DNA of 64,000 nucleotides from Capsulimonadaceae bacterium (GTDB taxonomy: Bacteria > Armatimonadota > Armatimonadia > Armatimonadales > Capsulimonadaceae), in the NCBI GenBank assembly GCA_965215505.1, contig OZ244065.1, forward strand, positions 2,496,001 through 2,560,000, given 5' to 3'. This document shows positions 1 through 64,000 of the stretch, one piece after another; the first letter of the stretch is position 1; the number at the start of each line of letters is the position of its first letter. The position numbers and the translations under genes were made by a program. The notes beneath the pieces are model-generated. The model saw only the letters and a program-made list of their open reading frames with translations. It had not been told where the DNA came from and searched no databases.

Positions 1-383
1 GACTCCGGGTGGGCCGCAAGCCCCATCCCGAACCGGTCGGCATGGCGGGCCACGACCAGGCCGGACCCGGCCACCGGCCCGGTGGGCGGGGCAAGGCCGC
101 CCAAGGCCGACCGGGACATCACCAGGAGCGTCCTGGCATGGCGGCTGTGGCTCTGGCTGAGATACTGCGCCTGGTGGCACTCGGCGCAGGCCGCGCTGCC
201 CACGAAGACGGCCGTCGGGACTGTGGCGGACGCAGGGTTTGCGGACGCAGTGGCGGGGAGAGGCGAGGACTCAGGGGCAGACGCTGGGGCGACGGGCGCG
301 CGCCCGCAGCCCACCAGGACGACCAGAAAGGCGTTCGCCGCTAGGGCGGCGAGCAGTGTGCCGCGTAGTGCCGAAAAGCGCAT
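1..383 (-). CDS. c-type cytochrome lipoprotein, probably multiheme (5' part only; runs off the window)
   Basis: Not in the ORF track. Read manually from ATG at 383: MRFSALRGTLLAALAANAFLVVLVGC (lipobox-like), a Pro/Ala linker, then FVGSAACAECHQAQY with a CxxCH heme motif. The frame stays open to position 1. Confidence 0.75.
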   Translation of the reverse strand, partial: MRFSALRGTLLAALAANAFLVVLVGCGRAPVAPASAPESSPLPATASANPASATVPTAVFVGSAACAECHQAQYLSQSHSRHARTLLVMSRSALGGLAPPTGPVAGSGLVVARHADRFGMGLAAHPE

Positions 384-463
384 CCTCGCACCCCCGTTTT
401 CACCCCGTCGCCCCTATTTTCACCAGCCGGCCCGTAAGTTCCTGCCTGGCTTTTGGGCGGCGG

Positions 464-1525
<1,062 letters not shown>

Positions 1526-1606
1526 TCAGTGGGGTTCGCCGTTCTACGTCAGTGTTCTGGGGAGAGTATACCCCGCCGTGCGGCGTGTCAACAGACGCGC
1601 CGTGTG

Positions 1607-2080
1607 TCAGCAGACGGCGACGATCTCGAAGCGGATCAGCCCGCCGGGGGCCGACACCTCGACCTTGTCACCGATGGTGCGGCCCAGCAGGGACTTCGCC
1701 ATCGGGGAGGTGTTGGAGATGCGGTTCTGCATGGCGTCCGCCTCCATGACGCCGACGATGGTATATTCCGTGTCGTCGCCGTCCTCGTCCCGGACGGTCA
1801 CTTTGGAGCCGAGCATGACGGTCTCGCCGCCCGCGACGTAGTCGGCGATCTTGGCGCGGTCCAGCATCTGCTTGATGTTGTTGATCTTGCCGTCCAGGAA
1901 CCCCTGCTGCCGCTTGGCGTCGTGGTAGTCGAAGTTCTCGCTCAGGTCGCCCAGCGACCGGGCGATCTCCAGGCGCTCGCGGATCTCGCGCCGCCCCACC
2001 GTACTCAGGTGTTCCAGTTCCTCCTCCAGCTCCTTGTATTTGGCTGGGGACAGAACGATCTCGTCGTCTTGCATGGGCAT
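1607..2080 (-). CDS. greA: Transcription elongation factor GreA
   Basis: ARSLGDLSENFDYHDAK; ISNTSPMAKSLLG; APGG near the C-terminus. Confidence 0.95.
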   Translation of the reverse strand: MPMQDDEIVLSPAKYKELEEELEHLSTVGRREIRERLEIARSLGDLSENFDYHDAKRQQGFLDGKINNIKQMLDRAKIADYVAGGETVMLGSKVTVRDEDGDDTEYTIVGVMEADAMQNRISNTSPMAKSLLGRTIGDKVEVSAPGGLIRFEIVAVC

Positions 2081-2128
2081 GTGCGCTGCCTTCCTCGGTT
2101 CCTTCGGCTCCGGTTCCTTTAGCTCTCA

Positions 2129-2156
2129 GACAGACAAAAAGACAGACAAAAAGACG
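2129..2156. repeat. 12-bp tandem duplication (GACAGACAAAAA) in the greA 5' leader
   Basis: gacagacaaaaa gacagacaaaaa gac seen directly. Confidence 0.7.
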
Positions 2157-2213
2157 GAAGCCGTTCCCGCAGACTTTAGGCAAGACAGTCCGGGCGTCGG
2201 CTCCGATGGCTTC

Positions 2214-2242
2214 ATCATACCACAGAGCGCGCCCGCTGTCAA
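2214..2242 (-). promoter_or_regulatory. Sigma70-type promoter for greA
   Basis: Minus strand TTGACA-17bp-TATGAT. Confidence 0.7.
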
Positions 2243-2355
2243 TCGCGCGTCAATCTCCGCCTTTTTTAAAACTTAATTGAAACACAGAGCAAATACGGGG
2301 GAGTTGGCATGGTTTATGCAGAAGAGAAAAGAGAACCTCAAGAAAGGAGCCGTGC

Positions 2356-2583
2356 GTGAGAAACGCCTACATCAAGTTTCGTACCGCAGACGACCGCGCC
2401 CTGGGCTGTGAGGAGTTGATCGCCCATTCGCGTGTCAGCCGGCTGTCCAATGACGTCTACTGCATCCCCTGGAGCAGCCTCGCCCTTCTGGATACCCGCG
2501 AGGTGGACTACACGTTCGCCAACGAGGACGACCTGACCAACGCCCGCCCCATCTGGAAGATCGCCGCCGCCGGTGCCTTCTGA
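2356..2583 (+). CDS. Small hypothetical protein
   Basis: GAAAGGAG RBS before GTG; host-like codon usage; 75 aa. Confidence 0.65.
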   Translation: MRNAYIKFRTADDRALGCEELIAHSRVSRLSNDVYCIPWSSLALLDTREVDYTFANEDDLTNARPIWKIAAAGAF

Positions 2584-2678
2584 CTCCATACCTGTCCGTC
2601 CCGGCCTCCCCCGTAATGGATCGGCTGCTGGCTTGTCCCCGCAGCAGCCCCCATTTTCCACGCTTCCATCCCTGTGTG

Positions 2679-3014
2679 CTACTTCTCGTACACCGTCTCG
2701 CCCGCCGGGTAACAGATCAGCTCCATCTGGTTGCCGTCCGGGTCACTGATGTAGATCCCCTTCGTCCCGTCCCGGTGCCGGTCTATGGCCTTGCCTTCCC
2801 GGCTCGCCGCCCGTTCCAAAGTCGCCTCGTCCACCCGGACGGCCGTATGCGGCGGGTGCTGGGTCGGCGTCACCAGAGCCAGCTTCCCCTGCCCCAGCTT
2901 CAGGAAGGCCCAGGTCGCATCCTGGTACAGCACCTCTGCGCCAAACTCCCGCACATACCAGTCCACCGAGGCCGCGATGTCCCGCGACGGCACGGCCACA
3001 TGATCGAGTTCCAT
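2679..3014 (-). CDS. VOC/glyoxalase family protein
   Basis: MELDHVAVPSRDIAASVDWY...IYISDPDGNQMELI. ATG at 3014 is preferred over the track start. Confidence 0.9.
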   Translation of the reverse strand: MELDHVAVPSRDIAASVDWYVREFGAEVLYQDATWAFLKLGQGKLALVTPTQHPPHTAVRVDEATLERAASREGKAIDRHRDGTKGIYISDPDGNQMELICYPAGETVYEK

Positions 3015-3037
3015 ACTTCGGCTCTTCTCTAAGGCGG

Positions 3038-3373
3038 TCAACCCGCCGCGAACTCCGTGTCTTTCCAGCGGGAAGGGTGCTTGAATCCCAGCACGATGCG
3101 GTCTTTAGGCACACCCGCCGCGACCAGATCCTCCGCGACGCCATCCTCCGTGCCATCCTGCTGAATCCAGAGCTTCCCGCCCAGTACGTCAATGTGCAGC
3201 AGCGGCCCGTAGATGCGATACCCGTCCTCCCAGCCGACTTCCACGAGGAGGTAGTGATCGCCCGCCCGGTCAAATATCGTCTCGCAGACGATCTCCGCGT
3301 CGGTCGTCAGGAACTCGGCGTACTCCGTCAGCACCCGCTCCACGGCGGCCCGGTAGGCGTTTAAGGCATCCAT
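3038..3373 (-). CDS. xisI: XisI family protein
   Basis: DHYLLVEVGW...LHIDVLGGKLWIQQDGTEDGVAEDLVAAGVPKDRIVLGF; overlaps xisH. Confidence 0.9.
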   Translation of the reverse strand: MDALNAYRAAVERVLTEYAEFLTTDAEIVCETIFDRAGDHYLLVEVGWEDGYRIYGPLLHIDVLGGKLWIQQDGTEDGVAEDLVAAGVPKDRIVLGFKHPSRWKDTEFAAG

Positions 3374-3780
3374 TGGACAATCGCCTCCCGGTCGGGGTCG
3401 AAGGAGAATAGGCGGACGACCCCGTCTTCCAGCATCACCTGGCCCGCCTCTTCCTCGAAGACACTGCGCCGCGCCGTTTCCGGCAGGGCCAAATAAAGAA
3501 TCCTTTCAGGCTCGGACCGCCTCAACAGGTGCGCGTACAGCACGAACTGTCCGACGGCATCTTCCAAATCCTTCATGTCCGAAGAGCGCCCAAAGCCTTT
3601 GATCTCCACCGCGATCTTTTCCGGCCCCCGCTCCGCCGCCAGCAGCCGTTCCGCGCCCAGGTCCACAAACAGGTTCTTGCCCCGCCGCAAGCGGAGCCGG
3701 AGCGGGTCATGCGTGATCGTCCAGCCGTCTTTGACCAGGGCGTTCTTGACAGTATCATGGTAGAGGTCGTGGGCGGGCAT
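3361..3780 (-). CDS. xisH: XisH family protein (PD-(D/E)XK fold)
   Basis: MPAHDLYHDTVKNALVKDGWTITHDP...DLGAE...IAVEIK...AVGQF...LYLA. Confidence 0.92.
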   Translation of the reverse strand: MPAHDLYHDTVKNALVKDGWTITHDPLRLRLRRGKNLFVDLGAERLLAAERGPEKIAVEIKGFGRSSDMKDLEDAVGQFVLYAHLLRRSEPERILYLALPETARRSVFEEEAGQVMLEDGVVRLFSFDPDREAIVQWMP

Positions 3781-3786
3781 GATGCT

Positions 3787-4302
3787 CTACATCGCCCCAC
3801 TTTTGCCGAACAGCCACCCAGGTTCCAAGCCCGCCGCCGCGCACAAAGGCTGGTTTTCCAGGCGCAGTGCCGTCAGATCCTGCTCTCGTGCCTCGTTCTT
3901 TTCGCCTGCTTTGTCATCTTTGGCAAAGTGACTGCTAGGGAGTTGGTCGAGCAGGCTGATTTGGTCGAGCAGGCTGATTTGGTCGAGCAGGCTGATTTGA
4001 TCGAGCAACCGGCGAGTATCCTCAGAAACCGCAGCCCGCTCCGCCTGTCGGGCCTCCCTCTCCTCCGCCTCATGGCTATCCGGTGCCATTTCTTCCGTCA
4101 TTCGTTCAACTTGTGCCAGGAGAAGCCGCGCCCGCACCCTATGCCATGCTTCTTCCTCCTTGGAAGGCTCCGGCATGGCGAACAGGTAGCTCAGGCTGCC
4201 CAGCGCAAGTTGCTCGGGCGTAATCCCCTGTTGCCGCGCCTGCTCCGCAATGGCGCTTTCTATCTCAGGAGTGAGTGTGATGGTCAATGGTCTAGTCTCC
4301 AC
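3787..4302 (-). CDS. Antitoxin-like protein, paralog of 4713-4961, with LLDQIS repeats
   Basis: N-terminal TITLTPEIESAIAEQARQQGITPEQL closely matches the upstream antitoxin. Confidence 0.65.
   Translation of the reverse strand: METRPLTITLTPEIESAIAEQARQQGITPEQLALGSLSYLFAMPEPSKEEEAWHRVRARLLLAQVERMTEEMAPDSHEAEEREARQAERAAVSEDTRRLLDQISLLDQISLLDQISLLDQLPSSHFAKDDKAGEKNEAREQDLTALRLENQPLCAAAGLEPGWLFGKSGAM
3943..4007. repeat. 18-bp tandem repeat, about 3.6 copies (encodes LLDQIS)
   Basis: ttggtcgagcaggctgat x3 followed by ttgatcgagca. Confidence 0.9.
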
Positions 4303-4305
4303 TGC

Positions 4306-4713
4306 CTATGGCTTGAGCCAGTTGTCGCGGGACAGGTTCGGGATGCGCTTGAAGTGGTTCTCGTTGTTGGTCACGCAAACCAACCCGTTCTCCATGGCCG
4401 TAGCAGCAATCAAGATGTCCGCATCCCCGATCAACTGCCCGCGCTGATGCAGATCGCCGTAAATGGCAGCCGCCCGTTGAACCACGGCATCTGTCAGGGG
4501 CAGAACTTCGCTGACCGCACAAAGGCTTTCAAACGCGGTGATCTGAACCAGCGCATTTTTGGCCCTCAGCCCGCGCAGGACTTCATAGCGAGTGATGAGC
4601 GAGAACGTCAGTATCCGGTAGGTCGCCAGGTAGCTGCGCGAGTGCGAGAGCGCAACCGGGTTCTGCTTGATGACGGCCGAGAGTGTGTCCGTGTCCAGCA
4701 AAGCCTTCGGCAT
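4306..4713 (-). CDS. vapC: PIN-domain (VapC) toxin
   Basis: LLDTDTLS...YEVLRG...DILIAATA...VTNNENHF. Confidence 0.92.
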   Translation of the reverse strand: MPKALLDTDTLSAVIKQNPVALSHSRSYLATYRILTFSLITRYEVLRGLRAKNALVQITAFESLCAVSEVLPLTDAVVQRAAAIYGDLHQRGQLIGDADILIAATAMENGLVCVTNNENHFKRIPNLSRDNWLKP

Positions 4714-4961
4714 TAGAAGGACTGCCTCGACCCGGCGAAGTTGCTCCGGTCAAGGGCGATCTTCTCCACGTCCGTGACTTCCTGCTCCGACAGCCCTGCA
4801 TACACCTGGGCTGCAAGCCCCAAAATCTCGTCCGGCGTCATCTTGGGCGCGACGAAGAGGCTCCGCAGGCTGTCCGAAACAAGCCGCTCTGGGGTTGTCC
4901 CTTCCCGTTGGGCCTGCTCCGCAACGGCGTTCTCTAGCTCAGGAGTGAGTGTAATGGTCAT
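4713..4961 (-). CDS. Putative antitoxin (VapB-like)
   Basis: 82 aa, stop overlaps the vapC start, possible DNA-binding N-terminus. Confidence 0.75.
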   Translation of the reverse strand: MTITLTPELENAVAEQAQREGTTPERLVSDSLRSLFVAPKMTPDEILGLAAQVYAGLSEQEVTDVEKIALDRSNFAGSRQSF

Positions 4962-5076
4962 CAGTCAGGTTTCCTCTGCATCTACTGTATCCGGTCGCCC
5001 TTGCTCCTGTTGCACACCTCGCACGCAACTCCACGTTCCGCGCCGTGTTGCTGTTGCAAGTGAGAGAGGGGCAATG

Positions 5077-5493
5077 TTACAGGCTCAAAGGCACCAAATC
5101 AGCCTGCCAAATATCTAGGGTGCGGAATATTGGCAAGGCTTCACCTCGTAGAACGGTCCAGCCTTCCGGTAATTCGCTCGTTCCCATATGAAAATCCAGG
5201 CGCTCAGCAAATTCGAGTGACACTGCTACCTGAGCCAAGGCTGGGCAGGCTTGGAAATGCGACGGGAAGAACGCTATACAAGCATCAAGCAGAGCATAGG
5301 GGTTGTCAGACCCGGCTGGGATGATTGTCTCAATCTTCCCAATTGGCTTTATGGTCTGGTCAAAGTAATGCACTTGAAGCCATTGTCGGTCTGAGTTGCC
5401 GACTAAGATCTGGAAGAAGATCGGGTTAACACCATCTGCTCCCTGGAAGCCACCTAAGCCTCCAACACAATAAATCTTGGAAAATCCTGCCAT
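5077..5493 (-). CDS. Hypothetical protein (lower GC)
   Basis: MAGFSKIYCVGGLGGFQGADG...; AAAGGAG RBS; directly downstream of 5522-6385. Confidence 0.7.
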   Translation of the reverse strand: MAGFSKIYCVGGLGGFQGADGVNPIFFQILVGNSDRQWLQVHYFDQTIKPIGKIETIIPAGSDNPYALLDACIAFFPSHFQACPALAQVAVSLEFAERLDFHMGTSELPEGWTVLRGEALPIFRTLDIWQADLVPLSL

Positions 5494-5521
5494 CAAAGCT
5501 CCTTTAGAACCGCTAGCCTTT

Positions 5522-6385
5522 TCAACCAAAGGGGCTTTTATTCTGTTCCGCGCCGCTCTCTGCAAACGCCTTGTCTAGAGTGTACCGGAATATCTTCAAC
5601 AATTCCTCTAGAGAGGCATTGATCCGCTCATAGTCCCGCACGACGCCCTTACCACGATGCGTGATATTAGAGCGTATCTGATAGTAGTATTCCAGGGACT
5701 TCTTTGGATTGCTAGGATCAAGTAACGCCTTCTTATCAGGCTGATCCGCTCGAAAAACGATACGATCTTCGGTGACAAAGCGTTTTAGAGCCTCAGCAAA
5801 AGCTAGCTCGCCAGCTAGAGCATTTATTTTAGGCATCACCTTATCGCCCAAGTGGTATCGGAGCGACACATAGCGCTCAATGGCTGACCACAACAACAGG
5901 TAGGCCATCTGTAGCCGAAACAGGGGCTTCAGGTCCCACTCAAAGACGGCGTTAGCCTGTAGAGTCTCATCTATTACTTCCAAGGCAGCCGTAAACAACG
6001 GATCATTTCTGCCATCCCATTCCTCATCCTCAAAGGGGATGCTTCCCTTTGTGGGGCTTCTACCGAACAACACGTTAACGTCTGTGCCCTGAACTGATGC
6101 AACACCCCAATAGTAATGCTTGTCAGGCTCGATTTCGGCAATTCTTCGATAAGCGGCCTCAACAGCCTCGGGTTTGAAGGTAAGTATGATGCCGATACAA
6201 GTGCCTGAGTGTCTAGGCTTTTGATTGATTATGGGAAGACCGTCCCGAATTAGCAACTCGCCCTTGATTTCACAACCTGGTTTTGTCTCCACAACCAAAT
6301 CTTTTAAGCGAAGGTAGCCAAGTTGGCCTGGCTTGAATATACCGTATGCGAAAAAGGGGTTGGTTATGTCAGGTGGATTATCCAT
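5522..6385 (-). CDS. GGCT-like N-terminal domain fused to a HEPN-like C-terminal domain
   Basis: N-terminal PFFAYGIFKPG resembles the gamma-glutamylcyclotransferase signature. Helical C-terminus has LWSAIERY and YQIRSNITHRGK (RxxxxH). Confidence 0.65.
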   Translation of the reverse strand: MDNPPDITNPFFAYGIFKPGQLGYLRLKDLVVETKPGCEIKGELLIRDGLPIINQKPRHSGTCIGIILTFKPEAVEAAYRRIAEIEPDKHYYWGVASVQGTDVNVLFGRSPTKGSIPFEDEEWDGRNDPLFTAALEVIDETLQANAVFEWDLKPLFRLQMAYLLLWSAIERYVSLRYHLGDKVMPKINALAGELAFAEALKRFVTEDRIVFRADQPDKKALLDPSNPKKSLEYYYQIRSNITHRGKGVVRDYERINASLEELLKIFRYTLDKAFAESGAEQNKSPFG

Positions 6386-6421
6386 GTTTTCCTCTAGGTC
6401 CCATTATACCACCAAAAAGAA

Positions 6422-6452
6422 GGGGGCAAGCTGCTGGTACAGCCTGCCCCCT
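6422..6452 (-). terminator. Intrinsic terminator after ppdK
   Basis: GGGGGCA..GCTG/CAGC..TGCCCCC hairpin followed by TTCTTTTT on the minus strand. Confidence 0.7.
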
Positions 6453-6468
6453 CCGTCACGTCACGACC

Positions 6469-9144
6469 CTAGCGGTCGCGGTTGCTGCCGCCGTCCTTGA
6501 GGTTGGCCTGGGCCGCCGCCAGGCGCGCGATGGGGACGCGGTAGGGGGAGCAGGAGACGTAGTTCAGGCCGATCTTGTGGCAGAAGGCGACCGAGGCCGG
6601 CTCGCCGCCGTGCTCGCCGCAGATGCCCAGCTTGATGTTCGGGCGGACCTTCTTGGCGAGTTCGACGCTGATCTCCATCAGCTTGCCGACGCCGTTCTGG
6701 TCGATGGACTCGAAGGGGTCGCCGGGGAGGATCTTCTGGGCGACGTAGGGCTTCAGGAACTTGTCCGAGTCGTCGCGGCTGAACCCGAAGGTCATCTGCG
6801 TCAGGTCGTTGGTGCCGAACGAGAAGAACTCGGCCTCCTCAGCGATCTCGTCCGAGGTCAGGGCGGCGCGCGGGATCTCGATCATGGTCCCGAACATGTA
6901 GTCGATGGTTTCGCCGTGCGATTCGGTGACTTGCTTGGCGACCCGCTCCAGGTTGGTGCGGACGGCCTTCAGCTCGTTGACGTGGCCGACGAGCGGGATC
7001 ATGATCTCCGGGTGCGGGTCCGCGCCGTTCTTCTTGGCGGCGATGGCCCCTTCCAGGATGGCGCGCGTCTGCATCTCGACGATGCCGGGGAAGACGATGG
7101 ACAGACGGCAGCCGCGCAGGCCCATCATGGGGTTGATCTCGTGCATCCCCTCCACCTTGTGCAGCAGGTCGGCCTTCTCGGCAAGCTCGGGGCTGTCCGG
7201 CGAGGTGGCCTTGAGCGTGGCGACCTCGGCGATGAGCGAGTCCATGGAGGGCAGGAACTCGTGCAGGGGCGGGTCAATCAGGCGGATGGTGGCGGGGCGG
7301 CTGCCGAGGGCTTCAAAGATGCCCTGGAAGTCGTTGCGCTGGAAGGGCAGCAGGGCGTCAAGCTGGACCTTGCGGTCCTCCTCGGTGGCGGCCAGGATCA
7401 TGGCCTGGACGATGGGGCGGCGGTCCTCGGCGAAGAACATATGCTCCGTGCGGCACAGGCCGACGCCTTCCGCGCCGAACTTGATGGCGAGGGCCACGTC
7501 TTCGGGCGTGTCCGCATTGGTGCGGACGCCCAGACGCTTGACGTCGTCGGCCCAGCCCAGTAGGGTGCCGAACTCGCCGGTCATCTCGGGGTCCACGACT
7601 TCGACGGTCCCGTCAATGACTTCGCCCAGGGTGCCGTTCAGGGAGATCGGGTCGCCCTCGTTGATGGTCTTGCCGTTGACGGTGAACGAGCGCGGGCCGA
7701 CGGAGATGTCGGAGCAGCCGGCGACGGTGGGGATGCCAAAGCCGCGTGCGACCAGGGCCGCGTGGCTGGTCATGCCGCCGCGCTCGGTCAGGACGCCCTC
7801 GGCGGCCAGCATCCCCTTGAGGTCGTCGGGGGAGGTGTCGGCGCGAACCAGAATGACGCGCTTGCCCTCGCCGCCCTTGCCCATCTCGGCGGCGCGGGTG
7901 GCGTCGAAGACGGCGACGCCGGTGGCCGCGCCCGGCCCGGCGGGAAGGCCGGTCGCGAGCAGGGTGTACTTGGCGCCCGGCTTGATGATCGGGTGCAGGC
8001 ACTGGTCAAGAAGCTCGGGGTTGATGCGGGCGAGCGCGGTCTCCTTGGAAATCAGGCCCTCGTTGACGAGGTCCACGGCGATCTTGACGGCGGCAGGCCC
8101 GGTGCGCTTGCCCGAGCGGCACTGGAGGATGAACAGCTTGTTGTGCTCGATGGTGAACTCGATGTCCTGCATGTCCTTGTAGTGCAGCTCCAGGCGGGAA
8201 CAGATCTCGTCGAACTGGCGGTACATCTCGGGGTTTTGGGTCTTGAGTTGGGAGATGGGCATGGGGGTGCGGACGCCCGCAACGACGTCCTCGCCCTGGG
8301 CGTTCATCAGGTACTCGCCGAAGACCTCTTTGTTGCCGTCGGAGGCGTTGCGGGTGAAGGCGACGCCGGTGCCGCAGTCCTCGCCCTGGTTGCCGAAGAC
8401 CATGCTCTGGATGTTGACGGCGGTGCCCAGATCATCGCTGATCTTCTCGCGCTGCCGGTACAGGATGGCGCGGTCGTTGTTCCAGGACTTCCAGACGGCG
8501 GCGACGGAGTCCTGAAGCTGGACGATGGGGTCCTGGGGGAACTCGTGGCCGGCATTCGTCTTGATGTGGGCCTTGTAGGTCTCGCAGAGCTGCTTCAGAT
8601 GCTCGCCGTTGACCTGAAGGTCGTCGGTGACGCCGAGGTCCTTCTTCATGGCGTAGAAGATGTGTTCGAAGTCGTGCTTGGCGAGGTGGTTGGTGCCGTC
8701 GGAGTAGGCGACGTCCGAGAGCATCATCAGGAAGCGCCGGTAGCTGTCATAGACGAACCGCTCGTTGCCGGTGAGCTTGATCAGCCCTTCCACGGTGGCA
8801 TCGTTGAGGCCGAGGTTCAGGACGGTGTCCATCATGCCGGGCATGGAGAACTTGGCACCCGAGCGGACCGAGACGAGCAGCGGGTTTGATGCGTCGCCCA
8901 GCTTCTTGCCGGTCTTGGTCTCGACGGCGGCCAGGGCGGCCTTGATCTCGTCCATCAGGCCGTCGGGGAAGTGCCCGCCGTTCTTGGTGTACTCGTTACA
9001 GGTGTCGGTCGTGATGGTGAAGCCGGGGGGGACGGGCAGCCCGATGTTGCTCATCTCGCAAAGGTTCGCGCCCTTGCCTCCCAGTTCATCACGCATCGTT
9101 GCGTTGCCCTCTTCAAAGAGCCACACGCGCTTGGTGTCTGACAT
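6469..9144 (-). CDS. ppdK: Pyruvate, phosphate dikinase
   Basis: LGGKGANL; PLLVSVRSGA..SMPGMMDT; GGMTSHAA phospho-His motif; FSFGTNDLTQ; GICGEHGG. Confidence 0.98.
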   Translation of the reverse strand: MSDTKRVWLFEEGNATMRDELGGKGANLCEMSNIGLPVPPGFTITTDTCNEYTKNGGHFPDGLMDEIKAALAAVETKTGKKLGDASNPLLVSVRSGAKFSMPGMMDTVLNLGLNDATVEGLIKLTGNERFVYDSYRRFLMMLSDVAYSDGTNHLAKHDFEHIFYAMKKDLGVTDDLQVNGEHLKQLCETYKAHIKTNAGHEFPQDPIVQLQDSVAAVWKSWNNDRAILYRQREKISDDLGTAVNIQSMVFGNQGEDCGTGVAFTRNASDGNKEVFGEYLMNAQGEDVVAGVRTPMPISQLKTQNPEMYRQFDEICSRLELHYKDMQDIEFTIEHNKLFILQCRSGKRTGPAAVKIAVDLVNEGLISKETALARINPELLDQCLHPIIKPGAKYTLLATGLPAGPGAATGVAVFDATRAAEMGKGGEGKRVILVRADTSPDDLKGMLAAEGVLTERGGMTSHAALVARGFGIPTVAGCSDISVGPRSFTVNGKTINEGDPISLNGTLGEVIDGTVEVVDPEMTGEFGTLLGWADDVKRLGVRTNADTPEDVALAIKFGAEGVGLCRTEHMFFAEDRRPIVQAMILAATEEDRKVQLDALLPFQRNDFQGIFEALGSRPATIRLIDPPLHEFLPSMDSLIAEVATLKATSPDSPELAEKADLLHKVEGMHEINPMMGLRGCRLSIVFPGIVEMQTRAILEGAIAAKKNGADPHPEIMIPLVGHVNELKAVRTNLERVAKQVTESHGETIDYMFGTMIEIPRAALTSDEIAEEAEFFSFGTNDLTQMTFGFSRDDSDKFLKPYVAQKILPGDPFESIDQNGVGKLMEISVELAKKVRPNIKLGICGEHGGEPASVAFCHKIGLNYVSCSPYRVPIARLAAAQANLKDGGSNRDR

Positions 9145-9235
9145 TCGTTTCTCCTCTAGTGTCGTACTTTAGCTTGTCATCTTGTTTGTCGTGAGTTCGT
9201 TTTCGCAAAATCGTAAGGTTTCGGGCCGCACTGAC

Positions 9236-9569
9236 CTACAGCGGCTCAATGCTCACAATGCCGCCGTCTCGGCCCTGAAATTGTACATCGCTGTCTTCCA
9301 GCAGTGTCATCCCAATCAAGGGCTCGCCTTCCAGTGCTAGCACTTCGACATCGCGTTCCTCGCCATCCCAAAGCAGCGCCACTTGGTAGACTTCCAATAA
9401 CAGCGGACTACCATCTGCCAAACCAGCGGGTTGAAGGCACAGGAATGGCAGTGCAAGTTTCGCACAAGCCTCTGGAGCAAGCGTAGCAACACCTAAATCC
9501 ACTGTCCAACACGAACTCGACATCCGCCGTTTGCCCCTCGGGACCAGAAAGGACAAGCCCTGTAATCAC
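9236..9569 (-). pseudogene. Frameshifted clan AA aspartic protease
   Basis: GTG at 9569 (overlapping the upstream stop) gives VITGLVLSGPEGQTADVEFVLDSGF. The C-terminal LADGS...LIGMTLL part is in another frame; shift near 9495. Confidence 0.7.
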
Positions 9570-9832
9570 TGTTTGGTCAGTCTCGGGCCGCTGATGCTCT
9601 CAACGAAAGGAAAGCCTACGCGGATGCCGTACAACGCTGCTCCCGGACGCTTGGCGAGGGCACGCTTATTGGCCGCCAGCGAGTCAGGCCTGATCTCGTA
9701 CTCGCCTGACTCGATATCAATGATCACGGCTTGGCCTTTGTATTCTTTTTCTAGTTGGCCGCGCAGGCGGGAGGCATAGATCTCCTCACCCCGCCGTGCG
9801 ATCTCTTCGTTTGTAAAGCGTGGGTGCGGCAT
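9566..9832 (-). CDS. Small hypothetical protein of the type usually paired with clan AA aspartic proteases
   Basis: EEIARRGEEIY...YKGQAVIIDIESGEYEI...IRVG; translationally coupled to the protease. Confidence 0.75.
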   Translation of the reverse strand: MPHPRFTNEEIARRGEEIYASRLRGQLEKEYKGQAVIIDIESGEYEIRPDSLAANKRALAKRPGAALYGIRVGFPFVESISGPRLTKQ

Positions 9833-9874
9833 GACTTGTTTTCCCTCCCCAGGAGTGGGTTCGTTTTGACAATT

Positions 9875-10195
9875 TCAGGCGTTTGCCGTAGCGAGTTCCC
9901 GTCCCTGCTTCTGGGCAGCCTCACCGCGCTTCATGTTCTCGTCGAAGTTCCGGGTCAAGCCCTGAAAGCCGTCGAAGGCTTCTTCAATGCCTTGCAAATG
10001 GCGGCGGAAGAGCGACGGCGTTTCTTCCCCGTCTTCCGCATGGAAGTCGTTCATCAGCATGAACCCGAGGGCGTCCGCATGGTCGAGTATCCGCGCTAAG
10101 ACCTGTGGGTCAGTGTTTTTGTACCCCACGTAGCGCGTGAAGGTGATTACCCTATGAATCGCTCGAATACCGCTGTCGAAAAAGTTCGGGTTCAT
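9875..10195 (-). CDS. Hypothetical helical protein (possible immunity/antitoxin)
   Basis: MNPNFFDSGIRAIHRV...; overlaps the end of 10152-10481. ATG at 10195 preferred. Confidence 0.6.
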   Translation of the reverse strand: MNPNFFDSGIRAIHRVITFTRYVGYKNTDPQVLARILDHADALGFMLMNDFHAEDGEETPSLFRRHLQGIEEAFDGFQGLTRNFDENMKRGEAAQKQGRELATANA

Positions 10196-10481
10196 CTTCT
10201 GCGACCTCCACATCCGCGACAGGCGTACCAAAATTTCCCGGCTTGATGATAATCGGCGGCAGGGGATCACCGCGCTGGGTCATCCGGTAGATCACGCCCC
10301 AACTTGCCCCGCGTGGGCCGTTGTCCTCAATCAAGGGCTTCGGCGACAAGAGGGAAGAGATCGCGACCTGTATGATCTCGTCTTCGCCATCAATCCGGGC
10401 GGCGATCATCTCGTGGCCGCAGCGCAGAGCCGCTTTGGCACGCCGAACTCCCTCCACGATCTCATAGGTCATTTCGCCCAT
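10152..10481 (-). CDS. ParB/Sulfiredoxin-like protein, apparently circularly permuted
   Basis: YEIVEGVRRAKAA (GxRR) at the N-terminus and LPPIII near the C-terminus. Confidence 0.55.
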   Translation of the reverse strand: MGEMTYEIVEGVRRAKAALRCGHEMIAARIDGEDEIIQVAISSLLSPKPLIEDNGPRGASWGVIYRMTQRGDPLPPIIIKPGNFGTPVADVEVAEDEPELFRQRYSSDS

Positions 10482-10752
10482 CCTGGACCTTCCGCTGCGC
10501 CGAGGGTCATTCGCCCCAGTATTGGCGTATCAAACCGACCTTTAGTATACCTGAGAATGGCGGCGGGCGGCAAGGGGAGGGAGAAAACTTGGACGCGGGT
10601 GTCGAACAAAGCCCCTGCCGCGTTAGAGGCAAAAATAAAACGGGTATAGGCACATGCGTTCGCTTTTGTGCCTGATGGTCAAGTCGGCGGACGACTAGAG
10701 AGGCTGAACAGTGGGGATAACCCGTTCAGCGGAGCGGTGCCGCTCCGACTAT

Positions 10753-11571
10753 ATGACAAACCCTTTCGAGAGTGAATTGGCCGGCGCGAACAGCGCATAC
10801 TTGAGGTTCCATGATGGGCGGCTGACCCGAGCGGGCAAGACGGAGTGCCCAGCCTCTGACTTCGAGGAGGAGGTACACGCGGAGTTCCGGGCGCGGCTCC
10901 TGGACGCGCGCTTCTCCTGCGTCGGGGCGCGGGCGGCGGTGAACAGCGGCGTATACCGCCTGGGCGTCTATGGTGACATGACCGACAGCGGCGCGCTGGC
11001 GGGGCTGGCGCGGGACCTGTTCACCTTCACCCAGGAGCAGCCAGCCTTAGGCAGCGACTTTACGACGTTCGCGGCGAGCTTCGCCGGGCCAGCGGGGATG
11101 GACGAGGCGGAGTTTGAAGAAAACCTTTGGGCGGTCCTGCAAACGCTGTACGACGTGGACCGGCTGTACAATCCGCCGGACCCGAAGGTGGCGGAAGACC
11201 CCGAGGCCGGCGACTTCGGCTTCAGCTTCGCCGGGCGCGGCTTCTTCGTAATCGGTTTGCACCCGGACTCGTCGCGCCTGGCGCGGCGGTTTCCGTGGCC
11301 GACATTGGTGTTCAACGCCCACGCGCAGTTCGACCGGCTGAAGGCTGACGGGCGCTACCCGAGGATGCAGGCGGCGATCCGGGGGCGCGAGATGGCCTGG
11401 CAGGGGAGCTTGAACCCAAACCTGAGCGATTTCGGCATCCGCTCCGAGGCGCGTCAGTACTCCGGGCGGGCCGTGGAGGAGGACTGGCGTTGCCCGTTCC
11501 ACACGCACGCGGCGAAGCAGGCGGGGGTGCCGGAGCCGGGCGAAGACGAGTGGTTGAAAACCACTCGCTAG
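10753..11571 (+). CDS. YqcI/YcgG family (GntA-like heme-dependent) protein
   Basis: FSCVGARAA; FGFSFAGRGFFVIGLHP.SSR.ARRF..PTLVFN.H.QF; SEARQYSGR...W.CPF. Confidence 0.85.
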   Translation: MTNPFESELAGANSAYLRFHDGRLTRAGKTECPASDFEEEVHAEFRARLLDARFSCVGARAAVNSGVYRLGVYGDMTDSGALAGLARDLFTFTQEQPALGSDFTTFAASFAGPAGMDEAEFEENLWAVLQTLYDVDRLYNPPDPKVAEDPEAGDFGFSFAGRGFFVIGLHPDSSRLARRFPWPTLVFNAHAQFDRLKADGRYPRMQAAIRGREMAWQGSLNPNLSDFGIRSEARQYSGRAVEEDWRCPFHTHAAKQAGVPEPGEDEWLKTTR

Positions 11572-11607
11572 GAAAGGCGTCCTTCGGACGGCGGAAAGAA
11601 GTCAGAC

Positions 11608-12207
11608 ATGGAGCCGATAAGATGCTATCATTTGGAACCACAGACGGGGGTCGGGTTTCGCTTGGACAGGGGGCAGAGGCTGCGGATCATTGACCCGCAG
11701 GGGGAGCAGGTTTCAGACCTCGTCGCCTTCGCGCGGGACGACAAGCGGGAGTGGATGTCATCCGGGCGCTCGATAGATTATGCCAATACGATCTATCTGA
11801 CGAGCGGACATGTCCTGTATTCCAACCGCAGCCGGCCGATGTTCACGCTGCTGGAGGACAAAGTCGGGCGGCACGACTTCCTGCTGACGTCGTGCAGCCC
11901 GGAGACGTTCCAGATCATCTACGGCAACCACGACCCGCACCCGAGCTGCTTCGGCAACCTGTCTAAGAACCTCGCGCCGCTCGGCATACTGCCCGACGAG
12001 ATCCCGACGACGTTCAACGTCTTCATGAACGTCCTGGTCGCGCCCGACGGCGAGCTGACCATCGGGCCGCCGACCTCAAAGGCGGGAGACTATCTGGATC
12101 TGCGGGCCGAAATGGACCTAATCGTGGGGGTGACTGCCTGTTCGGCGGAGATGAGTAACAACTACTCGTTCAAGCCGATTGACGTAGAAGTCTACGCGGG
12201 GGATTAA
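11608..12207 (+). CDS. DUF1989 / urea carboxylase-associated family protein
   Basis: LRIIDPQGEQVSDL; HDFLLTSC; SCFGNL; FNVFMNV; AEMDLIVGVTACS. Confidence 0.9.
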   Translation: MEPIRCYHLEPQTGVGFRLDRGQRLRIIDPQGEQVSDLVAFARDDKREWMSSGRSIDYANTIYLTSGHVLYSNRSRPMFTLLEDKVGRHDFLLTSCSPETFQIIYGNHDPHPSCFGNLSKNLAPLGILPDEIPTTFNVFMNVLVAPDGELTIGPPTSKAGDYLDLRAEMDLIVGVTACSAEMSNNYSFKPIDVEVYAGD

Positions 12208-12282
12208 GAAGGGATTAGGAAAAGGCGCTAGGAATCGGAGGAAGGCGCGGCGAACTACTTCCTGACCCCACCGTCCCAGACG

Positions 12283-13926
12283 GTGGCAGGAGACATCCCT
12301 TCGTTGCGCCTACTCGACAACCGGCCCTTTCTGATTGCCGCACTGCTCGCCGCCTTCACGGCTCTCGTCTATTCGCCGGTGTCCGGTCAGGACTTCGTCC
12401 TGCTGGATGACGCCCGGATGGTCTACGACAATCCGCTTTACAATCCCGTGACTCCGGCCCACCTCCTGCGCCTTTGGGAACACCCTTATCAGGAAGTCTA
12501 CCGCCCCTTGGCCTACAGCTATTGGGCGGCGGTCGCGGCCCTCACCCGCCTCCCCGCGCCCGTGCCGGTGTTCTGCGGCGGCACGACCCGACTCAGCCCG
12601 CACGTCTTTCATCTGGCGAGCCTGCTGTTGCACCTGATCAACACCGTCCTGGCCTTCTTTCTGCTGCGCTTCCTGGTCAGGAAGGACGGGGCGGCGGCGG
12701 CGGGCGCGCTGGTGTTCGCCCTGCACCCGGTTCAGGTGGAGACGGTGGCCTGGATTTCGGCTATGCACGACCTCCTCTGCGGCACGTTCTCCCTGCTCGC
12801 CCTCCGGCAGTACCTCCTCTTCGCGGCCGGCAGGATGCAAGCGGGCAAGGCCGGAGGCGGGCGGCCCGGCTATCTCCTGGCGACCCTCTTCTTTGTGCTG
12901 GCCCTGCTCTCGAAGCCGGAGGCGGTGGCGGTCCCTTTGGCGGCCTGGATTCTGGCCCGGTGGTTTGTAGGTTTCCCCCACCGGAACTGCGCCCGGACCC
13001 TGGGGCCGTGGCTGGCCGTGGCGCTCGTCTGGATTCCCGTCACCGCTTCCCCGGAGACGGGCCGGTCGGCCGGCTTGTTCATCCCCATCTGGGACAGGTT
13101 CCTGGTCGCGGGCGACGCCCTGGCGTTCTACCTGTACAAGCTGGCCCTGCCGATCAACCTCACGGTGAACTATGGCCGAAGCCCGCAGTCCGTGCTGGGG
13201 CACGCCTGGGGCCATCTGACCTGGCTGGTCCCGCTCGCCCTGGGGGCGGTCCTCTGGCGGCTGCGGAAGCGCCTGCCCGAGCTGGCGCCCGCCGCCGGCC
13301 TCTCCCTAGCGTTCGTCCTGCCGACCCTGGGGTTTATCCCGTCCGTCTTCCAGAACTACTCCACGACGGCGGACCGCTACCTTTATCTGGCCCTGCTCGG
13401 GCCGGCCCTGGCGGCGGCCCATCTCCTGTCGCGGCCTCGGGGCAGGATGGTCCTTCCCGTCTGCGCGGCGGCTGTCGCCCTTCTGGCCGGCCTGAGTTTC
13501 GCGCAGACGCTGACTTGGAGCAACGGAGCGACCCTGCTGGAACAGGGGATCAGTGTCGCCCCGGATGTCGGGGGGACGCAGGAGAATTACGGGCTTCTGC
13601 TGGCGCAGCAGGGCAGACTCCCGGAAGCCACGGCGCACTTGCAGCGGGCGCTCCAGCTCGGAATGGACGACGCAGCGACGCACGGCACTCTGGCCCTGCT
13701 GCTGGTCCAGCAGGGCCGGGGCGCGGAGGCGACCGTGCAGCTCCAGGAGGCGGTCCGGCTGTCCCCGAGCGACGTGAACGCCCACCTCAACCTGGCGGGC
13801 CTGCTGGCGCGTCAGGGCAGGGGCGGCGAGGCGATCGCCCAGTACCGGGAGGCGCTGCGTCTGGCCCCGGCGAACGGGGCCGCACGCGCGGGGCTGAGGG
13901 CTTTGCTCGGCACAGGGGGCCACTAA
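12283..13926 (+). CDS. Multi-pass membrane protein with C-terminal TPRs (TMTC-like GT-C glycosyltransferase)
   Basis: FVLLDD, YRPL, FALHPVQVETVAWIS, LLSKP, ADRYLYL motifs; TPR repeats. Confidence 0.85.
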   Translation: MAGDIPSLRLLDNRPFLIAALLAAFTALVYSPVSGQDFVLLDDARMVYDNPLYNPVTPAHLLRLWEHPYQEVYRPLAYSYWAAVAALTRLPAPVPVFCGGTTRLSPHVFHLASLLLHLINTVLAFFLLRFLVRKDGAAAAGALVFALHPVQVETVAWISAMHDLLCGTFSLLALRQYLLFAAGRMQAGKAGGGRPGYLLATLFFVLALLSKPEAVAVPLAAWILARWFVGFPHRNCARTLGPWLAVALVWIPVTASPETGRSAGLFIPIWDRFLVAGDALAFYLYKLALPINLTVNYGRSPQSVLGHAWGHLTWLVPLALGAVLWRLRKRLPELAPAAGLSLAFVLPTLGFIPSVFQNYSTTADRYLYLALLGPALAAAHLLSRPRGRMVLPVCAAAVALLAGLSFAQTLTWSNGATLLEQGISVAPDVGGTQENYGLLLAQQGRLPEATAHLQRALQLGMDDAATHGTLALLLVQQGRGAEATVQLQEAVRLSPSDVNAHLNLAGLLARQGRGGEAIAQYREALRLAPANGAARAGLRALLGTGGH

Positions 13927-13936
13927 ATAACGTCGG

Positions 13937-14329
13937 TCAGCGCAGCGAGGGCTTGGCCGCCCGCCACAGGTCGCAGCAGGCGTGCTGCCAGCCTTGCAGG
14001 TACGCGCGCCAGTCGGCCTCCCCGCTTTCCCGTTCCCCCTCCGCCTCGTCGGTGCGCCGCCACTCCGCCAGGAGCTGCTTGGCGTTGACGGACGGGTAAA
14101 GGGCCGGATCAATCTCGCCCAGGGAGTCGAGTTCCTGGGCGGCCCCTTCGGGCATCTCCTCGGCCAGCATCCGCAACTCCTCCAGGGAGGCCCGCTCGAC
14201 GGCCCAGTTTTCGCCGTCCTGGCGTCCGCGCCGATACCAAAGCTCCTGGACGACGCGCTGCCGCAGCAGGCGCTGGACCAGACGCTGGACCTTGTCGTCG
14301 CCCGCCGTCGCCGTCGTTTTCTCGGTCAT
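13937..14329 (-). CDS. Hypothetical protein
   Basis: GAGGGA RBS before ATG at 14329; has its own consensus promoter; host-like codons. Confidence 0.7.
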   Translation of the reverse strand: MTEKTTATAGDDKVQRLVQRLLRQRVVQELWYRRGRQDGENWAVERASLEELRMLAEEMPEGAAQELDSLGEIDPALYPSVNAKQLLAEWRRTDEAEGERESGEADWRAYLQGWQHACCDLWRAAKPSLR

Positions 14330-14374
14330 GTCTCGTCCCTCTGTCAGCCTGTAGGCTTGAATGCGATTTTCCCC

Positions 14375-14453
14375 ATTATACGCAGTTTGGCAGGAGGCGT
14401 CAAGCCCTTTCAAGTCAAGCACTCTTGCCGCCGGGCGGCGCGCGTGCTATAAT
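14375..14453. promoter_or_regulatory. Divergent sigma70-type promoters
   Basis: Minus strand TTGACG-17-TATAAT (14403-14375); plus strand TTGCCG-17-TATAAT (14425-14453). Confidence 0.65.
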
Positions 14454-14481
14454 GTTGGCAGACATCAAAGGAGACATCAGT

Positions 14482-16122
14482 ATGGCTTTGAAGATCGCGA
14501 TGATCGGGGCAGGCTCGGTCGGATTCACGCGCGGGCTGCTGCGCGACATCCTGTCGGTGCCGGAGCTTACCGACACGCAGTTCGCCTTCCACGACCTGTC
14601 CGACCACAACATGGACATGGTGACCCAGCTCTGCCGCCGGGACATCGCGGCGAACGGGCTTGCCGCCACGGTGACGCCGACGACCGACCGGCGGGAGGCG
14701 CTGGCGGATGCGGATTACGTCCTGTGCATGATCCGGCAGGGCGGGCTGGAGGCGTTCCAGTCGGACATCGACATCCCCCTAAAGTACGGCGTAGACCAGT
14801 GCGTCGGCGACACGCTCTGCGCGGGCGGGCTGATGTATGCCCAGCGGACCATCCCGGCCATGCTGGACTTCTGCCGAGACATCCGGGAGGTGTCGAAGCC
14901 GGGCGCGGTCCTGCTGAACTATTCCAACCCGATGGCGATGAACACCTGGGCCTGCAACAAATACGGCGGGGTCAAGACCATCGGCCTGTGCCACGGGGTG
15001 CAGGGCGCACACTGGCAGATCACCCGCGCCGCCGAGCAGTGGGCGAAGGCGGAGGGGATGCTCGGGCCGGACAAGAAGCTGCACCGGCGGGACGTGGCGG
15101 CCGTCTTCGCGGGCATCAACCACCAGACCTGGTGCGTCCAGGCCGAGTGGAACGGGGTGGACCTGATCCCGAAGATGTACGAGATGATGGCGGCGGTGGA
15201 AGACTTCCGGATTGACGAGAAGGTGCGCCTGGACGTGCTGGAGCGGTTCGGCTACTACAGCACGGAAAGCAACGGGCACTTCTCCGAGTACGTCCCCTGG
15301 TATCGCAAGCGCGTCGGCGACATCCCCGAGTGGATCAGCCTGCGGTCGTGGATCAACGGCGAGACGGGCGGCTACCTGCGGGTCTGCACCGAGGGCCGGA
15401 ACTGGTTCGAGCAGGACTTCCCGAACTGGATGGCGCAGGACCCGCCCAAGTTCACACCCGAGGCGCGGGGCGAGGAACACGGCTCGTACATCATTGAAGC
15501 ATTGGAGACGGGTCGGGTCTACCGGGGCCACTTCAACGTGGTCAACGAGGGCCACATCACGAACCTGCCGGACGGCTGCGTCATCGAGATACCGGGCTAT
15601 GTGGACAAAACGGGGATCAACATGCCGGTCATCGGCGACCTGCCGCTGGCCTGCGCGGCGACGTGTTCGGCCTCGGTCCGCGTGCAGGAGATGGGCATGG
15701 AGGCCGCCGTCAAGGGCGACGTCCTGCTTCTGAAGCAGGCGATGCTGCACGACCCCCTGGTTGGGGCCGTCTGCACCCCCGAAGAGGTCTGGCAGATGAC
15801 CGACGAAATGCTGGTCGCGCAGGCGCAGTGGCTGCCGCAGTATGCGGGCGAGATCGCGGCTGCGGCGCGTCGCCTGGACGCGGCCGTTGCGGACGGGACG
15901 CGGGTCGCCCTGCGCGAGACCGAAGGCGCGGCGCGGGTGCATACGGCGACGGTCGCGGAGATGCAGGAGCGGGCCGCCGAGTCTCGGGCGAACGCGCAGG
16001 CCGCCGACAAGGGCAAGATGACGAAGACGGCGGCGGACGCGGCGCAGGCGGAGACCGGGCAGACGGCGGAGGACGCCGAGACGCCGGAGGAGATGATGCT
16101 GGCGGTGGACGCGGCGGCGTAG
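14482..16122 (+). CDS. melA: Family 4 glycoside hydrolase (alpha-galactosidase/alpha-glucosidase, MelA-like)
   Basis: KIAMIGAGS; LLNYSNP; IGLCHGVQ; GINHQTW; TESNGHFSEYVPW; AAGGAG RBS. Confidence 0.9.
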   Translation: MALKIAMIGAGSVGFTRGLLRDILSVPELTDTQFAFHDLSDHNMDMVTQLCRRDIAANGLAATVTPTTDRREALADADYVLCMIRQGGLEAFQSDIDIPLKYGVDQCVGDTLCAGGLMYAQRTIPAMLDFCRDIREVSKPGAVLLNYSNPMAMNTWACNKYGGVKTIGLCHGVQGAHWQITRAAEQWAKAEGMLGPDKKLHRRDVAAVFAGINHQTWCVQAEWNGVDLIPKMYEMMAAVEDFRIDEKVRLDVLERFGYYSTESNGHFSEYVPWYRKRVGDIPEWISLRSWINGETGGYLRVCTEGRNWFEQDFPNWMAQDPPKFTPEARGEEHGSYIIEALETGRVYRGHFNVVNEGHITNLPDGCVIEIPGYVDKTGINMPVIGDLPLACAATCSASVRVQEMGMEAAVKGDVLLLKQAMLHDPLVGAVCTPEEVWQMTDEMLVAQAQWLPQYAGEIAAAARRLDAAVADGTRVALRETEGAARVHTATVAEMQERAAESRANAQAADKGKMTKTAADAAQAETGQTAEDAETPEEMMLAVDAAA

Positions 16123-16126
16123 GAAG

Positions 16127-16222
16127 ACCCGGCCCTGAAGGGCCGGGCTGCTCGTGAGTGAAAGCCCCTCCGGGGCTGGGGAGAAGCCACGACGGGCCGC
16201 CCTCAGCTCTGGAGGGGCTTTA
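16127..16222. repeat. Cluster of REP-like palindromes between convergent genes
   Basis: cccggccctgaagggccggg; aaagcccctccggggct; imperfect inverted copy agctctggaggggcttt. Confidence 0.6.
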
Positions 16223-17018
16223 TGTCTTGTCGGCCGGCCTCAAGTGCGTACCGGATGAAGTCGAGCGTGCGCGCCGTGTCGCCGGGGTCGGCGGGCTGGC
16301 GGACTTTAGAAGACGGGTCCGGGCGCTCGTTCCAGGCGCACCCGATCAGCCCGGCCCATTGGTCATCCAGCGCCTCTTTGGCCCACTGCGCCCCGGCGAG
16401 CTTTGATCTGATGGTGCCGGTGTGGAGCGTGTGCAGCATCCGGCAGTAGCTCAGGACCGCGAACGGCTGCGCCCACCGGTTTTCGAGTCGGTAACGGCCA
16501 TCGAGGATCTCCGCTCCCCATTCCCGCATCGTCCCCAAGACTTCGCGCCGCAGGTCTTCGGCGGTCACAGAGTCGATGAGCGTCTTAGCATCCGGCCCGG
16601 CCAGGGTAATCCCGTGCTCCCGCGTGACCCAGCGGACGACCAGGGTGTCATCATGGCTGGACCGGACAAGCACCTTGCTGGTGTTGTCCAGATACCAGGG
16701 CTGCGCGCCTGCCGGGTCGAGTCGTCTCAGCGCGGCCTCCGGGAAATAGGAGCCTTCCAGGTGCTTCGCCCAGGGGGACGGAAGATCGTAAATCCTGGCG
16801 TGGACCGCTTGCAGTCCCGCCAGTTGGGCGTCGGTGAGTTCCGCGCGAACCGCCACCAGGAAGTCTACGTCGCTGTCTTCGTCGAAATCCCCGACCGCGA
16901 AGGAGCCTTGCAGGTAAGCCGCGGTGAGGTCCGCGCCGAGGGCGGCCCGAACGCCGTCCAGCCACTCGGACAGGACGGCGTTCAACTCTGGAAAGGGTGT
17001 CGGGGATGGCGTCAGCAT
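16203..17018 (-). CDS. Nucleotidyltransferase with DUF4111 (aminoglycoside adenylyltransferase-like)
   Basis: YLQGSFAVGDFDEDSDVDF (GS..DxD); C-terminal VLSYCRMLHTL..G.I.SK..GA.WA. Confidence 0.8.
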   Translation of the reverse strand: MLTPSPTPFPELNAVLSEWLDGVRAALGADLTAAYLQGSFAVGDFDEDSDVDFLVAVRAELTDAQLAGLQAVHARIYDLPSPWAKHLEGSYFPEAALRRLDPAGAQPWYLDNTSKVLVRSSHDDTLVVRWVTREHGITLAGPDAKTLIDSVTAEDLRREVLGTMREWGAEILDGRYRLENRWAQPFAVLSYCRMLHTLHTGTIRSKLAGAQWAKEALDDQWAGLIGCAWNERPDPSSKVRQPADPGDTARTLDFIRYALEAGRQDIKPLQS

Positions 17019-17025
17019 CGGGGCC

Positions 17026-18156
17026 TCACTCCTGCCCCTTCGCCGCCTGCCAGACCGTCTCCATCTCCTCTAAACTCAAATCGGAGACGGCGCGGCCCGT
17101 GTCGGCGGCGTGGCGCTCGATGTGTCGGAAGCGGGCGGCGAAGCGGAGGGTCATGCGGCGCAGGGCGTCCTCGGGGTCTATCTTGAGGTGCCGGGCGACG
17201 TTGACGAGGGTGAACAGTAGGTCGCCCAGCTCGTCGGCGGCGCGGGCGGTCTCGCCGCGCGCGATTTCGGCGCGCAGCTCGGCGATCTCCTCCTCGACTT
17301 TATCCAGGACTTCATTCACCGTCGGCCACTCGAAGCCGACCTTGACGACGCGCTTGGAGACCTCCAAAGCGCGCATCAAGGCGGGCAGGGCAGGCGGGAT
17401 GCCGTCCAGGACGCCCACGCGGTCCTCGTAGCCGGGTTCGCCGCGCTTGATCTGCTCCCAGTTTTTTAGCACCTCGTCCTCGCCAGTGACGGAGAGGGTG
17501 CCGAAGACGTGCGGGTGGCGGCGGATCAGCTTCTCCACGATGGCGCGGGTGACGTCCCCGACGGCGAACGCGCCGGATTCGCGGGCGAGCTGGGCGTGGA
17601 AGACGACCTGGAGCAGCAGGTCGCCGAGTTCCTCGGCCAGTTTGGTGGGGCTGCCGCCGTCAATGGCCTCGACGACCTCATACGCCTCCTCGATGACGTA
17701 CTTTCGGAGGGTCAAGGGCGTCTGGGCCAGGTCCCAGGGGCAGCCGCCGTCGGGGTCGCGCAGGCGGGCCATGACGGCGAGCAGGGCGCCGAAGTCGGCG
17801 GGCGAGGGGGCCGGGGGCGGAGCGGGGGCAAAGACGCGCAGGGGAATCCCCTCGCGCCGGACGGCTTCGGCCAGGAGGAGGCCCAAAGGGTCGCCCAGAA
17901 GGGGATGGCCGGGCAGGACGCAGGCGGCCTCGCCCGCGCGGGCGGCGTCCAGGATGAGGGCAGCGGCCTCGGCGTCGGGTAGGCCGTCCGGGGCGGCGTC
18001 AAAGGCGACGCCGCCCCCGGCTTGGAGCCAGAGGGCGGCGGGGTGCGAGGCCGCCCGGCTGAACCGGGGGCCGGGGACGTTTCGGAGGGCGTCCCAGGCT
18101 CCCAGGCTCAGCCCGTCACGGGTACCCGGAGGCCCCAGGCCGATCAGGGTCAGCAT
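17026..18156 (-). CDS. mazG: Nucleoside triphosphate pyrophosphohydrolase MazG (YabN-like, degenerate methylase-like N-terminus)
   Basis: LRDPDGGCPWDLAQT; EEAYEV; EELGDLLLQVVFH; KLIRRHPHVF; second ELGDLLF. Confidence 0.92.
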   Translation of the reverse strand: MLTLIGLGPPGTRDGLSLGAWDALRNVPGPRFSRAASHPAALWLQAGGGVAFDAAPDGLPDAEAAALILDAARAGEAACVLPGHPLLGDPLGLLLAEAVRREGIPLRVFAPAPPPAPSPADFGALLAVMARLRDPDGGCPWDLAQTPLTLRKYVIEEAYEVVEAIDGGSPTKLAEELGDLLLQVVFHAQLARESGAFAVGDVTRAIVEKLIRRHPHVFGTLSVTGEDEVLKNWEQIKRGEPGYEDRVGVLDGIPPALPALMRALEVSKRVVKVGFEWPTVNEVLDKVEEEIAELRAEIARGETARAADELGDLLFTLVNVARHLKIDPEDALRRMTLRFAARFRHIERHAADTGRAVSDLSLEEMETVWQAAKGQE

Positions 18157-18181
18157 TCGTGCGTCTTCCCTTCCGGTGTCC

Positions 18182-19315
18182 TTACGGGTGGCCCGGCGCG
18201 AAAGGCGAGGCACCGCCGCCTGACGGCGGGGCCGGGGCCGGCTGCGTGAGCTGCTGGGCGAGCGTGGCGTACTGCGGTTCGTCGGCGGGGATGTTGATCT
18301 TGACGCCGCTCTGGAAGTCGCGCAGGGACTGCTGGAGCGTCTGCTGGATGTTTGGGTCGGCCTTGACCTTCTCCTGGAGCATCTGGGCGCGGACGAACTC
18401 CTTCACCTGGTCGAGTGTCAAGGTTTCCTTGCTCTTCTTGTCAACGACCTTGACCAGCCAGTAGGTGGGGCGGGCACCGGGTCCCTGTCCGGGCACGGTG
18501 AGGGGGGCAGTCACCGCGCCGACTTTGGCGTCCGCGATGGGCTTGATGACGGCGGCCAGGGCGGGCGGGATGGGGTCCAGGGGGACCCAGGTCGGGAAGT
18601 CGCCGTCGGGCGTGGATTTGTCCAGCGACTGCGACACCTGACTCTCGAAGGACTTGCCGCCCGAGATGGCCTTGGAGATCGCCTGCGCTTCGGGCAGGGT
18701 GCCGACGACGATCTTCTTGATGTGGACGCGCGCGGCGGTGGTGAAGGGCGGGGCGTCCTTGTGCGCGTTGTAGTAGGTCTGGACGTCGGCGTCGGAGACG
18801 GTCTGGCCCTTGGTCGCCAGCTTGAGCTGGGTGATCTGGGGCCGGAGCTGGAGTTGCTTGACCAGGTCGGCATTCAGGCCGGCGTCTTTGAGGGCCTCGT
18901 CGAAAGGCTTGACGATCTGGGTCTGCTTGATCGCCTTGAAGGCGTCGTACTGCCCGTTGATCTCCGCGTCGGTGGGGGCGACGCCCTGGTCCTGGGCCAA
19001 GCCCTCCAACATCAGGTTTTGCAGCATCTGCCCGAGGACGACCCGGCCCGCCTGCTGGCCGAGCGGGGCGAACTGCTGCGCGCTGGGGTTAGGCACATAC
19101 CCCTGGAGCTGTGTGTAGAACTGGGACTGGCTAATGGAAAGGGTGTTACTTTTCGGCGTCGTGATCGTCGCCACGGCTCCAGTGCTGCCGGTGGGACTGG
19201 TGATGGAGCCGCCACCGCCGCCATCGGTCGCCGAGTGGTTGCAGCCGGCCAGGGTGAGGGTGGATAGGACGGCCAGGGAGGTGAGCCGCGCCGCGCCGCG
19301 TCGTGTCAATTGCAT
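18182..19315 (-). CDS. PrsA/SurA-like peptidyl-prolyl isomerase lipoprotein
   Basis: LAGC lipobox; SurA-N-like helices; parvulin-like VHIKKIVV...SLDKST..GD. Confidence 0.8.
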   Translation of the reverse strand: MQLTRRGAARLTSLAVLSTLTLAGCNHSATDGGGGGSITSPTGSTGAVATITTPKSNTLSISQSQFYTQLQGYVPNPSAQQFAPLGQQAGRVVLGQMLQNLMLEGLAQDQGVAPTDAEINGQYDAFKAIKQTQIVKPFDEALKDAGLNADLVKQLQLRPQITQLKLATKGQTVSDADVQTYYNAHKDAPPFTTAARVHIKKIVVGTLPEAQAISKAISGGKSFESQVSQSLDKSTPDGDFPTWVPLDPIPPALAAVIKPIADAKVGAVTAPLTVPGQGPGARPTYWLVKVVDKKSKETLTLDQVKEFVRAQMLQEKVKADPNIQQTLQQSLRDFQSGVKINIPADEPQYATLAQQLTQPAPAPPSGGGASPFAPGHP

Positions 19316-19357
19316 GATGGTTAAGAAGCTCCTTTGGATTGCGAAACAGGTTATAGC

Positions 19358-19410
19358 GATCGGTTCAGTGTAGATCGGTTCAGTGTAGATCGGTTCAGTG
19401 TAGATCGGTT
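19358..19410. repeat. 15-bp tandem repeat (GATCGGTTCAGTGTA x3.5), intergenic
   Basis: Perfect copies seen directly. Confidence 0.92.
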
Positions 19411-19420
19411 TGGTATGGCG

Positions 19421-20041
19421 TTACAAAGCGCGCCGGGCGCGCAGGCTCAGGATCAGGTCCACTTCGCCTCGCCCCAGGCCCGTCCGGCGGGTGATCTCGG
19501 CGGGGTCGGTGACGCCCGCCTCCAGCAGCGCGTAAAGCGGCGCGTGGGCGGCGATCTCCGGTTCAGCCGCCTCCAGGTCCTGGGAGAAGACCGGGAAGGA
19601 CGCCGACGGGGGCAAGGCGCTCAACGCGGGCATCGGAGCCGGTGCCGAGACAGGTGCCGGGACAGAAACCGATGCCGCCATGGGAACAGGCACAGCAGCC
19701 GGAACGATGCCCACCGGAGCGGCCTCGGGAGGAGGCGCAAAGGGCGGCATCGGCGACAATGACATGACTGTAGGGGCGGACGCCGGGGCAGGCATAGGTA
19801 CCGGGGCAGGCGACGGCCTTACCTCCTGGAGCCTGCGCTCCGCAGCCTCCATGCGGGCGGCCAGATCCGTCACCAGGGCTTCCAGCGTGACACAGAGCTG
19901 TTCCAGTTCGCGTGCGTCGGCCTGCGCGGCGGCAGGCAGCGGCGGCGCGGGCCGGGAGGCGAGGTCGCGCCGGGCCAGCCACCACACGGCGCCGGTAAAA
20001 GCCAGGATCAAGAATTGGACGAGCAGCACTTCGATAGACAC
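19421..20041 (-). CDS. Membrane-anchored hypothetical protein (coiled coil, Pro-rich linker, C-terminal HTH-like)
   Basis: N-terminal TM segment; C-terminal EITRRTGLGRGEVDLILSL. Confidence 0.75.
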   Translation of the reverse strand: MSIEVLLVQFLILAFTGAVWWLARRDLASRPAPPLPAAAQADARELEQLCVTLEALVTDLAARMEAAERRLQEVRPSPAPVPMPAPASAPTVMSLSPMPPFAPPPEAAPVGIVPAAVPVPMAASVSVPAPVSAPAPMPALSALPPSASFPVFSQDLEAAEPEIAAHAPLYALLEAGVTDPAEITRRTGLGRGEVDLILSLRARRAL

Positions 20042-20079
20042 AGTTTATAGCAAGGTTCGTAAGTGGGCCGCGGCACTGG

Positions 20080-21012
20080 TCACAGGGCCGCTTGAAGCAT
20101 CTTCCCAGACGACGTCTGGCGGCCCACCAGCAGAGTGATCAGGCGCGTCCCGTTCCGCCCGCGCAGGACGTCCGGTTTGAGCCACAGGCACAGCCGCCCC
20201 CCGCCGTCGGTCACGACCAGGCGGCTGACCGCGAGGATCGGGACGCCGGGGAAGACACCCAGCAGGGTCACGTCGCCGGGCGGCAGCTGGGCGGCCTCGG
20301 CCAGACGCCGCCCCTCCGCCTCGAAGGCCAGCGCGAGCGGCACACCCGGCGGCGGGGCAAGCCCACGCCGCGTCAGGGCCATCCGGCTCAGGACGGCGTC
20401 GCCGCCCCAGCGGACGCGCAAGTCGGGGACGCGCGGGGGGCGCAGCGCGCGGCACCGGGGGGCGTCCACGCCCCACCCCTTCAGCGCCCGGCCGGACTTC
20501 CCGCCCGGCAGCGTCAGGAGGCCGACGGGGCGGACGCGCACCGGCTCGGGCGGCAAGGCCAGAAACGAGTCTGGCAGTCGCACCACGAAGGCGGGCAAGA
20601 GCAGGTCCGCGTTCTCAACGCGCCCCGCTTTGGCCCGGAAGACCGTCATCGCGCGGCAGACAGACGGCGCGAGCGCCGCGCTGCCTTCCGCAAGGCGGGC
20701 GACGGGGAGCAGGTCGCCGTCACGCGCGCCCGCCCCGGCCTCGGGGACGGGGGCCTGCCGGGTCGCGCCCAGCGGCTTCCAGTCCCGCTCCCGCCCGCCA
20801 GGCGCGACCGGGGCCGGAGGGCCAAGCGGCGTGACGCGGACGCCGACCGCCGCCGTCATCTGCGATGGGGGCAGGTCCCGCACGGCGACACGGGAGGCCA
20901 GCCGCCCCAGAGCGCGGCGGACGGCCTGCCAGGCACGGCTGGGCGGCCCGGCGGCCTCCGGCAACGCCTCGGCAGGTCCTACGGCCCCGCCTCCTTGTTC
21001 TCGTCGTCCCAT
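20080..21012 (-). CDS. Hypothetical protein
   Basis: Fills the gap in a co-directional operon; plausible globular C-terminus; start uncertain. Confidence 0.5.
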   Translation of the reverse strand: MGRREQGGGAVGPAEALPEAAGPPSRAWQAVRRALGRLASRVAVRDLPPSQMTAAVGVRVTPLGPPAPVAPGGRERDWKPLGATRQAPVPEAGAGARDGDLLPVARLAEGSAALAPSVCRAMTVFRAKAGRVENADLLLPAFVVRLPDSFLALPPEPVRVRPVGLLTLPGGKSGRALKGWGVDAPRCRALRPPRVPDLRVRWGGDAVLSRMALTRRGLAPPPGVPLALAFEAEGRRLAEAAQLPPGDVTLLGVFPGVPILAVSRLVVTDGGGRLCLWLKPDVLRGRNGTRLITLLVGRQTSSGKMLQAAL

Positions 21013-21545
21013 AGCATCTTGATCGCGGCCTCAACGCGGGCCAGCGGCTCGGTCGGGTCCATCGTCCGCCCGGCTTCAGTCAGCAGGCGGGTCGCCTCGG
21101 CCCGCAGGGCGGCGTCGCCCGGCATCGGCAGCCGGATTCGGACGGGGGAGCCGCTATCGGTGACTTGCAGGAAGTACTCGGTGTCGGAGATGTCCTGGAC
21201 CGCGCCGAACTCCTTCAACGGCGGGACGCGCGCGCCGAGCATCAGGAGGACGCGCTTGCCCGCCGCCGCGACCGTGTCCAGCAGGGCAGGTTCCGAGACG
21301 ACGAACAGGTCCGGCTTCTGTTCCAACCGCCCGATCAGGTTGCCCGCGATGACGTCCCCGTGGATGTATTTTTCAAGCACGTCGCCGTACAGGATGCGCT
21401 GCAACTTGGTGGCGCGCACCGGCTCGGTGTAGCGGAATTCCAGGGGCAGCCCGTGGACGTCCGTCACCATCGCGCCGCCCATGAAGACGTCCTCGGCCAC
21501 GGACAGGGACAGGACATAGCCGATACTGAGTTTCGCCGCCGCCAT
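20979..21545 (-). CDS. Conserved hypothetical protein
   Basis: GGAMVTDVHGLPLEFRYTEPV..TKLQRILYG; host-like codons; promoter upstream. Confidence 0.8.
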   Translation of the reverse strand: MAAAKLSIGYVLSLSVAEDVFMGGAMVTDVHGLPLEFRYTEPVRATKLQRILYGDVLEKYIHGDVIAGNLIGRLEQKPDLFVVSEPALLDTVAAAGKRVLLMLGARVPPLKEFGAVQDISDTEYFLQVTDSGSPVRIRLPMPGDAALRAEATRLLTEAGRTMDPTEPLARVEAAIKMLWDDENKEAGP

Positions 21546-21615
21546 TGGCTTTCCCGCCCGCCCCTCTCGCCATCCCCATTGTCTACCGCGACGGCCTGCC
21601 GCCGTGTTCCCGCTT

Positions 21616-21708
21616 AGTGTAGCCTATTCGGGGCGAGGTGTCAAGCCTGGGGGCAAACCTGGGGCCGAAGGCAAGGCCGTTGACAGGGGGCGGACAATCA
21701 AGTATGAT
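21616..21708. promoter_or_regulatory. Divergent sigma70-type promoters
   Basis: Minus strand TTGACA-17-TACACT (21644-21616); plus strand TTGACA-17-TATGAT (21680-21708). Confidence 0.7.
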
Positions 21709-21742
21709 GAGGCGACGGCGGTAGACATGGAGGTGATGGCCA

Positions 21743-22142
21743 ATGATCGCCATTGCGGAGTTACGGAAGACGGCGCGCGAACACCTGCGCCTGGCGGGGA
21801 TACTGCACAAGAACCGCGCCCTATGACGGCGCGGTCTATCACTGCGGCTACGCGGTCGAGATCGCGCTGAAGACGCGCCTCTGTCGCACACTGCGCTGGG
21901 CGGGGTTCCCCGGGTCGGCGAAAGAGTTCCAGAACTTCAAGAGCCTCCAGACGCACAATCTGGAGACGCTGCTGAGGTTCTCGGGCGTGGAAAGCCGCGT
22001 CACGCTCGCCCTTGATGCCGAATGGTCACAAGTCAAGGAGTGGAACCCGGAGCAACGCTACGACCCGGTGGGAACACAGACCGCCGCCGACTCCGGCGAC
22101 ATGATCACTGCGACCCGGAAGATTTTGAGGACGGTACTATGA
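21743..22142 (+). pseudogene. HEPN-domain protein with a +1 frameshift
   Basis: GGAGGT RBS and ATG at 21743 give MIAIAELRKTAREHLRLAGILHKNRAL*. Removing one C at 21819-21821 joins it to YDGAVYHCGYAVEIALK...THNL..LL...WNPEQRY. Confidence 0.75.
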
Positions 22143-22539
22143 CTCTTTTCGACAAGCTTCAGCAGGCAGAAAAGGAACTCTCGCAGGAATGCGGAGGGTT
22201 CACCCTCTTCGGCCTGTTCGAGCGCCGCAATCTGATTGGCAGATGGGACGTAGTCATGTCCGCTCCGTGGCTCGGGACAGACTATGCGGCACGCAAGTGG
22301 ATGGTGAAGAACTTGCAGTGGCGCTTCACGGACGAGGAATGGCTGAAACTGGCCGGCGTCATGCCGCTGAACCCAGAGGGGGAGTTCGTCACGGGGATCG
22401 GTCTGCTGTACCCGATGGAACACGGGCTGAAGCACATCCCGAGCATCATCCTGAGCGAGCAGGAGATCAACCGGGGCGTCATCATCACGGCGAACCCCAG
22501 GCAGTCCGCGCGCCGGAGCCGGCGGCCCTGGCGGCCTAA
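22139..22539 (+). CDS. HEPN-associated hypothetical protein (probable frameshift near its 3' end)
   Basis: ATGA-coupled; FTLFGLFER....RWDVVMSAPW. As read it runs to 22609; one extra C at 22495-22498 gives a natural end NPQAVRAPEPAALAA* at 22539. Confidence 0.65.
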
Positions 22540-22803
22540 AAGAACACGGCAAAAAGAAACGGATGTTCGGGGAACAAAACGGGGGCCGGCGTCGTTTAAA
22601 CCAGTGTGAGCCGCCGCCGATCCTCAGTGCCGAGGGTGGGCGGCAGCCCTAGTCCAGCGAAGCGGCCCGGCGGGCGCAGACCAGCCCGCCGCATCGCCGC
22701 CCGGTGCCCCGGTGGCCCGTACAGACGCGGGCCGGCGCGGGCGGATCGTCCGCTTCGCCTGCGAGTTTTTATCTCCCGAAGGCGGACGCAGGTGGGGTGA
22801 CGG

Positions 22804-22832
22804 TTGACAAACCGTGCCCCCTGCGTTATAAT
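22804..22832 (+). promoter_or_regulatory. Consensus sigma70 promoter of tRNA-Leu
   Basis: TTGACA-17bp-TATAAT. Confidence 0.85.
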
Positions 22833-22853
22833 ACCTCTGCCCCATTCGAAAAA

Positions 22854-22936
22854 GCCGAAGTGGCGGAATGGCAGACGCGGAGGTCTCAAAAACCTTTGGG
22901 GGCAACCTCGTGGGGGTTCGAGTCCCCCCTTCGGCA
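22854..22936 (+). tRNA. tRNA-Leu(CAA)
   Basis: GCCGAAG/CTTCGGC acceptor stem; D-loop GGAATGGCAGAC; anticodon loop CTCAAAA; long variable arm; GGTTCGAGTCC; no encoded CCA. Confidence 0.95.
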
Positions 22937-22953
22937 GTAGGAAAGACGCACGG

Positions 22954-22998
22954 CAGCCGCCGGACCTCAGGATGAGGTCCGGCGGCTGTTTTTGTTTC
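22954..22998 (+). terminator. Intrinsic terminator after tRNA-Leu
   Basis: cagccgccggacctca-gga-tgaggtccggcggctg followed by TTTTTGTTT. Confidence 0.9.
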
Positions 22999-23012
22999 TG
23001 TCGCTTCCGGGG

Positions 23013-23672
23013 TCAAGGGGAAGCGGCGGGGGCGCTCTCGGCCATGATGTGGTCCACGACCCAGCCGGACGGGGTGCGGTGGAGGTGGACCGACTGCGGG
23101 ACGACGTGGGCGGGACTGTCCCGGACGGCCTGTTTGGTGGCGACCGAATACTCGGTCTGGCTCCAGGTTTCCGAAACCTCCACCTGCGCCTCGGAGCCGT
23201 CCGGGGCGAGGGCGAACGGGCCGAACCGCTGGCTCAGAAGGCGGCCCTCGGAGAAAACCCCCTGACGGCGCAGCGACTGGAGGGCGGTCAGTTCGCGCTG
23301 GAGGGCGTCCCCGGAATAGCAGGGGAACAGCGGGGCCGGGTCGAGGTCATGGAAGGACCGGCTCTCGGCATCATCGGCCCGGCGGATGGCGGCGGCGAGG
23401 TCCGCCTGCGAACCCGACTGCGGGCTGGGGCTGGGGCGGGCGGCCTGACGGGAACGGCCCGCGAGGGTGAGCGCGGTGCGGGCGAAAGCGAGCAGCACGA
23501 TGAGGACGAGGACGGCCCCTAGCGCCCCGAAGACGGTCCAGACGACGGCGGCGCGTGTCCCGCCGCGCGGGGACGGGGCCTGGGTGTCGGGGACGAGCGG
23601 CCGGCCGTCGTAGAGGCAGAAGCGCAGGGCGGCGTCGCTAAAGATGCGCCCGCACTGCGGGCAGCGCATCAT
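23013..23672 (-). CDS. Zinc-ribbon membrane protein with an extracytoplasmic NTF2-like domain
   Basis: MMRCPQCGRIF...FCLYDG; TM segment; AQVEVSETW...LHRTPSGWVV; coupled to the upstream gene. Confidence 0.75.
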   Translation of the reverse strand: MMRCPQCGRIFSDAALRFCLYDGRPLVPDTQAPSPRGGTRAAVVWTVFGALGAVLVLIVLLAFARTALTLAGRSRQAARPSPSPQSGSQADLAAAIRRADDAESRSFHDLDPAPLFPCYSGDALQRELTALQSLRRQGVFSEGRLLSQRFGPFALAPDGSEAQVEVSETWSQTEYSVATKQAVRDSPAHVVPQSVHLHRTPSGWVVDHIMAESAPAASP

Positions 23673-25309
23673 GGCGTCGCCGCCCCTTCTGTTGTCGCCC
23701 CCTCCATCCCCGCCGGCCTCAGTGTGCCCACTGCGGCGCGCTCCACCTGAGCGGCCTGCACCTGCTTGATGCCGTCCTGGATGAAGCCGAGGATCGCCAG
23801 CCAGGCGACGACGATCAGCCCGGACAGCAGCACATAATAGATCAGCATCGGCAGGGGGACGATCAGTTCGATGTCCCAAAGCGTGTGCAGGCCCATCGCC
23901 AGGAACAGGACGCGCAGGAAGCGGCCGTCGCCGAGCATGGCATACTGGAACGGCCGATCGCCCTTGACCTTCCACAAGGCCGCGCCCTCCAAAGCCGCCC
24001 ACGCGACGTGGCCGCCGGGCGCGAGTACGCCCCGGAGCAGGATGGTGTGCTGGATGGCGTCGAAGTCTATGTGCAGGCCGCCCGTGTCGGTCACGGCCAG
24101 GCTGCCGAGCAGGGCCTTCAGCGCGTAGCCGGCCGACTCGAAGCCCGCGAAACCCGCCCCGATGGCCCCGCCCAGCAGCAAACCATTCAGCGTCCAGCGG
24201 TACTTCGGGTGGCTGGCGAACAGCAGCAGGGCGGCGGCCTTGCCGACCTCCTCGATGACGCCCGGCAGGCCGCCCCCGAACAGCCCGTAGCCGAAGAGGC
24301 TGACGATCAGGGACAGGACGCCGCCGATGAGGATGGCCCGGAAGACCTGGTAGAAAGACACGTTGCGCGGCACGTTCATCTCGAAGTAGAGGACGACCAC
24401 GGTCAGCGGGATGGCGAACGAGCCGAGCAGGATCAGGCCGGGCAGGCAGTTGGGGTTGCCGAACTCCTGCACCCCGAAGAAGAAGCCGCCGTAGGCCAGC
24501 AGGGACAGCAGGAGGATTTTGAAGAACAGCCACGGCTTGGGCCAGACGGCGGGAACCGCCTCGATGGGAGGGGTCGTGGCCCGGCCCCCGACCAGGAAGA
24601 AGTCTTCGACGTCCTCCTCGGTCCGCTTCTCCAGGACGGAGGAGAACATCTCGCGGGCGTCCAGGCCCTCCACGGGGCTGACGCCCGTGACCGCCCCCAC
24701 GCGCTGGTTGAGCGCCTGGAACCAGCTTCCCGCCGGCAGCGCCCCGCCGGGCAGCGCCCCGCCGGGCAGCGCCCCGCCGGGCAGCGCCCCGCCGGGCAGC
24801 GCCCCGCCGGGCAGCGCCCCGCCGGGCGGCGGCCCGGCGGCCCGAGGCGGGATCGTGCCGTTCATCGGGCCGGGGGCGGGGACCGCTTCGCCCTGCCAGA
24901 GCGACCGGCCCACACGGAGCTGACCGCCGGGCGGCAGCGTACCTTCCGCTTGTGCCGCCCCGTTCAGGAACAGCGGAGCGCCGTCATGCGACCGGAAATA
25001 GAGGTAGCCGTTCTGGAAGACGAAGTCCGCATGGGCGGGCGCGGCGTCGGGGTCGTCGGAGAGCAGGCCCGAATGCAGGGCCGTCCCCAATGTCACGCCC
25101 GACGCGCCCAGCACGAACCGCTTGCCCGCGTCCGGCCCCGCCACACAGGCCAGGACAACGCTCGGGCCGGGGCCGCCGGGTGGGGGGCCGACGGGCGTCG
25201 GGACTGGCGGCGGGGGGCCGCTCGGGGCGGGTGCCGCCAAGGGAGCGCCGCAGCGCCCGCAGAAGGCGGCATCGGGCGGGTTGGGGAGGCCGCAGCGGGG
25301 GCACGTCAT
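23669..25309 (-). CDS. PrsW family intramembrane metalloprotease with zinc ribbon and FHA-like domain
   Basis: CPRC..FCGRCG; FHA-like region; IEEVGK; GAGFAGFES; GHVAW; LHTLWD. Confidence 0.88.
   Translation of the reverse strand: MTCPRCGLPNPPDAAFCGRCGAPLAAPAPSGPPPPVPTPVGPPPGGPGPSVVLACVAGPDAGKRFVLGASGVTLGTALHSGLLSDDPDAAPAHADFVFQNGYLYFRSHDGAPLFLNGAAQAEGTLPPGGQLRVGRSLWQGEAVPAPGPMNGTIPPRAAGPPPGGALPGGALPGGALPGGALPGGALPGGALPAGSWFQALNQRVGAVTGVSPVEGLDAREMFSSVLEKRTEEDVEDFFLVGGRATTPPIEAVPAVWPKPWLFFKILLLSLLAYGGFFFGVQEFGNPNCLPGLILLGSFAIPLTVVVLYFEMNVPRNVSFYQVFRAILIGGVLSLIVSLFGYGLFGGGLPGVIEEVGKAAALLLFASHPKYRWTLNGLLLGGAIGAGFAGFESAGYALKALLGSLAVTDTGGLHIDFDAIQHTILLRGVLAPGGHVAWAALEGAALWKVKGDRPFQYAMLGDGRFLRVLFLAMGLHTLWDIELIVPLPMLIYYVLLSGLIVVAWLAILGFIQDGIKQVQAAQVERAAVGTLRPAGMEGATTEGAATP
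24735..24824. repeat. 15-bp tandem repeat x6 encoding (GGALP)6
   Basis: ggcagcgccccgccg repeated. Confidence 0.92.
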
Positions 25310-25432
25310 CGGCTCTCGCGCGCTCCATTCGTGGGGGAGGTGTGCATGGCCTTGATTCTACCCCAAGCGCGGGCCTGCGCGGACACTCTGGGGAAAGTAG
25401 GCTGAGACACGAATAAGAATAGCAGCCGGGTA

Positions 25433-25909
25433 TCAGGGGCGAGCCTCTTCTCGCTCCCGCTTCTTTTCTTCCTCCGACCAATACTGGTCCCAGCATCGGA
25501 CTTCGTCCAGCGCCAGAACGCAGTCCTCGCTCCCTTCACCGTTCACCCAGATGTTGAACTCGACCAGAAGATCGCTCCATTGTCCGTTCAGGGGCAGATC
25601 GAAGCTGACATCACCGGCGAGGCCGGTCTTCTCAGGGTTGTACCACTTCACCTCCCGTGTCGGTACATGACCGAGTGTGATGGCAGCATCAGGGGAAGTC
25701 ACTTTGAATGAGCGTGTACCAGGATAAAGTTCGAGCGGGCGGTAACTCGCGAGAGCAAGATCCAGCCGCTCCGGTGTCCACACTTCATACCCGTCGAGGG
25801 CGATTGCGGTGAAGGCGGCTTTCGTCCCCGACGCTGCCCACAGGTCTATCCATGCTTCTACGACTTGTAAGACATGTTCGTTGGGAGAGTCACAGGGGAA
25901 ATATATCAT
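25433..25909 (-). CDS. Hypothetical acidic protein (possible orphan immunity protein)
   Basis: Lower GC; follows an RHS fragment; FDLPLNGQWSDL. Confidence 0.65.
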   Translation of the reverse strand: MIYFPCDSPNEHVLQVVEAWIDLWAASGTKAAFTAIALDGYEVWTPERLDLALASYRPLELYPGTRSFKVTSPDAAITLGHVPTREVKWYNPEKTGLAGDVSFDLPLNGQWSDLLVEFNIWVNGEGSEDCVLALDEVRCWDQYWSEEEKKREREEARP

Positions 25910-26093
25910 GGGGTTTGCGCGCCGTTGACCCTCCCCCGTCGAGCCGCTGGGCGACGTTGCCGCGCTCGTCGAAGGTGTAGAAGACGCTGGCGTTGGTGGC
26001 GGCGGTGTGGCGGGAGACGAGGCCCTGCGCGCCGAAGGTGTTGACGGCCTGGAGGTTGCCGTTGGCGTCGAGTTCGGCTATGGGGTCGAACAT
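25890..26093 (-). pseudogene. RHS repeat fragment
   Basis: PIAELDANGNLQAVNTFGAQGLVSRHT....FYTFDERGNVAQRLD; truncated at both ends. Confidence 0.8.
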
Positions 26094-26121
26094 TCACCGG
26101 GGGAGAGGCCAGCACTACTCC

Positions 26122-26448
26122 CTAGTTCTCTCCCAGAGACTCGACTACGCTTTTTGGCTCTCGTCTGAGAAACCCGTAGTAGTATATTTCTCCCCCACCC
26201 GCGTTGTGTGTATGAAGATTGTAGCCATCCACATAACCTACGCCAATATCCCACTCGTCATGAGGAACGATGCTCAATCTGTCCCCATGAGAAATCCAGT
26301 AACAACAGACCAGGGTCGGGATCAGAATGATGAGCGCAAGCAGGGCGGCGATGGACTCAGAAATCGATGGCCGCCTCACGCCCTTTGCGGGTAGCTTTGT
26401 TTTCACGAAAGATGATCTCCGTCGCGGCCTCGGAGGAGGGCGGGACAT
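26122..26448 (-). CDS. Small membrane protein, lower GC (possible orphan immunity)
   Basis: Single TM segment; start uncertain (GTG at 26406 possible). Confidence 0.45.
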   Translation of the reverse strand: MSRPPPRPRRRSSFVKTKLPAKGVRRPSISESIAALLALIILIPTLVCCYWISHGDRLSIVPHDEWDIGVGYVDGYNLHTHNAGGGEIYYYGFLRREPKSVVESLGEN

Positions 26449-26454
26449 GAAGGA

Positions 26455-26675
26455 GGGCGGGGGGATCCCGCCCCTACACGAGCCAGGTCACTGGCGCATC
26501 GCCCTGGCGTCGTGGCTGGGTTTCCTGACCCTCCTTGCCAGTGGCTATGCCCCTCCGAAGCCCCAAATGGGCGGCCCACCGGCGGTTTAACGCCGGGCGC
26601 CTTCGGGGCCGAACCCCCTGGCTTCACCGGGGGGGCGCGTTGTAAGAAAAAAGGGCGCGATGGATCGCGCCCTAC
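26455..26675. repeat. GTAG-type REP-like palindromes
   Basis: gggcggggggatcccgcccctac (26455-26477) and gggcgcgatggatcgcgccctac (26653-26675). Confidence 0.65.
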
Positions 26676-26711
26676 GGGATGCCCTTGCGGGCCGTTTTGA
26701 GAAGCAGGAGT

Positions 26712-26750
26712 GCCGCCGGGTTTCATTGCTGAAACCCGGCGGCTTTCTTT
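26712..26750. terminator. Terminator-like hairpin downstream of the S53 protease
   Basis: gccgccgggtttca-ttgc-tgaaacccggcggc followed by tttcttt. Confidence 0.75.
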
Positions 26751-26768
26751 GTGTCCCCTCTCGGTCCG

Positions 26769-29700
26769 CTAGGAGCCGGGATGGGGGACGACTATGGAGA
26801 CGGCGGAGTAGGCGTAGATCCAGTAACCGGAGCCGGGCTGGAGGGAGCCGTTCGTCTGGAGGACGACGTAGGCACCGCCGCCGCCGTTGGCAGACGGGCT
26901 GAAGCTGTAGAGGATCGAGCTGAGGAACAGGGGCGTCCCGGCGGCGCCCGAAACGGCGGAGGCGAAGGGGAGCGCGATGCCGCCCGAAGAGACAGTCAGG
27001 GAGCGGAGGCTGACCGGGACGAGGAACGGGTCGCCGATCATGTTCCAGCCGGGCAGGAGCGGGATGGTGAAGTCCGCCGTCGGGTCGGCGGGGGTGCCGA
27101 CGCGGGTGAGGGTGACGGCGGCGGGCAGGTGGACAAAGTAGCCCCGGCCCAGGCGGAGGGCGTCGGCGGGGGCGGTGGGCGTGATGGCGTACTGGCTGAC
27201 CGTGCCGTCCCAGGTGGCGAGGCGGACGTTGGTGTAGCCGAAGAGGGTGTCCAGCGACTGCCCGGAGTAGTCGTAGGGGACCGAGATCATGTTCAGCCCG
27301 GCGGGGAAGGAGGTGCCGACGGCGTTCGTGACGGTCAGGGTGGCCGTCCGCGTCTGGCCGCCGACGACGGCGGCGATGGTGGCCGTGCCTGCCGTGGGCG
27401 TCCCGATGGGGAAGGAGGCCGTCGTCGTACCGGGCGCGACGGTGGCGGTAGCCGGGAGCGTCTCGGCGGCCCCGAGCTGGGAGAGGGTGACGACCAGGCC
27501 GCCGGGCGGCGCGGGAGCGTTGACGGTGACGGTCCCGACGGTCGCCACGCCGGCGATGACGGCGGACGGGTTGATGGTCAGGTTGGTCGCCTGGATCGGC
27601 TGGATGGTGAGGTTCGTGGTCTTGCTGATGCCGTCCAGGGTGGCGGTGAGCGCGTCCACGACCGGGGCGGCGACGACGACCGTGGTAACCGGGAAGGTGG
27701 CCGTGGTCGCGCCGAGCGGGACGGTCGCGGTGGCCGGGACGGTCCCGGCCGCAGCCCCGCTGGCGAGGCTGACGGCCAGCCCGGCGGCGACGGCGGCGGG
27801 CGAGTCGAGCGTCACCGTGCCGACGGCGGGTGCGCCGCCGGTGAGGCTGGCGGGCGCGACGGAGACGCCGGTGATGCGGGCGGAGCGGACCTCAAGCCGC
27901 GCCTGCTGGCTGACTCCGCCGAGGGTGGCGGTGATGGTCGCGATCAGAGTCTTGGGCACGGGCTTGGTGGTGACGGAGAAGGTCGCCGTGGTCCCGCCCG
28001 AGGGGATCGTCACGCTGGCGGGGACGACGGCGGCCGGGTTGTCGCTGCTGATGGTCACGACCGCGCCCGCGGCGGGGGCGGCGAAGGTCAGGGTCAAGGT
28101 GCCCGTGGAGGTCTGGCCGCCGGGCAGGGAAGACGGGGCGAGGACGAGCCGTTCCAGGGTCGGGGCGAGTACGGTCAGCGGGGCGGTCACGCTGACGCCG
28201 CCCGCCGAGGCCGTGAGCGTGGCGATGACCTGCTGGGTGACCGGGCTGGTCGTGACGGTGAAGGTCGCCGAGGTCGAGTTGGCCGGGATGGTGACGCTTG
28301 CAGGGACCTGGGCGGCGGCGTTGCTGCTGCTCAGGGCGACGGCCAGGCCGCCCGCCGGGGCGGGGCCGGCCAGTGTCACGGTGGCCGTGGAGGACGCGCC
28401 GCCGTCAACGCTGTCGGGAGACAGGGTCAGGGTCGTGGGCACGATGGCGACCGGGGCCGCATCCACTTCCAGCGGGGCGCCCAGGCTGCTGCCCTGGTAG
28501 GCGGCCGTGATGGTGACCGTGGTGGTCGTCGTGACGGCGGTGTCGATGGTGAAGGTGGCGGTGGTCTGGCCGGCGGCGACTGTGACACTGGCTGGGACGG
28601 GCGCGACCGTGGCGTCGGTCGTGGTCAGGGTGACGACCGCGCCGCCTGCGGGCGCGGGGTTGGCGAGGGTGACAGTGCCCGTGGCTTGCAGGCCGCCGAC
28701 GACCATGCCCGGCGTCTGCGCCACCGTGGCGACCAGCGTCAGGCTGGCGATGGCGGTGCCGGTGGTGTTGGGCGCGGGCGCGAACAGCGGGAGCAGGCCC
28801 GCGCCGTTATAGGACCCCCACCCCGTCGCGACATCGTAGCCGGTCAGGGCGTGGTAGAAAAGGTTGGTGCTGTTGTCGTTGACGTCGTGGAAGCCCGTAC
28901 TGTAGTTCGTGCCCTTCCCGATCTTATAGATCAGGGGGTTGGCGAAGCCGAGGAGCGGCTCGCCGTATTTCACGCGCTGCTGGTTGGCGAGGGCGGCGAA
29001 GGCCGCCCAGAGCGGGGCGGCGGCGCTGGTGCCGCCGACGCCGCCCCACTGCCCGCCCACATAGATGGCATAGCCGGTGTTCGGGTCGGCGTCCAGGGAG
29101 ACATCGGGGACGTTACGCATCACGGTGGACGCGGGAGGCTGGCCCACCCCGCGCTGATAATCCGGCAGGGTCCAGACCTTGCTGATGCCGCCACCGCCGC
29201 CGGAGCCGAAGCTGCTGCGCGAGTCGGGCGTGGGGTCGCCCCAGGTAGATTCCGAGGCATACGGCCCGCCGGCGCGGGTCACGGACAGCGTGGTGCCGCC
29301 GACGGCGGTGGCGAGGGGCTGGGAGGCCGGGTCGCTGACGCTGAGGGTCGCGCCGTCCGTGTACGCGCCGCTGTCCCCGGAGGCGATGAAGACGCTCTGG
29401 CCCTGCATCGCCATCTGCATGAGGGAGGCATTCTCGGCGTTGAGGCTCGGCATGTCCGTCTGATCTTCCCCAAGACCCCAGGAGATGCTGACCTCTTTGG
29501 CGCGGTTGTCGTCGGCGATCTTCTGAAGCACGTCCAGGCCGCCCTGGTTGCTCAGGGGAGCCTCATAGACGATGATCTTGCTGGCACCGGGTGCCACGGC
29601 GTTCATCATCTGGATGTCCAGCACCACTTCGACGGAATTCGGCCCGGCGACGCCGCTGTATCCATCCACGAGGACATTCTCCAGCGTGACGGGGTTCAGG

Positions 29701-30578
29701 CCGTAAGTGCTGTCGTAGAAGGAGATGTCGCTGGCCTGGTAGCCGTCCAGCTCATACAGGCCCATGGTCTGGCCCGCGCCGGTGAGGGGCGTCCGGTCCA
29801 GGTTGTAAGCGGCCTTGATGTCGTGGGGCGTGAGTTCGCCGGTATTCGGGTCCGTGCCGATACCCAGGGGCGCATCGGAGCCGCCGAGGGCGGGGAAGAG
29901 GGAGAAAGGCTTGAAGGCAGGCTCAAAGGCGGGCCTGAGCGTGCCGCCCGGCGCGGAACCCGGACGGCGAAGGAAAGGGTGCGGGACGGCGGCGTCGCTG
30001 AGGCCGATGACGCCCGCCAGACGTCCCACGAGGGAGACGGGGATGGCAGGGCCGGCGTCCGGCGCATGGAAGACGCGCCCGTCGGCGGCCTGGTAGCGGA
30101 CCATGTGAAGGGCGAACGCCGACTCGACGGCGGCGGTCGGCCCGGAAACCGAGAGCAGCAGGCGGCTCGGCGTCGTGTGGGTGACGGTCAAGCCGTGTGC
30201 GCGGGCGAAGGCGGCGACGGCGTCATAGGACTCCTGCGTCGGGCCGTAGCGGCGCGCGAACTCGTCGGTCGTGATATACTTCTGGTAGAGCGGGTCGGCG
30301 GAGTCATACAGCCGCCCCACGAATTCCTGCGCCCCGGCGGGGTCGCGCATCGGCAGGGACAGGGAGAGCGTCATGGTCTGGCCGCTCGGGGCGCGGCCCA
30401 AGGCCCGCGCGCGCGCCACAGCGGCGGCGGGGACGTGGCCGGGCAGTCGCACCGTAGCGGGGGCGGGGGCGGCCTGTGCCGCCGTCCGTCCGCCGAGAAG
30501 GGCGAGGCTGAACGTGAGGGCGAGCAGGGCGAGTAGCAGGCACCGGCCCCGGTGCATCGGCGGGAATGAGAGTTTCAC
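26769..30578 (-). CDS. Secreted S53 (sedolisin/kumamolisin) peptidase with prodomain, Ig-like repeats and a conserved C-terminal domain
   Basis: Signal peptide; pro-kumamolisin-like region; EVVLD, SGDSG, GGTSAAAP and GYDVATGWGS motifs; about five ~95-aa beta-rich repeats. Confidence 0.92.
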   Translation of the reverse strand: MKLSFPPMHRGRCLLLALLALTFSLALLGGRTAAQAAPAPATVRLPGHVPAAAVARARALGRAPSGQTMTLSLSLPMRDPAGAQEFVGRLYDSADPLYQKYITTDEFARRYGPTQESYDAVAAFARAHGLTVTHTTPSRLLLSVSGPTAAVESAFALHMVRYQAADGRVFHAPDAGPAIPVSLVGRLAGVIGLSDAAVPHPFLRRPGSAPGGTLRPAFEPAFKPFSLFPALGGSDAPLGIGTDPNTGELTPHDIKAAYNLDRTPLTGAGQTMGLYELDGYQASDISFYDSTYGLNPVTLENVLVDGYSGVAGPNSVEVVLDIQMMNAVAPGASKIIVYEAPLSNQGGLDVLQKIADDNRAKEVSISWGLGEDQTDMPSLNAENASLMQMAMQGQSVFIASGDSGAYTDGATLSVSDPASQPLATAVGGTTLSVTRAGGPYASESTWGDPTPDSRSSFGSGGGGGISKVWTLPDYQRGVGQPPASTVMRNVPDVSLDADPNTGYAIYVGGQWGGVGGTSAAAPLWAAFAALANQQRVKYGEPLLGFANPLIYKIGKGTNYSTGFHDVNDNSTNLFYHALTGYDVATGWGSYNGAGLLPLFAPAPNTTGTAIASLTLVATVAQTPGMVVGGLQATGTVTLANPAPAGGAVVTLTTTDATVAPVPASVTVAAGQTTATFTIDTAVTTTTTVTITAAYQGSSLGAPLEVDAAPVAIVPTTLTLSPDSVDGGASSTATVTLAGPAPAGGLAVALSSSNAAAQVPASVTIPANSTSATFTVTTSPVTQQVIATLTASAGGVSVTAPLTVLAPTLERLVLAPSSLPGGQTSTGTLTLTFAAPAAGAVVTISSDNPAAVVPASVTIPSGGTTATFSVTTKPVPKTLIATITATLGGVSQQARLEVRSARITGVSVAPASLTGGAPAVGTVTLDSPAAVAAGLAVSLASGAAAGTVPATATVPLGATTATFPVTTVVVAAPVVDALTATLDGISKTTNLTIQPIQATNLTINPSAVIAGVATVGTVTVNAPAPPGGLVVTLSQLGAAETLPATATVAPGTTTASFPIGTPTAGTATIAAVVGGQTRTATLTVTNAVGTSFPAGLNMISVPYDYSGQSLDTLFGYTNVRLATWDGTVSQYAITPTAPADALRLGRGYFVHLPAAVTLTRVGTPADPTADFTIPLLPGWNMIGDPFLVPVSLRSLTVSSGGIALPFASAVSGAAGTPLFLSSILYSFSPSANGGGGAYVVLQTNGSLQPGSGYWIYAYSAVSIVVPHPGS

Positions 30579-30698
30579 AGAATAGGAGTCCTTTGGCGCT
30601 TGGATTGACGGCGTTAGGTTGTCCTATACGGTATCACACCTGAGCGGTTTTGTCAAGAAGGGCGGCGGTAATTCTATGAAAACAGCCCGCGAACACGG

Positions 30699-31451
30699 TC
30701 AGGGGGCGGTACGCACGTCGCGCAGATATTTCACATGGCCGTCGAAGAAGACCCGGTTCCGACCGCCGAAGTGGACGCCGCGCCCTTTGAACCCGGCGGG
30801 GGCGGGCGACGTGGAGGGGAAGTAGGGGTCCACGGCAAGCTCCAGGTCGGCCTCGCTGCCCGGTACGGGCGGGACGATGGTCGAGTCGTGGACGACGGGG
30901 GAGTTCCAGTCGTCGATGTCGCTGATGCACTGCTGCGGCAGCTTGCCCCAACACTCGGAGGGCTTGGAGAAGTCGGGGCGGTCGAAGCGCCACATCCAGT
31001 ACCGCGTCGTCAGGCCGCCCGGCGTCGTCTCGGCGACCCGGTTGTAGCCCGCCGGGTCGGCCTGGTCGAGGGCGGACCCCTTGACGCTGGGGCAGGACCA
31101 CACGCCGTCGCCTTTAAGGAAGGGGTTCAGGACGGTCGCCGCCCAGCCCGCACGCGGGTCGGAGCCGGGAAACGACCCGGCCCCCCAGAGGGGGCTGCCG
31201 CCGGGCATGTTTTTCAGGTCGCGCCGGTCCGGAAGGCGCTCGTCGCTGTCCTGCTCGTACTGGACCATCGCCAGGCCGATCTGCCGTAGATTGGACTCGC
31301 AGGCCGCCCGGCGGGCGTTCTCGCGGACGCGCTGGAAGACAGGGAAGAGGATGGCGGCGAGGACCGCGATGATGGCGATGACGACGAGCAGCTCGATTAA
31401 AGTAAATCCGGGCGTGAAGCCTCGACGGTTAATGGCAGGGCGGTAGAGCAT
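30699..31451 (-). CDS. Prepilin-type N-terminal methylation / DUF1559 protein
   Basis: [54 protein letters not shown] (H-X9-DG). Confidence 0.92.
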
Positions 31452-31495
31452 GACAGGGTTTGAACGCGGGCGGGAGTAGGAGGGGTTCCCGACCC

Positions 31496-32458
31496 TCACG
31501 CCGTCGCCCCGCCGCACGAGGAACCCGCCCCCGCCGTACAGCCGAAGCAGTGCGGGCCGACGGCGATCTCGCGGCTCTGCAAGGCAAGACCGTCGAAGTC
31601 ACGGATGTGGCGGGGCTGGCCGGTGACTAGGGGCAGGTCGAGCATCTGGTTGAAGTCGCAGTCGTACAGCAGGCCGTCCCAGCCGACGCTGACGAGGCTG
31701 CGGCACATGACGCCGGATGCGGCGGCGGGGTTGAAAGCCTGGACCAGCTTCTCCATGTACCGCTCGTGGTTGCCCGACCGCTCCAGGAAGTGCAGGAACC
31801 GGGAGATGGGCATGTTGGTGATGGTGTAGAGGTGCGTGAAGGCGATGCCATAGCGCCGGCCCAGCTCGCGCTTATACTCGGCCTCGATCTCCCCCTGGGC
31901 GGGCGGCAGGAAAGCGCCCGTGGGGTTGTAGACGAGGTTAAGGGGGGGACCACTGTCACGGGCATAGCCCAATGAGTTCAAGAGGCGCAGGCCCTCGACG
32001 CTGAGGTCGAACACGCCCAGGCCCCGCTGGGCGTCGGTGCGCTGGGCGAGGTAGTAGGGCAACGAGGCGACCACCTCCACGTCGTGGCCGCGCAGGAACC
32101 GGGCGGTGTCCTCCTGCCCCGGCTCGAACAGGACGGTCAGGTTGCACCGGTCAATGACGTGCCTTCCTAATGCTCTGGCCTCGGCCACCAAGTACCGGAA
32201 ACTCGGGTTGAGTTCCGGGGCACCGCCCGTAATGTCCAGCGTCCTGATGTCCGGGTTGCGGCGCAGGGCGTCAAGGACCTGAGCGGCCGTCTCGGCCGTC
32301 ATGCTCTCGGTGCGGTTCGGCCCCGCCTCGACGTGGCAGTGCTTGCAGGCCTGGTTGCACCGCTTGCCGACGTTGACTTGCAGCGTCTCGATATTCGTGG
32401 CGGCCAATGGCCACAGGCCCGCGCCGGTGAGTTTGTCTTGAAAGGTGATGCCGGTCAT
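31496..32458 (-). CDS. arsS: Radical SAM protein, ArsS/DUF3641 family
   Basis: [50 protein letters not shown]. Confidence 0.88.
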
Positions 32459-32533
32459 GCCTCCTTTAACGGAACAAGGCGGCGGATTGTTCCGCCGCGA
32501 ACCCTTTTCGGCACACCCCGCGTTACAAACGAT

Positions 32534-33169
32534 ATGAGAAGACGTGCATTCACGCTCACCGAACTCCTAACCGTCGTCGGCATCCTCGCCCTCCTCGCCG
32601 CCCTTCTGCTGCCGGTCCTCGGCACGGTGCGCGAGAACGGGCGGCGCACGGCCTGCCAGAGCAACCTGCGCCAGATCGGGCTGGCGATGCAGCAGTACCT
32701 CCAGGACAACGACCACCGATATTTGCCCGCAAACATTGGGTTCCCGCACCCGCACCCGCTCCTGGCTTATGTCGGCGACAGCGCCGTGTTCCTCTGCCCG
32801 ACCGTCAGCGAGGCGCAGCAGGAGCGGTTAGGGCAGGAAGGCGGAGTCTCACTGGACTACCAGTACGACGAGTTCCGCCTCCTCACCCGCTCCGCGCCCT
32901 ATGACCCCTGGTACGCGATCTCCGATTCGGCGGTCGCCCATCCGGCGGCCTTGTGGCTCTACAAGGACAGCACGCAGACGCTGACCCTCTGGCGCAAACT
33001 GCTCGCACCCTGCGGGCACCCAGTCATTGGCAGCACCCTACACTCGGGCGGCGGCAACTATCTGTTCGCGGACGGCCATGTGCGCTGGCTGACGCCGGAA
33101 GGCTTCGCCACTGTTGCCTGCATCAACGGACCGCTCCCGCCCCCATTCACCGATAACAATGGCGAGTAG
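32534..33169 (+). CDS. Prepilin-type N-terminal methylation / DUF1559 protein
   Basis: MRRRAFTLTELLTVVGIL...CQSNLRQIG; HSGGGNYLFADGHVRW. Confidence 0.9.
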   Translation: MRRRAFTLTELLTVVGILALLAALLLPVLGTVRENGRRTACQSNLRQIGLAMQQYLQDNDHRYLPANIGFPHPHPLLAYVGDSAVFLCPTVSEAQQERLGQEGGVSLDYQYDEFRLLTRSAPYDPWYAISDSAVAHPAALWLYKDSTQTLTLWRKLLAPCGHPVIGSTLHSGGGNYLFADGHVRWLTPEGFATVACINGPLPPPFTDNNGE

Positions 33170-33276
33170 GTGAATGACACAGCAAAGGGGCAGGCGGCTG
33201 ATGCCGCCCGCCCCTCTGGGCCGCTCCGTGTATGAAGGATGATTGGAGCGGCACGGCCTCGTCTCAGACGCCCGAA

Positions 33277-33861
33277 CTAGCCGGGCAACAAGACGGTGTC
33301 CACGACATGGATGACGCCGTTGGACTGCATGACGTTGGGGATGGTCACATGGGACACGTCGCCCTTGGCGTCCTTGATGTTGAGGCCGCTGCCCGCCTTC
33401 ATGAAAGTGAGCGTGCCGCCCTCAACAGTCTTCAGGGTGGCCTTGCCGTGGCCCTTCTTCACCAGGCCGAGCAGGTCGGCGGCCGTGTAGCGGCCCGCGA
33501 CGACGTGGTAGGTGAGGACTTTGGCGAGCGTCGCCTTGTTCTCCGGCTTCAGCAGCGTCGGCACCGTGCCCGCGGGCAGTTTGGTGAACGCCTCATTGGT
33601 TGGGGCGAATACGGTGAACGGCCCCGCGCCTTCCAGGGTGTCCACCAGGCCCGCCGCCTTCACTGCGGCCACCAGCGTCGTGTGGTCCTTGGAGTTGACG
33701 GCGTTCTGGATGATGTTCTTCGTGGGGTACATCGCCGCACCGCCCACCATCTTCGTGCCGCCCATCTTCATCCCGCTCATCTGGGCCGTCGCCGGCATGG
33801 AGAGCGCGCCCAGGCTGACCAAAAGGGCTGCGCCCAGGCCGAGCGTCGTTCTGGTGTTCAT
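33277..33861 (-). CDS. Fasciclin (FAS1) domain protein
   Basis: Signal peptide; [30 protein letters not shown]. Confidence 0.95.
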   Translation of the reverse strand: MNTRTTLGLGAALLVSLGALSMPATAQMSGMKMGGTKMVGGAAMYPTKNIIQNAVNSKDHTTLVAAVKAAGLVDTLEGAGPFTVFAPTNEAFTKLPAGTVPTLLKPENKATLAKVLTYHVVAGRYTAADLLGLVKKGHGKATLKTVEGGTLTFMKAGSGLNIKDAKGDVSHVTIPNVMQSNGVIHVVDTVLLPG

Positions 33862-34130
33862 TCTGTTCTTCTCTTTTCTAGATCGTTCGGAAACCGCCGC
33901 GCAGTGAGGATTCTCAAAGGCCGCAGGCTACTGTTATGTTATACACCAGACCGGGGGCAGGATAACGGGGTGGATTAACTGGGGGTTACAGCAACAATTA
34001 ACAGAAGATTACAAGAACGGCGGCGGAAGATGCACAGCAAGGGAGTATATCGTTAGACAAGTGGGTATCAGTAGCATGGGAACGCTTTTTCACGTCCCAT
34101 CGTCGTCTTTTTAGAAAAGAGAACACCTCG

Positions 34131-34646
34131 ATGCTACACCCCACCCGCAAGGCGGCCCTCCCCGTCGCTGCCCTGCTGGCCGCCTCCGCGCTGACTTTCG
34201 CGGCACCCGCCCCGGTACGCGCGGCGGACATCGTTCAGACGGCCACGAAGGCCGGACAGTTCAAGACCCTGGTCGCCGCCCTGAAGGCCGCCGGCCTGGT
34301 CGCGACCCTGAAGGGGGCTGGCCCGTTCACGGTCTTCGCCCCCACCGATGCCGCCTTCGCCAAGCTGCCCCCCGGCACCGTGGCGACCCTGCTGAAGCCG
34401 GCGAACAAGAAGACGCTGATCAAAATCCTCACCTACCACGTCATCGCCGGGGCGGCCGTGAGTGCCAAGCAGGCGATGGCGATGACGGATCCGACCTCCC
34501 CGCCCACCGTGGAAGGCGCGACCTTGCAGATCAAGACGGTCAACGGCAAGGTCATGGTCAACAACGCCACCGTCGTCAAGGCGGACGTCAAGGCCAGCAA
34601 CGGCGTCATCCACGTCATCAACACGGTCCTGATGCCGCCGAAGTAG
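34131..34646 (+). CDS. Fasciclin (FAS1) domain protein
   Basis: Signal peptide; [30 protein letters not shown]. Confidence 0.95.
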
Positions 34647-34675
34647 CACGGTCCCCGCGCATCCTAAGCGCCGGA

Positions 34676-34769
34676 CGGAAGAGCCGCCGGGGTCGTGTGA
34701 CCCCGGCGGCTCTTCCGCGTTGGCAGAGGCAGGCAAACAAAAAAGCCACCCGCGAGGGGTGGCTTTTTG
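34676..34769. terminator. Two hairpins between the convergent fasciclin and tRNA-Arg genes
   Basis: cggaagagccgccggggtc/gaccccggcggctcttccg, and aaaaagccaccc/gggtggcttttt (bidirectional). Confidence 0.8.
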
Positions 34770-34782
34770 CTTCTCTGGACAG

Positions 34783-34855
34783 TGCGCCCGGCGGGGCTCG
34801 AACCTGCGGCCTCTTAGTCCGCAACCAAGTGCTCTATCCACTGAGCTACGAGCGC
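34783..34855 (-). tRNA. tRNA-Arg(GCG)
   Basis: GCGCTCG/CGGGCGC acceptor stem; GCTC-AGTGGATA-GAGC; CTTGG-TTGCGGA-CTAAG; GGTTCGAGCC; one A-C mismatch in the T stem. Confidence 0.92.
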
Positions 34856-34859
34856 GTAC

Positions 34860-35273
34860 TTACCAGAAGTGGTCTTCAGCCATCAAACAGCCTTTGGTCT
34901 GGCTGTTTTTGGTTGGCTGATAGCGTATCGTAATTGCCGTCTTACGATGAAAGTGTTCTGACTCAAGCCAAACGATCTTGTCTATCTTCGGCAGGTAGAC
35001 CAGGAGGACGTCCACTTCCTGGGCCGTATAGAACTGGCTGCCGGCTTTGTTGCCGCGTGTGATCTTTCTCAGATTGAGGAAGACGACGCCTGATGCCTGA
35101 GAGCATTTGGCATCCGCGTACTTCACCTGCGCCCGGACAAGGCGCTCGCCGCAGTCCACAACAAGGTCGTAGCGGCAGTTTGCCATCGTCGGCTCGCTGA
35201 GGCTGATGTTCCGCTCCAGCGCAAGTTGCTTTACTTTGAGCATGGCGTATTCGCCCTTGCCGTTCGTGTCCAT
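34860..35273 (-). CDS. PD-(D/E)XK endonuclease, group I intron-associated type (I-Ssp6803I-like), free-standing
   Basis: RYDLVVD...RAQVKYA; Y...EVDVLLVY; lower GC; stop is 4 nt before the tRNA. Confidence 0.82.
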   Translation of the reverse strand: MDTNGKGEYAMLKVKQLALERNISLSEPTMANCRYDLVVDCGERLVRAQVKYADAKCSQASGVVFLNLRKITRGNKAGSQFYTAQEVDVLLVYLPKIDKIVWLESEHFHRKTAITIRYQPTKNSQTKGCLMAEDHFW

Positions 35274-35317
35274 CCTTAGAACCTCCCAGCCTTATGACTT
35301 CCGAGGCGACGAGGAAC

Positions 35318-35346
35318 ATTATACCGAACCAAACGGGTCCTGTCAA
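35318..35346 (-). promoter_or_regulatory. Consensus sigma70 promoter driving endonuclease plus tRNA-Arg
   Basis: Minus strand TTGACA-17bp-TATAAT. Confidence 0.8.
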
Positions 35347-35399
35347 GTGGCGGGGCGCGAAAATAATCGCGGAGAGGCATCGAATCGGAAGTGAACCCG

Positions 35400-35463
35400 T
35401 TGACATCAACTGCGTCCAATGCCATAATAGGGTTAGCAAGTCTCCGACTAGATTGGTCGGAGA
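35400..35463 (+). promoter_or_regulatory. Promoter of the iron-uptake operon with a leader inverted repeat
   Basis: TTGACA-17-CATAAT, then TCTCCGAC-tagattg-GTCGGAGA. Confidence 0.6.
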
Positions 35464-35490
35464 TAGGCACAGTTAGAGAAGGTCGCTCCA

Positions 35491-36471
35491 ATGGCAGTCA
35501 GCATACAGCACAACAGCGTACAGACACGGTTCCGATACGCCCGGCCGGTCCTCATCGGCCTGGCCGCCCTGCTGGTCGTCGGGGTCCTGGCCTGGCAGGC
35601 GTTCACGGCGGGCATGACGCCCGATCCAACGGTCAAGGGCCTGAGTCCTGCCGCCATGATCGTCAGTACCGGCATCCTGGTCTTCCGGGAGGGGCTGGAG
35701 GCGATCCTCGTCCTGGCCGCAGTGACGGCGGGCATGGCACGGGGCGCACAGAGCGCCGCACTGCGAGCCGTCCCGGTGGGCGGGACGGCGGCGTTCCTCG
35801 CGACGGTCGCCACCTGGTTTGCGGTCGTGGCGGTCATCGCCCATGTCAACGCGCCGGAGTACGCCGTGCAGGCGGCGACCGGGCTGTTGGCGATCGCGGT
35901 GCTGCTGGTCGTTATGAACTGGTTCTTCCACAAGTTCTACTGGACCGGATGGATCGCTAATCACAGCAACCGGCGCAAGCAGATCATGGACTCGGCGGCC
36001 TCGGGCACGGCGGGGACATTTTGGGGTCTGGCCCTGTTGGGCTTCACGGCGATCTATCGGGAGGGATTCGAGGTCGTCCTGTTCCTGCAAGACCTGCGGC
36101 TTCGGGCCGGGAACGTCATTGTCGCCGAGGGCATGGCGGTCGGGCTTGTGCTGACCTTGATAGTCGCCGTGCTGACCTTCATCGCCCATAAGAAGCTGCC
36201 GTACAAGAAGATGCTCGTCGTGACGGGCGTCCTGCTGGGTATCGTCCTGCTCATCATGGTCGGGGAGAGCGTCCAGGAGATGCAGCAGGCCGGGTGGATC
36301 GCGACCACGGGCATCGGTTTCACGCTGCCGGGCTGGCTAGGGCTGTGGTTTTCGGTCTTCCCGAATGTGCAGAGTCTGGCGGCGCAGGCCCTGGCGGCGG
36401 CCATCGTGGTCGGCTCCTATCTCTCCGTGCCGTATGTCCGCGCCCGTGGCCGAAGCATGGCAGCGGCGTGA
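35491..36471 (+). CDS. FTR1/EfeU family iron permease
   Basis: Two RExxE motifs (FREGLE, YREGFE); about 8 TM segments. Confidence 0.9.
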   Translation: MAVSIQHNSVQTRFRYARPVLIGLAALLVVGVLAWQAFTAGMTPDPTVKGLSPAAMIVSTGILVFREGLEAILVLAAVTAGMARGAQSAALRAVPVGGTAAFLATVATWFAVVAVIAHVNAPEYAVQAATGLLAIAVLLVVMNWFFHKFYWTGWIANHSNRRKQIMDSAASGTAGTFWGLALLGFTAIYREGFEVVLFLQDLRLRAGNVIVAEGMAVGLVLTLIVAVLTFIAHKKLPYKKMLVVTGVLLGIVLLIMVGESVQEMQQAGWIATTGIGFTLPGWLGLWFSVFPNVQSLAAQALAAAIVVGSYLSVPYVRARGRSMAAA

Positions 36472-37094
36472 CGCTCGCGGTGGGATTGCGGGCTGGGCTG
36501 AGGCTTGAAGCGGTTTCAATCGCCTGGATGGTGGTTGAGGCTTCTATATCGGTCGGGGCCGGCGTAGCCGCCGGGAGCCTGCTCCTAGCGGCGTTCGGCG
36601 TGGACAGCGTGATCGAGGTGATCTCGGCATCCCTGCTGTTCTGGCGTTTGCGCCGGGAGGCGGCGGGGCTGCTTCCTGGCGAAGAAGCCGTGGGGGCTAT
36701 GGAGCGGAGGGTTTCACGCGCCTCCGGGCTTCTGCTGTACGCCCTGAGCCTGTGTGTGACGATCATGGCTGTTTATGGCCTGACGCACCGGCATCGAGCA
36801 GGAACGTCTTGGCTAGGCATCGGTGTTGCTCTGATAGCCGGGTTCGGGATGCCCGTGCTGGCGAAGGCGAAAATCCGTGTCGCGGACGCTATCGGCAGCC
36901 GCGCCTTGCGGGCGGACGCGGTGGAGACGTTCACCTGCGGTTACCTGTCCTGGGCTTTGCTCGCGGGGCTTGCGGCGAATGCGGCCCTTCACTGGTGGTG
37001 GCTGGATGGTGCCGCCGCCCTGGCGATCGTCCCTCTCCTTGCCAAAGAAGGAAGAGAGGCCATGACCGGCGAATGTGGCTGTCACGGCGAATGA
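36468..37094 (+). CDS. Cation efflux (CDF-like) membrane protein
   Basis: GTGA-coupled; AFGVDSVIE; ALRADA; WWWLDG; KEGREA; C-terminal ECGCHGE. Confidence 0.8.
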   Translation: MTLAVGLRAGLRLEAVSIAWMVVEASISVGAGVAAGSLLLAAFGVDSVIEVISASLLFWRLRREAAGLLPGEEAVGAMERRVSRASGLLLYALSLCVTIMAVYGLTHRHRAGTSWLGIGVALIAGFGMPVLAKAKIRVADAIGSRALRADAVETFTCGYLSWALLAGLAANAALHWWWLDGAAALAIVPLLAKEGREAMTGECGCHGE

Positions 37095-37109
37095 ATTGAC
37101 TGCACGACT

Positions 37110-37517
37110 ATGACAAAGCCTGATGAACAATTGAAGCGCACACCATCGCTGTTGTGCCGCTGGTACGCCTCGCAGAAGGCGTCGCGGCTGGCGGCCGAGG
37201 TCTCGGAGTTCCGCACCGACGAAACCGGCCACACCGAGATGCCCCTGAGCCGGATGCGGCCCGGCGAGTTCGGCCACGTCCGCGGCCTGCTGCCCGGCTG
37301 CGAAGTGCGCGACCACCTGCTGGAACTGGGCTTCACTCTCGGTACGGAGATCACGGTCCTCCGGGTCGCCCCGCTCGGGGACCCCCTGACGGTGCGGATT
37401 CGCGGCTACCAGCTCTCCCTGCGCCGCCGTGAGGCCGAGGCGATCACGATGCGGCGCTGCCCGCCCGACTTCGACCTGTACGCGGACGATCCGGCGCTGG
37501 ATCAGGACGGTGTTTAA
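37110..37517 (+). CDS. feoA: Ferrous iron transport protein A
   Basis: LLELGF..G..I...RVAPLGDP...IRGYQLSLRR.EA. Confidence 0.9.
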   Translation: MTKPDEQLKRTPSLLCRWYASQKASRLAAEVSEFRTDETGHTEMPLSRMRPGEFGHVRGLLPGCEVRDHLLELGFTLGTEITVLRVAPLGDPLTVRIRGYQLSLRRREAEAITMRRCPPDFDLYADDPALDQDGV

Positions 37518-39649
37518 TGGCGGCCACTCCCGCCCCGTCGCCCGGCAAGGCGGCGGGCGCGACTCGACTCCCCCTCTACGCCCTCGTCGGCAACCCCAAC
37601 TGCGGCAAGACCACGGTCTTTAACGCCCTCACGGGTCTGCGCCAGAAGGTGGGCAACTACCCCGGCGTCACGGTGGAGAAGAAGGAAGGCCGCCTGCGCC
37701 TGCCCGGCGGCGACGCCTCGCTGATTGACCTGCCCGGCCTGTATTCGCTCACCCCGCGTTCCCCCGATGAGGCCATCGCCCGTGACGTTCTGCTCGGGCA
37801 CCGGTCGGACGTACCGCAGCCGGACGGCATCGTCCACGTCGTGGACGCCGCCAACCTAGAGCGCAACCTTTACCTCACCTCGCAGATATTAGATTTAGGT
37901 CTGCCCACCGTCATCGTCCTGACCATGACCGATGTGGCCGCGAAGAACGGCCATGCGGTGGACATCGCCGCTCTGGAAAAGACGCTGGGCGTCCCGGTGC
38001 GGCCCGTGCAGGTTTCTAAGAACGCGGGCATGGACGCACTGCGCGACGCGATCTCGGTCCTGCTTGGAACGCCCCCCCCGCCGCCGCGCGGCTGGGTGCT
38101 GCCGACCGACGCCGAGGTGGAGGTCGCCGAGCTGTCTCGGATGCTCCAGGACCAGCACGGTACGCCCGAGCGTCAGAGCGTGACCGAGGCCGTCGGCCTG
38201 CTGATGGCGGAGGGCCTGCGTCCCGAGGAAGAAGGCCGCTGGTCGGCCTCCGTCATGCGGCACGTCCAGAAGGACAAGAACAACCTGGCCGCATTGGGCA
38301 TCGACTTCCCCAGCGCGGTCGTCGAGTCCCGGTACGCCTGGGCGGGGCGTGTCGGGGCTAAAGTCGTCTCCAAGCCGCGCCGGGCGGCCCCCACCCTGAC
38401 GGACGCTTTGGACCGGGTCCTGATGCACCCGTTCTGGGGGTACGTCATCTTTTTCGGCGTGATGGCCTTCGTCTTCCAGACCATCTTCACCTGGGCGCAG
38501 GTCCCGATGAACTGGATCGGGTCGGGCGTCAGCCTCTTACAGACGTTCATCACCGCCCACATGCCCCCTGGCGACTTGCAGGACCTCCTGGTCAACGGCA
38601 TCATCGCGGGCGTCGGCACGACGGTCACGTTCCTGCCCCAGATATTGCTGCTGTTCTTCGCCATCGCCCTGCTGGAGGACACCGGCTACATGGCGCGGGC
38701 GGCCTTCCTGATGGACAAGATCATGTCCAAGGTGGGCCTGCACGGCAAGTCTTTTATCCCCCTGCTGTCGTCCTTCGCCTGCGCCATTCCGGGCATCATG
38801 GCGACGCGGACGATCGACGACCGCAAATCCCGGCTCGTCACCATCCTGGTCGCCCCGCTGATGTCCTGCTCGGCGCGCATCCCGGTCTACACCCTGATGA
38901 TCGCCGCCTTCATCCCGAACCGGCGCGTGCTGGGCGTCTTCACCCTGCCCGGCCTGACCATGATGGCGATGTACTTCCTGGGGATGGCGGCGGCCTTCGG
39001 CATGGCCTGGTTGTTCAAGAAGACACTGCTCCGGGGTGCCCCGCCCGTCTTCTTCCTGGAAATGCCCCCCTACCACAAGCCGTCCGCCCGGACCGTGCTG
39101 ATGACCATGCTCGAGCGGGCCTGGCTGTTCCTGCGCCGGGCGGGGACGGTGATCCTCTCGGTCAGCATCGTGCTGTGGTTCCTCTCGACCTACCCGAAGT
39201 CCCCAGCCGGGACGCCGCCCGCGCAGAGTCTCGCCTCCTCCTATGCCGGCACGGCGGGCCACGTCATCGAGCCGGTCATCCGGCCCCTGGGCTTCGACTG
39301 GCGCATCGGGGTCAGCCTGGTCTCGTCGTTCGTCGCCCGCGAGGTCTTCGTGTCTTCCATGGGGACGATCTACAGCGTCGGCGACAAGAACAGCACGACC
39401 GAGGAGGTGTCCAGCACCCTGAAGGACAAGCTGCGGGCCGACCCGCTGTTCTCGCCCCTGCTGGCCGTCTGCGTGATGATCTACTACGTCCTCGCCATGC
39501 AGTGCCTGTCTACGGTCGCCGTGGTCAAGCGCGAGACGAACGGCTGGACGTGGCCGCTGTTCATGACGGGCTACATGACCGCCCTGGCCTGGCTGGCGAC
39601 CTTCGCCGTGTACCACATCGGGCTGGCCCTCGGCTGGGGCACGCGATAG
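37517..39649 (+). CDS. feoB: Ferrous iron transport protein B
   Basis: GNPNCGKT; VGNYPGVTVE; DLPGLYSL; LEDTGYMARAAF; AREVFVS. Confidence 0.97.
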   Translation: MAATPAPSPGKAAGATRLPLYALVGNPNCGKTTVFNALTGLRQKVGNYPGVTVEKKEGRLRLPGGDASLIDLPGLYSLTPRSPDEAIARDVLLGHRSDVPQPDGIVHVVDAANLERNLYLTSQILDLGLPTVIVLTMTDVAAKNGHAVDIAALEKTLGVPVRPVQVSKNAGMDALRDAISVLLGTPPPPPRGWVLPTDAEVEVAELSRMLQDQHGTPERQSVTEAVGLLMAEGLRPEEEGRWSASVMRHVQKDKNNLAALGIDFPSAVVESRYAWAGRVGAKVVSKPRRAAPTLTDALDRVLMHPFWGYVIFFGVMAFVFQTIFTWAQVPMNWIGSGVSLLQTFITAHMPPGDLQDLLVNGIIAGVGTTVTFLPQILLLFFAIALLEDTGYMARAAFLMDKIMSKVGLHGKSFIPLLSSFACAIPGIMATRTIDDRKSRLVTILVAPLMSCSARIPVYTLMIAAFIPNRRVLGVFTLPGLTMMAMYFLGMAAAFGMAWLFKKTLLRGAPPVFFLEMPPYHKPSARTVLMTMLERAWLFLRRAGTVILSVSIVLWFLSTYPKSPAGTPPAQSLASSYAGTAGHVIEPVIRPLGFDWRIGVSLVSSFVAREVFVSSMGTIYSVGDKNSTTEEVSSTLKDKLRADPLFSPLLAVCVMIYYVLAMQCLSTVAVVKRETNGWTWPLFMTGYMTALAWLATFAVYHIGLALGWGTR

Positions 39650-39658
39650 GAGGAACGG

Positions 39659-40267
39659 ATGAGTACAGCAGTCTTAGAGGCACCGCGTTCGGTCACGGCT
39701 TCTTCAGCAGAAGACGTGGTGATCCCGCGCAAGAAGTGGACGCGGGATGAATGCCGCCGCCTCGTCGAAATGGGCCTGCTCGCGGCAGGGAAGTTCGAGC
39801 TGATCCACGGAGACATTATCCTCAAAATGACACAGCATGAGCGGCACATTTACGTCTGCAAGCAGGTCCAAAAAGCTCTGGAAGCCATCTTCGGCGTTGA
39901 CTATGTACGCCTCGCAAACCCGATCGCGATCGGCAGGCACGAGGAACCGGAGCCGGACGCGGCTGCGATGCACCGTCCTTTTGTAGACTACCTGCGTATG
40001 GGGACGCCTCTCCCGGCGGAAGTACGGCTGGCCGTGGAAGTCTCAGACAGTACGCTGCTCTGGGACTTGAACACAAAGAACGGGCAATATGGGAATGCAG
40101 GCATTCCTGAGTATTGGGTGGTGGACATCCCGAACCGGCTGCTGCACGTCTTCCGCGAGCCGACTGCTGACGGCTACGCTTCCGAGACGATCCTCACGCC
40201 CGAAGACGAAGTCCGCCCGCTCGCCGCCCCCGACTCCCCCGTCCGCGTCGCCGACCTGCTCCCCTGA
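39659..40267 (+). CDS. Uma2 family (DUF820) endonuclease
   Basis: FELIHG; EPEPD; AVEVSDST; YGNAGIPEYWVVD. Confidence 0.92.
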   Translation: MSTAVLEAPRSVTASSAEDVVIPRKKWTRDECRRLVEMGLLAAGKFELIHGDIILKMTQHERHIYVCKQVQKALEAIFGVDYVRLANPIAIGRHEEPEPDAAAMHRPFVDYLRMGTPLPAEVRLAVEVSDSTLLWDLNTKNGQYGNAGIPEYWVVDIPNRLLHVFREPTADGYASETILTPEDEVRPLAAPDSPVRVADLLP

Positions 40268-40307
40268 GGTATCCGCTTCACCGCTGGAAATAGAGGAGGG
40301 GGCAGAC

Positions 40308-40347
40308 AAAAAAAGCCGCCGCAGCAATCCCAAAGCGCTGCGGCGGC
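40308..40347 (-). terminator. Intrinsic terminator (minus strand)
   Basis: gccgccgcagc/gctgcggcggc hairpin with a T-run on the minus strand. Confidence 0.65.
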
Positions 40348-40434
40348 CGTCCTCACGAACTCTTACGAACTCGGAGAGACAAAGATAAGGAGATCACATC
40401 TGGTCTGACGACGCCGCCCGACCAAATGTTCCCT

Positions 40435-40858
40435 TTATCTAGGTTTAGTGCGGAAAATGTCTGCCGGGAATGGAGGCGGGGGTTGCGCTTGTTGGAGGCA
40501 TGACAGGGAACGGTATGGCATCAACCCCGTCGGGCCCATGCGGTTGACGGGGTTGTTTTGGGTGTAGCCGTAGAGGTTGATGCCCCCCGCGTAGCCGCTG
40601 GGATCCCGCGTCAGGAACCGCCCGCTCTGGGGGTCGTAGTGCCGGTTGGTGCAGAGGACCAGCCCCGTCTCGGTGTCGGTGTAGTAGCCCGCCTGCCCCC
40701 CGAAGCCCCACACGTCGGCGGGACCGGACCGCTTCTTTCCGAAGCCGTCATACAGGTCGGCGGACAGCAAGCCCCCGCTGGAGCCGACTCGCTGGGCGAC
40801 GTTGCCGCGCTCGTCGAAGGCGTAGAAGGCCGTGCCGCCGCCCGCGCCCTGCCGCTGA
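40435..40858 (-). pseudogene. RHS repeat-associated core fragment
   Basis: FYAFDERGNVAQR...YDGFG...GYYTDTETGL..C..RHYDP..GRFLTRDP.GY.GGINLYGY..NNPVN; the DPxG motif reads GPTG; the 5' end abuts a REP pair. Confidence 0.85.
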
Positions 40859-40861
40859 GGA

Positions 40862-40926
40862 AGGGCGAACACGAGGTTCGCGCCCTACAAGTCATTCCCG
40901 TAGGGGCGAACCTCGTGTTCGCCCTT
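40862..40926. repeat. Inverted GTAG-type REP pair
   Basis: agggcgaacacgaggttcgcgccctac ... gtaggggcgaacctcgtgttcgccct. Confidence 0.8.
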
Positions 40927-40979
40927 CTTGTCTGTGTTCCCCAGGTTGCCGTTTTCGCCCGACTTGCCGTGGCTCGGCC

Positions 40980-43109
40980 TTACTGGAAGGCCGCGCTGGC
41001 GAAGTCGAAGCGGACCTTTTTGGTCTTGGCAGAGTAGTATAAGGCGAAGTCACGCCCGAAGACCTTGCGGCTGACCGAGTACTCGAAGTCGCGGTAGCTG
41101 TCTATGACATACTCCTCGTAGGAGGAGACGATGCCGACGCCCCAGTTGTTGTTGATGCGGTAGTGGGCCGTGGCGAACAGGCTGCGGTCGCCGAGCGGCA
41201 GGCCGTAGCCACCGGAGAAGGCGACCGAGAGGCGCGGCAGCGGGTTGGTGAGGTAGGTGGCGGTGACGCGCTGCTGGGTACTGGACTTGAGCAGGGCCTC
41301 GAGCGGGTTGAGGCCGGACGAGGGCGTCCCGAGCTGCGAGAGCAGCGGGTCATAGCGATAGGTGTAGTTGAGCGAGAGCGAGTCCGACTTGCGGAAGGTG
41401 CGGGTGAGGCCGAGGCTGGCGCTGACGACGGGGGCCAGCTTGCTGTTCTGCGTACTCCAGACCTGGCCGACGGTGAGCGAGTCGGTGAGGTTGGTGCGCT
41501 TGTTGAGCTGTAAGGGCTGGGTGAAGAAGCGTATGTCTGCGGTGGTGTCGGAGACGGGGGTCGTGACCGTGCCGGTGTCCGGGGCGGTCTCGGTGACGGT
41601 GCCCCTCAGCAGCGAGAGGTCGGTTGAGTAATTGAAGATCGAGTGCCCCAATGTTTTGGGGTTGGTCTGGATGTAGGTGTTCAGGCTGTAGCTGCGGGCC
41701 GAGTAGCCGTCCGCGCCGGGGTCATTGCTGCCGGACGCGCTGGCGTTGACGGTGTAGCCGCTGAATTGGCGCGAGACGTTGGACGAGGCATACAGGCTGC
41801 GGTGGGCGGGATAGTCCACGAACATGTAGCCGGTCGTCACCGGGTCTATCTTCTGGGTGTGGTTCCACTGCGCGCCCCATTCGGAGCGGGTGATGCCGTT
41901 GACCAGGAACTGGCCCGTGCCGCCGCGCCCCGTCTGGTAGGTCTGTTCCAGGTCCAGGGCCAGGCCGTGGCGAACGCCCTGACTGCCGAAGAACGAGGCA
42001 CCCGTGGACAGGCTGTTGGCAATAGTCGCGCCGCTGACGGCGGCGTTCCGCAGGTAGACGGTGCCCTTGGAGTTGGGCGTCATGTTGTAGTAATACGGGA
42101 TGTTCAGGAACACGCCTTCCGACCCGAAGCCGAGGAGCTGCTGGCCGAAGATCTGGTCGGTGTTCATGGACATGACGTGGTAGGCCAGCGAGAGGAGCTT
42201 CTTGCCATCGCTGTAGATCGTCGCTCGCCGGAACTGAATCTGGTCGCCGGGGTCGGCGTTGATGCCGTGGGCGGACACGACGACGCGGCTGTCGGCGAGG
42301 TTCAGGAAGCGGTACGGGTTGGACACGAGCGGCAGGTCGGCGGGATCAACCGGCGCGGGCGCGGCCTCCAGGTCATTGCCGGTGACGGTGACGCTCTGGG
42401 CCTCACCGGCGAGGACGGCGGTCCCAGCCCAGTTCAGCAGGTCGTAGCGCAGCTCGGCGACGCGCAGGACGTGGCGGCCGCGCTGGAGCGTGGCGTGATG
42501 GGCGAGGACGAGCCGGGTCTGGAGGTCCACCTGGAGTGCGTCGGCCTTGATGTCCAGGCCCTTGTAGGAGAGGTGGGCGGAGCCGTTCTTGCCCTGCGCC
42601 TCGACGACGCGCGAGTCGGCGCTGTAGATGAGGTACTGGGGGCAGTCCAGGCGAATCCAGCGGGCGTCTTTGGAAAAAAGCGATTCCTTGTCTTCGGTGA
42701 ACTCGACCGTGGTGGTCCCCGCCGCCGACCCGGACGCCGCCGCGCCGAAAGACACGGCGGTGACGGTGGCGGTGCCCGACGAGGTGGCGCTGGTAAGCGA
42801 GATGCGAGCGACCCCCGACGTCGTCGAGGCGGTGTCCCCGGTGAGCGTGCCCAGCGTAGTCGTGAACCGGACCGGGGTATTGTTGGCGACGAGGCTGCCG
42901 CCCGCGTCCCGAACGGTGGCGGTGATGACCGTTGTACTCTTGCCGTCCGCGTAGATGATGTCCGGTGAGGCGGCGAGCGAGACGCTGGACAGGCCCGCCG
43001 CGCGCGCGGCGGTAGGCCGGAGCGCCGGAAGGAACGCCAGGACCACGAGGACGAACATCAAAAGGCGGGAGAGCGGGTCGGAGCAAGACCGAGCCGTACA
43101 AGGGCGCAT
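40980..43109 (-). CDS. Secreted protein with an invasin/Big_1-like Ig domain, an OstA-like region and a probable outer-membrane beta-barrel (LptD-like)
   Basis: Signal peptide; IYADGKSTTVITATVRD..G; IKADALQVDL..LRYDL; alternating aromatic beta-strands ending RFDFASAAFQ. Confidence 0.7.
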   Translation of the reverse strand: MRPCTARSCSDPLSRLLMFVLVVLAFLPALRPTAARAAGLSSVSLAASPDIIYADGKSTTVITATVRDAGGSLVANNTPVRFTTTLGTLTGDTASTTSGVARISLTSATSSGTATVTAVSFGAAASGSAAGTTTVEFTEDKESLFSKDARWIRLDCPQYLIYSADSRVVEAQGKNGSAHLSYKGLDIKADALQVDLQTRLVLAHHATLQRGRHVLRVAELRYDLLNWAGTAVLAGEAQSVTVTGNDLEAAPAPVDPADLPLVSNPYRFLNLADSRVVVSAHGINADPGDQIQFRRATIYSDGKKLLSLAYHVMSMNTDQIFGQQLLGFGSEGVFLNIPYYYNMTPNSKGTVYLRNAAVSGATIANSLSTGASFFGSQGVRHGLALDLEQTYQTGRGGTGQFLVNGITRSEWGAQWNHTQKIDPVTTGYMFVDYPAHRSLYASSNVSRQFSGYTVNASASGSNDPGADGYSARSYSLNTYIQTNPKTLGHSIFNYSTDLSLLRGTVTETAPDTGTVTTPVSDTTADIRFFTQPLQLNKRTNLTDSLTVGQVWSTQNSKLAPVVSASLGLTRTFRKSDSLSLNYTYRYDPLLSQLGTPSSGLNPLEALLKSSTQQRVTATYLTNPLPRLSVAFSGGYGLPLGDRSLFATAHYRINNNWGVGIVSSYEEYVIDSYRDFEYSVSRKVFGRDFALYYSAKTKKVRFDFASAAFQ

Positions 43110-43215
43110 GGTGGTTTCCTGAAAGGGACTCGCCCCGGCGTTAGGGCCGAGGCGGGTGGTTAGGGCTGCATGGAGAGGGGGACGAACTCGGGTCCGCCCC
43201 CTTTGGAAGACCGCG

Positions 43216-44202
43216 TTAGATGACCGGTGCGGCGGGCGGCGCACTGCTGGTGCCGCCGGTGAGGCCAGGCGGGCTGGGGGGGCCGCTGCTGCCGGTCCCC
43301 GTCGTCGTGGTGCCGGTCGAGCTGTTGTTATTGTTGCTGCTGTGGTGCGAGGAGCCAATGGCGATGCCGACGGCGGCAGCCAGCAAGATGCCCAGCAGGA
43401 TGGAGCCGCCGTTACTGTGGTGGCCACGCGCGTAGTCCGTGGACACCACGCGCTGGGGGACGGTGCCGTTCAGGGCCGAGACGATCTGGCCGGCCACGTC
43501 GTTGATGGCGCTCTGGAGGAGGGCATCGGAGTCGTCTCCGGGATTATAGGAGACGCCCTTTCCGGTGAAGACCAGCACACGGGCGGCCGTCCCCGTCGCC
43601 GAGTTGTAGAGGTTCGCGCTGACGGTCAGGGAGACATTGCGGGTGGCAGTGTCCGCTTGCAGCGACTCGATCGTGCCGATCAAATAGCCGTCGGTTCCCA
43701 CCTGGGCGGCGATCTTCTGCGTCTTTTGCGGATCATTGTAGGGCGGCTCCAGGTCGTTCTCGCTCAAGCCTTCCACGCGCGCCTCCTGCAAGGCGCGCTG
43801 AATCTGGGGCAGGGAAGGCGCGAAGCTGTTGGCCTTGTAGCGCCCGATGACGTTCAGGCGCATCTTGATGGCGTCTTCGACGCGCGCCCCGACTTGATCC
43901 GCATTGAAGCTGCTCGCCCCCGCTGCGGGGATGTTGCTGGCGAACGGGAACAGCAGGATCGAGTGGATCGGACCGGCCGCGACCGGCGACATCGGGATGC
44001 GGATGGTACTGCCGGCAGGCGGCGCGGGCGCGGCGGGGGCGGGGGCCTCCGGTGCGACCGGCGCGACCTGCTGCGCCCGGGCGGCGACCAGGAGGCCGCC
44101 GGGCGGGCAGAGCATGGCGGCGGCCAGCGCGAGCGCGAGGGTGCGCTTCGCGAAGGTGCGGACGCCCTTGCTCTGGGTGAACGTCTTGCAGTCGGTGAAC
44201 AT
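43216..44202 (-). CDS. Secreted CsgG/TolB-N-like domain protein with a C-terminal hydrophobic segment
   Basis: Signal peptide; ILLFPFA...KIAAQVGTDGYLIGTI; C-terminal GGSILLGILLAAAVGIAIG and GPPSPP. Alternative start at 44229. Confidence 0.65.
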   Translation of the reverse strand: MFTDCKTFTQSKGVRTFAKRTLALALAAAMLCPPGGLLVAARAQQVAPVAPEAPAPAAPAPPAGSTIRIPMSPVAAGPIHSILLFPFASNIPAAGASSFNADQVGARVEDAIKMRLNVIGRYKANSFAPSLPQIQRALQEARVEGLSENDLEPPYNDPQKTQKIAAQVGTDGYLIGTIESLQADTATRNVSLTVSANLYNSATGTAARVLVFTGKGVSYNPGDDSDALLQSAINDVAGQIVSALNGTVPQRVVSTDYARGHHSNGGSILLGILLAAAVGIAIGSSHHSSNNNNSSTGTTTTGTGSSGPPSPPGLTGGTSSAPPAAPVI

Positions 44203-44228
44203 GGATCTCTTCCTCTCGGTAACGCGCA

Positions 44229-46562
44229 TCAGTTCCGGGGCCGCCCGGCGAAGGTGCCCCGGCGCAGCGATGAAGCCCGGATCGCAGACCCCGTAGCACC
44301 CGTGATGTTCAGGGAGAGCGGGTCGCTGAAGACATACGGGTTGCTGAATCCCGCCTGGCCGTTGTCGGCGGAATTGCGCGCGCCGACCCGGTAGAAGAAG
44401 ACGGTCCCGCTGGGGAAGTCCGTCGTCAGGTTGATGTTGTTAAACACGACGGCCGTCCCGTTCGCGACGCTGATGCCGCCATTCTGGTTCGTCGGGAATT
44501 GCAGGGTCGCGGTGTAAGCTCCCGGCGCGGCCACATAGGTGTGGACGGTGGAGAAGCCGGGGTCGGTGCTGATTTGCAGGATGTAGTCGTTGGCACCGCG
44601 CGTTGCAGGCACAGTGACGTTGACGTTCGTGGCACCGGTCCCGGTGACCGCGTTGCCGAACGGGGCGACCGGCTCGATGTAGGTGACGTAGTTGGAGTTA
44701 CGCCGCCCGGTGAGCTGGAACGTCTCGCTGTGGCCCTGTGTGGTGGTAGTGCCCGTCGTGTTCTGGCCGGCCGTGTTCTGGCCGGTCGTGTTCTGGCCGC
44801 CGCCGCCCGTGGTGCCGCCGCCCGTAGTGCCCGTGCCGCCGCCCGTGGTGCCGTTGGTGTTGCCGGTGTTGTTCGTGTTCTGGCCGTTGTTGCCGGTCGT
44901 GCCGGGGTTGATCGTCCCCGTGTTGCCCGAGTTATAGGTGGAAGGCTGGATGTACAGCCCTTCAACCTGGTAGAAGACGCGCTGGCCGAATTGCAGTTCC
45001 GTGCCGGGGATCGGCGGCACGGTCGTGGTCGTCGTGGTCGTGGTCGTCGTGGTCGTCGTCGTGAAGACGAACCCGAAGCCTGCCCCGGTCAGCGTGACCA
45101 GAGTGCCGCTGTCAGAGGGGTCGGGCTTGGAGGCGGTCACGGACGCCTTCCCATTGAAGTCGTCGAAAACGAGCAGGTTGTTGTGGCCGGCCTGTGAGAG
45201 CAGGGGGATCTGGCCGAACCCGGACAGGCCCAGGATGCCTCCGGCGATGGTTGTCGTGTTGGTGCCCGTGTTGTTCGTGTTCGTGCCGTTGGTGTTGCTG
45301 TTGAAAATCGTGGTCGTCGTGGCCGAGTAGGCGGGCAGGCTGGCGAAGGAGGTCAGCGCGGCGGGCGCGTCACTCCGATAGACGTGGAACTCCAGGAAGT
45401 TGCTGTAGTCCACATTGCCCGTATCCGCCGTGATTCGGACAGCGACGGGGATGTAGCTGCTGTTCGGGAAGCCCACGGCGGGTACGCCGGTCAGGGAACC
45501 ACCGAGGTCCGACGACCTCCCGGAGACGGCGAGCACGCCTGAAACGCTCGCGCCGCCGAGCGAATGGGACCCACCGCCTGACTTGATGGCGCTCAGGAGC
45601 AGGCCGGCCGCGAGCAGAGCAACGAGGATGCCGCCGACGCCCTGGAAGGCGCTGTGGTGTACGGCAGTCGAGGGGGCGTCGGCGCCCACCTGCGCCGTGC
45701 TGGCGGTGACGAAACTGTGCGTCGCAGTGTCTATATGGTACTCAGGCAGTTGGTACAGGGCGGTCGCGCGGTCTTCGGGCTGAATGCCCTGGCCCTGATC
45801 CGTGATGACGGCCTCGGCGTCGTTGTTGGTGGCGCTGAAGATCCGGATACGCCCGGTGACGACGCCGTTACGGGACACCAGCATGTTCAGGCCGTTGTAC
45901 AGACCGTCCCGCGTGCCCTTGTTGAGCGTCACGGATTGGGTGTCGCGCCCAATCAGGACGGTCGCGACGGGGAGGCTGAATTTGCTGATCTGGCGGACGG
46001 CGTTGAAGGCGGCATTGCCGAACGCCTCGTTGACGAGCTGCTCCTCATCCGTGACGGGGATGGGGCGCTGGTTGGAATAGCCCTCGGCCAGCGCGCCGTT
46101 GAGCAGGAAGCCGGAGCGCGGGTCAAGGACACGAACGACCAGGCTGACTTTGGCCTGACGCCGGTCCCGCGAGAAGGAGACGGAGGCGATCTCCCCGGCG
46201 ACCATGCCCTGTACGCCCAGAGTCTGCCCCAGCCGCTCGATGCTGGTGAGGTTGAGGGGGGGAGTCAGATTGCTGTTCTGGATGCCGTTGAGCAGGTCCT
46301 GGCGGGGCAGGACGGCGTAGCGGTTGAGTTTCGCCAGTTCGACGACGAACGAGTCGGCGGCGAGCCGGCCGACATCGGTGCCGCCATACCCGGACGGGTT
46401 GGCGAAGTCCAGGACGGCCCAGGTGGGCTGGGGGGTGGCGAGTCCCTGTGCCCGCGCGGCGGGCGCGCGGAGCAGGAAGACGGCCAGAACGGGCAGTGCC
46501 ATCAGTACCGAGAGCAGTAGACTGAGGGGCCGCGCGCTCCAATGCTGTTTCAAATGTTTCAC
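44229..46562 (-). CDS. Secreted CsgG/FlgT-like protein with an internal hydrophobic helix, Thr/Gly-rich linkers and FN3-like domains
   Basis: WAVLDFAN...LGQTLGVQGMVAGEI; VTLNKGTRDGL (FlgT-C-like); GILVALLAAGLLLSAI; poly-Thr; FFYRVGARN. Confidence 0.7.
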   Translation of the reverse strand: MKHLKQHWSARPLSLLLSVLMALPVLAVFLLRAPAARAQGLATPQPTWAVLDFANPSGYGGTDVGRLAADSFVVELAKLNRYAVLPRQDLLNGIQNSNLTPPLNLTSIERLGQTLGVQGMVAGEIASVSFSRDRRQAKVSLVVRVLDPRSGFLLNGALAEGYSNQRPIPVTDEEQLVNEAFGNAAFNAVRQISKFSLPVATVLIGRDTQSVTLNKGTRDGLYNGLNMLVSRNGVVTGRIRIFSATNNDAEAVITDQGQGIQPEDRATALYQLPEYHIDTATHSFVTASTAQVGADAPSTAVHHSAFQGVGGILVALLAAGLLLSAIKSGGGSHSLGGASVSGVLAVSGRSSDLGGSLTGVPAVGFPNSSYIPVAVRITADTGNVDYSNFLEFHVYRSDAPAALTSFASLPAYSATTTTIFNSNTNGTNTNNTGTNTTTIAGGILGLSGFGQIPLLSQAGHNNLLVFDDFNGKASVTASKPDPSDSGTLVTLTGAGFGFVFTTTTTTTTTTTTTTVPPIPGTELQFGQRVFYQVEGLYIQPSTYNSGNTGTINPGTTGNNGQNTNNTGNTNGTTGGGTGTTGGGTTGGGGQNTTGQNTAGQNTTGTTTTQGHSETFQLTGRRNSNYVTYIEPVAPFGNAVTGTGATNVNVTVPATRGANDYILQISTDPGFSTVHTYVAAPGAYTATLQFPTNQNGGISVANGTAVVFNNINLTTDFPSGTVFFYRVGARNSADNGQAGFSNPYVFSDPLSLNITGATGSAIRASSLRRGTFAGRPRN

Positions 46563-46731
46563 GAGATGGAGTTCCTCCTAGAAATCGTCCTAAACTTTCG
46601 CCGCCCGCCGGACCAAGAAAAAGATCGGCGCGGGCGGCTTCGATGTCCAATGATTGCCGGCCCTCCCCCGCCCTGGCACGCGCCGGGGCGGGGGAGAGTA
46701 ATGAGACCGTCGGAGCGGCTCTCGGTCCGCT

Positions 46732-49700
46732 TTACCTTCCGGTCGGGATCTGCACGGTCGTATCCACATACACCTTGATCCAGTACGCCTGGTAAGGCTG
46801 GAGCGAATCGGACTGTGAGACCGTCTGGTAGTTGACCCCGTCGTAGCGGTACAAAGTCGGCGAGACGATGTGGTTCGCGCTCCCGACCGCGTTCGCGAAG
46901 GAGAGGGTCGTCGTGCCCGTGACGAACGTGAGGTTCGCGACGGGGACCGGAGACGTGCTGGGCACGCCGATCTGGTTCCAGGACGGGTGCAGGGCGACGC
47001 TGATCGCCCCGCCGGTCGCGACGCCGGGCGTCGTCAGGTCCACCGCGTTCTTCAGGAAGACCCAGTAGCCCACGCCGAGCCGGAGGGCGTCGGCGGGCGC
47101 GGTCGGGTCCAGGGCGTACTGCCCGAGCAGCGGGTTCCAGACCGCGACGTGCGTCCGGTTGCCGTTTGGAGTGGTCCCGGTCGGGGCCGTGTTCAGCACG
47201 CCGAACAGGCTGTCGAAGGACGTGCCGCTATAATCGAACGGCGCGGACAGGAAGTTCAGGCCCGCCGCGAACGTGTGCAGCGGCGGCAGGCCGTTGATCC
47301 CGGTGAAGTCCAGCCGGGTGAACGTGCTGGCCGAGATCGTGACGGTCTGCGAACCCGCCGTGACGCCGTTCTTGGCGGCGGTGACGGTGTAGGTCCCCGC
47401 CCCCAACGTGACCGGCCCGTAGTTGATCTGGCCGCCGTCCGAGGCCGGCGTGGACGTGCCCGCCGTGACCGGGGCGGGCGTGATGGCCTGTCCGGTGCCC
47501 GTGTTGGTGATGGTCAGCGTGACACCGGCCAGCGGTGCCGAGGACCCGGTGCCGGTGACCAGGCCGCCCAGGGTGCCATTGGCGAGCGCCCCCAGCATGA
47601 TGTCCGGCACGGTCGTGGTCGTCGCGCCGACCACGACGACGGAGATCGGCGCGCTGCTGCCGAAGCCGGTCGCCGAGGCGGTCACGTTGTAGGTGCCTGC
47701 GGCCAGCGCGGCGATGTTATAGGTCCCGGTCGAGTCGGTGGTCGCCGTGGCGGCGACGACGGCGGGGGTGCCGCTGCTGAAGAAGACCGAGGCACCGGGG
47801 ATCGGGTTGCCCGAGGTGTCCACGACTCGGCCCGTCACCGCGCCCGGACCGGGCTGGAGCTTGAAGTTGACGACCAGGGCGGCGTTGCTGGCGACGACCA
47901 GGTTGGTCTGCGTCTGCGAGCCGAAGCCGGTCTTCGTGGCCGTGCCGCTGTAGGTGGACGGGGCCACCGAGGACAGCGTGTAGTTGCCGTTGGAGTCGGT
48001 CGTAGTCGAGTAGATCTGGCCATCGGTCGAGGTGAACGTGACGCTCGCACCCGAGACGATGTTGCCGCCCGTGTCGGTGACTTTGCCGGCGATGGAGCCG
48101 GGCGCGGCGGGAACCAGGGTCAGGCTGGCCTGCTGGACCGCATCCCCCTCGACGGTGAAGACGACGCCGGGGTTCGAGGTGGCCCGGATGAAGCCCGTCC
48201 GGTAGGCGGCGAGTGTGTAGTTGCCCGGCTCGATGCCGTCAATCCGGTAGTTACCCGCCGAGTCCGTGGTCGCGCTGAAGGTCCCGCGCCCCGGAATGGG
48301 ATTGCCGGACGCGGACACTAGATAGACGGTGACGCCCGACACACCCGATCCGACGACGCCGTTGCCGCTCGTGGAGCGGATGGTGCCGACGATGGAGCCG
48401 GTCCGCAGATAGTCCACGATGTTGTGGATGATGCTCTGCCGCTGGTTGCGCGGGTTGTAGATCACCGGGTTCGGCTTGAAGACGCTCGTAACCTTATAGA
48501 ACTCGGTGCCGAGTCCTTCCAGGCCGAAGGTGGCATAAACCACCTTGGAGCCGGTGCCGCCCGCCGCCGTGATCGGGTTCTCCGTGTAGATCAGGCCCAC
48601 GCCGCCCGGTGAGGAGGCCGCCGCGTCGTTGCCGTTGTCGAGCGGCGGAATCGGGTTGGTGAAGGGCGCGAGCGTGATGTCCGTGTGCGCGCCCTTGCCC
48701 GGCGTGATGGTGTCGATCGCGCCGACAACCGCGTTGGAGTTGAGCAGGGCGACCGGATAGGGCTGGATGTACGGCCCCAACTGGTCCAGCGAGCCGTCGG
48801 TGCGCCAGTTCCCCGCGAACGTGTTGAAGTTCGTGAAGACCAGGTCGGACGAGAAGATGTTCCCCGCAAAGTTGTTCGAGATGCGGAGGAGCCTCTGGCC
48901 GGGCGGCACAGTGGTCACCGTGATGCCCGGCTCAAGCTCCCGGTAGTTGCCGATCACGACGCCATCATAGCCCGGCGTGTTGGTGATGCGGTTGTCGGCA
49001 ATGGTCGGGGCGGCGACGACGGCCGGGATGTGCGTGCCGCCGTTGGGCGTCGCGAGTGTCGCGTTCAGCACGTCAAAGACGAACCCGCCTGCGGCATTGT
49101 TGACCTGACCGTTCTGCGTCAGGGTCGAGCCGACATCCTCGCCGGAGATGCACAGGCGACCGCCCGCCGCCACGAAGTTCCGCAGCGAGGTCTGCGTGGC
49201 CGTGTCGGCCAGCGTCCCGGACCCGGCAAGAACGTCGCCGGTGAACGGCGCGATCCAGACGATGCACCGGTTGGCGACGGCGACGCTCGCCGACGGGGCG
49301 GTGAACTTGGTCGTGCCGCTCGTGTCGGCGACGGCCGGCTGCGTCTGCCGCGTCGGAGTGTAAGCAGCGTACACCGAGTTCGGAACCGGGCCGCGCGCCA
49401 GGGTGCGCCAGATGCTGTACTGCTGTGAACGGACTGCGGGGACGTTGTCAATACGCCCGCCATCGTCAATGAACCGGTCATAGTAGGAGCCAACGCCCAG
49501 GCCGTTGAAGACGGGGTTCATCAGCAGCTGCTGCTCCGGGGAACCGGGGCCACCCTCCGTGTCGAGGTCCCGCCCGGTGGGCGAGTAGGAGCTGCCCAGG
49601 AAGTTGACTTCCACGTTCGGGTCGTTGGCATTCGCGCCGGTGATGACCGTGTTCCGGTAGATGGCGTTCGGCAGCAGATTTACGTCAATGTCGGTGACGT

Positions 49701-52700
49701 AGGACTCGGCCCCGAAGAGCTTGGGGACGAGGTTCAGCAGGCCGCGCTGGCCGCCGAAGGTGGAGGCGGCGAACTTCTGGCCCAGGGAGTAATCGCTGAC
49801 GACCAGGATGTCGTTGTTGCCGATGGAGGCCGCCGTGCTGAAGCCCCAGATGTTGTCGTAGATGCGCCAGTTGCTCCCGACCCCGCCGCTGTTCATGGGC
49901 GGCGTCGCCTTGTCGAAGGCGATGACATCCAGGTAGAAGTCGCTGCCCGACGTGGGCGTGGTCCAGGTGACGCTGTAGAGCGCGCCGCCCTGACCGTCCT
50001 GCTGGGAGTCCGGCAGGCGGGTCATCTGGAGCCACTCGGCGGGGGTGCCGCCGCCGGTGGACATCAGCGAGCTGGTGGTGGGCCGCACCCTGCCGGCCCC
50101 GCTGAAGGGCTGCTGGTCATCCACGCCAGCTAGGTAGTACGGGTCGCGGAAGTCGGTGGGGCCGGTGTCGCCGACGGTCGTGGCGTTCGGGTTGGAGGCG
50201 AAAGCCGGGTTCACCACTTGGCACTCGAACTCCGGCCCCGACGGGATGAAGAGGTTCGGATCGCTGCCCGGCGGGCGCTGAACGATTAGCTTGGTGTCCG
50301 GGTCGGTGACAGGCTTGCCGTTGGCGTCGAGTACGGTTTCGAGGTTGATGCCGCCGCCGTCCCGGCCGATCGAGATCGTGTCCGAGGCGTTGGTGGCCGG
50401 GCCGGGAACGGCCGCGCCGGGGGCGTCCTCCGTGCCGCCGACGGCCCCACGGTTGAAGTTGTAGAAGATCACACCGGTGGTGCTGGTGAACTTGTTAAAT
50501 CCGGCGTCCCCCAGGATGAGCGGATTGTCACGGGCGTCGAACTGGAACCCGAGGTCATAGTCCGCTTTGAAGATGTAGTCGTAGCCACCGCCGTTGACGA
50601 GCTGCGCCGAGGAGCCGCTGTCGAGCAGCTGGGGGTTGGCGGCATTCGGGTTGTTCTTCTGGGTGCGGAAGCGGTAGTCGTGTGCGAAGACCTTATGCTC
50701 CAGGCCTTGAGAGTCCTGATACTTGGAGTTCGGGTTCTTGACCTGGAGGAAGACCTGCGCCCCGGTGGGGCCGCCGGTCACTGCCCCGGTGTTGTCAACG
50801 CCCGCCTCGCGGCTGCTCAGCCGGGCGGTGAAGGTCACCTTCTGGCCGGGCGTGATGCCGTAGCGGGTCGTGTTGCCCGCCGAGTCGGCGACGTGGACGA
50901 TCTCGTTGCCGCTGTAGGGGAGCAGGGTGGGCGGGTCCAGGTTGACGACCTGGGAAACCAGGATGCCGGCGTAGGCGGACCCGACGGTGCCCGACCCGAC
51001 TAGCTTCCCTCCCTGCGCCACCGAGATGGCCGTCTCCGAGGCCGCGCCCGTCGTGGGGTCATTGTAGGTCACGGAGCGGTTGGACGAGTAGGCGATGCTG
51101 AAGACGCTCAGGAACGGCGACCAGGTCGGGTAGGTGTCGTCGAAGGCGTTCCCGCTCGTACCCGTCTCCCCGGCATTGTCGTCCGTGTTGAGCTTGACGG
51201 CCGTATTGACGACGGACGATCCGGTCGTCGTCTCGGGCGTCAGGACCTGCGTGAACACGGCGGTGAGCTGGTAATAGTACTCGGCCCCCGGCGTGACGGT
51301 GGTGTCAACGGCCTGGAGCAGGCCGTTCGGCGGCCCGGTGACGGGCACGTTCGTGATGTAGGAGACCTCCGTGCTGGCATTGCTCGGGGGGGGGCGGTTG
51401 TCCGAGGTCGGCGCAGCCGGAGAGCGGTACAGGTTGTACGAGGTGGGCGCGCTGCTGCCGCCGTTGATGAACGAGATGGCGATCTGCGGCGTCCCGGCGG
51501 TGTTGACCCCGCCGAAGGCGCTCTGGAGCTGCGGCGGCGCGGAGGCGTTGGCGGTCTGCCCCGTCGCGGGGATGAAGTTGCCGAAGCCGCTGCTGGTCGG
51601 GGCGTTGCTGTCGGAGACGACTTCGATGCCCTCGACGATGGGCGGGTCGCCCGAGACGGGGGTGAAGGCGACCGTGATGGTGCCCGAGGCGGCCCCGGTG
51701 AAGAAGAACTGGTTGGCCCCGCTCGCCGTCGCGCCGTACTGGACGACGATGGCGGTGTTCTGGCCCACCGGGGGCGCGGTCGTGACCAGGGCAAAGTCGG
51801 CGCGCGTGAAGGCATTTGCGGGTGCCGTGGTGGTGGCAGCCGTGTTGACGACGGCGGCCGTGGTCGCCTGGCGCACGAAGCCGGGCTGGGTGACGACGAC
51901 GCTGTAGCCGGCGTTGACCGGCAGGAAGGCGATGTAGTTGACCGGCTTGCCGTCGCCGCCGGGGGCGGCGGGCGAGTTGCTCGTGGCACCCGTCGTCAGG
52001 ATGGCGACGAGGGTGTTGTTGGCACCGGTGACGCGGACCGTCGCGCCGGTCACTGCGGCCGTGCTGGCGACGCCGGTGACCAGACCGCCCAGGGTGCCGA
52101 CGCCCGTGTTGCTGATCACACCGCTCTGGAGGGTGAAGTTCACGACGGCGGGGGTGCCCGACACGACCGACGTCTGCTGCGTCTGGGTCGTCAGCTTGGC
52201 GCTGAAGGCCGGCGAGGCCGTGACGTCGTACTTATCACCGGTGGGGGTCGGGGGCACGCGGACGGAAAAGGTGCCGGGGGTGCCGGCGTTGTTCGTCGTC
52301 GTGGTCGCCAGGATTTCGCCGGAATTGTCGTCAATGACGCTGATCGGGACGTTGCCCTGGCCGGTGCTGTTGCTGTCGTTGACGGTGCCGGTGATCGTCG
52401 CGGTGCCCTGGGCGAGCGGGAAGTCCACGCGGGTGTAGGCTCCGCTGCTGACGGTGACGATCTCCGAGGCAGGAGCGTAGCCGCTCGACGCGGCGGGCGT
52501 GGCCGTGACCGTATAGGTCCCCTGGGGCACCGACCCGTTGTAGTTGATGTTGGTGGTCCCGCCGCTCGGGTCGGCCACCGGCGGCGTCGTGACCAGCGGC
52601 GAGGGGTTCGTTGCGACCGGGTTGCCGCTCGCGTCGGTGACGGTGATGGTGGCGGCGAGGGCCGTGTTGCCGCTCGGGTCGGAAACCAGGCCGTCAATGC

Positions 52701-54456
52701 GACCGGGCGCGGCCTGCGCGCGGCCGACGATGTCTATGTTGCTCTGGGGCTGGCCGTTGATGGCCACATTGAAGATGCGCTTGCCGGCGGCCGTGTCGGT
52801 CGGGTCGGACAGGTGCAGGCGGACGCTGTAGTTCGCGCCCGGCGTCAATGCGCCAAAGGTGTAGGTGAAGGTCCCGTTCCGGTCTGTCTGGTAGATCCCG
52901 GCCGGCGTCCCCGGATCATTGGTCGTGTTGACGACGGGGGCGGGCGTGAGCGTCTGCGCGGTCCCGCCGGCCACGGTGAAGCCCTGCGGCTGGTTGAGGA
53001 ACGCATCGGAGACGTAGCCGCCGAATAGGTCGTTCGGGACCACATCACCGGCGTTGACCTGGTAGATCGGGGTGCTTGGGCCTTCCGCCGTCGTCGCGGC
53101 CTCGTTGGAGCGGGCGGTCTCGCCGCCGGCGTCGGTGTTTTGCAGCACCTGGAGGTAGTAGATGTCGTGCGGCGAGGTCGGACTGGACCCGCGCGAGAAG
53201 GCGATGTACTCAAAACCGGGCGCGGGGTCGGTATACGGGTTGCGCCGCAGCGACGACCAGGCCGGGCCAAAGTTGTCGGTGCCGGGCACGGTCACGGGCC
53301 GGCCCACGGGGCTGTTCGCGGCCGTGTTGGTGACAGTGCCGAAGCCGAAGCGCCCGCCGCCGCCGACGAGGTAGATGGAGCGGTTGACGCCGGTCGGGGT
53401 CCCGGTGAGCAGGACTGAGGTATTCGGGTCGGGTCCGGCCGCCGCGCCGGTCGAGGTGATCCCGACGGCGTTGGAGGCGAAGGCGATGAGCTGGCCGTCC
53501 TGCGAGTAGGAGGGGTCGGTGTCATCGGCGGGGCCGTCGGTCAGCTTGGCGGGCAGGGAGACGTTCGTCGGATCGGAGCCGCCGGTGCTGACGTGCAGGA
53601 AATACAGGTGGTCATGGCCCTTGTAGGTGCCCGTCGTGCTGAAGGCCGAGAAGATGATCTCGTCGGAGTTGCCGGGGACGAAGGTCGGGCGCAGGACGCC
53701 GGAGAAGTCCAGGCCGCCGGCCTGGACCGCGAGCTGGTCGGTGCGGATGGTGGGCGAGGTCAGGGAGGCGACGTTGACGGTCGCCGTCGGGACGGCGATG
53801 CTGTACAGGTTCTGCACGTCGGGCGCGATCGAGTTGGCGTCCGAGGTGAAGGCGAGCTGGCGGTTGTTGTCGGCGCTGAGGGCCGGGAAGAACTCGCCGC
53901 CGCCGGCCGGGCCGGAGCTGTCGGTGAGCTGGATGGCAGCGCCGCCGTTGACGGGAATCGCCCAGATGTGGAAGCGCGGGCCGGCACCGCCCGACGCCGT
54001 CCGGTTGGAGGAGAAGACCAGCATGGTCTCGTCCGCCGTCCAGACCGGCGTGAGGTTCGTCGGCGTCAGGCTCGGCCCCTGGGTCGGAGTGAATCCGGGG
54101 GGCGGGCTGAAGACGTCATAGGTTTGCACGGCCTCATCCACCTGGGGAGTTGCACCAGCGGCGTTGCCCCGCAGTGCGCCGGGACGCAGGGACGAACGCT
54201 TATAGATGAAGCGGCCATCCGGGGCGTGGCGCAGATCCTGCGGGCCGGCCCCGACCATGTCTTTAAAGGTCTTGGGGCGGGCGGCGGGCGGCACGAGGGC
54301 ACGCAGGGCGGCGCGCAGGGCCAGCGCCTGGCCGGTGCCCCCGTGCGCGCGCACGGGGGCCGCATGTGCGGGCAGCCCGGCGTTGAAGGCCGCAGAAGAA
54401 AGGGCGGTCAGGAGAGACAGCAGGGCGATGGTGCGAACGGAACGTATAGCTTTCAA
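46732..54456 (-). CDS. Giant secreted/surface protein (~2570 aa): PD40 propeller, malectin, carboxypeptidase-regulatory-like repeats, conserved C-terminal domain
   Basis: AAGGAGG RBS before TTG at 54456; signal peptide; PVWTADE..VFSSNR and DTDPSYSQDG repeats; malectin motifs; G.I.G.V.D...GA.V repeats. Confidence 0.85.
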   Translation of the reverse strand: MKAIRSVRTIALLSLLTALSSAAFNAGLPAHAAPVRAHGGTGQALALRAALRALVPPAARPKTFKDMVGAGPQDLRHAPDGRFIYKRSSLRPGALRGNAAGATPQVDEAVQTYDVFSPPPGFTPTQGPSLTPTNLTPVWTADETMLVFSSNRTASGGAGPRFHIWAIPVNGGAAIQLTDSSGPAGGGEFFPALSADNNRQLAFTSDANSIAPDVQNLYSIAVPTATVNVASLTSPTIRTDQLAVQAGGLDFSGVLRPTFVPGNSDEIIFSAFSTTGTYKGHDHLYFLHVSTGGSDPTNVSLPAKLTDGPADDTDPSYSQDGQLIAFASNAVGITSTGAAAGPDPNTSVLLTGTPTGVNRSIYLVGGGGRFGFGTVTNTAANSPVGRPVTVPGTDNFGPAWSSLRRNPYTDPAPGFEYIAFSRGSSPTSPHDIYYLQVLQNTDAGGETARSNEAATTAEGPSTPIYQVNAGDVVPNDLFGGYVSDAFLNQPQGFTVAGGTAQTLTPAPVVNTTNDPGTPAGIYQTDRNGTFTYTFGALTPGANYSVRLHLSDPTDTAAGKRIFNVAINGQPQSNIDIVGRAQAAPGRIDGLVSDPSGNTALAATITVTDASGNPVATNPSPLVTTPPVADPSGGTTNINYNGSVPQGTYTVTATPAASSGYAPASEIVTVSSGAYTRVDFPLAQGTATITGTVNDSNSTGQGNVPISVIDDNSGEILATTTTNNAGTPGTFSVRVPPTPTGDKYDVTASPAFSAKLTTQTQQTSVVSGTPAVVNFTLQSGVISNTGVGTLGGLVTGVASTAAVTGATVRVTGANNTLVAILTTGATSNSPAAPGGDGKPVNYIAFLPVNAGYSVVVTQPGFVRQATTAAVVNTAATTTAPANAFTRADFALVTTAPPVGQNTAIVVQYGATASGANQFFFTGAASGTITVAFTPVSGDPPIVEGIEVVSDSNAPTSSGFGNFIPATGQTANASAPPQLQSAFGGVNTAGTPQIAISFINGGSSAPTSYNLYRSPAAPTSDNRPPPSNASTEVSYITNVPVTGPPNGLLQAVDTTVTPGAEYYYQLTAVFTQVLTPETTTGSSVVNTAVKLNTDDNAGETGTSGNAFDDTYPTWSPFLSVFSIAYSSNRSVTYNDPTTGAASETAISVAQGGKLVGSGTVGSAYAGILVSQVVNLDPPTLLPYSGNEIVHVADSAGNTTRYGITPGQKVTFTARLSSREAGVDNTGAVTGGPTGAQVFLQVKNPNSKYQDSQGLEHKVFAHDYRFRTQKNNPNAANPQLLDSGSSAQLVNGGGYDYIFKADYDLGFQFDARDNPLILGDAGFNKFTSTTGVIFYNFNRGAVGGTEDAPGAAVPGPATNASDTISIGRDGGGINLETVLDANGKPVTDPDTKLIVQRPPGSDPNLFIPSGPEFECQVVNPAFASNPNATTVGDTGPTDFRDPYYLAGVDDQQPFSGAGRVRPTTSSLMSTGGGTPAEWLQMTRLPDSQQDGQGGALYSVTWTTPTSGSDFYLDVIAFDKATPPMNSGGVGSNWRIYDNIWGFSTAASIGNNDILVVSDYSLGQKFAASTFGGQRGLLNLVPKLFGAESYVTDIDVNLLPNAIYRNTVITGANANDPNVEVNFLGSSYSPTGRDLDTEGGPGSPEQQLLMNPVFNGLGVGSYYDRFIDDGGRIDNVPAVRSQQYSIWRTLARGPVPNSVYAAYTPTRQTQPAVADTSGTTKFTAPSASVAVANRCIVWIAPFTGDVLAGSGTLADTATQTSLRNFVAAGGRLCISGEDVGSTLTQNGQVNNAAGGFVFDVLNATLATPNGGTHIPAVVAAPTIADNRITNTPGYDGVVIGNYRELEPGITVTTVPPGQRLLRISNNFAGNIFSSDLVFTNFNTFAGNWRTDGSLDQLGPYIQPYPVALLNSNAVVGAIDTITPGKGAHTDITLAPFTNPIPPLDNGNDAAASSPGGVGLIYTENPITAAGGTGSKVVYATFGLEGLGTEFYKVTSVFKPNPVIYNPRNQRQSIIHNIVDYLRTGSIVGTIRSTSGNGVVGSGVSGVTVYLVSASGNPIPGRGTFSATTDSAGNYRIDGIEPGNYTLAAYRTGFIRATSNPGVVFTVEGDAVQQASLTLVPAAPGSIAGKVTDTGGNIVSGASVTFTSTDGQIYSTTTDSNGNYTLSSVAPSTYSGTATKTGFGSQTQTNLVVASNAALVVNFKLQPGPGAVTGRVVDTSGNPIPGASVFFSSGTPAVVAATATTDSTGTYNIAALAAGTYNVTASATGFGSSAPISVVVVGATTTTVPDIMLGALANGTLGGLVTGTGSSAPLAGVTLTITNTGTGQAITPAPVTAGTSTPASDGGQINYGPVTLGAGTYTVTAAKNGVTAGSQTVTISASTFTRLDFTGINGLPPLHTFAAGLNFLSAPFDYSGTSFDSLFGVLNTAPTGTTPNGNRTHVAVWNPLLGQYALDPTAPADALRLGVGYWVFLKNAVDLTTPGVATGGAISVALHPSWNQIGVPSTSPVPVANLTFVTGTTTLSFANAVGSANHIVSPTLYRYDGVNYQTVSQSDSLQPYQAYWIKVYVDTTVQIPTGR

Positions 54457-54899
54457 GCGGGTACAACCTCCTTGGTTGCAGACACACGGCCGAGGCGAAC
54501 TTTTCCGGGACGATGGGTACTCGGATGGCCAGCACCGGGGCGGGGCGCCGTGAGGCGCGTCAGGGCGGGCATTCGTTTCCAGAAAAACAACGGTCTGGGG
54601 CGGCAATCCAATGACCAGGTAAAGACTGGGTGTAAAGACTGAGTAAAGAGCGACAAAATCGGGGCCTGCGAAAGACCGTCTTAAAGAGACTGGACGGCGA
54701 CCCGCTCAGGGCTGGGCACTCCGAGGGAGCGCGGGAACGAGCGTGGAAGCTAGCCTCAGGGGATTTCTAGGGTTCGTCAGGGGCGGCGGGTCGGCCCGGT
54801 TTCTGTCCGGGTCCGCCTGCGGCTTTGGGCGCGTGATTTCCTGCGTGCATGACCGGCTTTAAGGCCGGACCCCGGCAGAGGTGCGAGGGTGGTGAAACG

Positions 54900-54928
54900 A
54901 TTATAACATAGAGGCGACTTTTACGCAA
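54900..54928 (-). promoter_or_regulatory. Sigma70-type promoter for the 46732-54456 gene (long leader)
   Basis: Minus strand TTGCGT-17bp-TATAAT. Confidence 0.6.
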
Positions 54929-54992
54929 GCGGTTTTTTCGCGATTCCGTCAGCGGGACTTTCTTTTCGTATTTATTTCATCGGAGGGCGGCG

Positions 54993-55032
54993 GAAGAGAA
55001 GCGGCGGAGACGAATGACTCGCCCCCGCCGCC
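54993..55032 (-). terminator. Probable terminator after the upstream giant gene
   Basis: gcggcgggggcgagtcattcgtctccgccgc followed by ttctctt on the minus strand. Confidence 0.6.
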
Positions 55033-55054
55033 TAGTTCCGGCCCCCGACCAAGC

Positions 55055-58000
55055 CTACTTGGTCGGGATCTCGAGCGTTGCCCCCGAGTAGACCTGTATC
55101 CAGTACGCCTTCCAGGGCTGGAGGACGCTGCTCTGTGTCACCGGCTGGTAGCCGCTGCCGTCGAAGGAGTAGAGCGTCGGCGCGACGACGTGGTACTGGC
55201 TGCTGGCCGCCGTTGCGAAGCTGATCATGCCGCCCGCCCCATTGTCGAACATCAGGCTCGACACCGGGACGCCCTTGATGTTCGGGACGCCGATCTGGTT
55301 CCAGGACGGGTGCAGGGCCACCGGCACGAAGGCCGCCGAGGGGGTCGCCCCCTGCACCGTGAGCGGCACGGCGTTCTTCAGGAAGACCCAGTAGCCCACG
55401 CCGAGCCGCAGCGAGTCGGCGGGCGCGTTCGGGTCCACCGCGTACTGCGAGACGGTCGGGTCCCAGACCGCGACATGCGTCCGGTTGCCGTTCGGCGTCG
55501 TCCCCGTGGGGGCCGTGTTCAGGATGCCGAACAGCGTGTCGAAGCTCAGGGAGCTGTAGTCATACGGCGTGGACAGGAAGTTCAGGCCCGCCGGGAAGAC
55601 ATAGACCGGCGGTGCGCCGTTCGCCCCGGTGAAGTCGAGCCGGTTGAACTGGCCCCCCACCACCGTCACCTTTTGCACGACCGGGGTACGGCTGCCGAAG
55701 GCCAGGGTGACGGTGTAGGTCCCCTGCGCCACCTGGCCGCTGTAGTTGATCCCCTGCGTCTTGCCGTCCGGCGCGGGCGAGACGGAGCTGTTGGTGGTGA
55801 AGGTCGCCACCACCGTACTCGCGCCCGTCGCGCTGACGCTCGCAACCGTGACGGTCGCGCCGCCGATGGCGGCGTTCGTCGTCGCGTCACTGACCAAGCC
55901 CCCCAGCGTGCCGATGCCGCTGGTGAGTTGGAGGTCGGCCCGGCCCGCCTGGCTCGCCGTGAGCGGCGAGGGCGTCACCGCCACGGGGGCGGTCGGGTTG
56001 TAGTTCGGCTTGGAGGCCGAAACCGTGTAGGAGTGGCCGGGCGTCAGGGTGAACGTCGCCGTGTAGTTCGACGTCTTCCCGTCCGGCCCGATCGCCGTGC
56101 CCGGCGTCGTGACCAGCGGCGAGGGCGTCAGGTTGGTCGGCGTCGCCTTGGTCGTCGTGTCCGTGACCGTCAGGGACACGTTCGGAAGCGGCTGCCCGGT
56201 CGAGCCGTCCGTGACGAGGCCGGTGATGGTCCCCTTCTCGTCCAGCCCGATGTTCTGCCCGGTCAGGAGGTCGCCCAGGCTGAGGGTGACTGTCTTCGCG
56301 CCGGGGAAGTAGCCGCCAGGCACCGTCGCGGACAGGGCGAAGGCCGCCGGGGCCTGGCCCGCCGGGATGGCGGCGAACGAGAAGGTCCCGGTCGCGCCCG
56401 TCGTCTGTGGCGTGCCGATGGCCTTGCCGGTGGCGTCGGTCAGCGTCACGGTCGCGCCGCTGATCGGCGTGCCGGTCTGGTTATCCAGGACCGTCCCGGA
56501 GAGGGCGGCGAGGATCTCGGTCAGCGTGAAGTTGACCGTCTGCGTGCCGCCCGCCGGGATGGTGATGTTCTGGGTCGGCGGAGTGGTGAACTCCGGCCGG
56601 CCATTCGCGTTATTCGGCGGCGTGACGCTGCCGATGTAGTTCCCGGACGGGTCGGTCTTGCCGGTCGTCGGGATGGAGTAGTTGCCGTTGGCGTCGGTCG
56701 TGGCCGATGGCAGTGTCGTCGTACCGTCCGTGGAGAGGAAGGAGACGACCGCCCCGGAGACGCCTGCCCCGGTACTCACGTCCGTCACCTGGCCACTGAC
56801 GCTGCCCGCCCCGGCGGCGACCAGCGCAATGTCCAGCAGCGGAGCCTCGGAAGCGATCGTGTCGGTGAGCGCATCACCGTTGTAGATGCTCTGCGACGGC
56901 AGCGACTGGGTGGCAAAGCCGACCAGTGAAGCCGTGATCGTGACGGTGTACTGGCTCAGGGGCTTCCCACTGGCGGGCAGCGGCCCGGTCGAGTACTTGC
57001 CGTTCGCATCTGTGTGGAGCGTCTGGATGACCGTGCCCGAAGCCGTATCCGTGATCGTCACGAGGGCATTCTTCAGCGGGTTGTGCGTGGGCGTGGCGCT
57101 GTCCGTGACCGTGCCGGCGAGGCTCGGCGGGATGGTGGCGACGCTGAAGTTCGCCGTCGCCACGGCGGGGGCGGAGGCGACCACGGCGGTCGCGGTCCCC
57201 TGCGTCGTCGTCGGGCGGCCGTTCGGGTTGAGCGGCCCGGTGGCCGTCCCGTTGTAGGTGCCTGGGAAGACGGTGGGCAGGCTGTAGTTGCCGCTGCCGT
57301 CCGCCGTCGCGTGCAGGGTCGTGGTCCCGTCGGCGGAGACGAAGGTGACGAGGGCACCCCCGACGCCCGCCCCGCCGTTGGCCGTGTCCGTAACCCGCCC
57401 GGTGATCGAGCCGGGCGCGATGGGCGTCAGCCCAATGTCCTTGGCGGTGATCACGCTTCCCAGCACGACCGTGAAGGGCGCGCTGCTGTTCGTAGTGAAC
57501 CCGACACGGGTGGCCGTGACTGTGTAGGTCGTCGGCGTCGTGGTTGACGGCACGTTCGTGAACGTGTAGGTGCCGGTCGCGGACGCCGAGGTCGTGGCGA
57601 CCACGGTGCCGGCCGCATTGGTGAGCGTGACGGTCGCGCCGGCCACGTTCGCGCCGCCCGCGTTCGTGTCACCCACCGTGTTGTCGAAGATGCGCCCCGA
57701 GATGGAAGCGAGGGCGGTCAGCACGACGTCCGTGCGATGGGCGGGCGCGGTGGTGTCGGTGACGACATCGCCGAGTTCGAGCGTGACGGGGCCGGGAGCC
57801 GCCCCCGCGCCGAAGCCGGAGGCGGTGGCCGTGATGGTGTACGGTATGCCGGTCACCGGCGTTGCCGAGAGTGCGGTGGAAGCGGCGGGCACGTTCGTGA
57901 ACGTGTAGGTCCCGTCCGCCGCCGTCGTGGTCGTGAGGACCGTGGGCGCGGTGGCCCCGACCGTGGGGCCGGTGAGGGTGACGGTCGCGCCGGCCAGTGC

Positions 58001-61000
58001 CGTCCCGGTTGACGACGTGACGCGGCCCGAGACCGTCGCCAGAATCGGCGTCAGCGTGAAGTTGACCGGCTGCGTCGTGGCGTTGGACAGGACGGAGACG
58101 CCCGCATTGAAGGGCGCGTCCGGGGCCGCCGCCGTCGTGTACTCAAAGGTCCCTTGGTCGTTGGTCGGGCCATTGGCGACCGAGGTGTAGGTCGCCACCG
58201 GGACGCTGTCCACGAAGTAGGAGCCGGCGGGCTGGCCCGCCTGGAGCCCGGTGCGCGTCGTGGTCGTCTCGGTCGTCGTCTTGTCGGTCGAGGTGAAGGT
58301 GACGCTGGCCCCGATGAGGCCGTTGCCGGCCGTGTCCTTGACGGTGCCGGCGATGCTGCCGGGGTTAAGGGCCGTGATCGTCAGTGTGCCGTTGTTGCGG
58401 ACGACGCCGCCTTCCAGCGTGAACGCCGTACCGTTGTTGCCGATCGTCCTCTGGAAGCCCGACTTGTAGGCGACCAGCGTGTAAGTGCCCGGCTCGATGC
58501 CGTCAATGGTGAACCGCCCGTCGCCGCCCGTGCTGGCGCTGAAGGCCGCCCGAGTGGGGGGTGCGCCGCCGGTGGGGCGGAGGTAGACGGTGACGCCCGC
58601 CACGGGAGTACCCGCCGCCACGCCCGGTCCGGCCGTCTGGGTGATGATGCCCGTGACGCTCGCGGTCCGCAGGTAGCAGATGATGTTGTGCAGGATCGCC
58701 TGGCGCGGATCGCGCGGGATGACCGGCGGCGGGACGCGCGGCGGGTCCGGCGGGATCGGCGCGACAGAGGCGTAATAGTCGCTGCTCAGGGACTCGATGC
58801 CGAAGGCGGCATAGACGGTCCGGCTGCCGGTGCCGCTGTTTGGCGTCCCCGTTTGCGTGATATTCTGGAACGGATCGTCATGGAAGACCATGGCGACCGG
58901 GCCGCCCGCGCCGTAAGTGGCGGCGACAGTCGCGCCATTGGTGGGCGCAATGGTGTCTATCCGGCCCTGGATGCTGGCACCGGTCGCCAGGGTGAGGGCG
59001 GGGATCTGGTCCAGCGCGGCGTCATTACGGTCAACATTCCCCAGGATCAGGTTGTCCTGATAAGGAAGATTTTGCAGGTTGACGATGAAGAAGCCAGTCG
59101 TGAAGTTCCCAATCACGGTCAGGTAGCGGCCAGCGCTCGTGTTGTCGTAGAACGGGCTTCCGGTGATCCGGTTGGCCGTGGCAGCCAGTGTGGTGCTGCC
59201 GCCGCCCGGCGTCACCTCTTTAGCGCTCAGGACGTCCGGCAGGAAGCCGCCGGCCGTATTGCCCGAGGTGCCGTTGATCGTCAGCGTCGCGCCGACGTCT
59301 TGCCCGGTCATGAACAGGCGTCCGCCACCAGGATGGGCGGCCGTACCGTCGCCGAGGACGAAGTTGCGGAGGACGGTCTGCGTGCTGGGCCGTGCCACGC
59401 TGCCATTCTGGGCAGGCGTGCCGGGGTCGTTCAGCGAGCCGGGGTCGGTCAGCAGGTCCCCAGTGTAGGGTGAGAGCCAGATGACACACCGGGGGGCGTT
59501 CAGGATGGTCGCGGCCGGGATGTTCGCGAAGGCGGGATCAACGGGGTCGTTGATGGCCGGCTGTGTCTCCCTCAGGGGCAGGTAGCTGGCGAGGACCGCG
59601 TCCGTAACGGGACCGCGCGCCAGGGTACGCCAGATGGTGTACCGCTGCGTGGGCAGGTCGGGTGCCCCGTCGCGGCGCTCGCCGTCGTCAATGATGGTGT
59701 CATAGTAGGACCCGACGCCAAGCCCATTCTGCGTGGTGATCGTCGTGCCGAAGAAGGTGCCGAACGAAGTCCAGTTGAACAGCGTCGGATCGTAGAGGAA
59801 CGGCTGGACGAGCGTCGGCGAGGGCGGGTTGACGGTCCCGACAGCAAGACCCGCGTAGTTGACGTCAGCCAGAGTGCTGATGTCCACGTCGGTCAGGTAG
59901 GACTCGGCACCAAACAACTTGGGCACAAGGTTCAGGTTGGAGTCGCGCCCGGCGAAGGTCGTGGCGGCGAACTTCTGCCCCAGGGCATAGTCGCTCACGA
60001 CCAGGATGCTGTTAGCGCTGCTGAGGTTCTGGACAGTGCTGAAGCCGCCGGTGTTGTCGTAGATGCGCCAGTTGACCTGCTTGCCGACATAGTTGGACGT
60101 GCCAACGGGGATGTTCGGGAAGACGGCCTGGTCATACGCGACGACGTCCAGGAAGAAGTCGCTGGCCGAGGCCGGCGTGGTCCAGGTGACGGTGTAAAGC
60201 ACGCCGCCCCGGTTGTCCTGGACGGGAGACGGCACCATCTGGAGCCACTCAGCCGGAGCAGTCCCGTTCTGGGCGATGGGCCGCACCTTGTTGACGCCGC
60301 TGAAGGCGGCCTGATCGTCCACGCCAGCCAGCCAGAACGGGTTCCGGAAGTCGGCGGGCGATACGTCGCCGATGCCCGAGTTCGGGTTCCCGCTGGTAAG
60401 GAACTGCGGGTTGACGAGCTGGCACTCGTACTCCGGCCCGCGCGGGATGAACAGGGCGGGGTCTCCGCCGGTCTCGCCGCCCGGATTGATGCCGCCGCCG
60501 GCCTTACCGACGAAGATGTAGGTGTCGTCCGGGTTGTTGGCGTCCGGGAACGTCCACTGGCCGCCGTGTGCGCCGCGCGGGAAGACGTCGCGCCCCACAA
60601 TCGAGGGTAGCTGGGTTATGCCCCCAAAGGGAGGGTACTGATACTTATTGTTCGTGATGATCCCGTTGGGCGGCCCTTCGTAGCCAAGGAAGCCGAGGCC
60701 GAGAGACGAGTTCGCCGTCCCGCTGTCCGTGTCGTTGCTGGTGAAGCGGTTAGGCTGGTTGTTGTACTGGCTGTCCTTAGAGAAGACCTTATGCTCCAGG
60801 TTCTGCGAGTCCTGATACTTGGAGTTCGGGTTCTTGATCTGGAGGAAGACCTGCGAGCGGCTCGGGAGGGTGGTCCCGCCGACGTTCACGGTGCTGGTCG
60901 GCCCGTTGTTGAGGGGCGCGCGCGGGGTACCGTCCGAATTGGTACCGTTGTCAATGCCGGCCTCGCGGTCGGACAGGCGGACCGTGAAGGTGACCTTCTG

Positions 61001-64000
61001 GCCCGGAGCGATGCCCACCTTCTCCGACACGCCGCTGATGGGGGTTGCGCTGTTGCCGGCCTGAACGTGGATGATCTCGTTCGGGTTGTAGCGTAGCAGC
61101 GTCGGCGGGTCCAGGTTCAGCACCTGGGACTCGAAGATGCCGGTGTAGCCCAGGACGCCGAACCGGGGGGTGGGGCCGACGACGCTGTAGGTGGGCTGAC
61201 TTGTGCTTGATGTGTTGACTACGCCGCCCGGTGCGACGGAGATGGCCGTCTCGCTGGGGAAGGAGCTAGACGGGTCGTTATAGGTGACGGTGCGGCTGTT
61301 CGTCACGGCCCCCGTCGCGAAGTTGAAGCCGCCGCCCTGGTAGGTGATGCTGAAGATGGACAGGCCGGGTGACCAGGCTGGGTACACGTCGTCGAACGTG
61401 TTGCCGGTCTGCGCGCCCTCCTGCTGCCCGCCGGTCCCGTTGGAGCCTGCGGTGGTCTCGCCGCTGTTGTCATCCGTATTCAGCCTGACGACGGCGTTGG
61501 CCGCGCTCGCCCCGGTTGGCGTGTCGCCTTCGGGAACGATCTGCTCCTGGAAGTTCGCGGTGACGAAGTAGAAGTATTCGTTGCCGATCGTGGCCTGCGT
61601 GTCCACGAGCGTCAGGAGGCCGCCATTGTTGGTCGGGACCTGGTTCAGCAGGTAGGCGAAGGCACCTTCCTGGCCCGCGCCGGTGCCGGGCGAGTTCAAC
61701 TGCGTCGGTGAGCCGGCACTGCGGAAGACGCTGAAGCTGGTCGGCGTGCCGAGGCTGCCACCCACGCCGCCGGGCGTGTTGAAGGTCAGCGTGACGGAGC
61801 CGAAGCCGGGGCCGCTGCCGCCGTTGAAGTCGCCGATCGCCAGCAGGTTCTGCGGGGCCGAGGGGTCGGTGGCGGTCGTAAGGTTCCCGAAGCCGCTGCT
61901 CGCCGTCCGGGTCCCGTTGACGTTCGCTCCGGCGAGGACCTCGATGCCCTGGATGATCGGGACACCTTTAGCGACGGGGACGGAGTTCGTGAAGTTCAGG
62001 GTGATGTTGTTCGCCAGGTCGGTGTTGCCGAAGTTGTCCCTGAAGGTCCTCGCAGGAACGGTCACGTTGAAGGTCTGGACCACGGCGGCGTTCGGCTGGC
62101 CGCCGTTCGCGCGGACCAGGACCTGGTTCAGGTTTGTGACCGAGCCGTTTATGATGCTAGGCGTCGCCTGGACCGTCGTGTACCCAGGCAGGCTGAAGGT
62201 CACGGTGTACTGAGTCCCAGGCGTCACGGCACCGGGAAGGTTGACGCTGAAGTTAGGCTGCCCGTTCGCGGTGTTGACGATGGCCCGGTAGCCCGCCCCC
62301 ACGATGGTGATGGTCACCCCGGTCAGCGGCTGGCCCGAGGCCATGTCCGTGGCGTTGCCGCTCAGGGTGCCGACCGTGTTGCCGCCGGCGAGGGCGAAGT
62401 TCGTCGTGGTCGGCGTGTTGGCGGTGAAAGTGGCGGTCTGGGTCTGCGTGGCGAGGCCCGTGGCCGTTGCGGGGTTCGCGGTGATGTTAAAGGTGCCATT
62501 CGGGACCGGGAAGTTGTAGTTCCCGTTCGCGTCCGTCGTCCCCGATGCGATGAGGGCCGTGGTGACGGGGTCGGTGACCCGGATCGGGACATTGGGCGCG
62601 GGTGCCGTCGTGACCGCGTTGGTCACGTTGCCGACGGCCGTTGCGGTCGTCCCCGACACCACATTGAAGTTCGCCCGCGTGAAGCCGGCGCTGTTGACGA
62701 CGATCGTCTGGCTCTGCGCCGTGAAGCCGGCCCCGGAGGCCGTCACGGTGTAGGTGCCGGAGGGCAGGTTGGAGAAGTAGTTCGTCGGAGCACCGTCGCC
62801 GTTCGGCGGGGCGAAGGTCTGCGGCACGCCCGTGGTCAGGGTGCGGAGGACGTTGCCCGCCGCATTCGTGACGGTGACGGTGACGCCCGGCTGCGCGTTG
62901 CCGCCGGACGTGACGAGGCCGCCGAAGTTGCCGGGGCCGCCCAGGGCGTTCGCCACGATATCGAAGTTGGTCAGGATCTGCTGGCCGTTGGCGACCACGT
63001 TGAACTGGCGCTGGCCTGCGGCGGTGTTGGTCGGGTCGGAGAAGTGCAGCCGCAGCGTGTAGGTGGCACCCGCCGTCAGGTTGGGCAGGGCGTAGTTCAT
63101 CGGGCCGTTCCGGTCGGTCAGGAAGATGCCCACGGGCGTCCCCGGATCGCCGGCCGTGCTTGGGACGTTGGGCGGGTTGACCGTTTCCGTCACGCCAGGA
63201 AGGAAGGGACTGAAAAAGCCCTGGCCGTTGTTGAAAAGGTTGTTGTTGTCGGCCAGATAGCCACCGACCCCGCCGCCGGACAGGTCCCCAGCGTTGATCT
63301 GGTAGACGGGGAAGTTGAACGTCCGGGGCGTGGTCCCGGCCTCGATGGACCGCTGGCTGCCGCCGCCCGCGTTGAGGAAGCGCACCGCCTGGATGTAGAC
63401 AATGTCGTGCGTCGCGGTCTGGCTGGCCCCACGCGCGAAGGCGAGGTACTCGAAGCCGGGCGACGGATTGGTGAACTGGTTCGGGTTGTTGAAGCTCCAG
63501 GCCGGCCCGAAGTTATCCGTGCCGACCGCCGTGATTGCGCCGACCCGGCCGCCCTGCGTCTGGAACGAGGCGGGCACGACGCCCAGGCCGTTGCCCGACG
63601 TGCCGCCGCCGCCGACCAGGAAGATGGTGCGGTTGCCGCCGGTCGTGCCGCCGGAAGTCAGGGTCGGGACGCCCCCACCTGCCCCGTTCGGGGTGAGCGA
63701 GGTGGCCGTGGAGGCGAACGCGACGAACTGGCCGTCCTTCGAGCTGGCCGGGTCCGTGTCGTCAGCCGGGCCGTCGGTGAGCTGGCCGGGGAAGGAGATG
63801 TTGTTCGCGTCGGAGCCGCCCGAGCTGGTGAACAGGAAGTACAGGTGGTTATGGAAGGCATTCGGCCCGGTGACGCTGCGGGCGGAGAAGACAAGCTCGC
63901 CCGCGTTGGTGCCCAGGAAGGTGGGCCGCTGCACCGCGTCGAAGCCGGTCAGGGCGGCGCTCTGCGCCTCGGTCGGGAAGGTGGTCTGACCGGCGGGCGC
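55055..64000 (-). CDS. Giant surface protein, paralog of 46732-54456 (>2980 aa; 5' end outside the window)
   Basis: Frame open to 64000; same domain order and shared motifs (QVFLQIKNPNSKYQDSQ.LEHKVF, IWRTLARGPV, GGRL..G.DVG); more carboxypeptidase-regulatory-like repeats. Confidence 0.88.
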   Translation of the reverse strand, partial: APAGQTTFPTEAQSAALTGFDAVQRPTFLGTNAGELVFSARSVTGPNAFHNHLYFLFTSSGGSDANNISFPGQLTDGPADDTDPASSKDGQFVAFASTATSLTPNGAGGGVPTLTSGGTTGGNRTIFLVGGGGTSGNGLGVVPASFQTQGGRVGAITAVGTDNFGPAWSFNNPNQFTNPSPGFEYLAFARGASQTATHDIVYIQAVRFLNAGGGSQRSIEAGTTPRTFNFPVYQINAGDLSGGGVGGYLADNNNLFNNGQGFFSPFLPGVTETVNPPNVPSTAGDPGTPVGIFLTDRNGPMNYALPNLTAGATYTLRLHFSDPTNTAAGQRQFNVVANGQQILTNFDIVANALGGPGNFGGLVTSGGNAQPGVTVTVTNAAGNVLRTLTTGVPQTFAPPNGDGAPTNYFSNLPSGTYTVTASGAGFTAQSQTIVVNSAGFTRANFNVVSGTTATAVGNVTNAVTTAPAPNVPIRVTDPVTTALIASGTTDANGNYNFPVPNGTFNITANPATATGLATQTQTATFTANTPTTTNFALAGGNTVGTLSGNATDMASGQPLTGVTITIVGAGYRAIVNTANGQPNFSVNLPGAVTPGTQYTVTFSLPGYTTVQATPSIINGSVTNLNQVLVRANGGQPNAAVVQTFNVTVPARTFRDNFGNTDLANNITLNFTNSVPVAKGVPIIQGIEVLAGANVNGTRTASSGFGNLTTATDPSAPQNLLAIGDFNGGSGPGFGSVTLTFNTPGGVGGSLGTPTSFSVFRSAGSPTQLNSPGTGAGQEGAFAYLLNQVPTNNGGLLTLVDTQATIGNEYFYFVTANFQEQIVPEGDTPTGASAANAVVRLNTDDNSGETTAGSNGTGGQQEGAQTGNTFDDVYPAWSPGLSIFSITYQGGGFNFATGAVTNSRTVTYNDPSSSFPSETAISVAPGGVVNTSSTSQPTYSVVGPTPRFGVLGYTGIFESQVLNLDPPTLLRYNPNEIIHVQAGNSATPISGVSEKVGIAPGQKVTFTVRLSDREAGIDNGTNSDGTPRAPLNNGPTSTVNVGGTTLPSRSQVFLQIKNPNSKYQDSQNLEHKVFSKDSQYNNQPNRFTSNDTDSGTANSSLGLGFLGYEGPPNGIITNNKYQYPPFGGITQLPSIVGRDVFPRGAHGGQWTFPDANNPDDTYIFVGKAGGGINPGGETGGDPALFIPRGPEYECQLVNPQFLTSGNPNSGIGDVSPADFRNPFWLAGVDDQAAFSGVNKVRPIAQNGTAPAEWLQMVPSPVQDNRGGVLYTVTWTTPASASDFFLDVVAYDQAVFPNIPVGTSNYVGKQVNWRIYDNTGGFSTVQNLSSANSILVVSDYALGQKFAATTFAGRDSNLNLVPKLFGAESYLTDVDISTLADVNYAGLAVGTVNPPSPTLVQPFLYDPTLFNWTSFGTFFGTTITTQNGLGVGSYYDTIIDDGERRDGAPDLPTQRYTIWRTLARGPVTDAVLASYLPLRETQPAINDPVDPAFANIPAATILNAPRCVIWLSPYTGDLLTDPGSLNDPGTPAQNGSVARPSTQTVLRNFVLGDGTAAHPGGGRLFMTGQDVGATLTINGTSGNTAGGFLPDVLSAKEVTPGGGSTTLAATANRITGSPFYDNTSAGRYLTVIGNFTTGFFIVNLQNLPYQDNLILGNVDRNDAALDQIPALTLATGASIQGRIDTIAPTNGATVAATYGAGGPVAMVFHDDPFQNITQTGTPNSGTGSRTVYAAFGIESLSSDYYASVAPIPPDPPRVPPPVIPRDPRQAILHNIICYLRTASVTGIITQTAGPGVAAGTPVAGVTVYLRPTGGAPPTRAAFSASTGGDGRFTIDGIEPGTYTLVAYKSGFQRTIGNNGTAFTLEGGVVRNNGTLTITALNPGSIAGTVKDTAGNGLIGASVTFTSTDKTTTETTTTRTGLQAGQPAGSYFVDSVPVATYTSVANGPTNDQGTFEYTTAAAPDAPFNAGVSVLSNATTQPVNFTLTPILATVSGRVTSSTGTALAGATVTLTGPTVGATAPTVLTTTTAADGTYTFTNVPAASTALSATPVTGIPYTITATASGFGAGAAPGPVTLELGDVVTDTTAPAHRTDVVLTALASISGRIFDNTVGDTNAGGANVAGATVTLTNAAGTVVATTSASATGTYTFTNVPSTTTPTTYTVTATRVGFTTNSSAPFTVVLGSVITAKDIGLTPIAPGSITGRVTDTANGGAGVGGALVTFVSADGTTTLHATADGSGNYSLPTVFPGTYNGTATGPLNPNGRPTTTQGTATAVVASAPAVATANFSVATIPPSLAGTVTDSATPTHNPLKNALVTITDTASGTVIQTLHTDANGKYSTGPLPASGKPLSQYTVTITASLVGFATQSLPSQSIYNGDALTDTIASEAPLLDIALVAAGAGSVSGQVTDVSTGAGVSGAVVSFLSTDGTTTLPSATTDANGNYSIPTTGKTDPSGNYIGSVTPPNNANGRPEFTTPPTQNITIPAGGTQTVNFTLTEILAALSGTVLDNQTGTPISGATVTLTDATGKAIGTPQTTGATGTFSFAAIPAGQAPAAFALSATVPGGYFPGAKTVTLSLGDLLTGQNIGLDEKGTITGLVTDGSTGQPLPNVSLTVTDTTTKATPTNLTPSPLVTTPGTAIGPDGKTSNYTATFTLTPGHSYTVSASKPNYNPTAPVAVTPSPLTASQAGRADLQLTSGIGTLGGLVSDATTNAAIGGATVTVASVSATGASTVVATFTTNSSVSPAPDGKTQGINYSGQVAQGTYTVTLAFGSRTPVVQKVTVVGGQFNRLDFTGANGAPPVYVFPAGLNFLSTPYDYSSLSFDTLFGILNTAPTGTTPNGNRTHVAVWDPTVSQYAVDPNAPADSLRLGVGYWVFLKNAVPLTVQGATPSAAFVPVALHPSWNQIGVPNIKGVPVSSLMFDNGAGGMISFATAASSQYHVVAPTLYSFDGSGYQPVTQSSVLQPWKAYWIQVYSGATLEIPTK

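Follow-up and report, generated by a model that had tools for sequence, protein, structure and literature searches.

A conserved envelope gene module of the Capsulimonadaceae with a predicted LptD-superfamily barrel protein, helix-bearing FlgT/CsgG-type proteins and giant surface-type proteins

A conserved envelope module clearly exists in the Capsulimonadaceae, a family of the Armatimonadota, which are a diderm lineage of the Terrabacteria. In the window, meaning the whole stretch of 64,000 nucleotides of contig OZ244065.1 that was analysed, it is represented by genes for a protein with an Ig domain, a jellyroll and a predicted LptD-like barrel (A), two proteins with a FlgT/CsgG-type domain and a hydrophobic helix (B and C) and two giant paralogues (D and E). 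The reading preferred here, tentatively and at somewhat less than an even chance, is that these genes encode a specialised translocon similar to LptDE, which together with a ring scaffold builds the anchorage of the giants. Its main rival, possible and rather doubtful, takes A and B for the housekeeping lipopolysaccharide (LPS) translocon of the lineage. Literature searches found no published description of the cluster or of the Ig-LptD-like family.

Positions 40980-64000 are filled by five co-directional minus-strand open reading frames (ORFs), in agreement with a preliminary description, made from the sequence itself, of five envelope-type genes over 23 kb. Its coordinates for B are correct at the end (43216), while the start given, 44202, is the second Met of an ORF beginning at 44229. 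The features of the locus are the following:

40980-43109, minus strand, protein A, 709 aa, predicted member of the LptD superfamily
41001-42203, minus strand, predicted β-barrel of A (aa ~303-703), ~22-24 strands by DSSP of the model
42210-42656, minus strand, OstA/LptD_N-like β-jellyroll of A (aa ~152-300), from model strands and profile
42696-42986, minus strand, Big_1/Invasin_D3 Ig domain of A (aa 42-138), Pfam Invasin_D3 E 4.1e-11
43216-44229, minus strand, protein B, 337 aa, its start overlapping the stop of C
43354-43410, minus strand, hydrophobic helix of B (aa 274-292)
43456-43977, minus strand, CsgG/LptE-type domain of B (aa ~85-258), by hhalign against C
44229-46562, minus strand, protein C, 777 aa
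45585-45641, minus strand, hydrophobic helix of C (aa 308-326), Kyte-Doolittle 2.37
45705-46439, minus strand, FlgT/CsgG-type α/β domain and β domain of C (aa 42-286), from the model
46732-54456, minus strand, giant D, 2574 aa from TTG 54456, the open frame reaching 54606
46735-47304, minus strand, C-terminal domain (CTD) of D, 190 aa, ending in IPTGR
55055-64000, minus strand, giant E, at least 2981 aa, its 5' end lying beyond the window edge
55058-55627, minus strand, CTD of E, 190 aa, no Pfam family matched

Besides the overlap of C and B, the intergenic gaps measure 106-169 nt. Hydrophobic N-terminal segments are found in A (residues 12-30), B (31-49), C (13-31) and D (60-78), consistent with the signal peptides noticed earlier in the four complete proteins. 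A scan of 40200-55300 gave no promoter-like site and 10 terminator-like sites against 8.5 expected, a count that is uninformative, and NCBIfam made no family-level assignment for the proteins of the locus. Rfam matches on the window are limited to two tRNAs.

Conservation of the gene order in relatives, on which the preliminary description had made its proposal depend, is seen in 23 of the 24 Capsulimonadaceae loci having at least 5 kb of upstream flank, where the order giant-C-B-A is kept on one strand while the identity of A spans 85% to 31% and the genes downstream of A vary. In the remaining locus (L029), a giant lies directly upstream of A, and B and C are absent beside it; thus, B and C are not obligatory neighbours of A. 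Each of the 29 matched genomes yielded one copy of the A family. All 29 related loci come from a single family-level clade, so shared ancestry may inflate the synteny count.

Protein A is composed of a signal peptide, an Ig domain, a β-jellyroll and a large β-barrel, as the Ig, OstA-like and barrel-like segments recognised earlier had indicated, and it is, judging from its profile and its model, a member of the LptD superfamily. All members examined have the Ig domain, the close (35 of 35) as well as the distant ones (36 of 36). When the model was compared with the PDB by Foldseek, the first 15 ranks all went to LptD chains, with E values from 1.5e-14 to 7.8e-11, followed by the FimD usher (E 1.5e-7). 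The model is of moderate quality (pLDDT 72.4, pTM 0.43), with an uncertain strand count of ~22-24 and low TM-scores to LptD (0.19-0.33); the canonical LptD barrel has 26 strands. Searching the Atlas by structure, LptD clusters were reached at TM 0.42-0.45. Moreover, a profile built from 30 diverse members across the phylum aligns with its positions 147-423 to residues 104-397 of Neisseria LptD (7omm_A, E 1.2e-9), also matching a second LptD (E 0.0012) and LptA (E 0.0027), and A possesses the N-terminal periplasmic OstA/LptD_N β-jellyroll that belongs to LptD proteins. Pfam recognised LptD_N in 7 of 35 family members, at best with E 0.0036, and the LptD barrel model PF04453 in 0 of 35 close members (E<=1) and 0 of 36 distant ones (E<=0.01). 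When the family profiles were compared by hhalign with single E. coli sequences of LptD (0.6%), CsgG and LptE, all probabilities stayed under 1%; such single-sequence templates are uninformative. Regarding the barrel, 26 of 30 members end in F, Y or W, a C-terminal aromatic residue being the usual signal of outer-membrane barrels, and 18 of 30 have no Cys after residue 40, with no conserved cysteine pair in the family.

The A family comprises 441 representative clusters at E<=1e-3 and extends to the Fimbriimonadaceae; it is not special to this locus, and its breadth also fits a housekeeping role. All source names seen for its members are "Ig-like domain-containing", "invasin domain 3-containing" or "hypothetical". 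A separate Armatimonadota Atlas cluster of ~516-aa proteins (462 members, 24% with LptD_N), which at a score of 0.88 is no more than a lead, is similar to the 16-strand functional LptD of Acetonema longum, as described in the accessible part of PMC13018214. This diderm Firmicute, the same text states, has besides that LptD a distant LptD-like protein of 26 strands, for which the authors suggest another function (PMC13018214). Given that lead and this precedent, A may be something other than the housekeeping LptD. The A. longum protein F7NII2 is, like A, a Terrabacterial LptD-like jellyroll with a large barrel that is barely detectable by HMMs, and in both cases there is no LptE lipoprotein and a smaller bona fide LptD may coexist; the likeness is one of description in the available text, F7NII2 being reported near LPS genes, whereas A adjoins giants and FlgT-like genes (PMC13018214).

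The CsgG-type domain followed by a hydrophobic helix, previously noticed in two proteins, was recovered in C by Foldseek and Pfam and in B by hhalign to C. Protein C consists of a signal peptide, a FlgT-like two-domain N-terminal part, one hydrophobic helix and a C-terminal part of ~450 aa made of Gly/Thr/Asn-rich linkers and β-rich domains, in which Pfam found no fn3. The N-terminal model (pLDDT 73.8) shows an α/β domain, a β domain and one α-helix, at residues 309-329, without the transmembrane β-hairpins of CsgG; the helix is present in 30 of 30 aligned homologues. Its best Foldseek matches are FlgT structures (8z5n, E 2.5e-12; 3w1e, E 6.4e-12; 275 columns) over both domains, meaning that C has the two-domain FlgT fold of N plus middle domains, and further matches are CsgG (E 2.6e-6), PelC (E 2.1e-6 to 1.1e-5), GNA1162, the TolB N-domain and LpoB. 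Thus, Foldseek supports the folds first suggested for both proteins, LptD-like for A and FlgT/CsgG-like for C. Pfam finds CsgG in 29 of 30 C-family members (best E 1.5e-7), the C of the window itself reaching E=0.003 and 17.4 bits against a cut-off of 20.8 over profile positions 6-100 of 210, and there are weak matches to FlgT_M (3/30) and LptE (6/30). Profiles of the C family found only low-complexity or chance matches among PDB sequences. Relatives with the FlgT/CsgG/PelC/LptE fold form plugs or rings beneath outer-membrane barrels. Source records name Capsulimonas corticalis, a cultured species, as carrying a C homologue.

Protein B begins with a signal peptide and a Pro/Ala linker. These precede a domain that is a paralogue of the N-domain of C (hhalign probability 97.4%, E 1.5e-11), and behind it lie a hydrophobic helix and a tail rich in His and Ser/Thr/Gly, which terminates in PPxPP. 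Pfam LptE matches it weakly (E=0.033; 2 of 20 B members), and the B-family profile, too, gave only low-complexity or chance matches among PDB sequences. The residues flanking the helix are strongly asymmetric, with a mean of 2.75 K/R in the 12 residues before it and 0.05 after it (20 of 20 homologues). No lipobox-like motif occurs in the first 70 residues of the 30 C or the 20 B sequences, which fits the lack of Lol and of outer-membrane lipoproteins, LptE included, that the accessible part of PMC11784454 states for diderm Terrabacteria.

The two Thr/Gly-rich paralogues of more than 2500 aa in the preliminary description are confirmed, D and E being 40% identical over 2283 columns, with 12.2% T and 11.4% G in D and 14.7% T and 12.2% G in E. 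The likely start of D is TTG 54456, directly after AGGAGG, and E misses an estimated 280-300 N-terminal residues by alignment with D. D has a signal peptide, PD40 propeller repeats, malectin, CarboxypepD_reg repeats, a central block and the CTD; E has PD40, malectin, at least 12 CarboxypepD_reg-type Ig-like repeats, the central block and the CTD. The central block of D (48367-51219; aa ~1100-2080 in ORF numbering) carries no family assignment, and the giants' central 951 aa gave no match among PDB sequences, the best in Pfam being GLMA_2nd (E 0.14). The CTD is among the best-conserved stretches, as residues 2757-2958 of E are 61-65% identical to D against 40% overall, and it is conserved in 21 of 21 aligned giants. 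It matched 0 Pfam families at E<=10 and no PDB sequence significantly (best E 0.24), and its profile is unlike those of A and C. Such a pattern of conservation would be seen in a sorting or docking signal shared by the giants. Two identities were considered for the giants and rejected: T9SS cargo, as Pfam found no Por_Secre_tail-type domain in the CTD, and an S-layer glycoprotein of the Kustd1514 type, as the matches to NCBIfam NF052345, whose cut-off is 1400 bits, reached 62.2 and 23.4 bits over Ig-like repeats only.

Pfam families were matched in 24 of the 30 other ORFs of the window, and none of these 30 carries a core family of curli, T1SS, T5SS or T9SS, as had been noted before. There are no lpt or lpx genes among them or among the 12 ORFs scanned downstream of A in the loci of six relatives, and flagellar families are likewise lacking in the window ORFs and in those 12. 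The window also contains type II secretion-like pseudopilin genes (N_methyl + DUF1559). Several known machines were rejected as identities of the locus. For a CsgG curli channel, B and C have no lipobox, the CsgG domain is partial and has no hairpins, and no CsgA/B/E/F was seen among the window ORFs. An inverse autotransporter of the intimin/invasin kind has an N-terminal 12-strand barrel, whereas A has Big_1 at the N-terminus and its LptD-like barrel at the C-terminus. For chaperone-usher, FimD comes below 15 LptD chains, with no Usher, chaperone or pilin Pfam family. As for FlgT of the flagellar H-ring, C has its fold but not the flagellar gene context.

Comparison with known systems gives likenesses in part. 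As in LptDE of E. coli, Shigella, Klebsiella and Neisseria (4q35, 5iv9, 7omm), A has an OstA-type periplasmic jellyroll followed by a very large barrel, and the adjoining gene B likewise encodes a small α/β protein with weak LptE similarity; unlike LptDE, A has an extra N-terminal Ig domain and neither a PF04453 match nor a conserved cysteine pair, its partner B has a helix and no lipobox, and the neighbours are giants instead of lpt or surA-type genes. FlgT of the Vibrio flagellar H-ring (3w1e, 8z5n) is the best structural match of the N-terminal part of C; C, however, continues beyond it with a hydrophobic helix and 450 aa of C-terminal sequence. PelC-PelB and CsgG, acting in exopolysaccharide and curli export, share the α/β fold of C, and their ring under, or forming, the outer-membrane barrel is the arrangement proposed here; the differences are the absent lipobox of B and C, the absent CsgG hairpins in the C model and the absence of pel or csg partner genes from the window. 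In addition, CsgG-fibronectin type III fusions of Verrucomicrobiota and Thermodesulfobacteriota in the Atlas (675-816 aa) have, like C, a CsgG-type N-domain followed by β-sandwiches, with weak feature scores of 0.77-0.80 that make them leads. A C-like cluster of ~632 aa is present in the Atlas as well. According to the accessible parts of the sources, the LptD translocon moves anchored surface proteins in Bacteroidota (bioRxiv 10.64898/2026.10.03.756453), and export of anchored surface proteins is reported for LptDE in E. coli (PMC12065857) and for a Borrelia LptD homologue (bioRxiv 10.1101/2022.12.21.521298). In such surface lipoprotein export, anchored proteins reach the surface by means of an LptD-type barrel that has additional subunits, as proposed here; its cargo is a lipoprotein delivered by Lol, whereas here the candidate anchors are α-helices in a lineage reported, in the available text, to lack Lol (PMC11784454).

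In the preferred reading, D and E would be Sec-exported giant surface-type proteins, with their propeller, malectin, many Ig-like domains and shared 190-aa CTD, and A would be a specialised outer-membrane barrel of the LptD superfamily, having a periplasmic jellyroll with the extra Ig domain at its tip. B and C would be held by their hydrophobic helix in place of a lipid anchor. Such a helix, following a signal peptide, normally stops in the inner membrane, and if it does so here, neither B nor C would have its helix at the outer membrane. A would work like LptDE or PelBC, with B as a partner resembling LptE and with C forming a ring or stalk: through the jellyroll and lateral gate of A, a membrane-anchored surface component would be brought into the outer membrane, and the giants would be held at the cell surface through the A-B-C complex by their common CTD. 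Consequently, the machine for exporting or anchoring the giants put forward at the beginning stands in part, with the folds, the conserved order and the shared CTD in its favour; against it, the LptD-family substrates named in the accessible text, LPS and surface lipoproteins, are lipid-anchored and not soluble chains of 2600 aa (bioRxiv 10.64898/2026.10.03.756453).

The main rival, which is somewhat unlikely, holds that A is a divergent LptD and B a helix-anchored stand-in for LptE, both missed by standard annotation and forming the lineage's ordinary LPS translocon, with the giants and C as surface-layer parts merely co-expressed with it, for example by sitting on LPS. A homology to LptD that covers the jellyroll of A and the first part of its barrel is expected in this case, as are the weak LptE matches of B and C members, the generic source names and the broad presence of the A family in the phylum with uniform architecture and one locus per genome. 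Armatimonadetes have the four core LPS synthesis genes according to the accessible part of PMC5007114, and sequence surveys, as far as the available text of PMC8871954 goes, report no lptD or lptE in atypical diderms, so that a missed divergent form is to be expected. This housekeeping role is opposed by the absence of lpt and lpx genes from the ORFs scanned in the window and in the six relatives' loci, and by the Atlas lead to a second, ~516-aa LptD_N family in the Armatimonadota. It is also opposed by the extra Ig domain of A, which lies at the end of the jellyroll, where LptA docks. Furthermore, lptD is not known to show tight and deep synteny with giant proteins.

It is quite unlikely that A is instead a protein-conducting channel, which the giants would cross unfolded, with the CTD as targeting signal and C and B as a periplasmic gate or ring. 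The CTD common to both giants and conserved in all 21 aligned sequences, the giant immediately upstream of A that L029 keeps although it has no B and C there, and the missing core genes of other secretion systems beside the giants agree with a channel, as does the FimD usher, a protein-secreting barrel, being the second-best fold class for A; its LptD matches, however, exceed the usher by seven orders of magnitude, the substrates named for the LptD family are those given above, the CTD resembles neither A nor C in profile, and the pseudopilin genes of the window offer folded giants another possible route. A very unlikely explanation is that the five genes are neighbours by descent only, in a family-specific arrangement of unrelated envelope genes. 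The single family-level clade of all 29 loci and the absence of B and C from their position in L029 can be read in this way, but the order persists down to 31% identity of A and despite an entirely different set of genes downstream, B and C overlap by their start and stop, and all five products are envelope proteins.

A bolder version of the specialised translocon, decidedly improbable, is an LptD-superfamily translocon that, in a lineage reportedly without lipid-anchored outer-membrane proteins, has been turned into an insertase for α-helically anchored surface proteins. The helices of B and C would then travel along the jellyroll groove and exit by the lateral gate, as lipid A does, while their hydrophilic C-terminal tails would pass through the lumen to the surface, and the resulting ring-and-stalk anchor would hold two giant S-layer-like proteins by the shared CTD. 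The tail of B, uncharged after the helix and K/R-rich before it in all 20 homologues, is compatible with such an insertase, as is the 450-aa tail of C with its poly-Thr/Asn/Gly linkers, which are typical of extracytoplasmic proteins. If this is true, Terrabacteria would make outer-membrane proteins by a route not known before.

It is an open question, in the accessible parts of PMC11784454, PMC8871954 and PMC13018214, how diderm Terrabacteria, having neither Lol nor outer-membrane lipoproteins nor a recognisable LptE, build and decorate their outer membrane. To this the locus contributes an unannotated Ig-jellyroll-barrel family, predicted to be related to LptD, across the Armatimonadota. In the Capsulimonadaceae, the barrel is genetically tied to helix-anchored proteins of the FlgT/CsgG/LptE fold, which are possible substitutes for lipoproteins, and to giants with a shared CTD, which are its possible clients; this can be tested in Capsulimonas corticalis, which carries a C homologue. 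The barrel may be either the missing LPS translocon of the phylum or a specialised paralogue handling surface proteins, and both outcomes would be useful.

Five co-directional genes occupy 40980-64000, as the preliminary description had claimed, all of them being minus-strand open reading frames transcribed in the order E, D, C, B, A:

55055-64000, minus strand: E, at least 2981 aa, truncated at the window edge
46732-54606 (open frame), minus strand: D, likely start TTG at 54456 after AGGAGG, giving 2574 aa
44229-46562, minus strand: C, 777 aa
43216-44229, minus strand: B, 337 aa, its start overlapping the C stop
40980-43109, minus strand: A, 709 aa

The intergenic gaps are 169 nt between D and C and 106 nt between B and A. 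An N-terminal hydrophobic segment is present in each of A, B, C and D, and beyond it B and C each possess exactly one further hydrophobic helix. D may have its own promoter, with a leader of ~440 nt, given that a TATAAT-like box near 54905 and AT-rich sequence directly past the E stop occur in the ~600-nt spacer between E and D (54457-55054).

Regarding protein A, its only Pfam domain is an invasin-type Ig (residues 43-138). The AlphaFold model, of moderate confidence (pLDDT 72.4, pTM 0.43), is formed by this Ig domain, a β-sandwich (~152-300) and a barrel of ~22-24 strands (303-703). When the model was compared with the PDB, the best 15 matches were all LptD chains (E 1.5e-14 to 7.8e-11, with low TM values of 0.19-0.33), followed by the FimD usher (1.5e-7) and then by TonB-dependent receptors. 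A profile built from Capsulimonadaceae only reached Neisseria LptD with just E=0.0086; a diverse 30-member profile did so with E=1.2e-9, its positions 147-423 aligning to chain residues 104-397, and also matched a second LptD (E 0.0012) and LptA (E 0.0027). Pfam LptD_N and LptC were found in 7 and 2 of 35 family members, respectively, and an Atlas (protein cluster resource) structure search with the Fimbriimonas homologue as query returned LptD clusters at TM 0.42-0.45. The C-terminal residue is F, Y or W in 26/30 members. The Pfam LptD barrel model matched none of the close and distant members scanned, and conserved cysteines were not found in the family, 18 of 30 members having no Cys after residue 40. 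From these sequence and model comparisons, we conclude that A is a member of the LptD superfamily, in a divergent, unannotated branch with an added Ig domain; the earlier reading of A as an Ig, OstA-like and barrel protein is sustained by the Ig, the LptD profile and PDB-structure matches and the modelled barrel.

The family is broad. A first search found 87 close relatives of ~700 aa. With a profile lacking the Ig, 441 representative clusters were retrieved at E<=1e-3, and 190 remained at E<=1e-30; lengths were almost always 640-710 aa, with a ~130-aa N-terminal extension. Each of the 36 distant representatives that were scanned has Big_1/Invasin_D3 and no other Pfam domain at E<=0.01. In the source records the proteins are called 'Ig-like domain-containing', 'invasin domain 3-containing' or 'hypothetical', from organisms including Fimbriimonas ginsengisoli, Fimbriimonadaceae and Capsulimonadaceae. 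An Ig-less barrel type may also exist in Vulcanimicrobiota, since the closest structural neighbours of the family outside Armatimonadota are unnamed clusters from there (Atlas, P0364; TM 0.49-0.54).

Proteins C and B had been described as two CsgG-type proteins with a hydrophobic helix, which agrees with the results. For window C itself, the Pfam CsgG match is sub-threshold (E=0.003) and spans positions 6-100 of the 210 in the profile; in its family, CsgG is matched by 29/30 members (best E 1.5e-7), LptE by 6/30 and FlgT_M by 3/30. The model of C residues 1-335, of moderate confidence (pLDDT 73.8, pTM 0.60), begins with a signal helix, followed by one alpha/beta and one beta domain and then by another helix (309-329). 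As LptD was for A, FlgT was the best PDB match for C in the structure search proposed by the preliminary description (8z5n, LPHT ring, E 2.5e-12; 3w1e, E 6.4e-12; 275 columns), followed by CT253, GNA1162, PelC, CsgG (2.6e-6), the TolB N-domain and LpoB. In hhalign, B proved paralogous to the C N-terminal domain (probability 97.4%, E 1.5e-11, 187 columns); alone it gives only weak LptE and LpoB matches. No lipobox was seen in 30 C or 20 B sequences, and the hydrophobic helix is kept in all of them. In the 12 residues on each side of this helix, mean K/R in B is 2.75 before and 0.05 after, while in C it is balanced (1.53 and 1.50). The tail of B past the helix is first rich in His, then in Ser/Thr/Gly, and closes with PPxPP; C continues for ~450 aa of Gly/Thr/Asn-rich linkers and beta-rich conserved blocks, without Pfam match. 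By Atlas feature matches, C-like proteins fall into larger Armatimonadota clusters (e.g. 632 aa, 254 members), and CsgG-fn3 fusion families in other phyla come up as weak leads.

The giants D and E are indeed Thr/Gly-rich paralogues (T 12-15%, G 11-12%), with 40% identity over 2283 columns. Their Pfam content comprises PD40 propeller repeats, a malectin domain and many CarboxypepD_reg/prealbumin-type Ig-like repeats, and the sole NCBIfam match, an anammox S-layer family, is far sub-threshold and confined to repeats. Pfam gave nothing significant for their central block (~950 aa), and no PDB sequence matched it. By 100-residue bins, identity peaks at D 1101-1300 (62-67%) and in the last ~200 residues (61-65%). 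All 21 giants in the alignment, which come from the window and its relatives, possess the C-terminal domain (CTD, last 190 residues), usually with IPTG[K/R] at its end; this domain has no Pfam match, its best PDB sequence hit is not significant (E 0.24), and profile comparison found no similarity to A or C.

Scanning genomes with the A alignment yielded 30 loci, 29 of which hold true A relatives, one locus per assembly, labelled Armatimonadota or Capsulimonadaceae save one Janthinobacterium record; the other (L030) is an Ig-only match from another phylum. Synteny was assessed by tblastn with all five proteins, order being counted in the 24 loci with >=5 kb upstream of A. The synteny proposed for checking was found in 23 of these 24 Capsulimonadaceae-type loci, which keep giant-C-B-A in the same order and strand, with A identity from 85% down to 31%. 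In the remaining one (L029), a giant of at least 3147 aa is followed directly by A, B and C being absent. With short flanks, L007 and L018 have B immediately upstream of A, and L002, L026 and L027 have no sequence there. Among the 5 loci that show the region upstream of the D homologue, another gene with the CTD is present there in 3 (L008, L015, L022) and missing in L012 and L023. The genes downstream of A vary by locus (prepilin-like protein, TPR plus Tgt, permease, methyltransferase, others), therefore the conserved block ends at A. L015 (JBPBQB010000285.1), labelled as a Janthinobacterium lividum MAG, is probably mis-binned, as it holds the entire Armatimonadota-type cluster at 57-64% identity. 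In L024, the D homologue (1-6608) is broken into three frames and the A homologue (9986-12104) into two, by either frameshifts or long-read assembly errors.

Elsewhere in the window are housekeeping genes, FeoAB, N_methyl plus DUF1559 proteins and other families, 24 of 30 scanned ORFs having a Pfam family. Among these 30, Pfam found no lpt genes and no curli, T1SS, T5SS or T9SS core families, the latter absence having already been noticed. Just downstream of A, a 145-aa ORF (40435-40872, minus strand) holds a YDPQSGRFLTRDP...INLYGYTQNNPVN stretch, which we take to resemble an RHS/YD-repeat core terminus; Pfam gave nothing for this ORF at E<=0.01, and the ORF is not conserved among the loci of relatives. 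Between it and the A stop are two palindromes rich in GC (GGGCGAAC...GTTCGCCC, 40880-40930). Two N_methyl plus DUF1559 genes (30699-31517, minus; 32333-33169, plus) flank a radical-SAM/DUF3641 gene (31496-32458, minus), their prepilin-type N-terminal methylation motif being one known from type II secretion pseudopilins; in L003, the gene after the A homologue (12034-12930) is likewise a DUF1559 gene. The 1269-aa protein at 26769-30578 (minus) is predicted to be sedolisin-like because of its N-terminal pro-kumamolisin activation domain, its remainder having no family assignment. Two divergent fasciclin-domain genes (33277-33861, minus; 34131-34646, plus) adjoin a tRNA-Arg (34782-34855). A small toxin-antitoxin or mobile island is possible at 2000-6000, where GC is lower (0.55-0.61 against ~0.68 elsewhere) and XisH (3361-3786) occurs together with a PIN-domain gene (4306-4749).

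Armatimonadetes are reported to possess the four core genes of LPS synthesis (PMC5007114), and an Armatimonadota isolate is described as diderm by cryo-EM, though within Terrabacteria (PMC11535203). Diderm Terrabacteria reportedly have neither Lol nor lipoproteins of the outer membrane, such as LptE (PMC11784454), and sequence searches in atypical diderms are reported to have found no lptD or lptE (PMC8871954). In Acetonema longum, LptD reportedly has 16 strands and coexists with a distant LptD-like protein of 26 strands, for which the authors suggest another function, LptE not being found (PMC13018214). LptD translocons reportedly export surface lipoproteins in Bacteroidota, with up to 8 extra subunits (bioRxiv 10.64898/2026.10.03.756453), as also reported for E. 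coli (PMC12065857) and Borrelia (bioRxiv 10.1101/2022.12.21.521298).

A and B could be the housekeeping LPS translocon (LptDE) missed by annotation, with B as a helix-anchored LptE substitute, as the A family is widespread in the phylum, has one architecture throughout and occurs once per genome matched. However, A is tied to the giant surface-type genes across deep divergence, without lpt or lpx genes among the neighbouring ORFs scanned, and Atlas lists a second Armatimonadota family of ~516 aa (LptD_N in 24% of 462 members; Atlas score 0.88, a lead only), resembling the small functional LptD of diderm Firmicutes. Weighing the breadth and single copy of the family against its lock to the giants and this second LptD_N lead, we therefore regard the housekeeping role as second in rank, less likely than not, A as a true protein channel for the giants as improbable, and five genes that are neighbours by descent only, with no common function, as the least probable. 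The boldest reading, in which the A barrel would insert the B and C helices into the outer membrane, like LptD with lipid A, is a long shot. The same tie to the giants and second family favour the reading ranked first, although tentatively: a specialised LptDE-like module that would build the surface anchorage of the giants.
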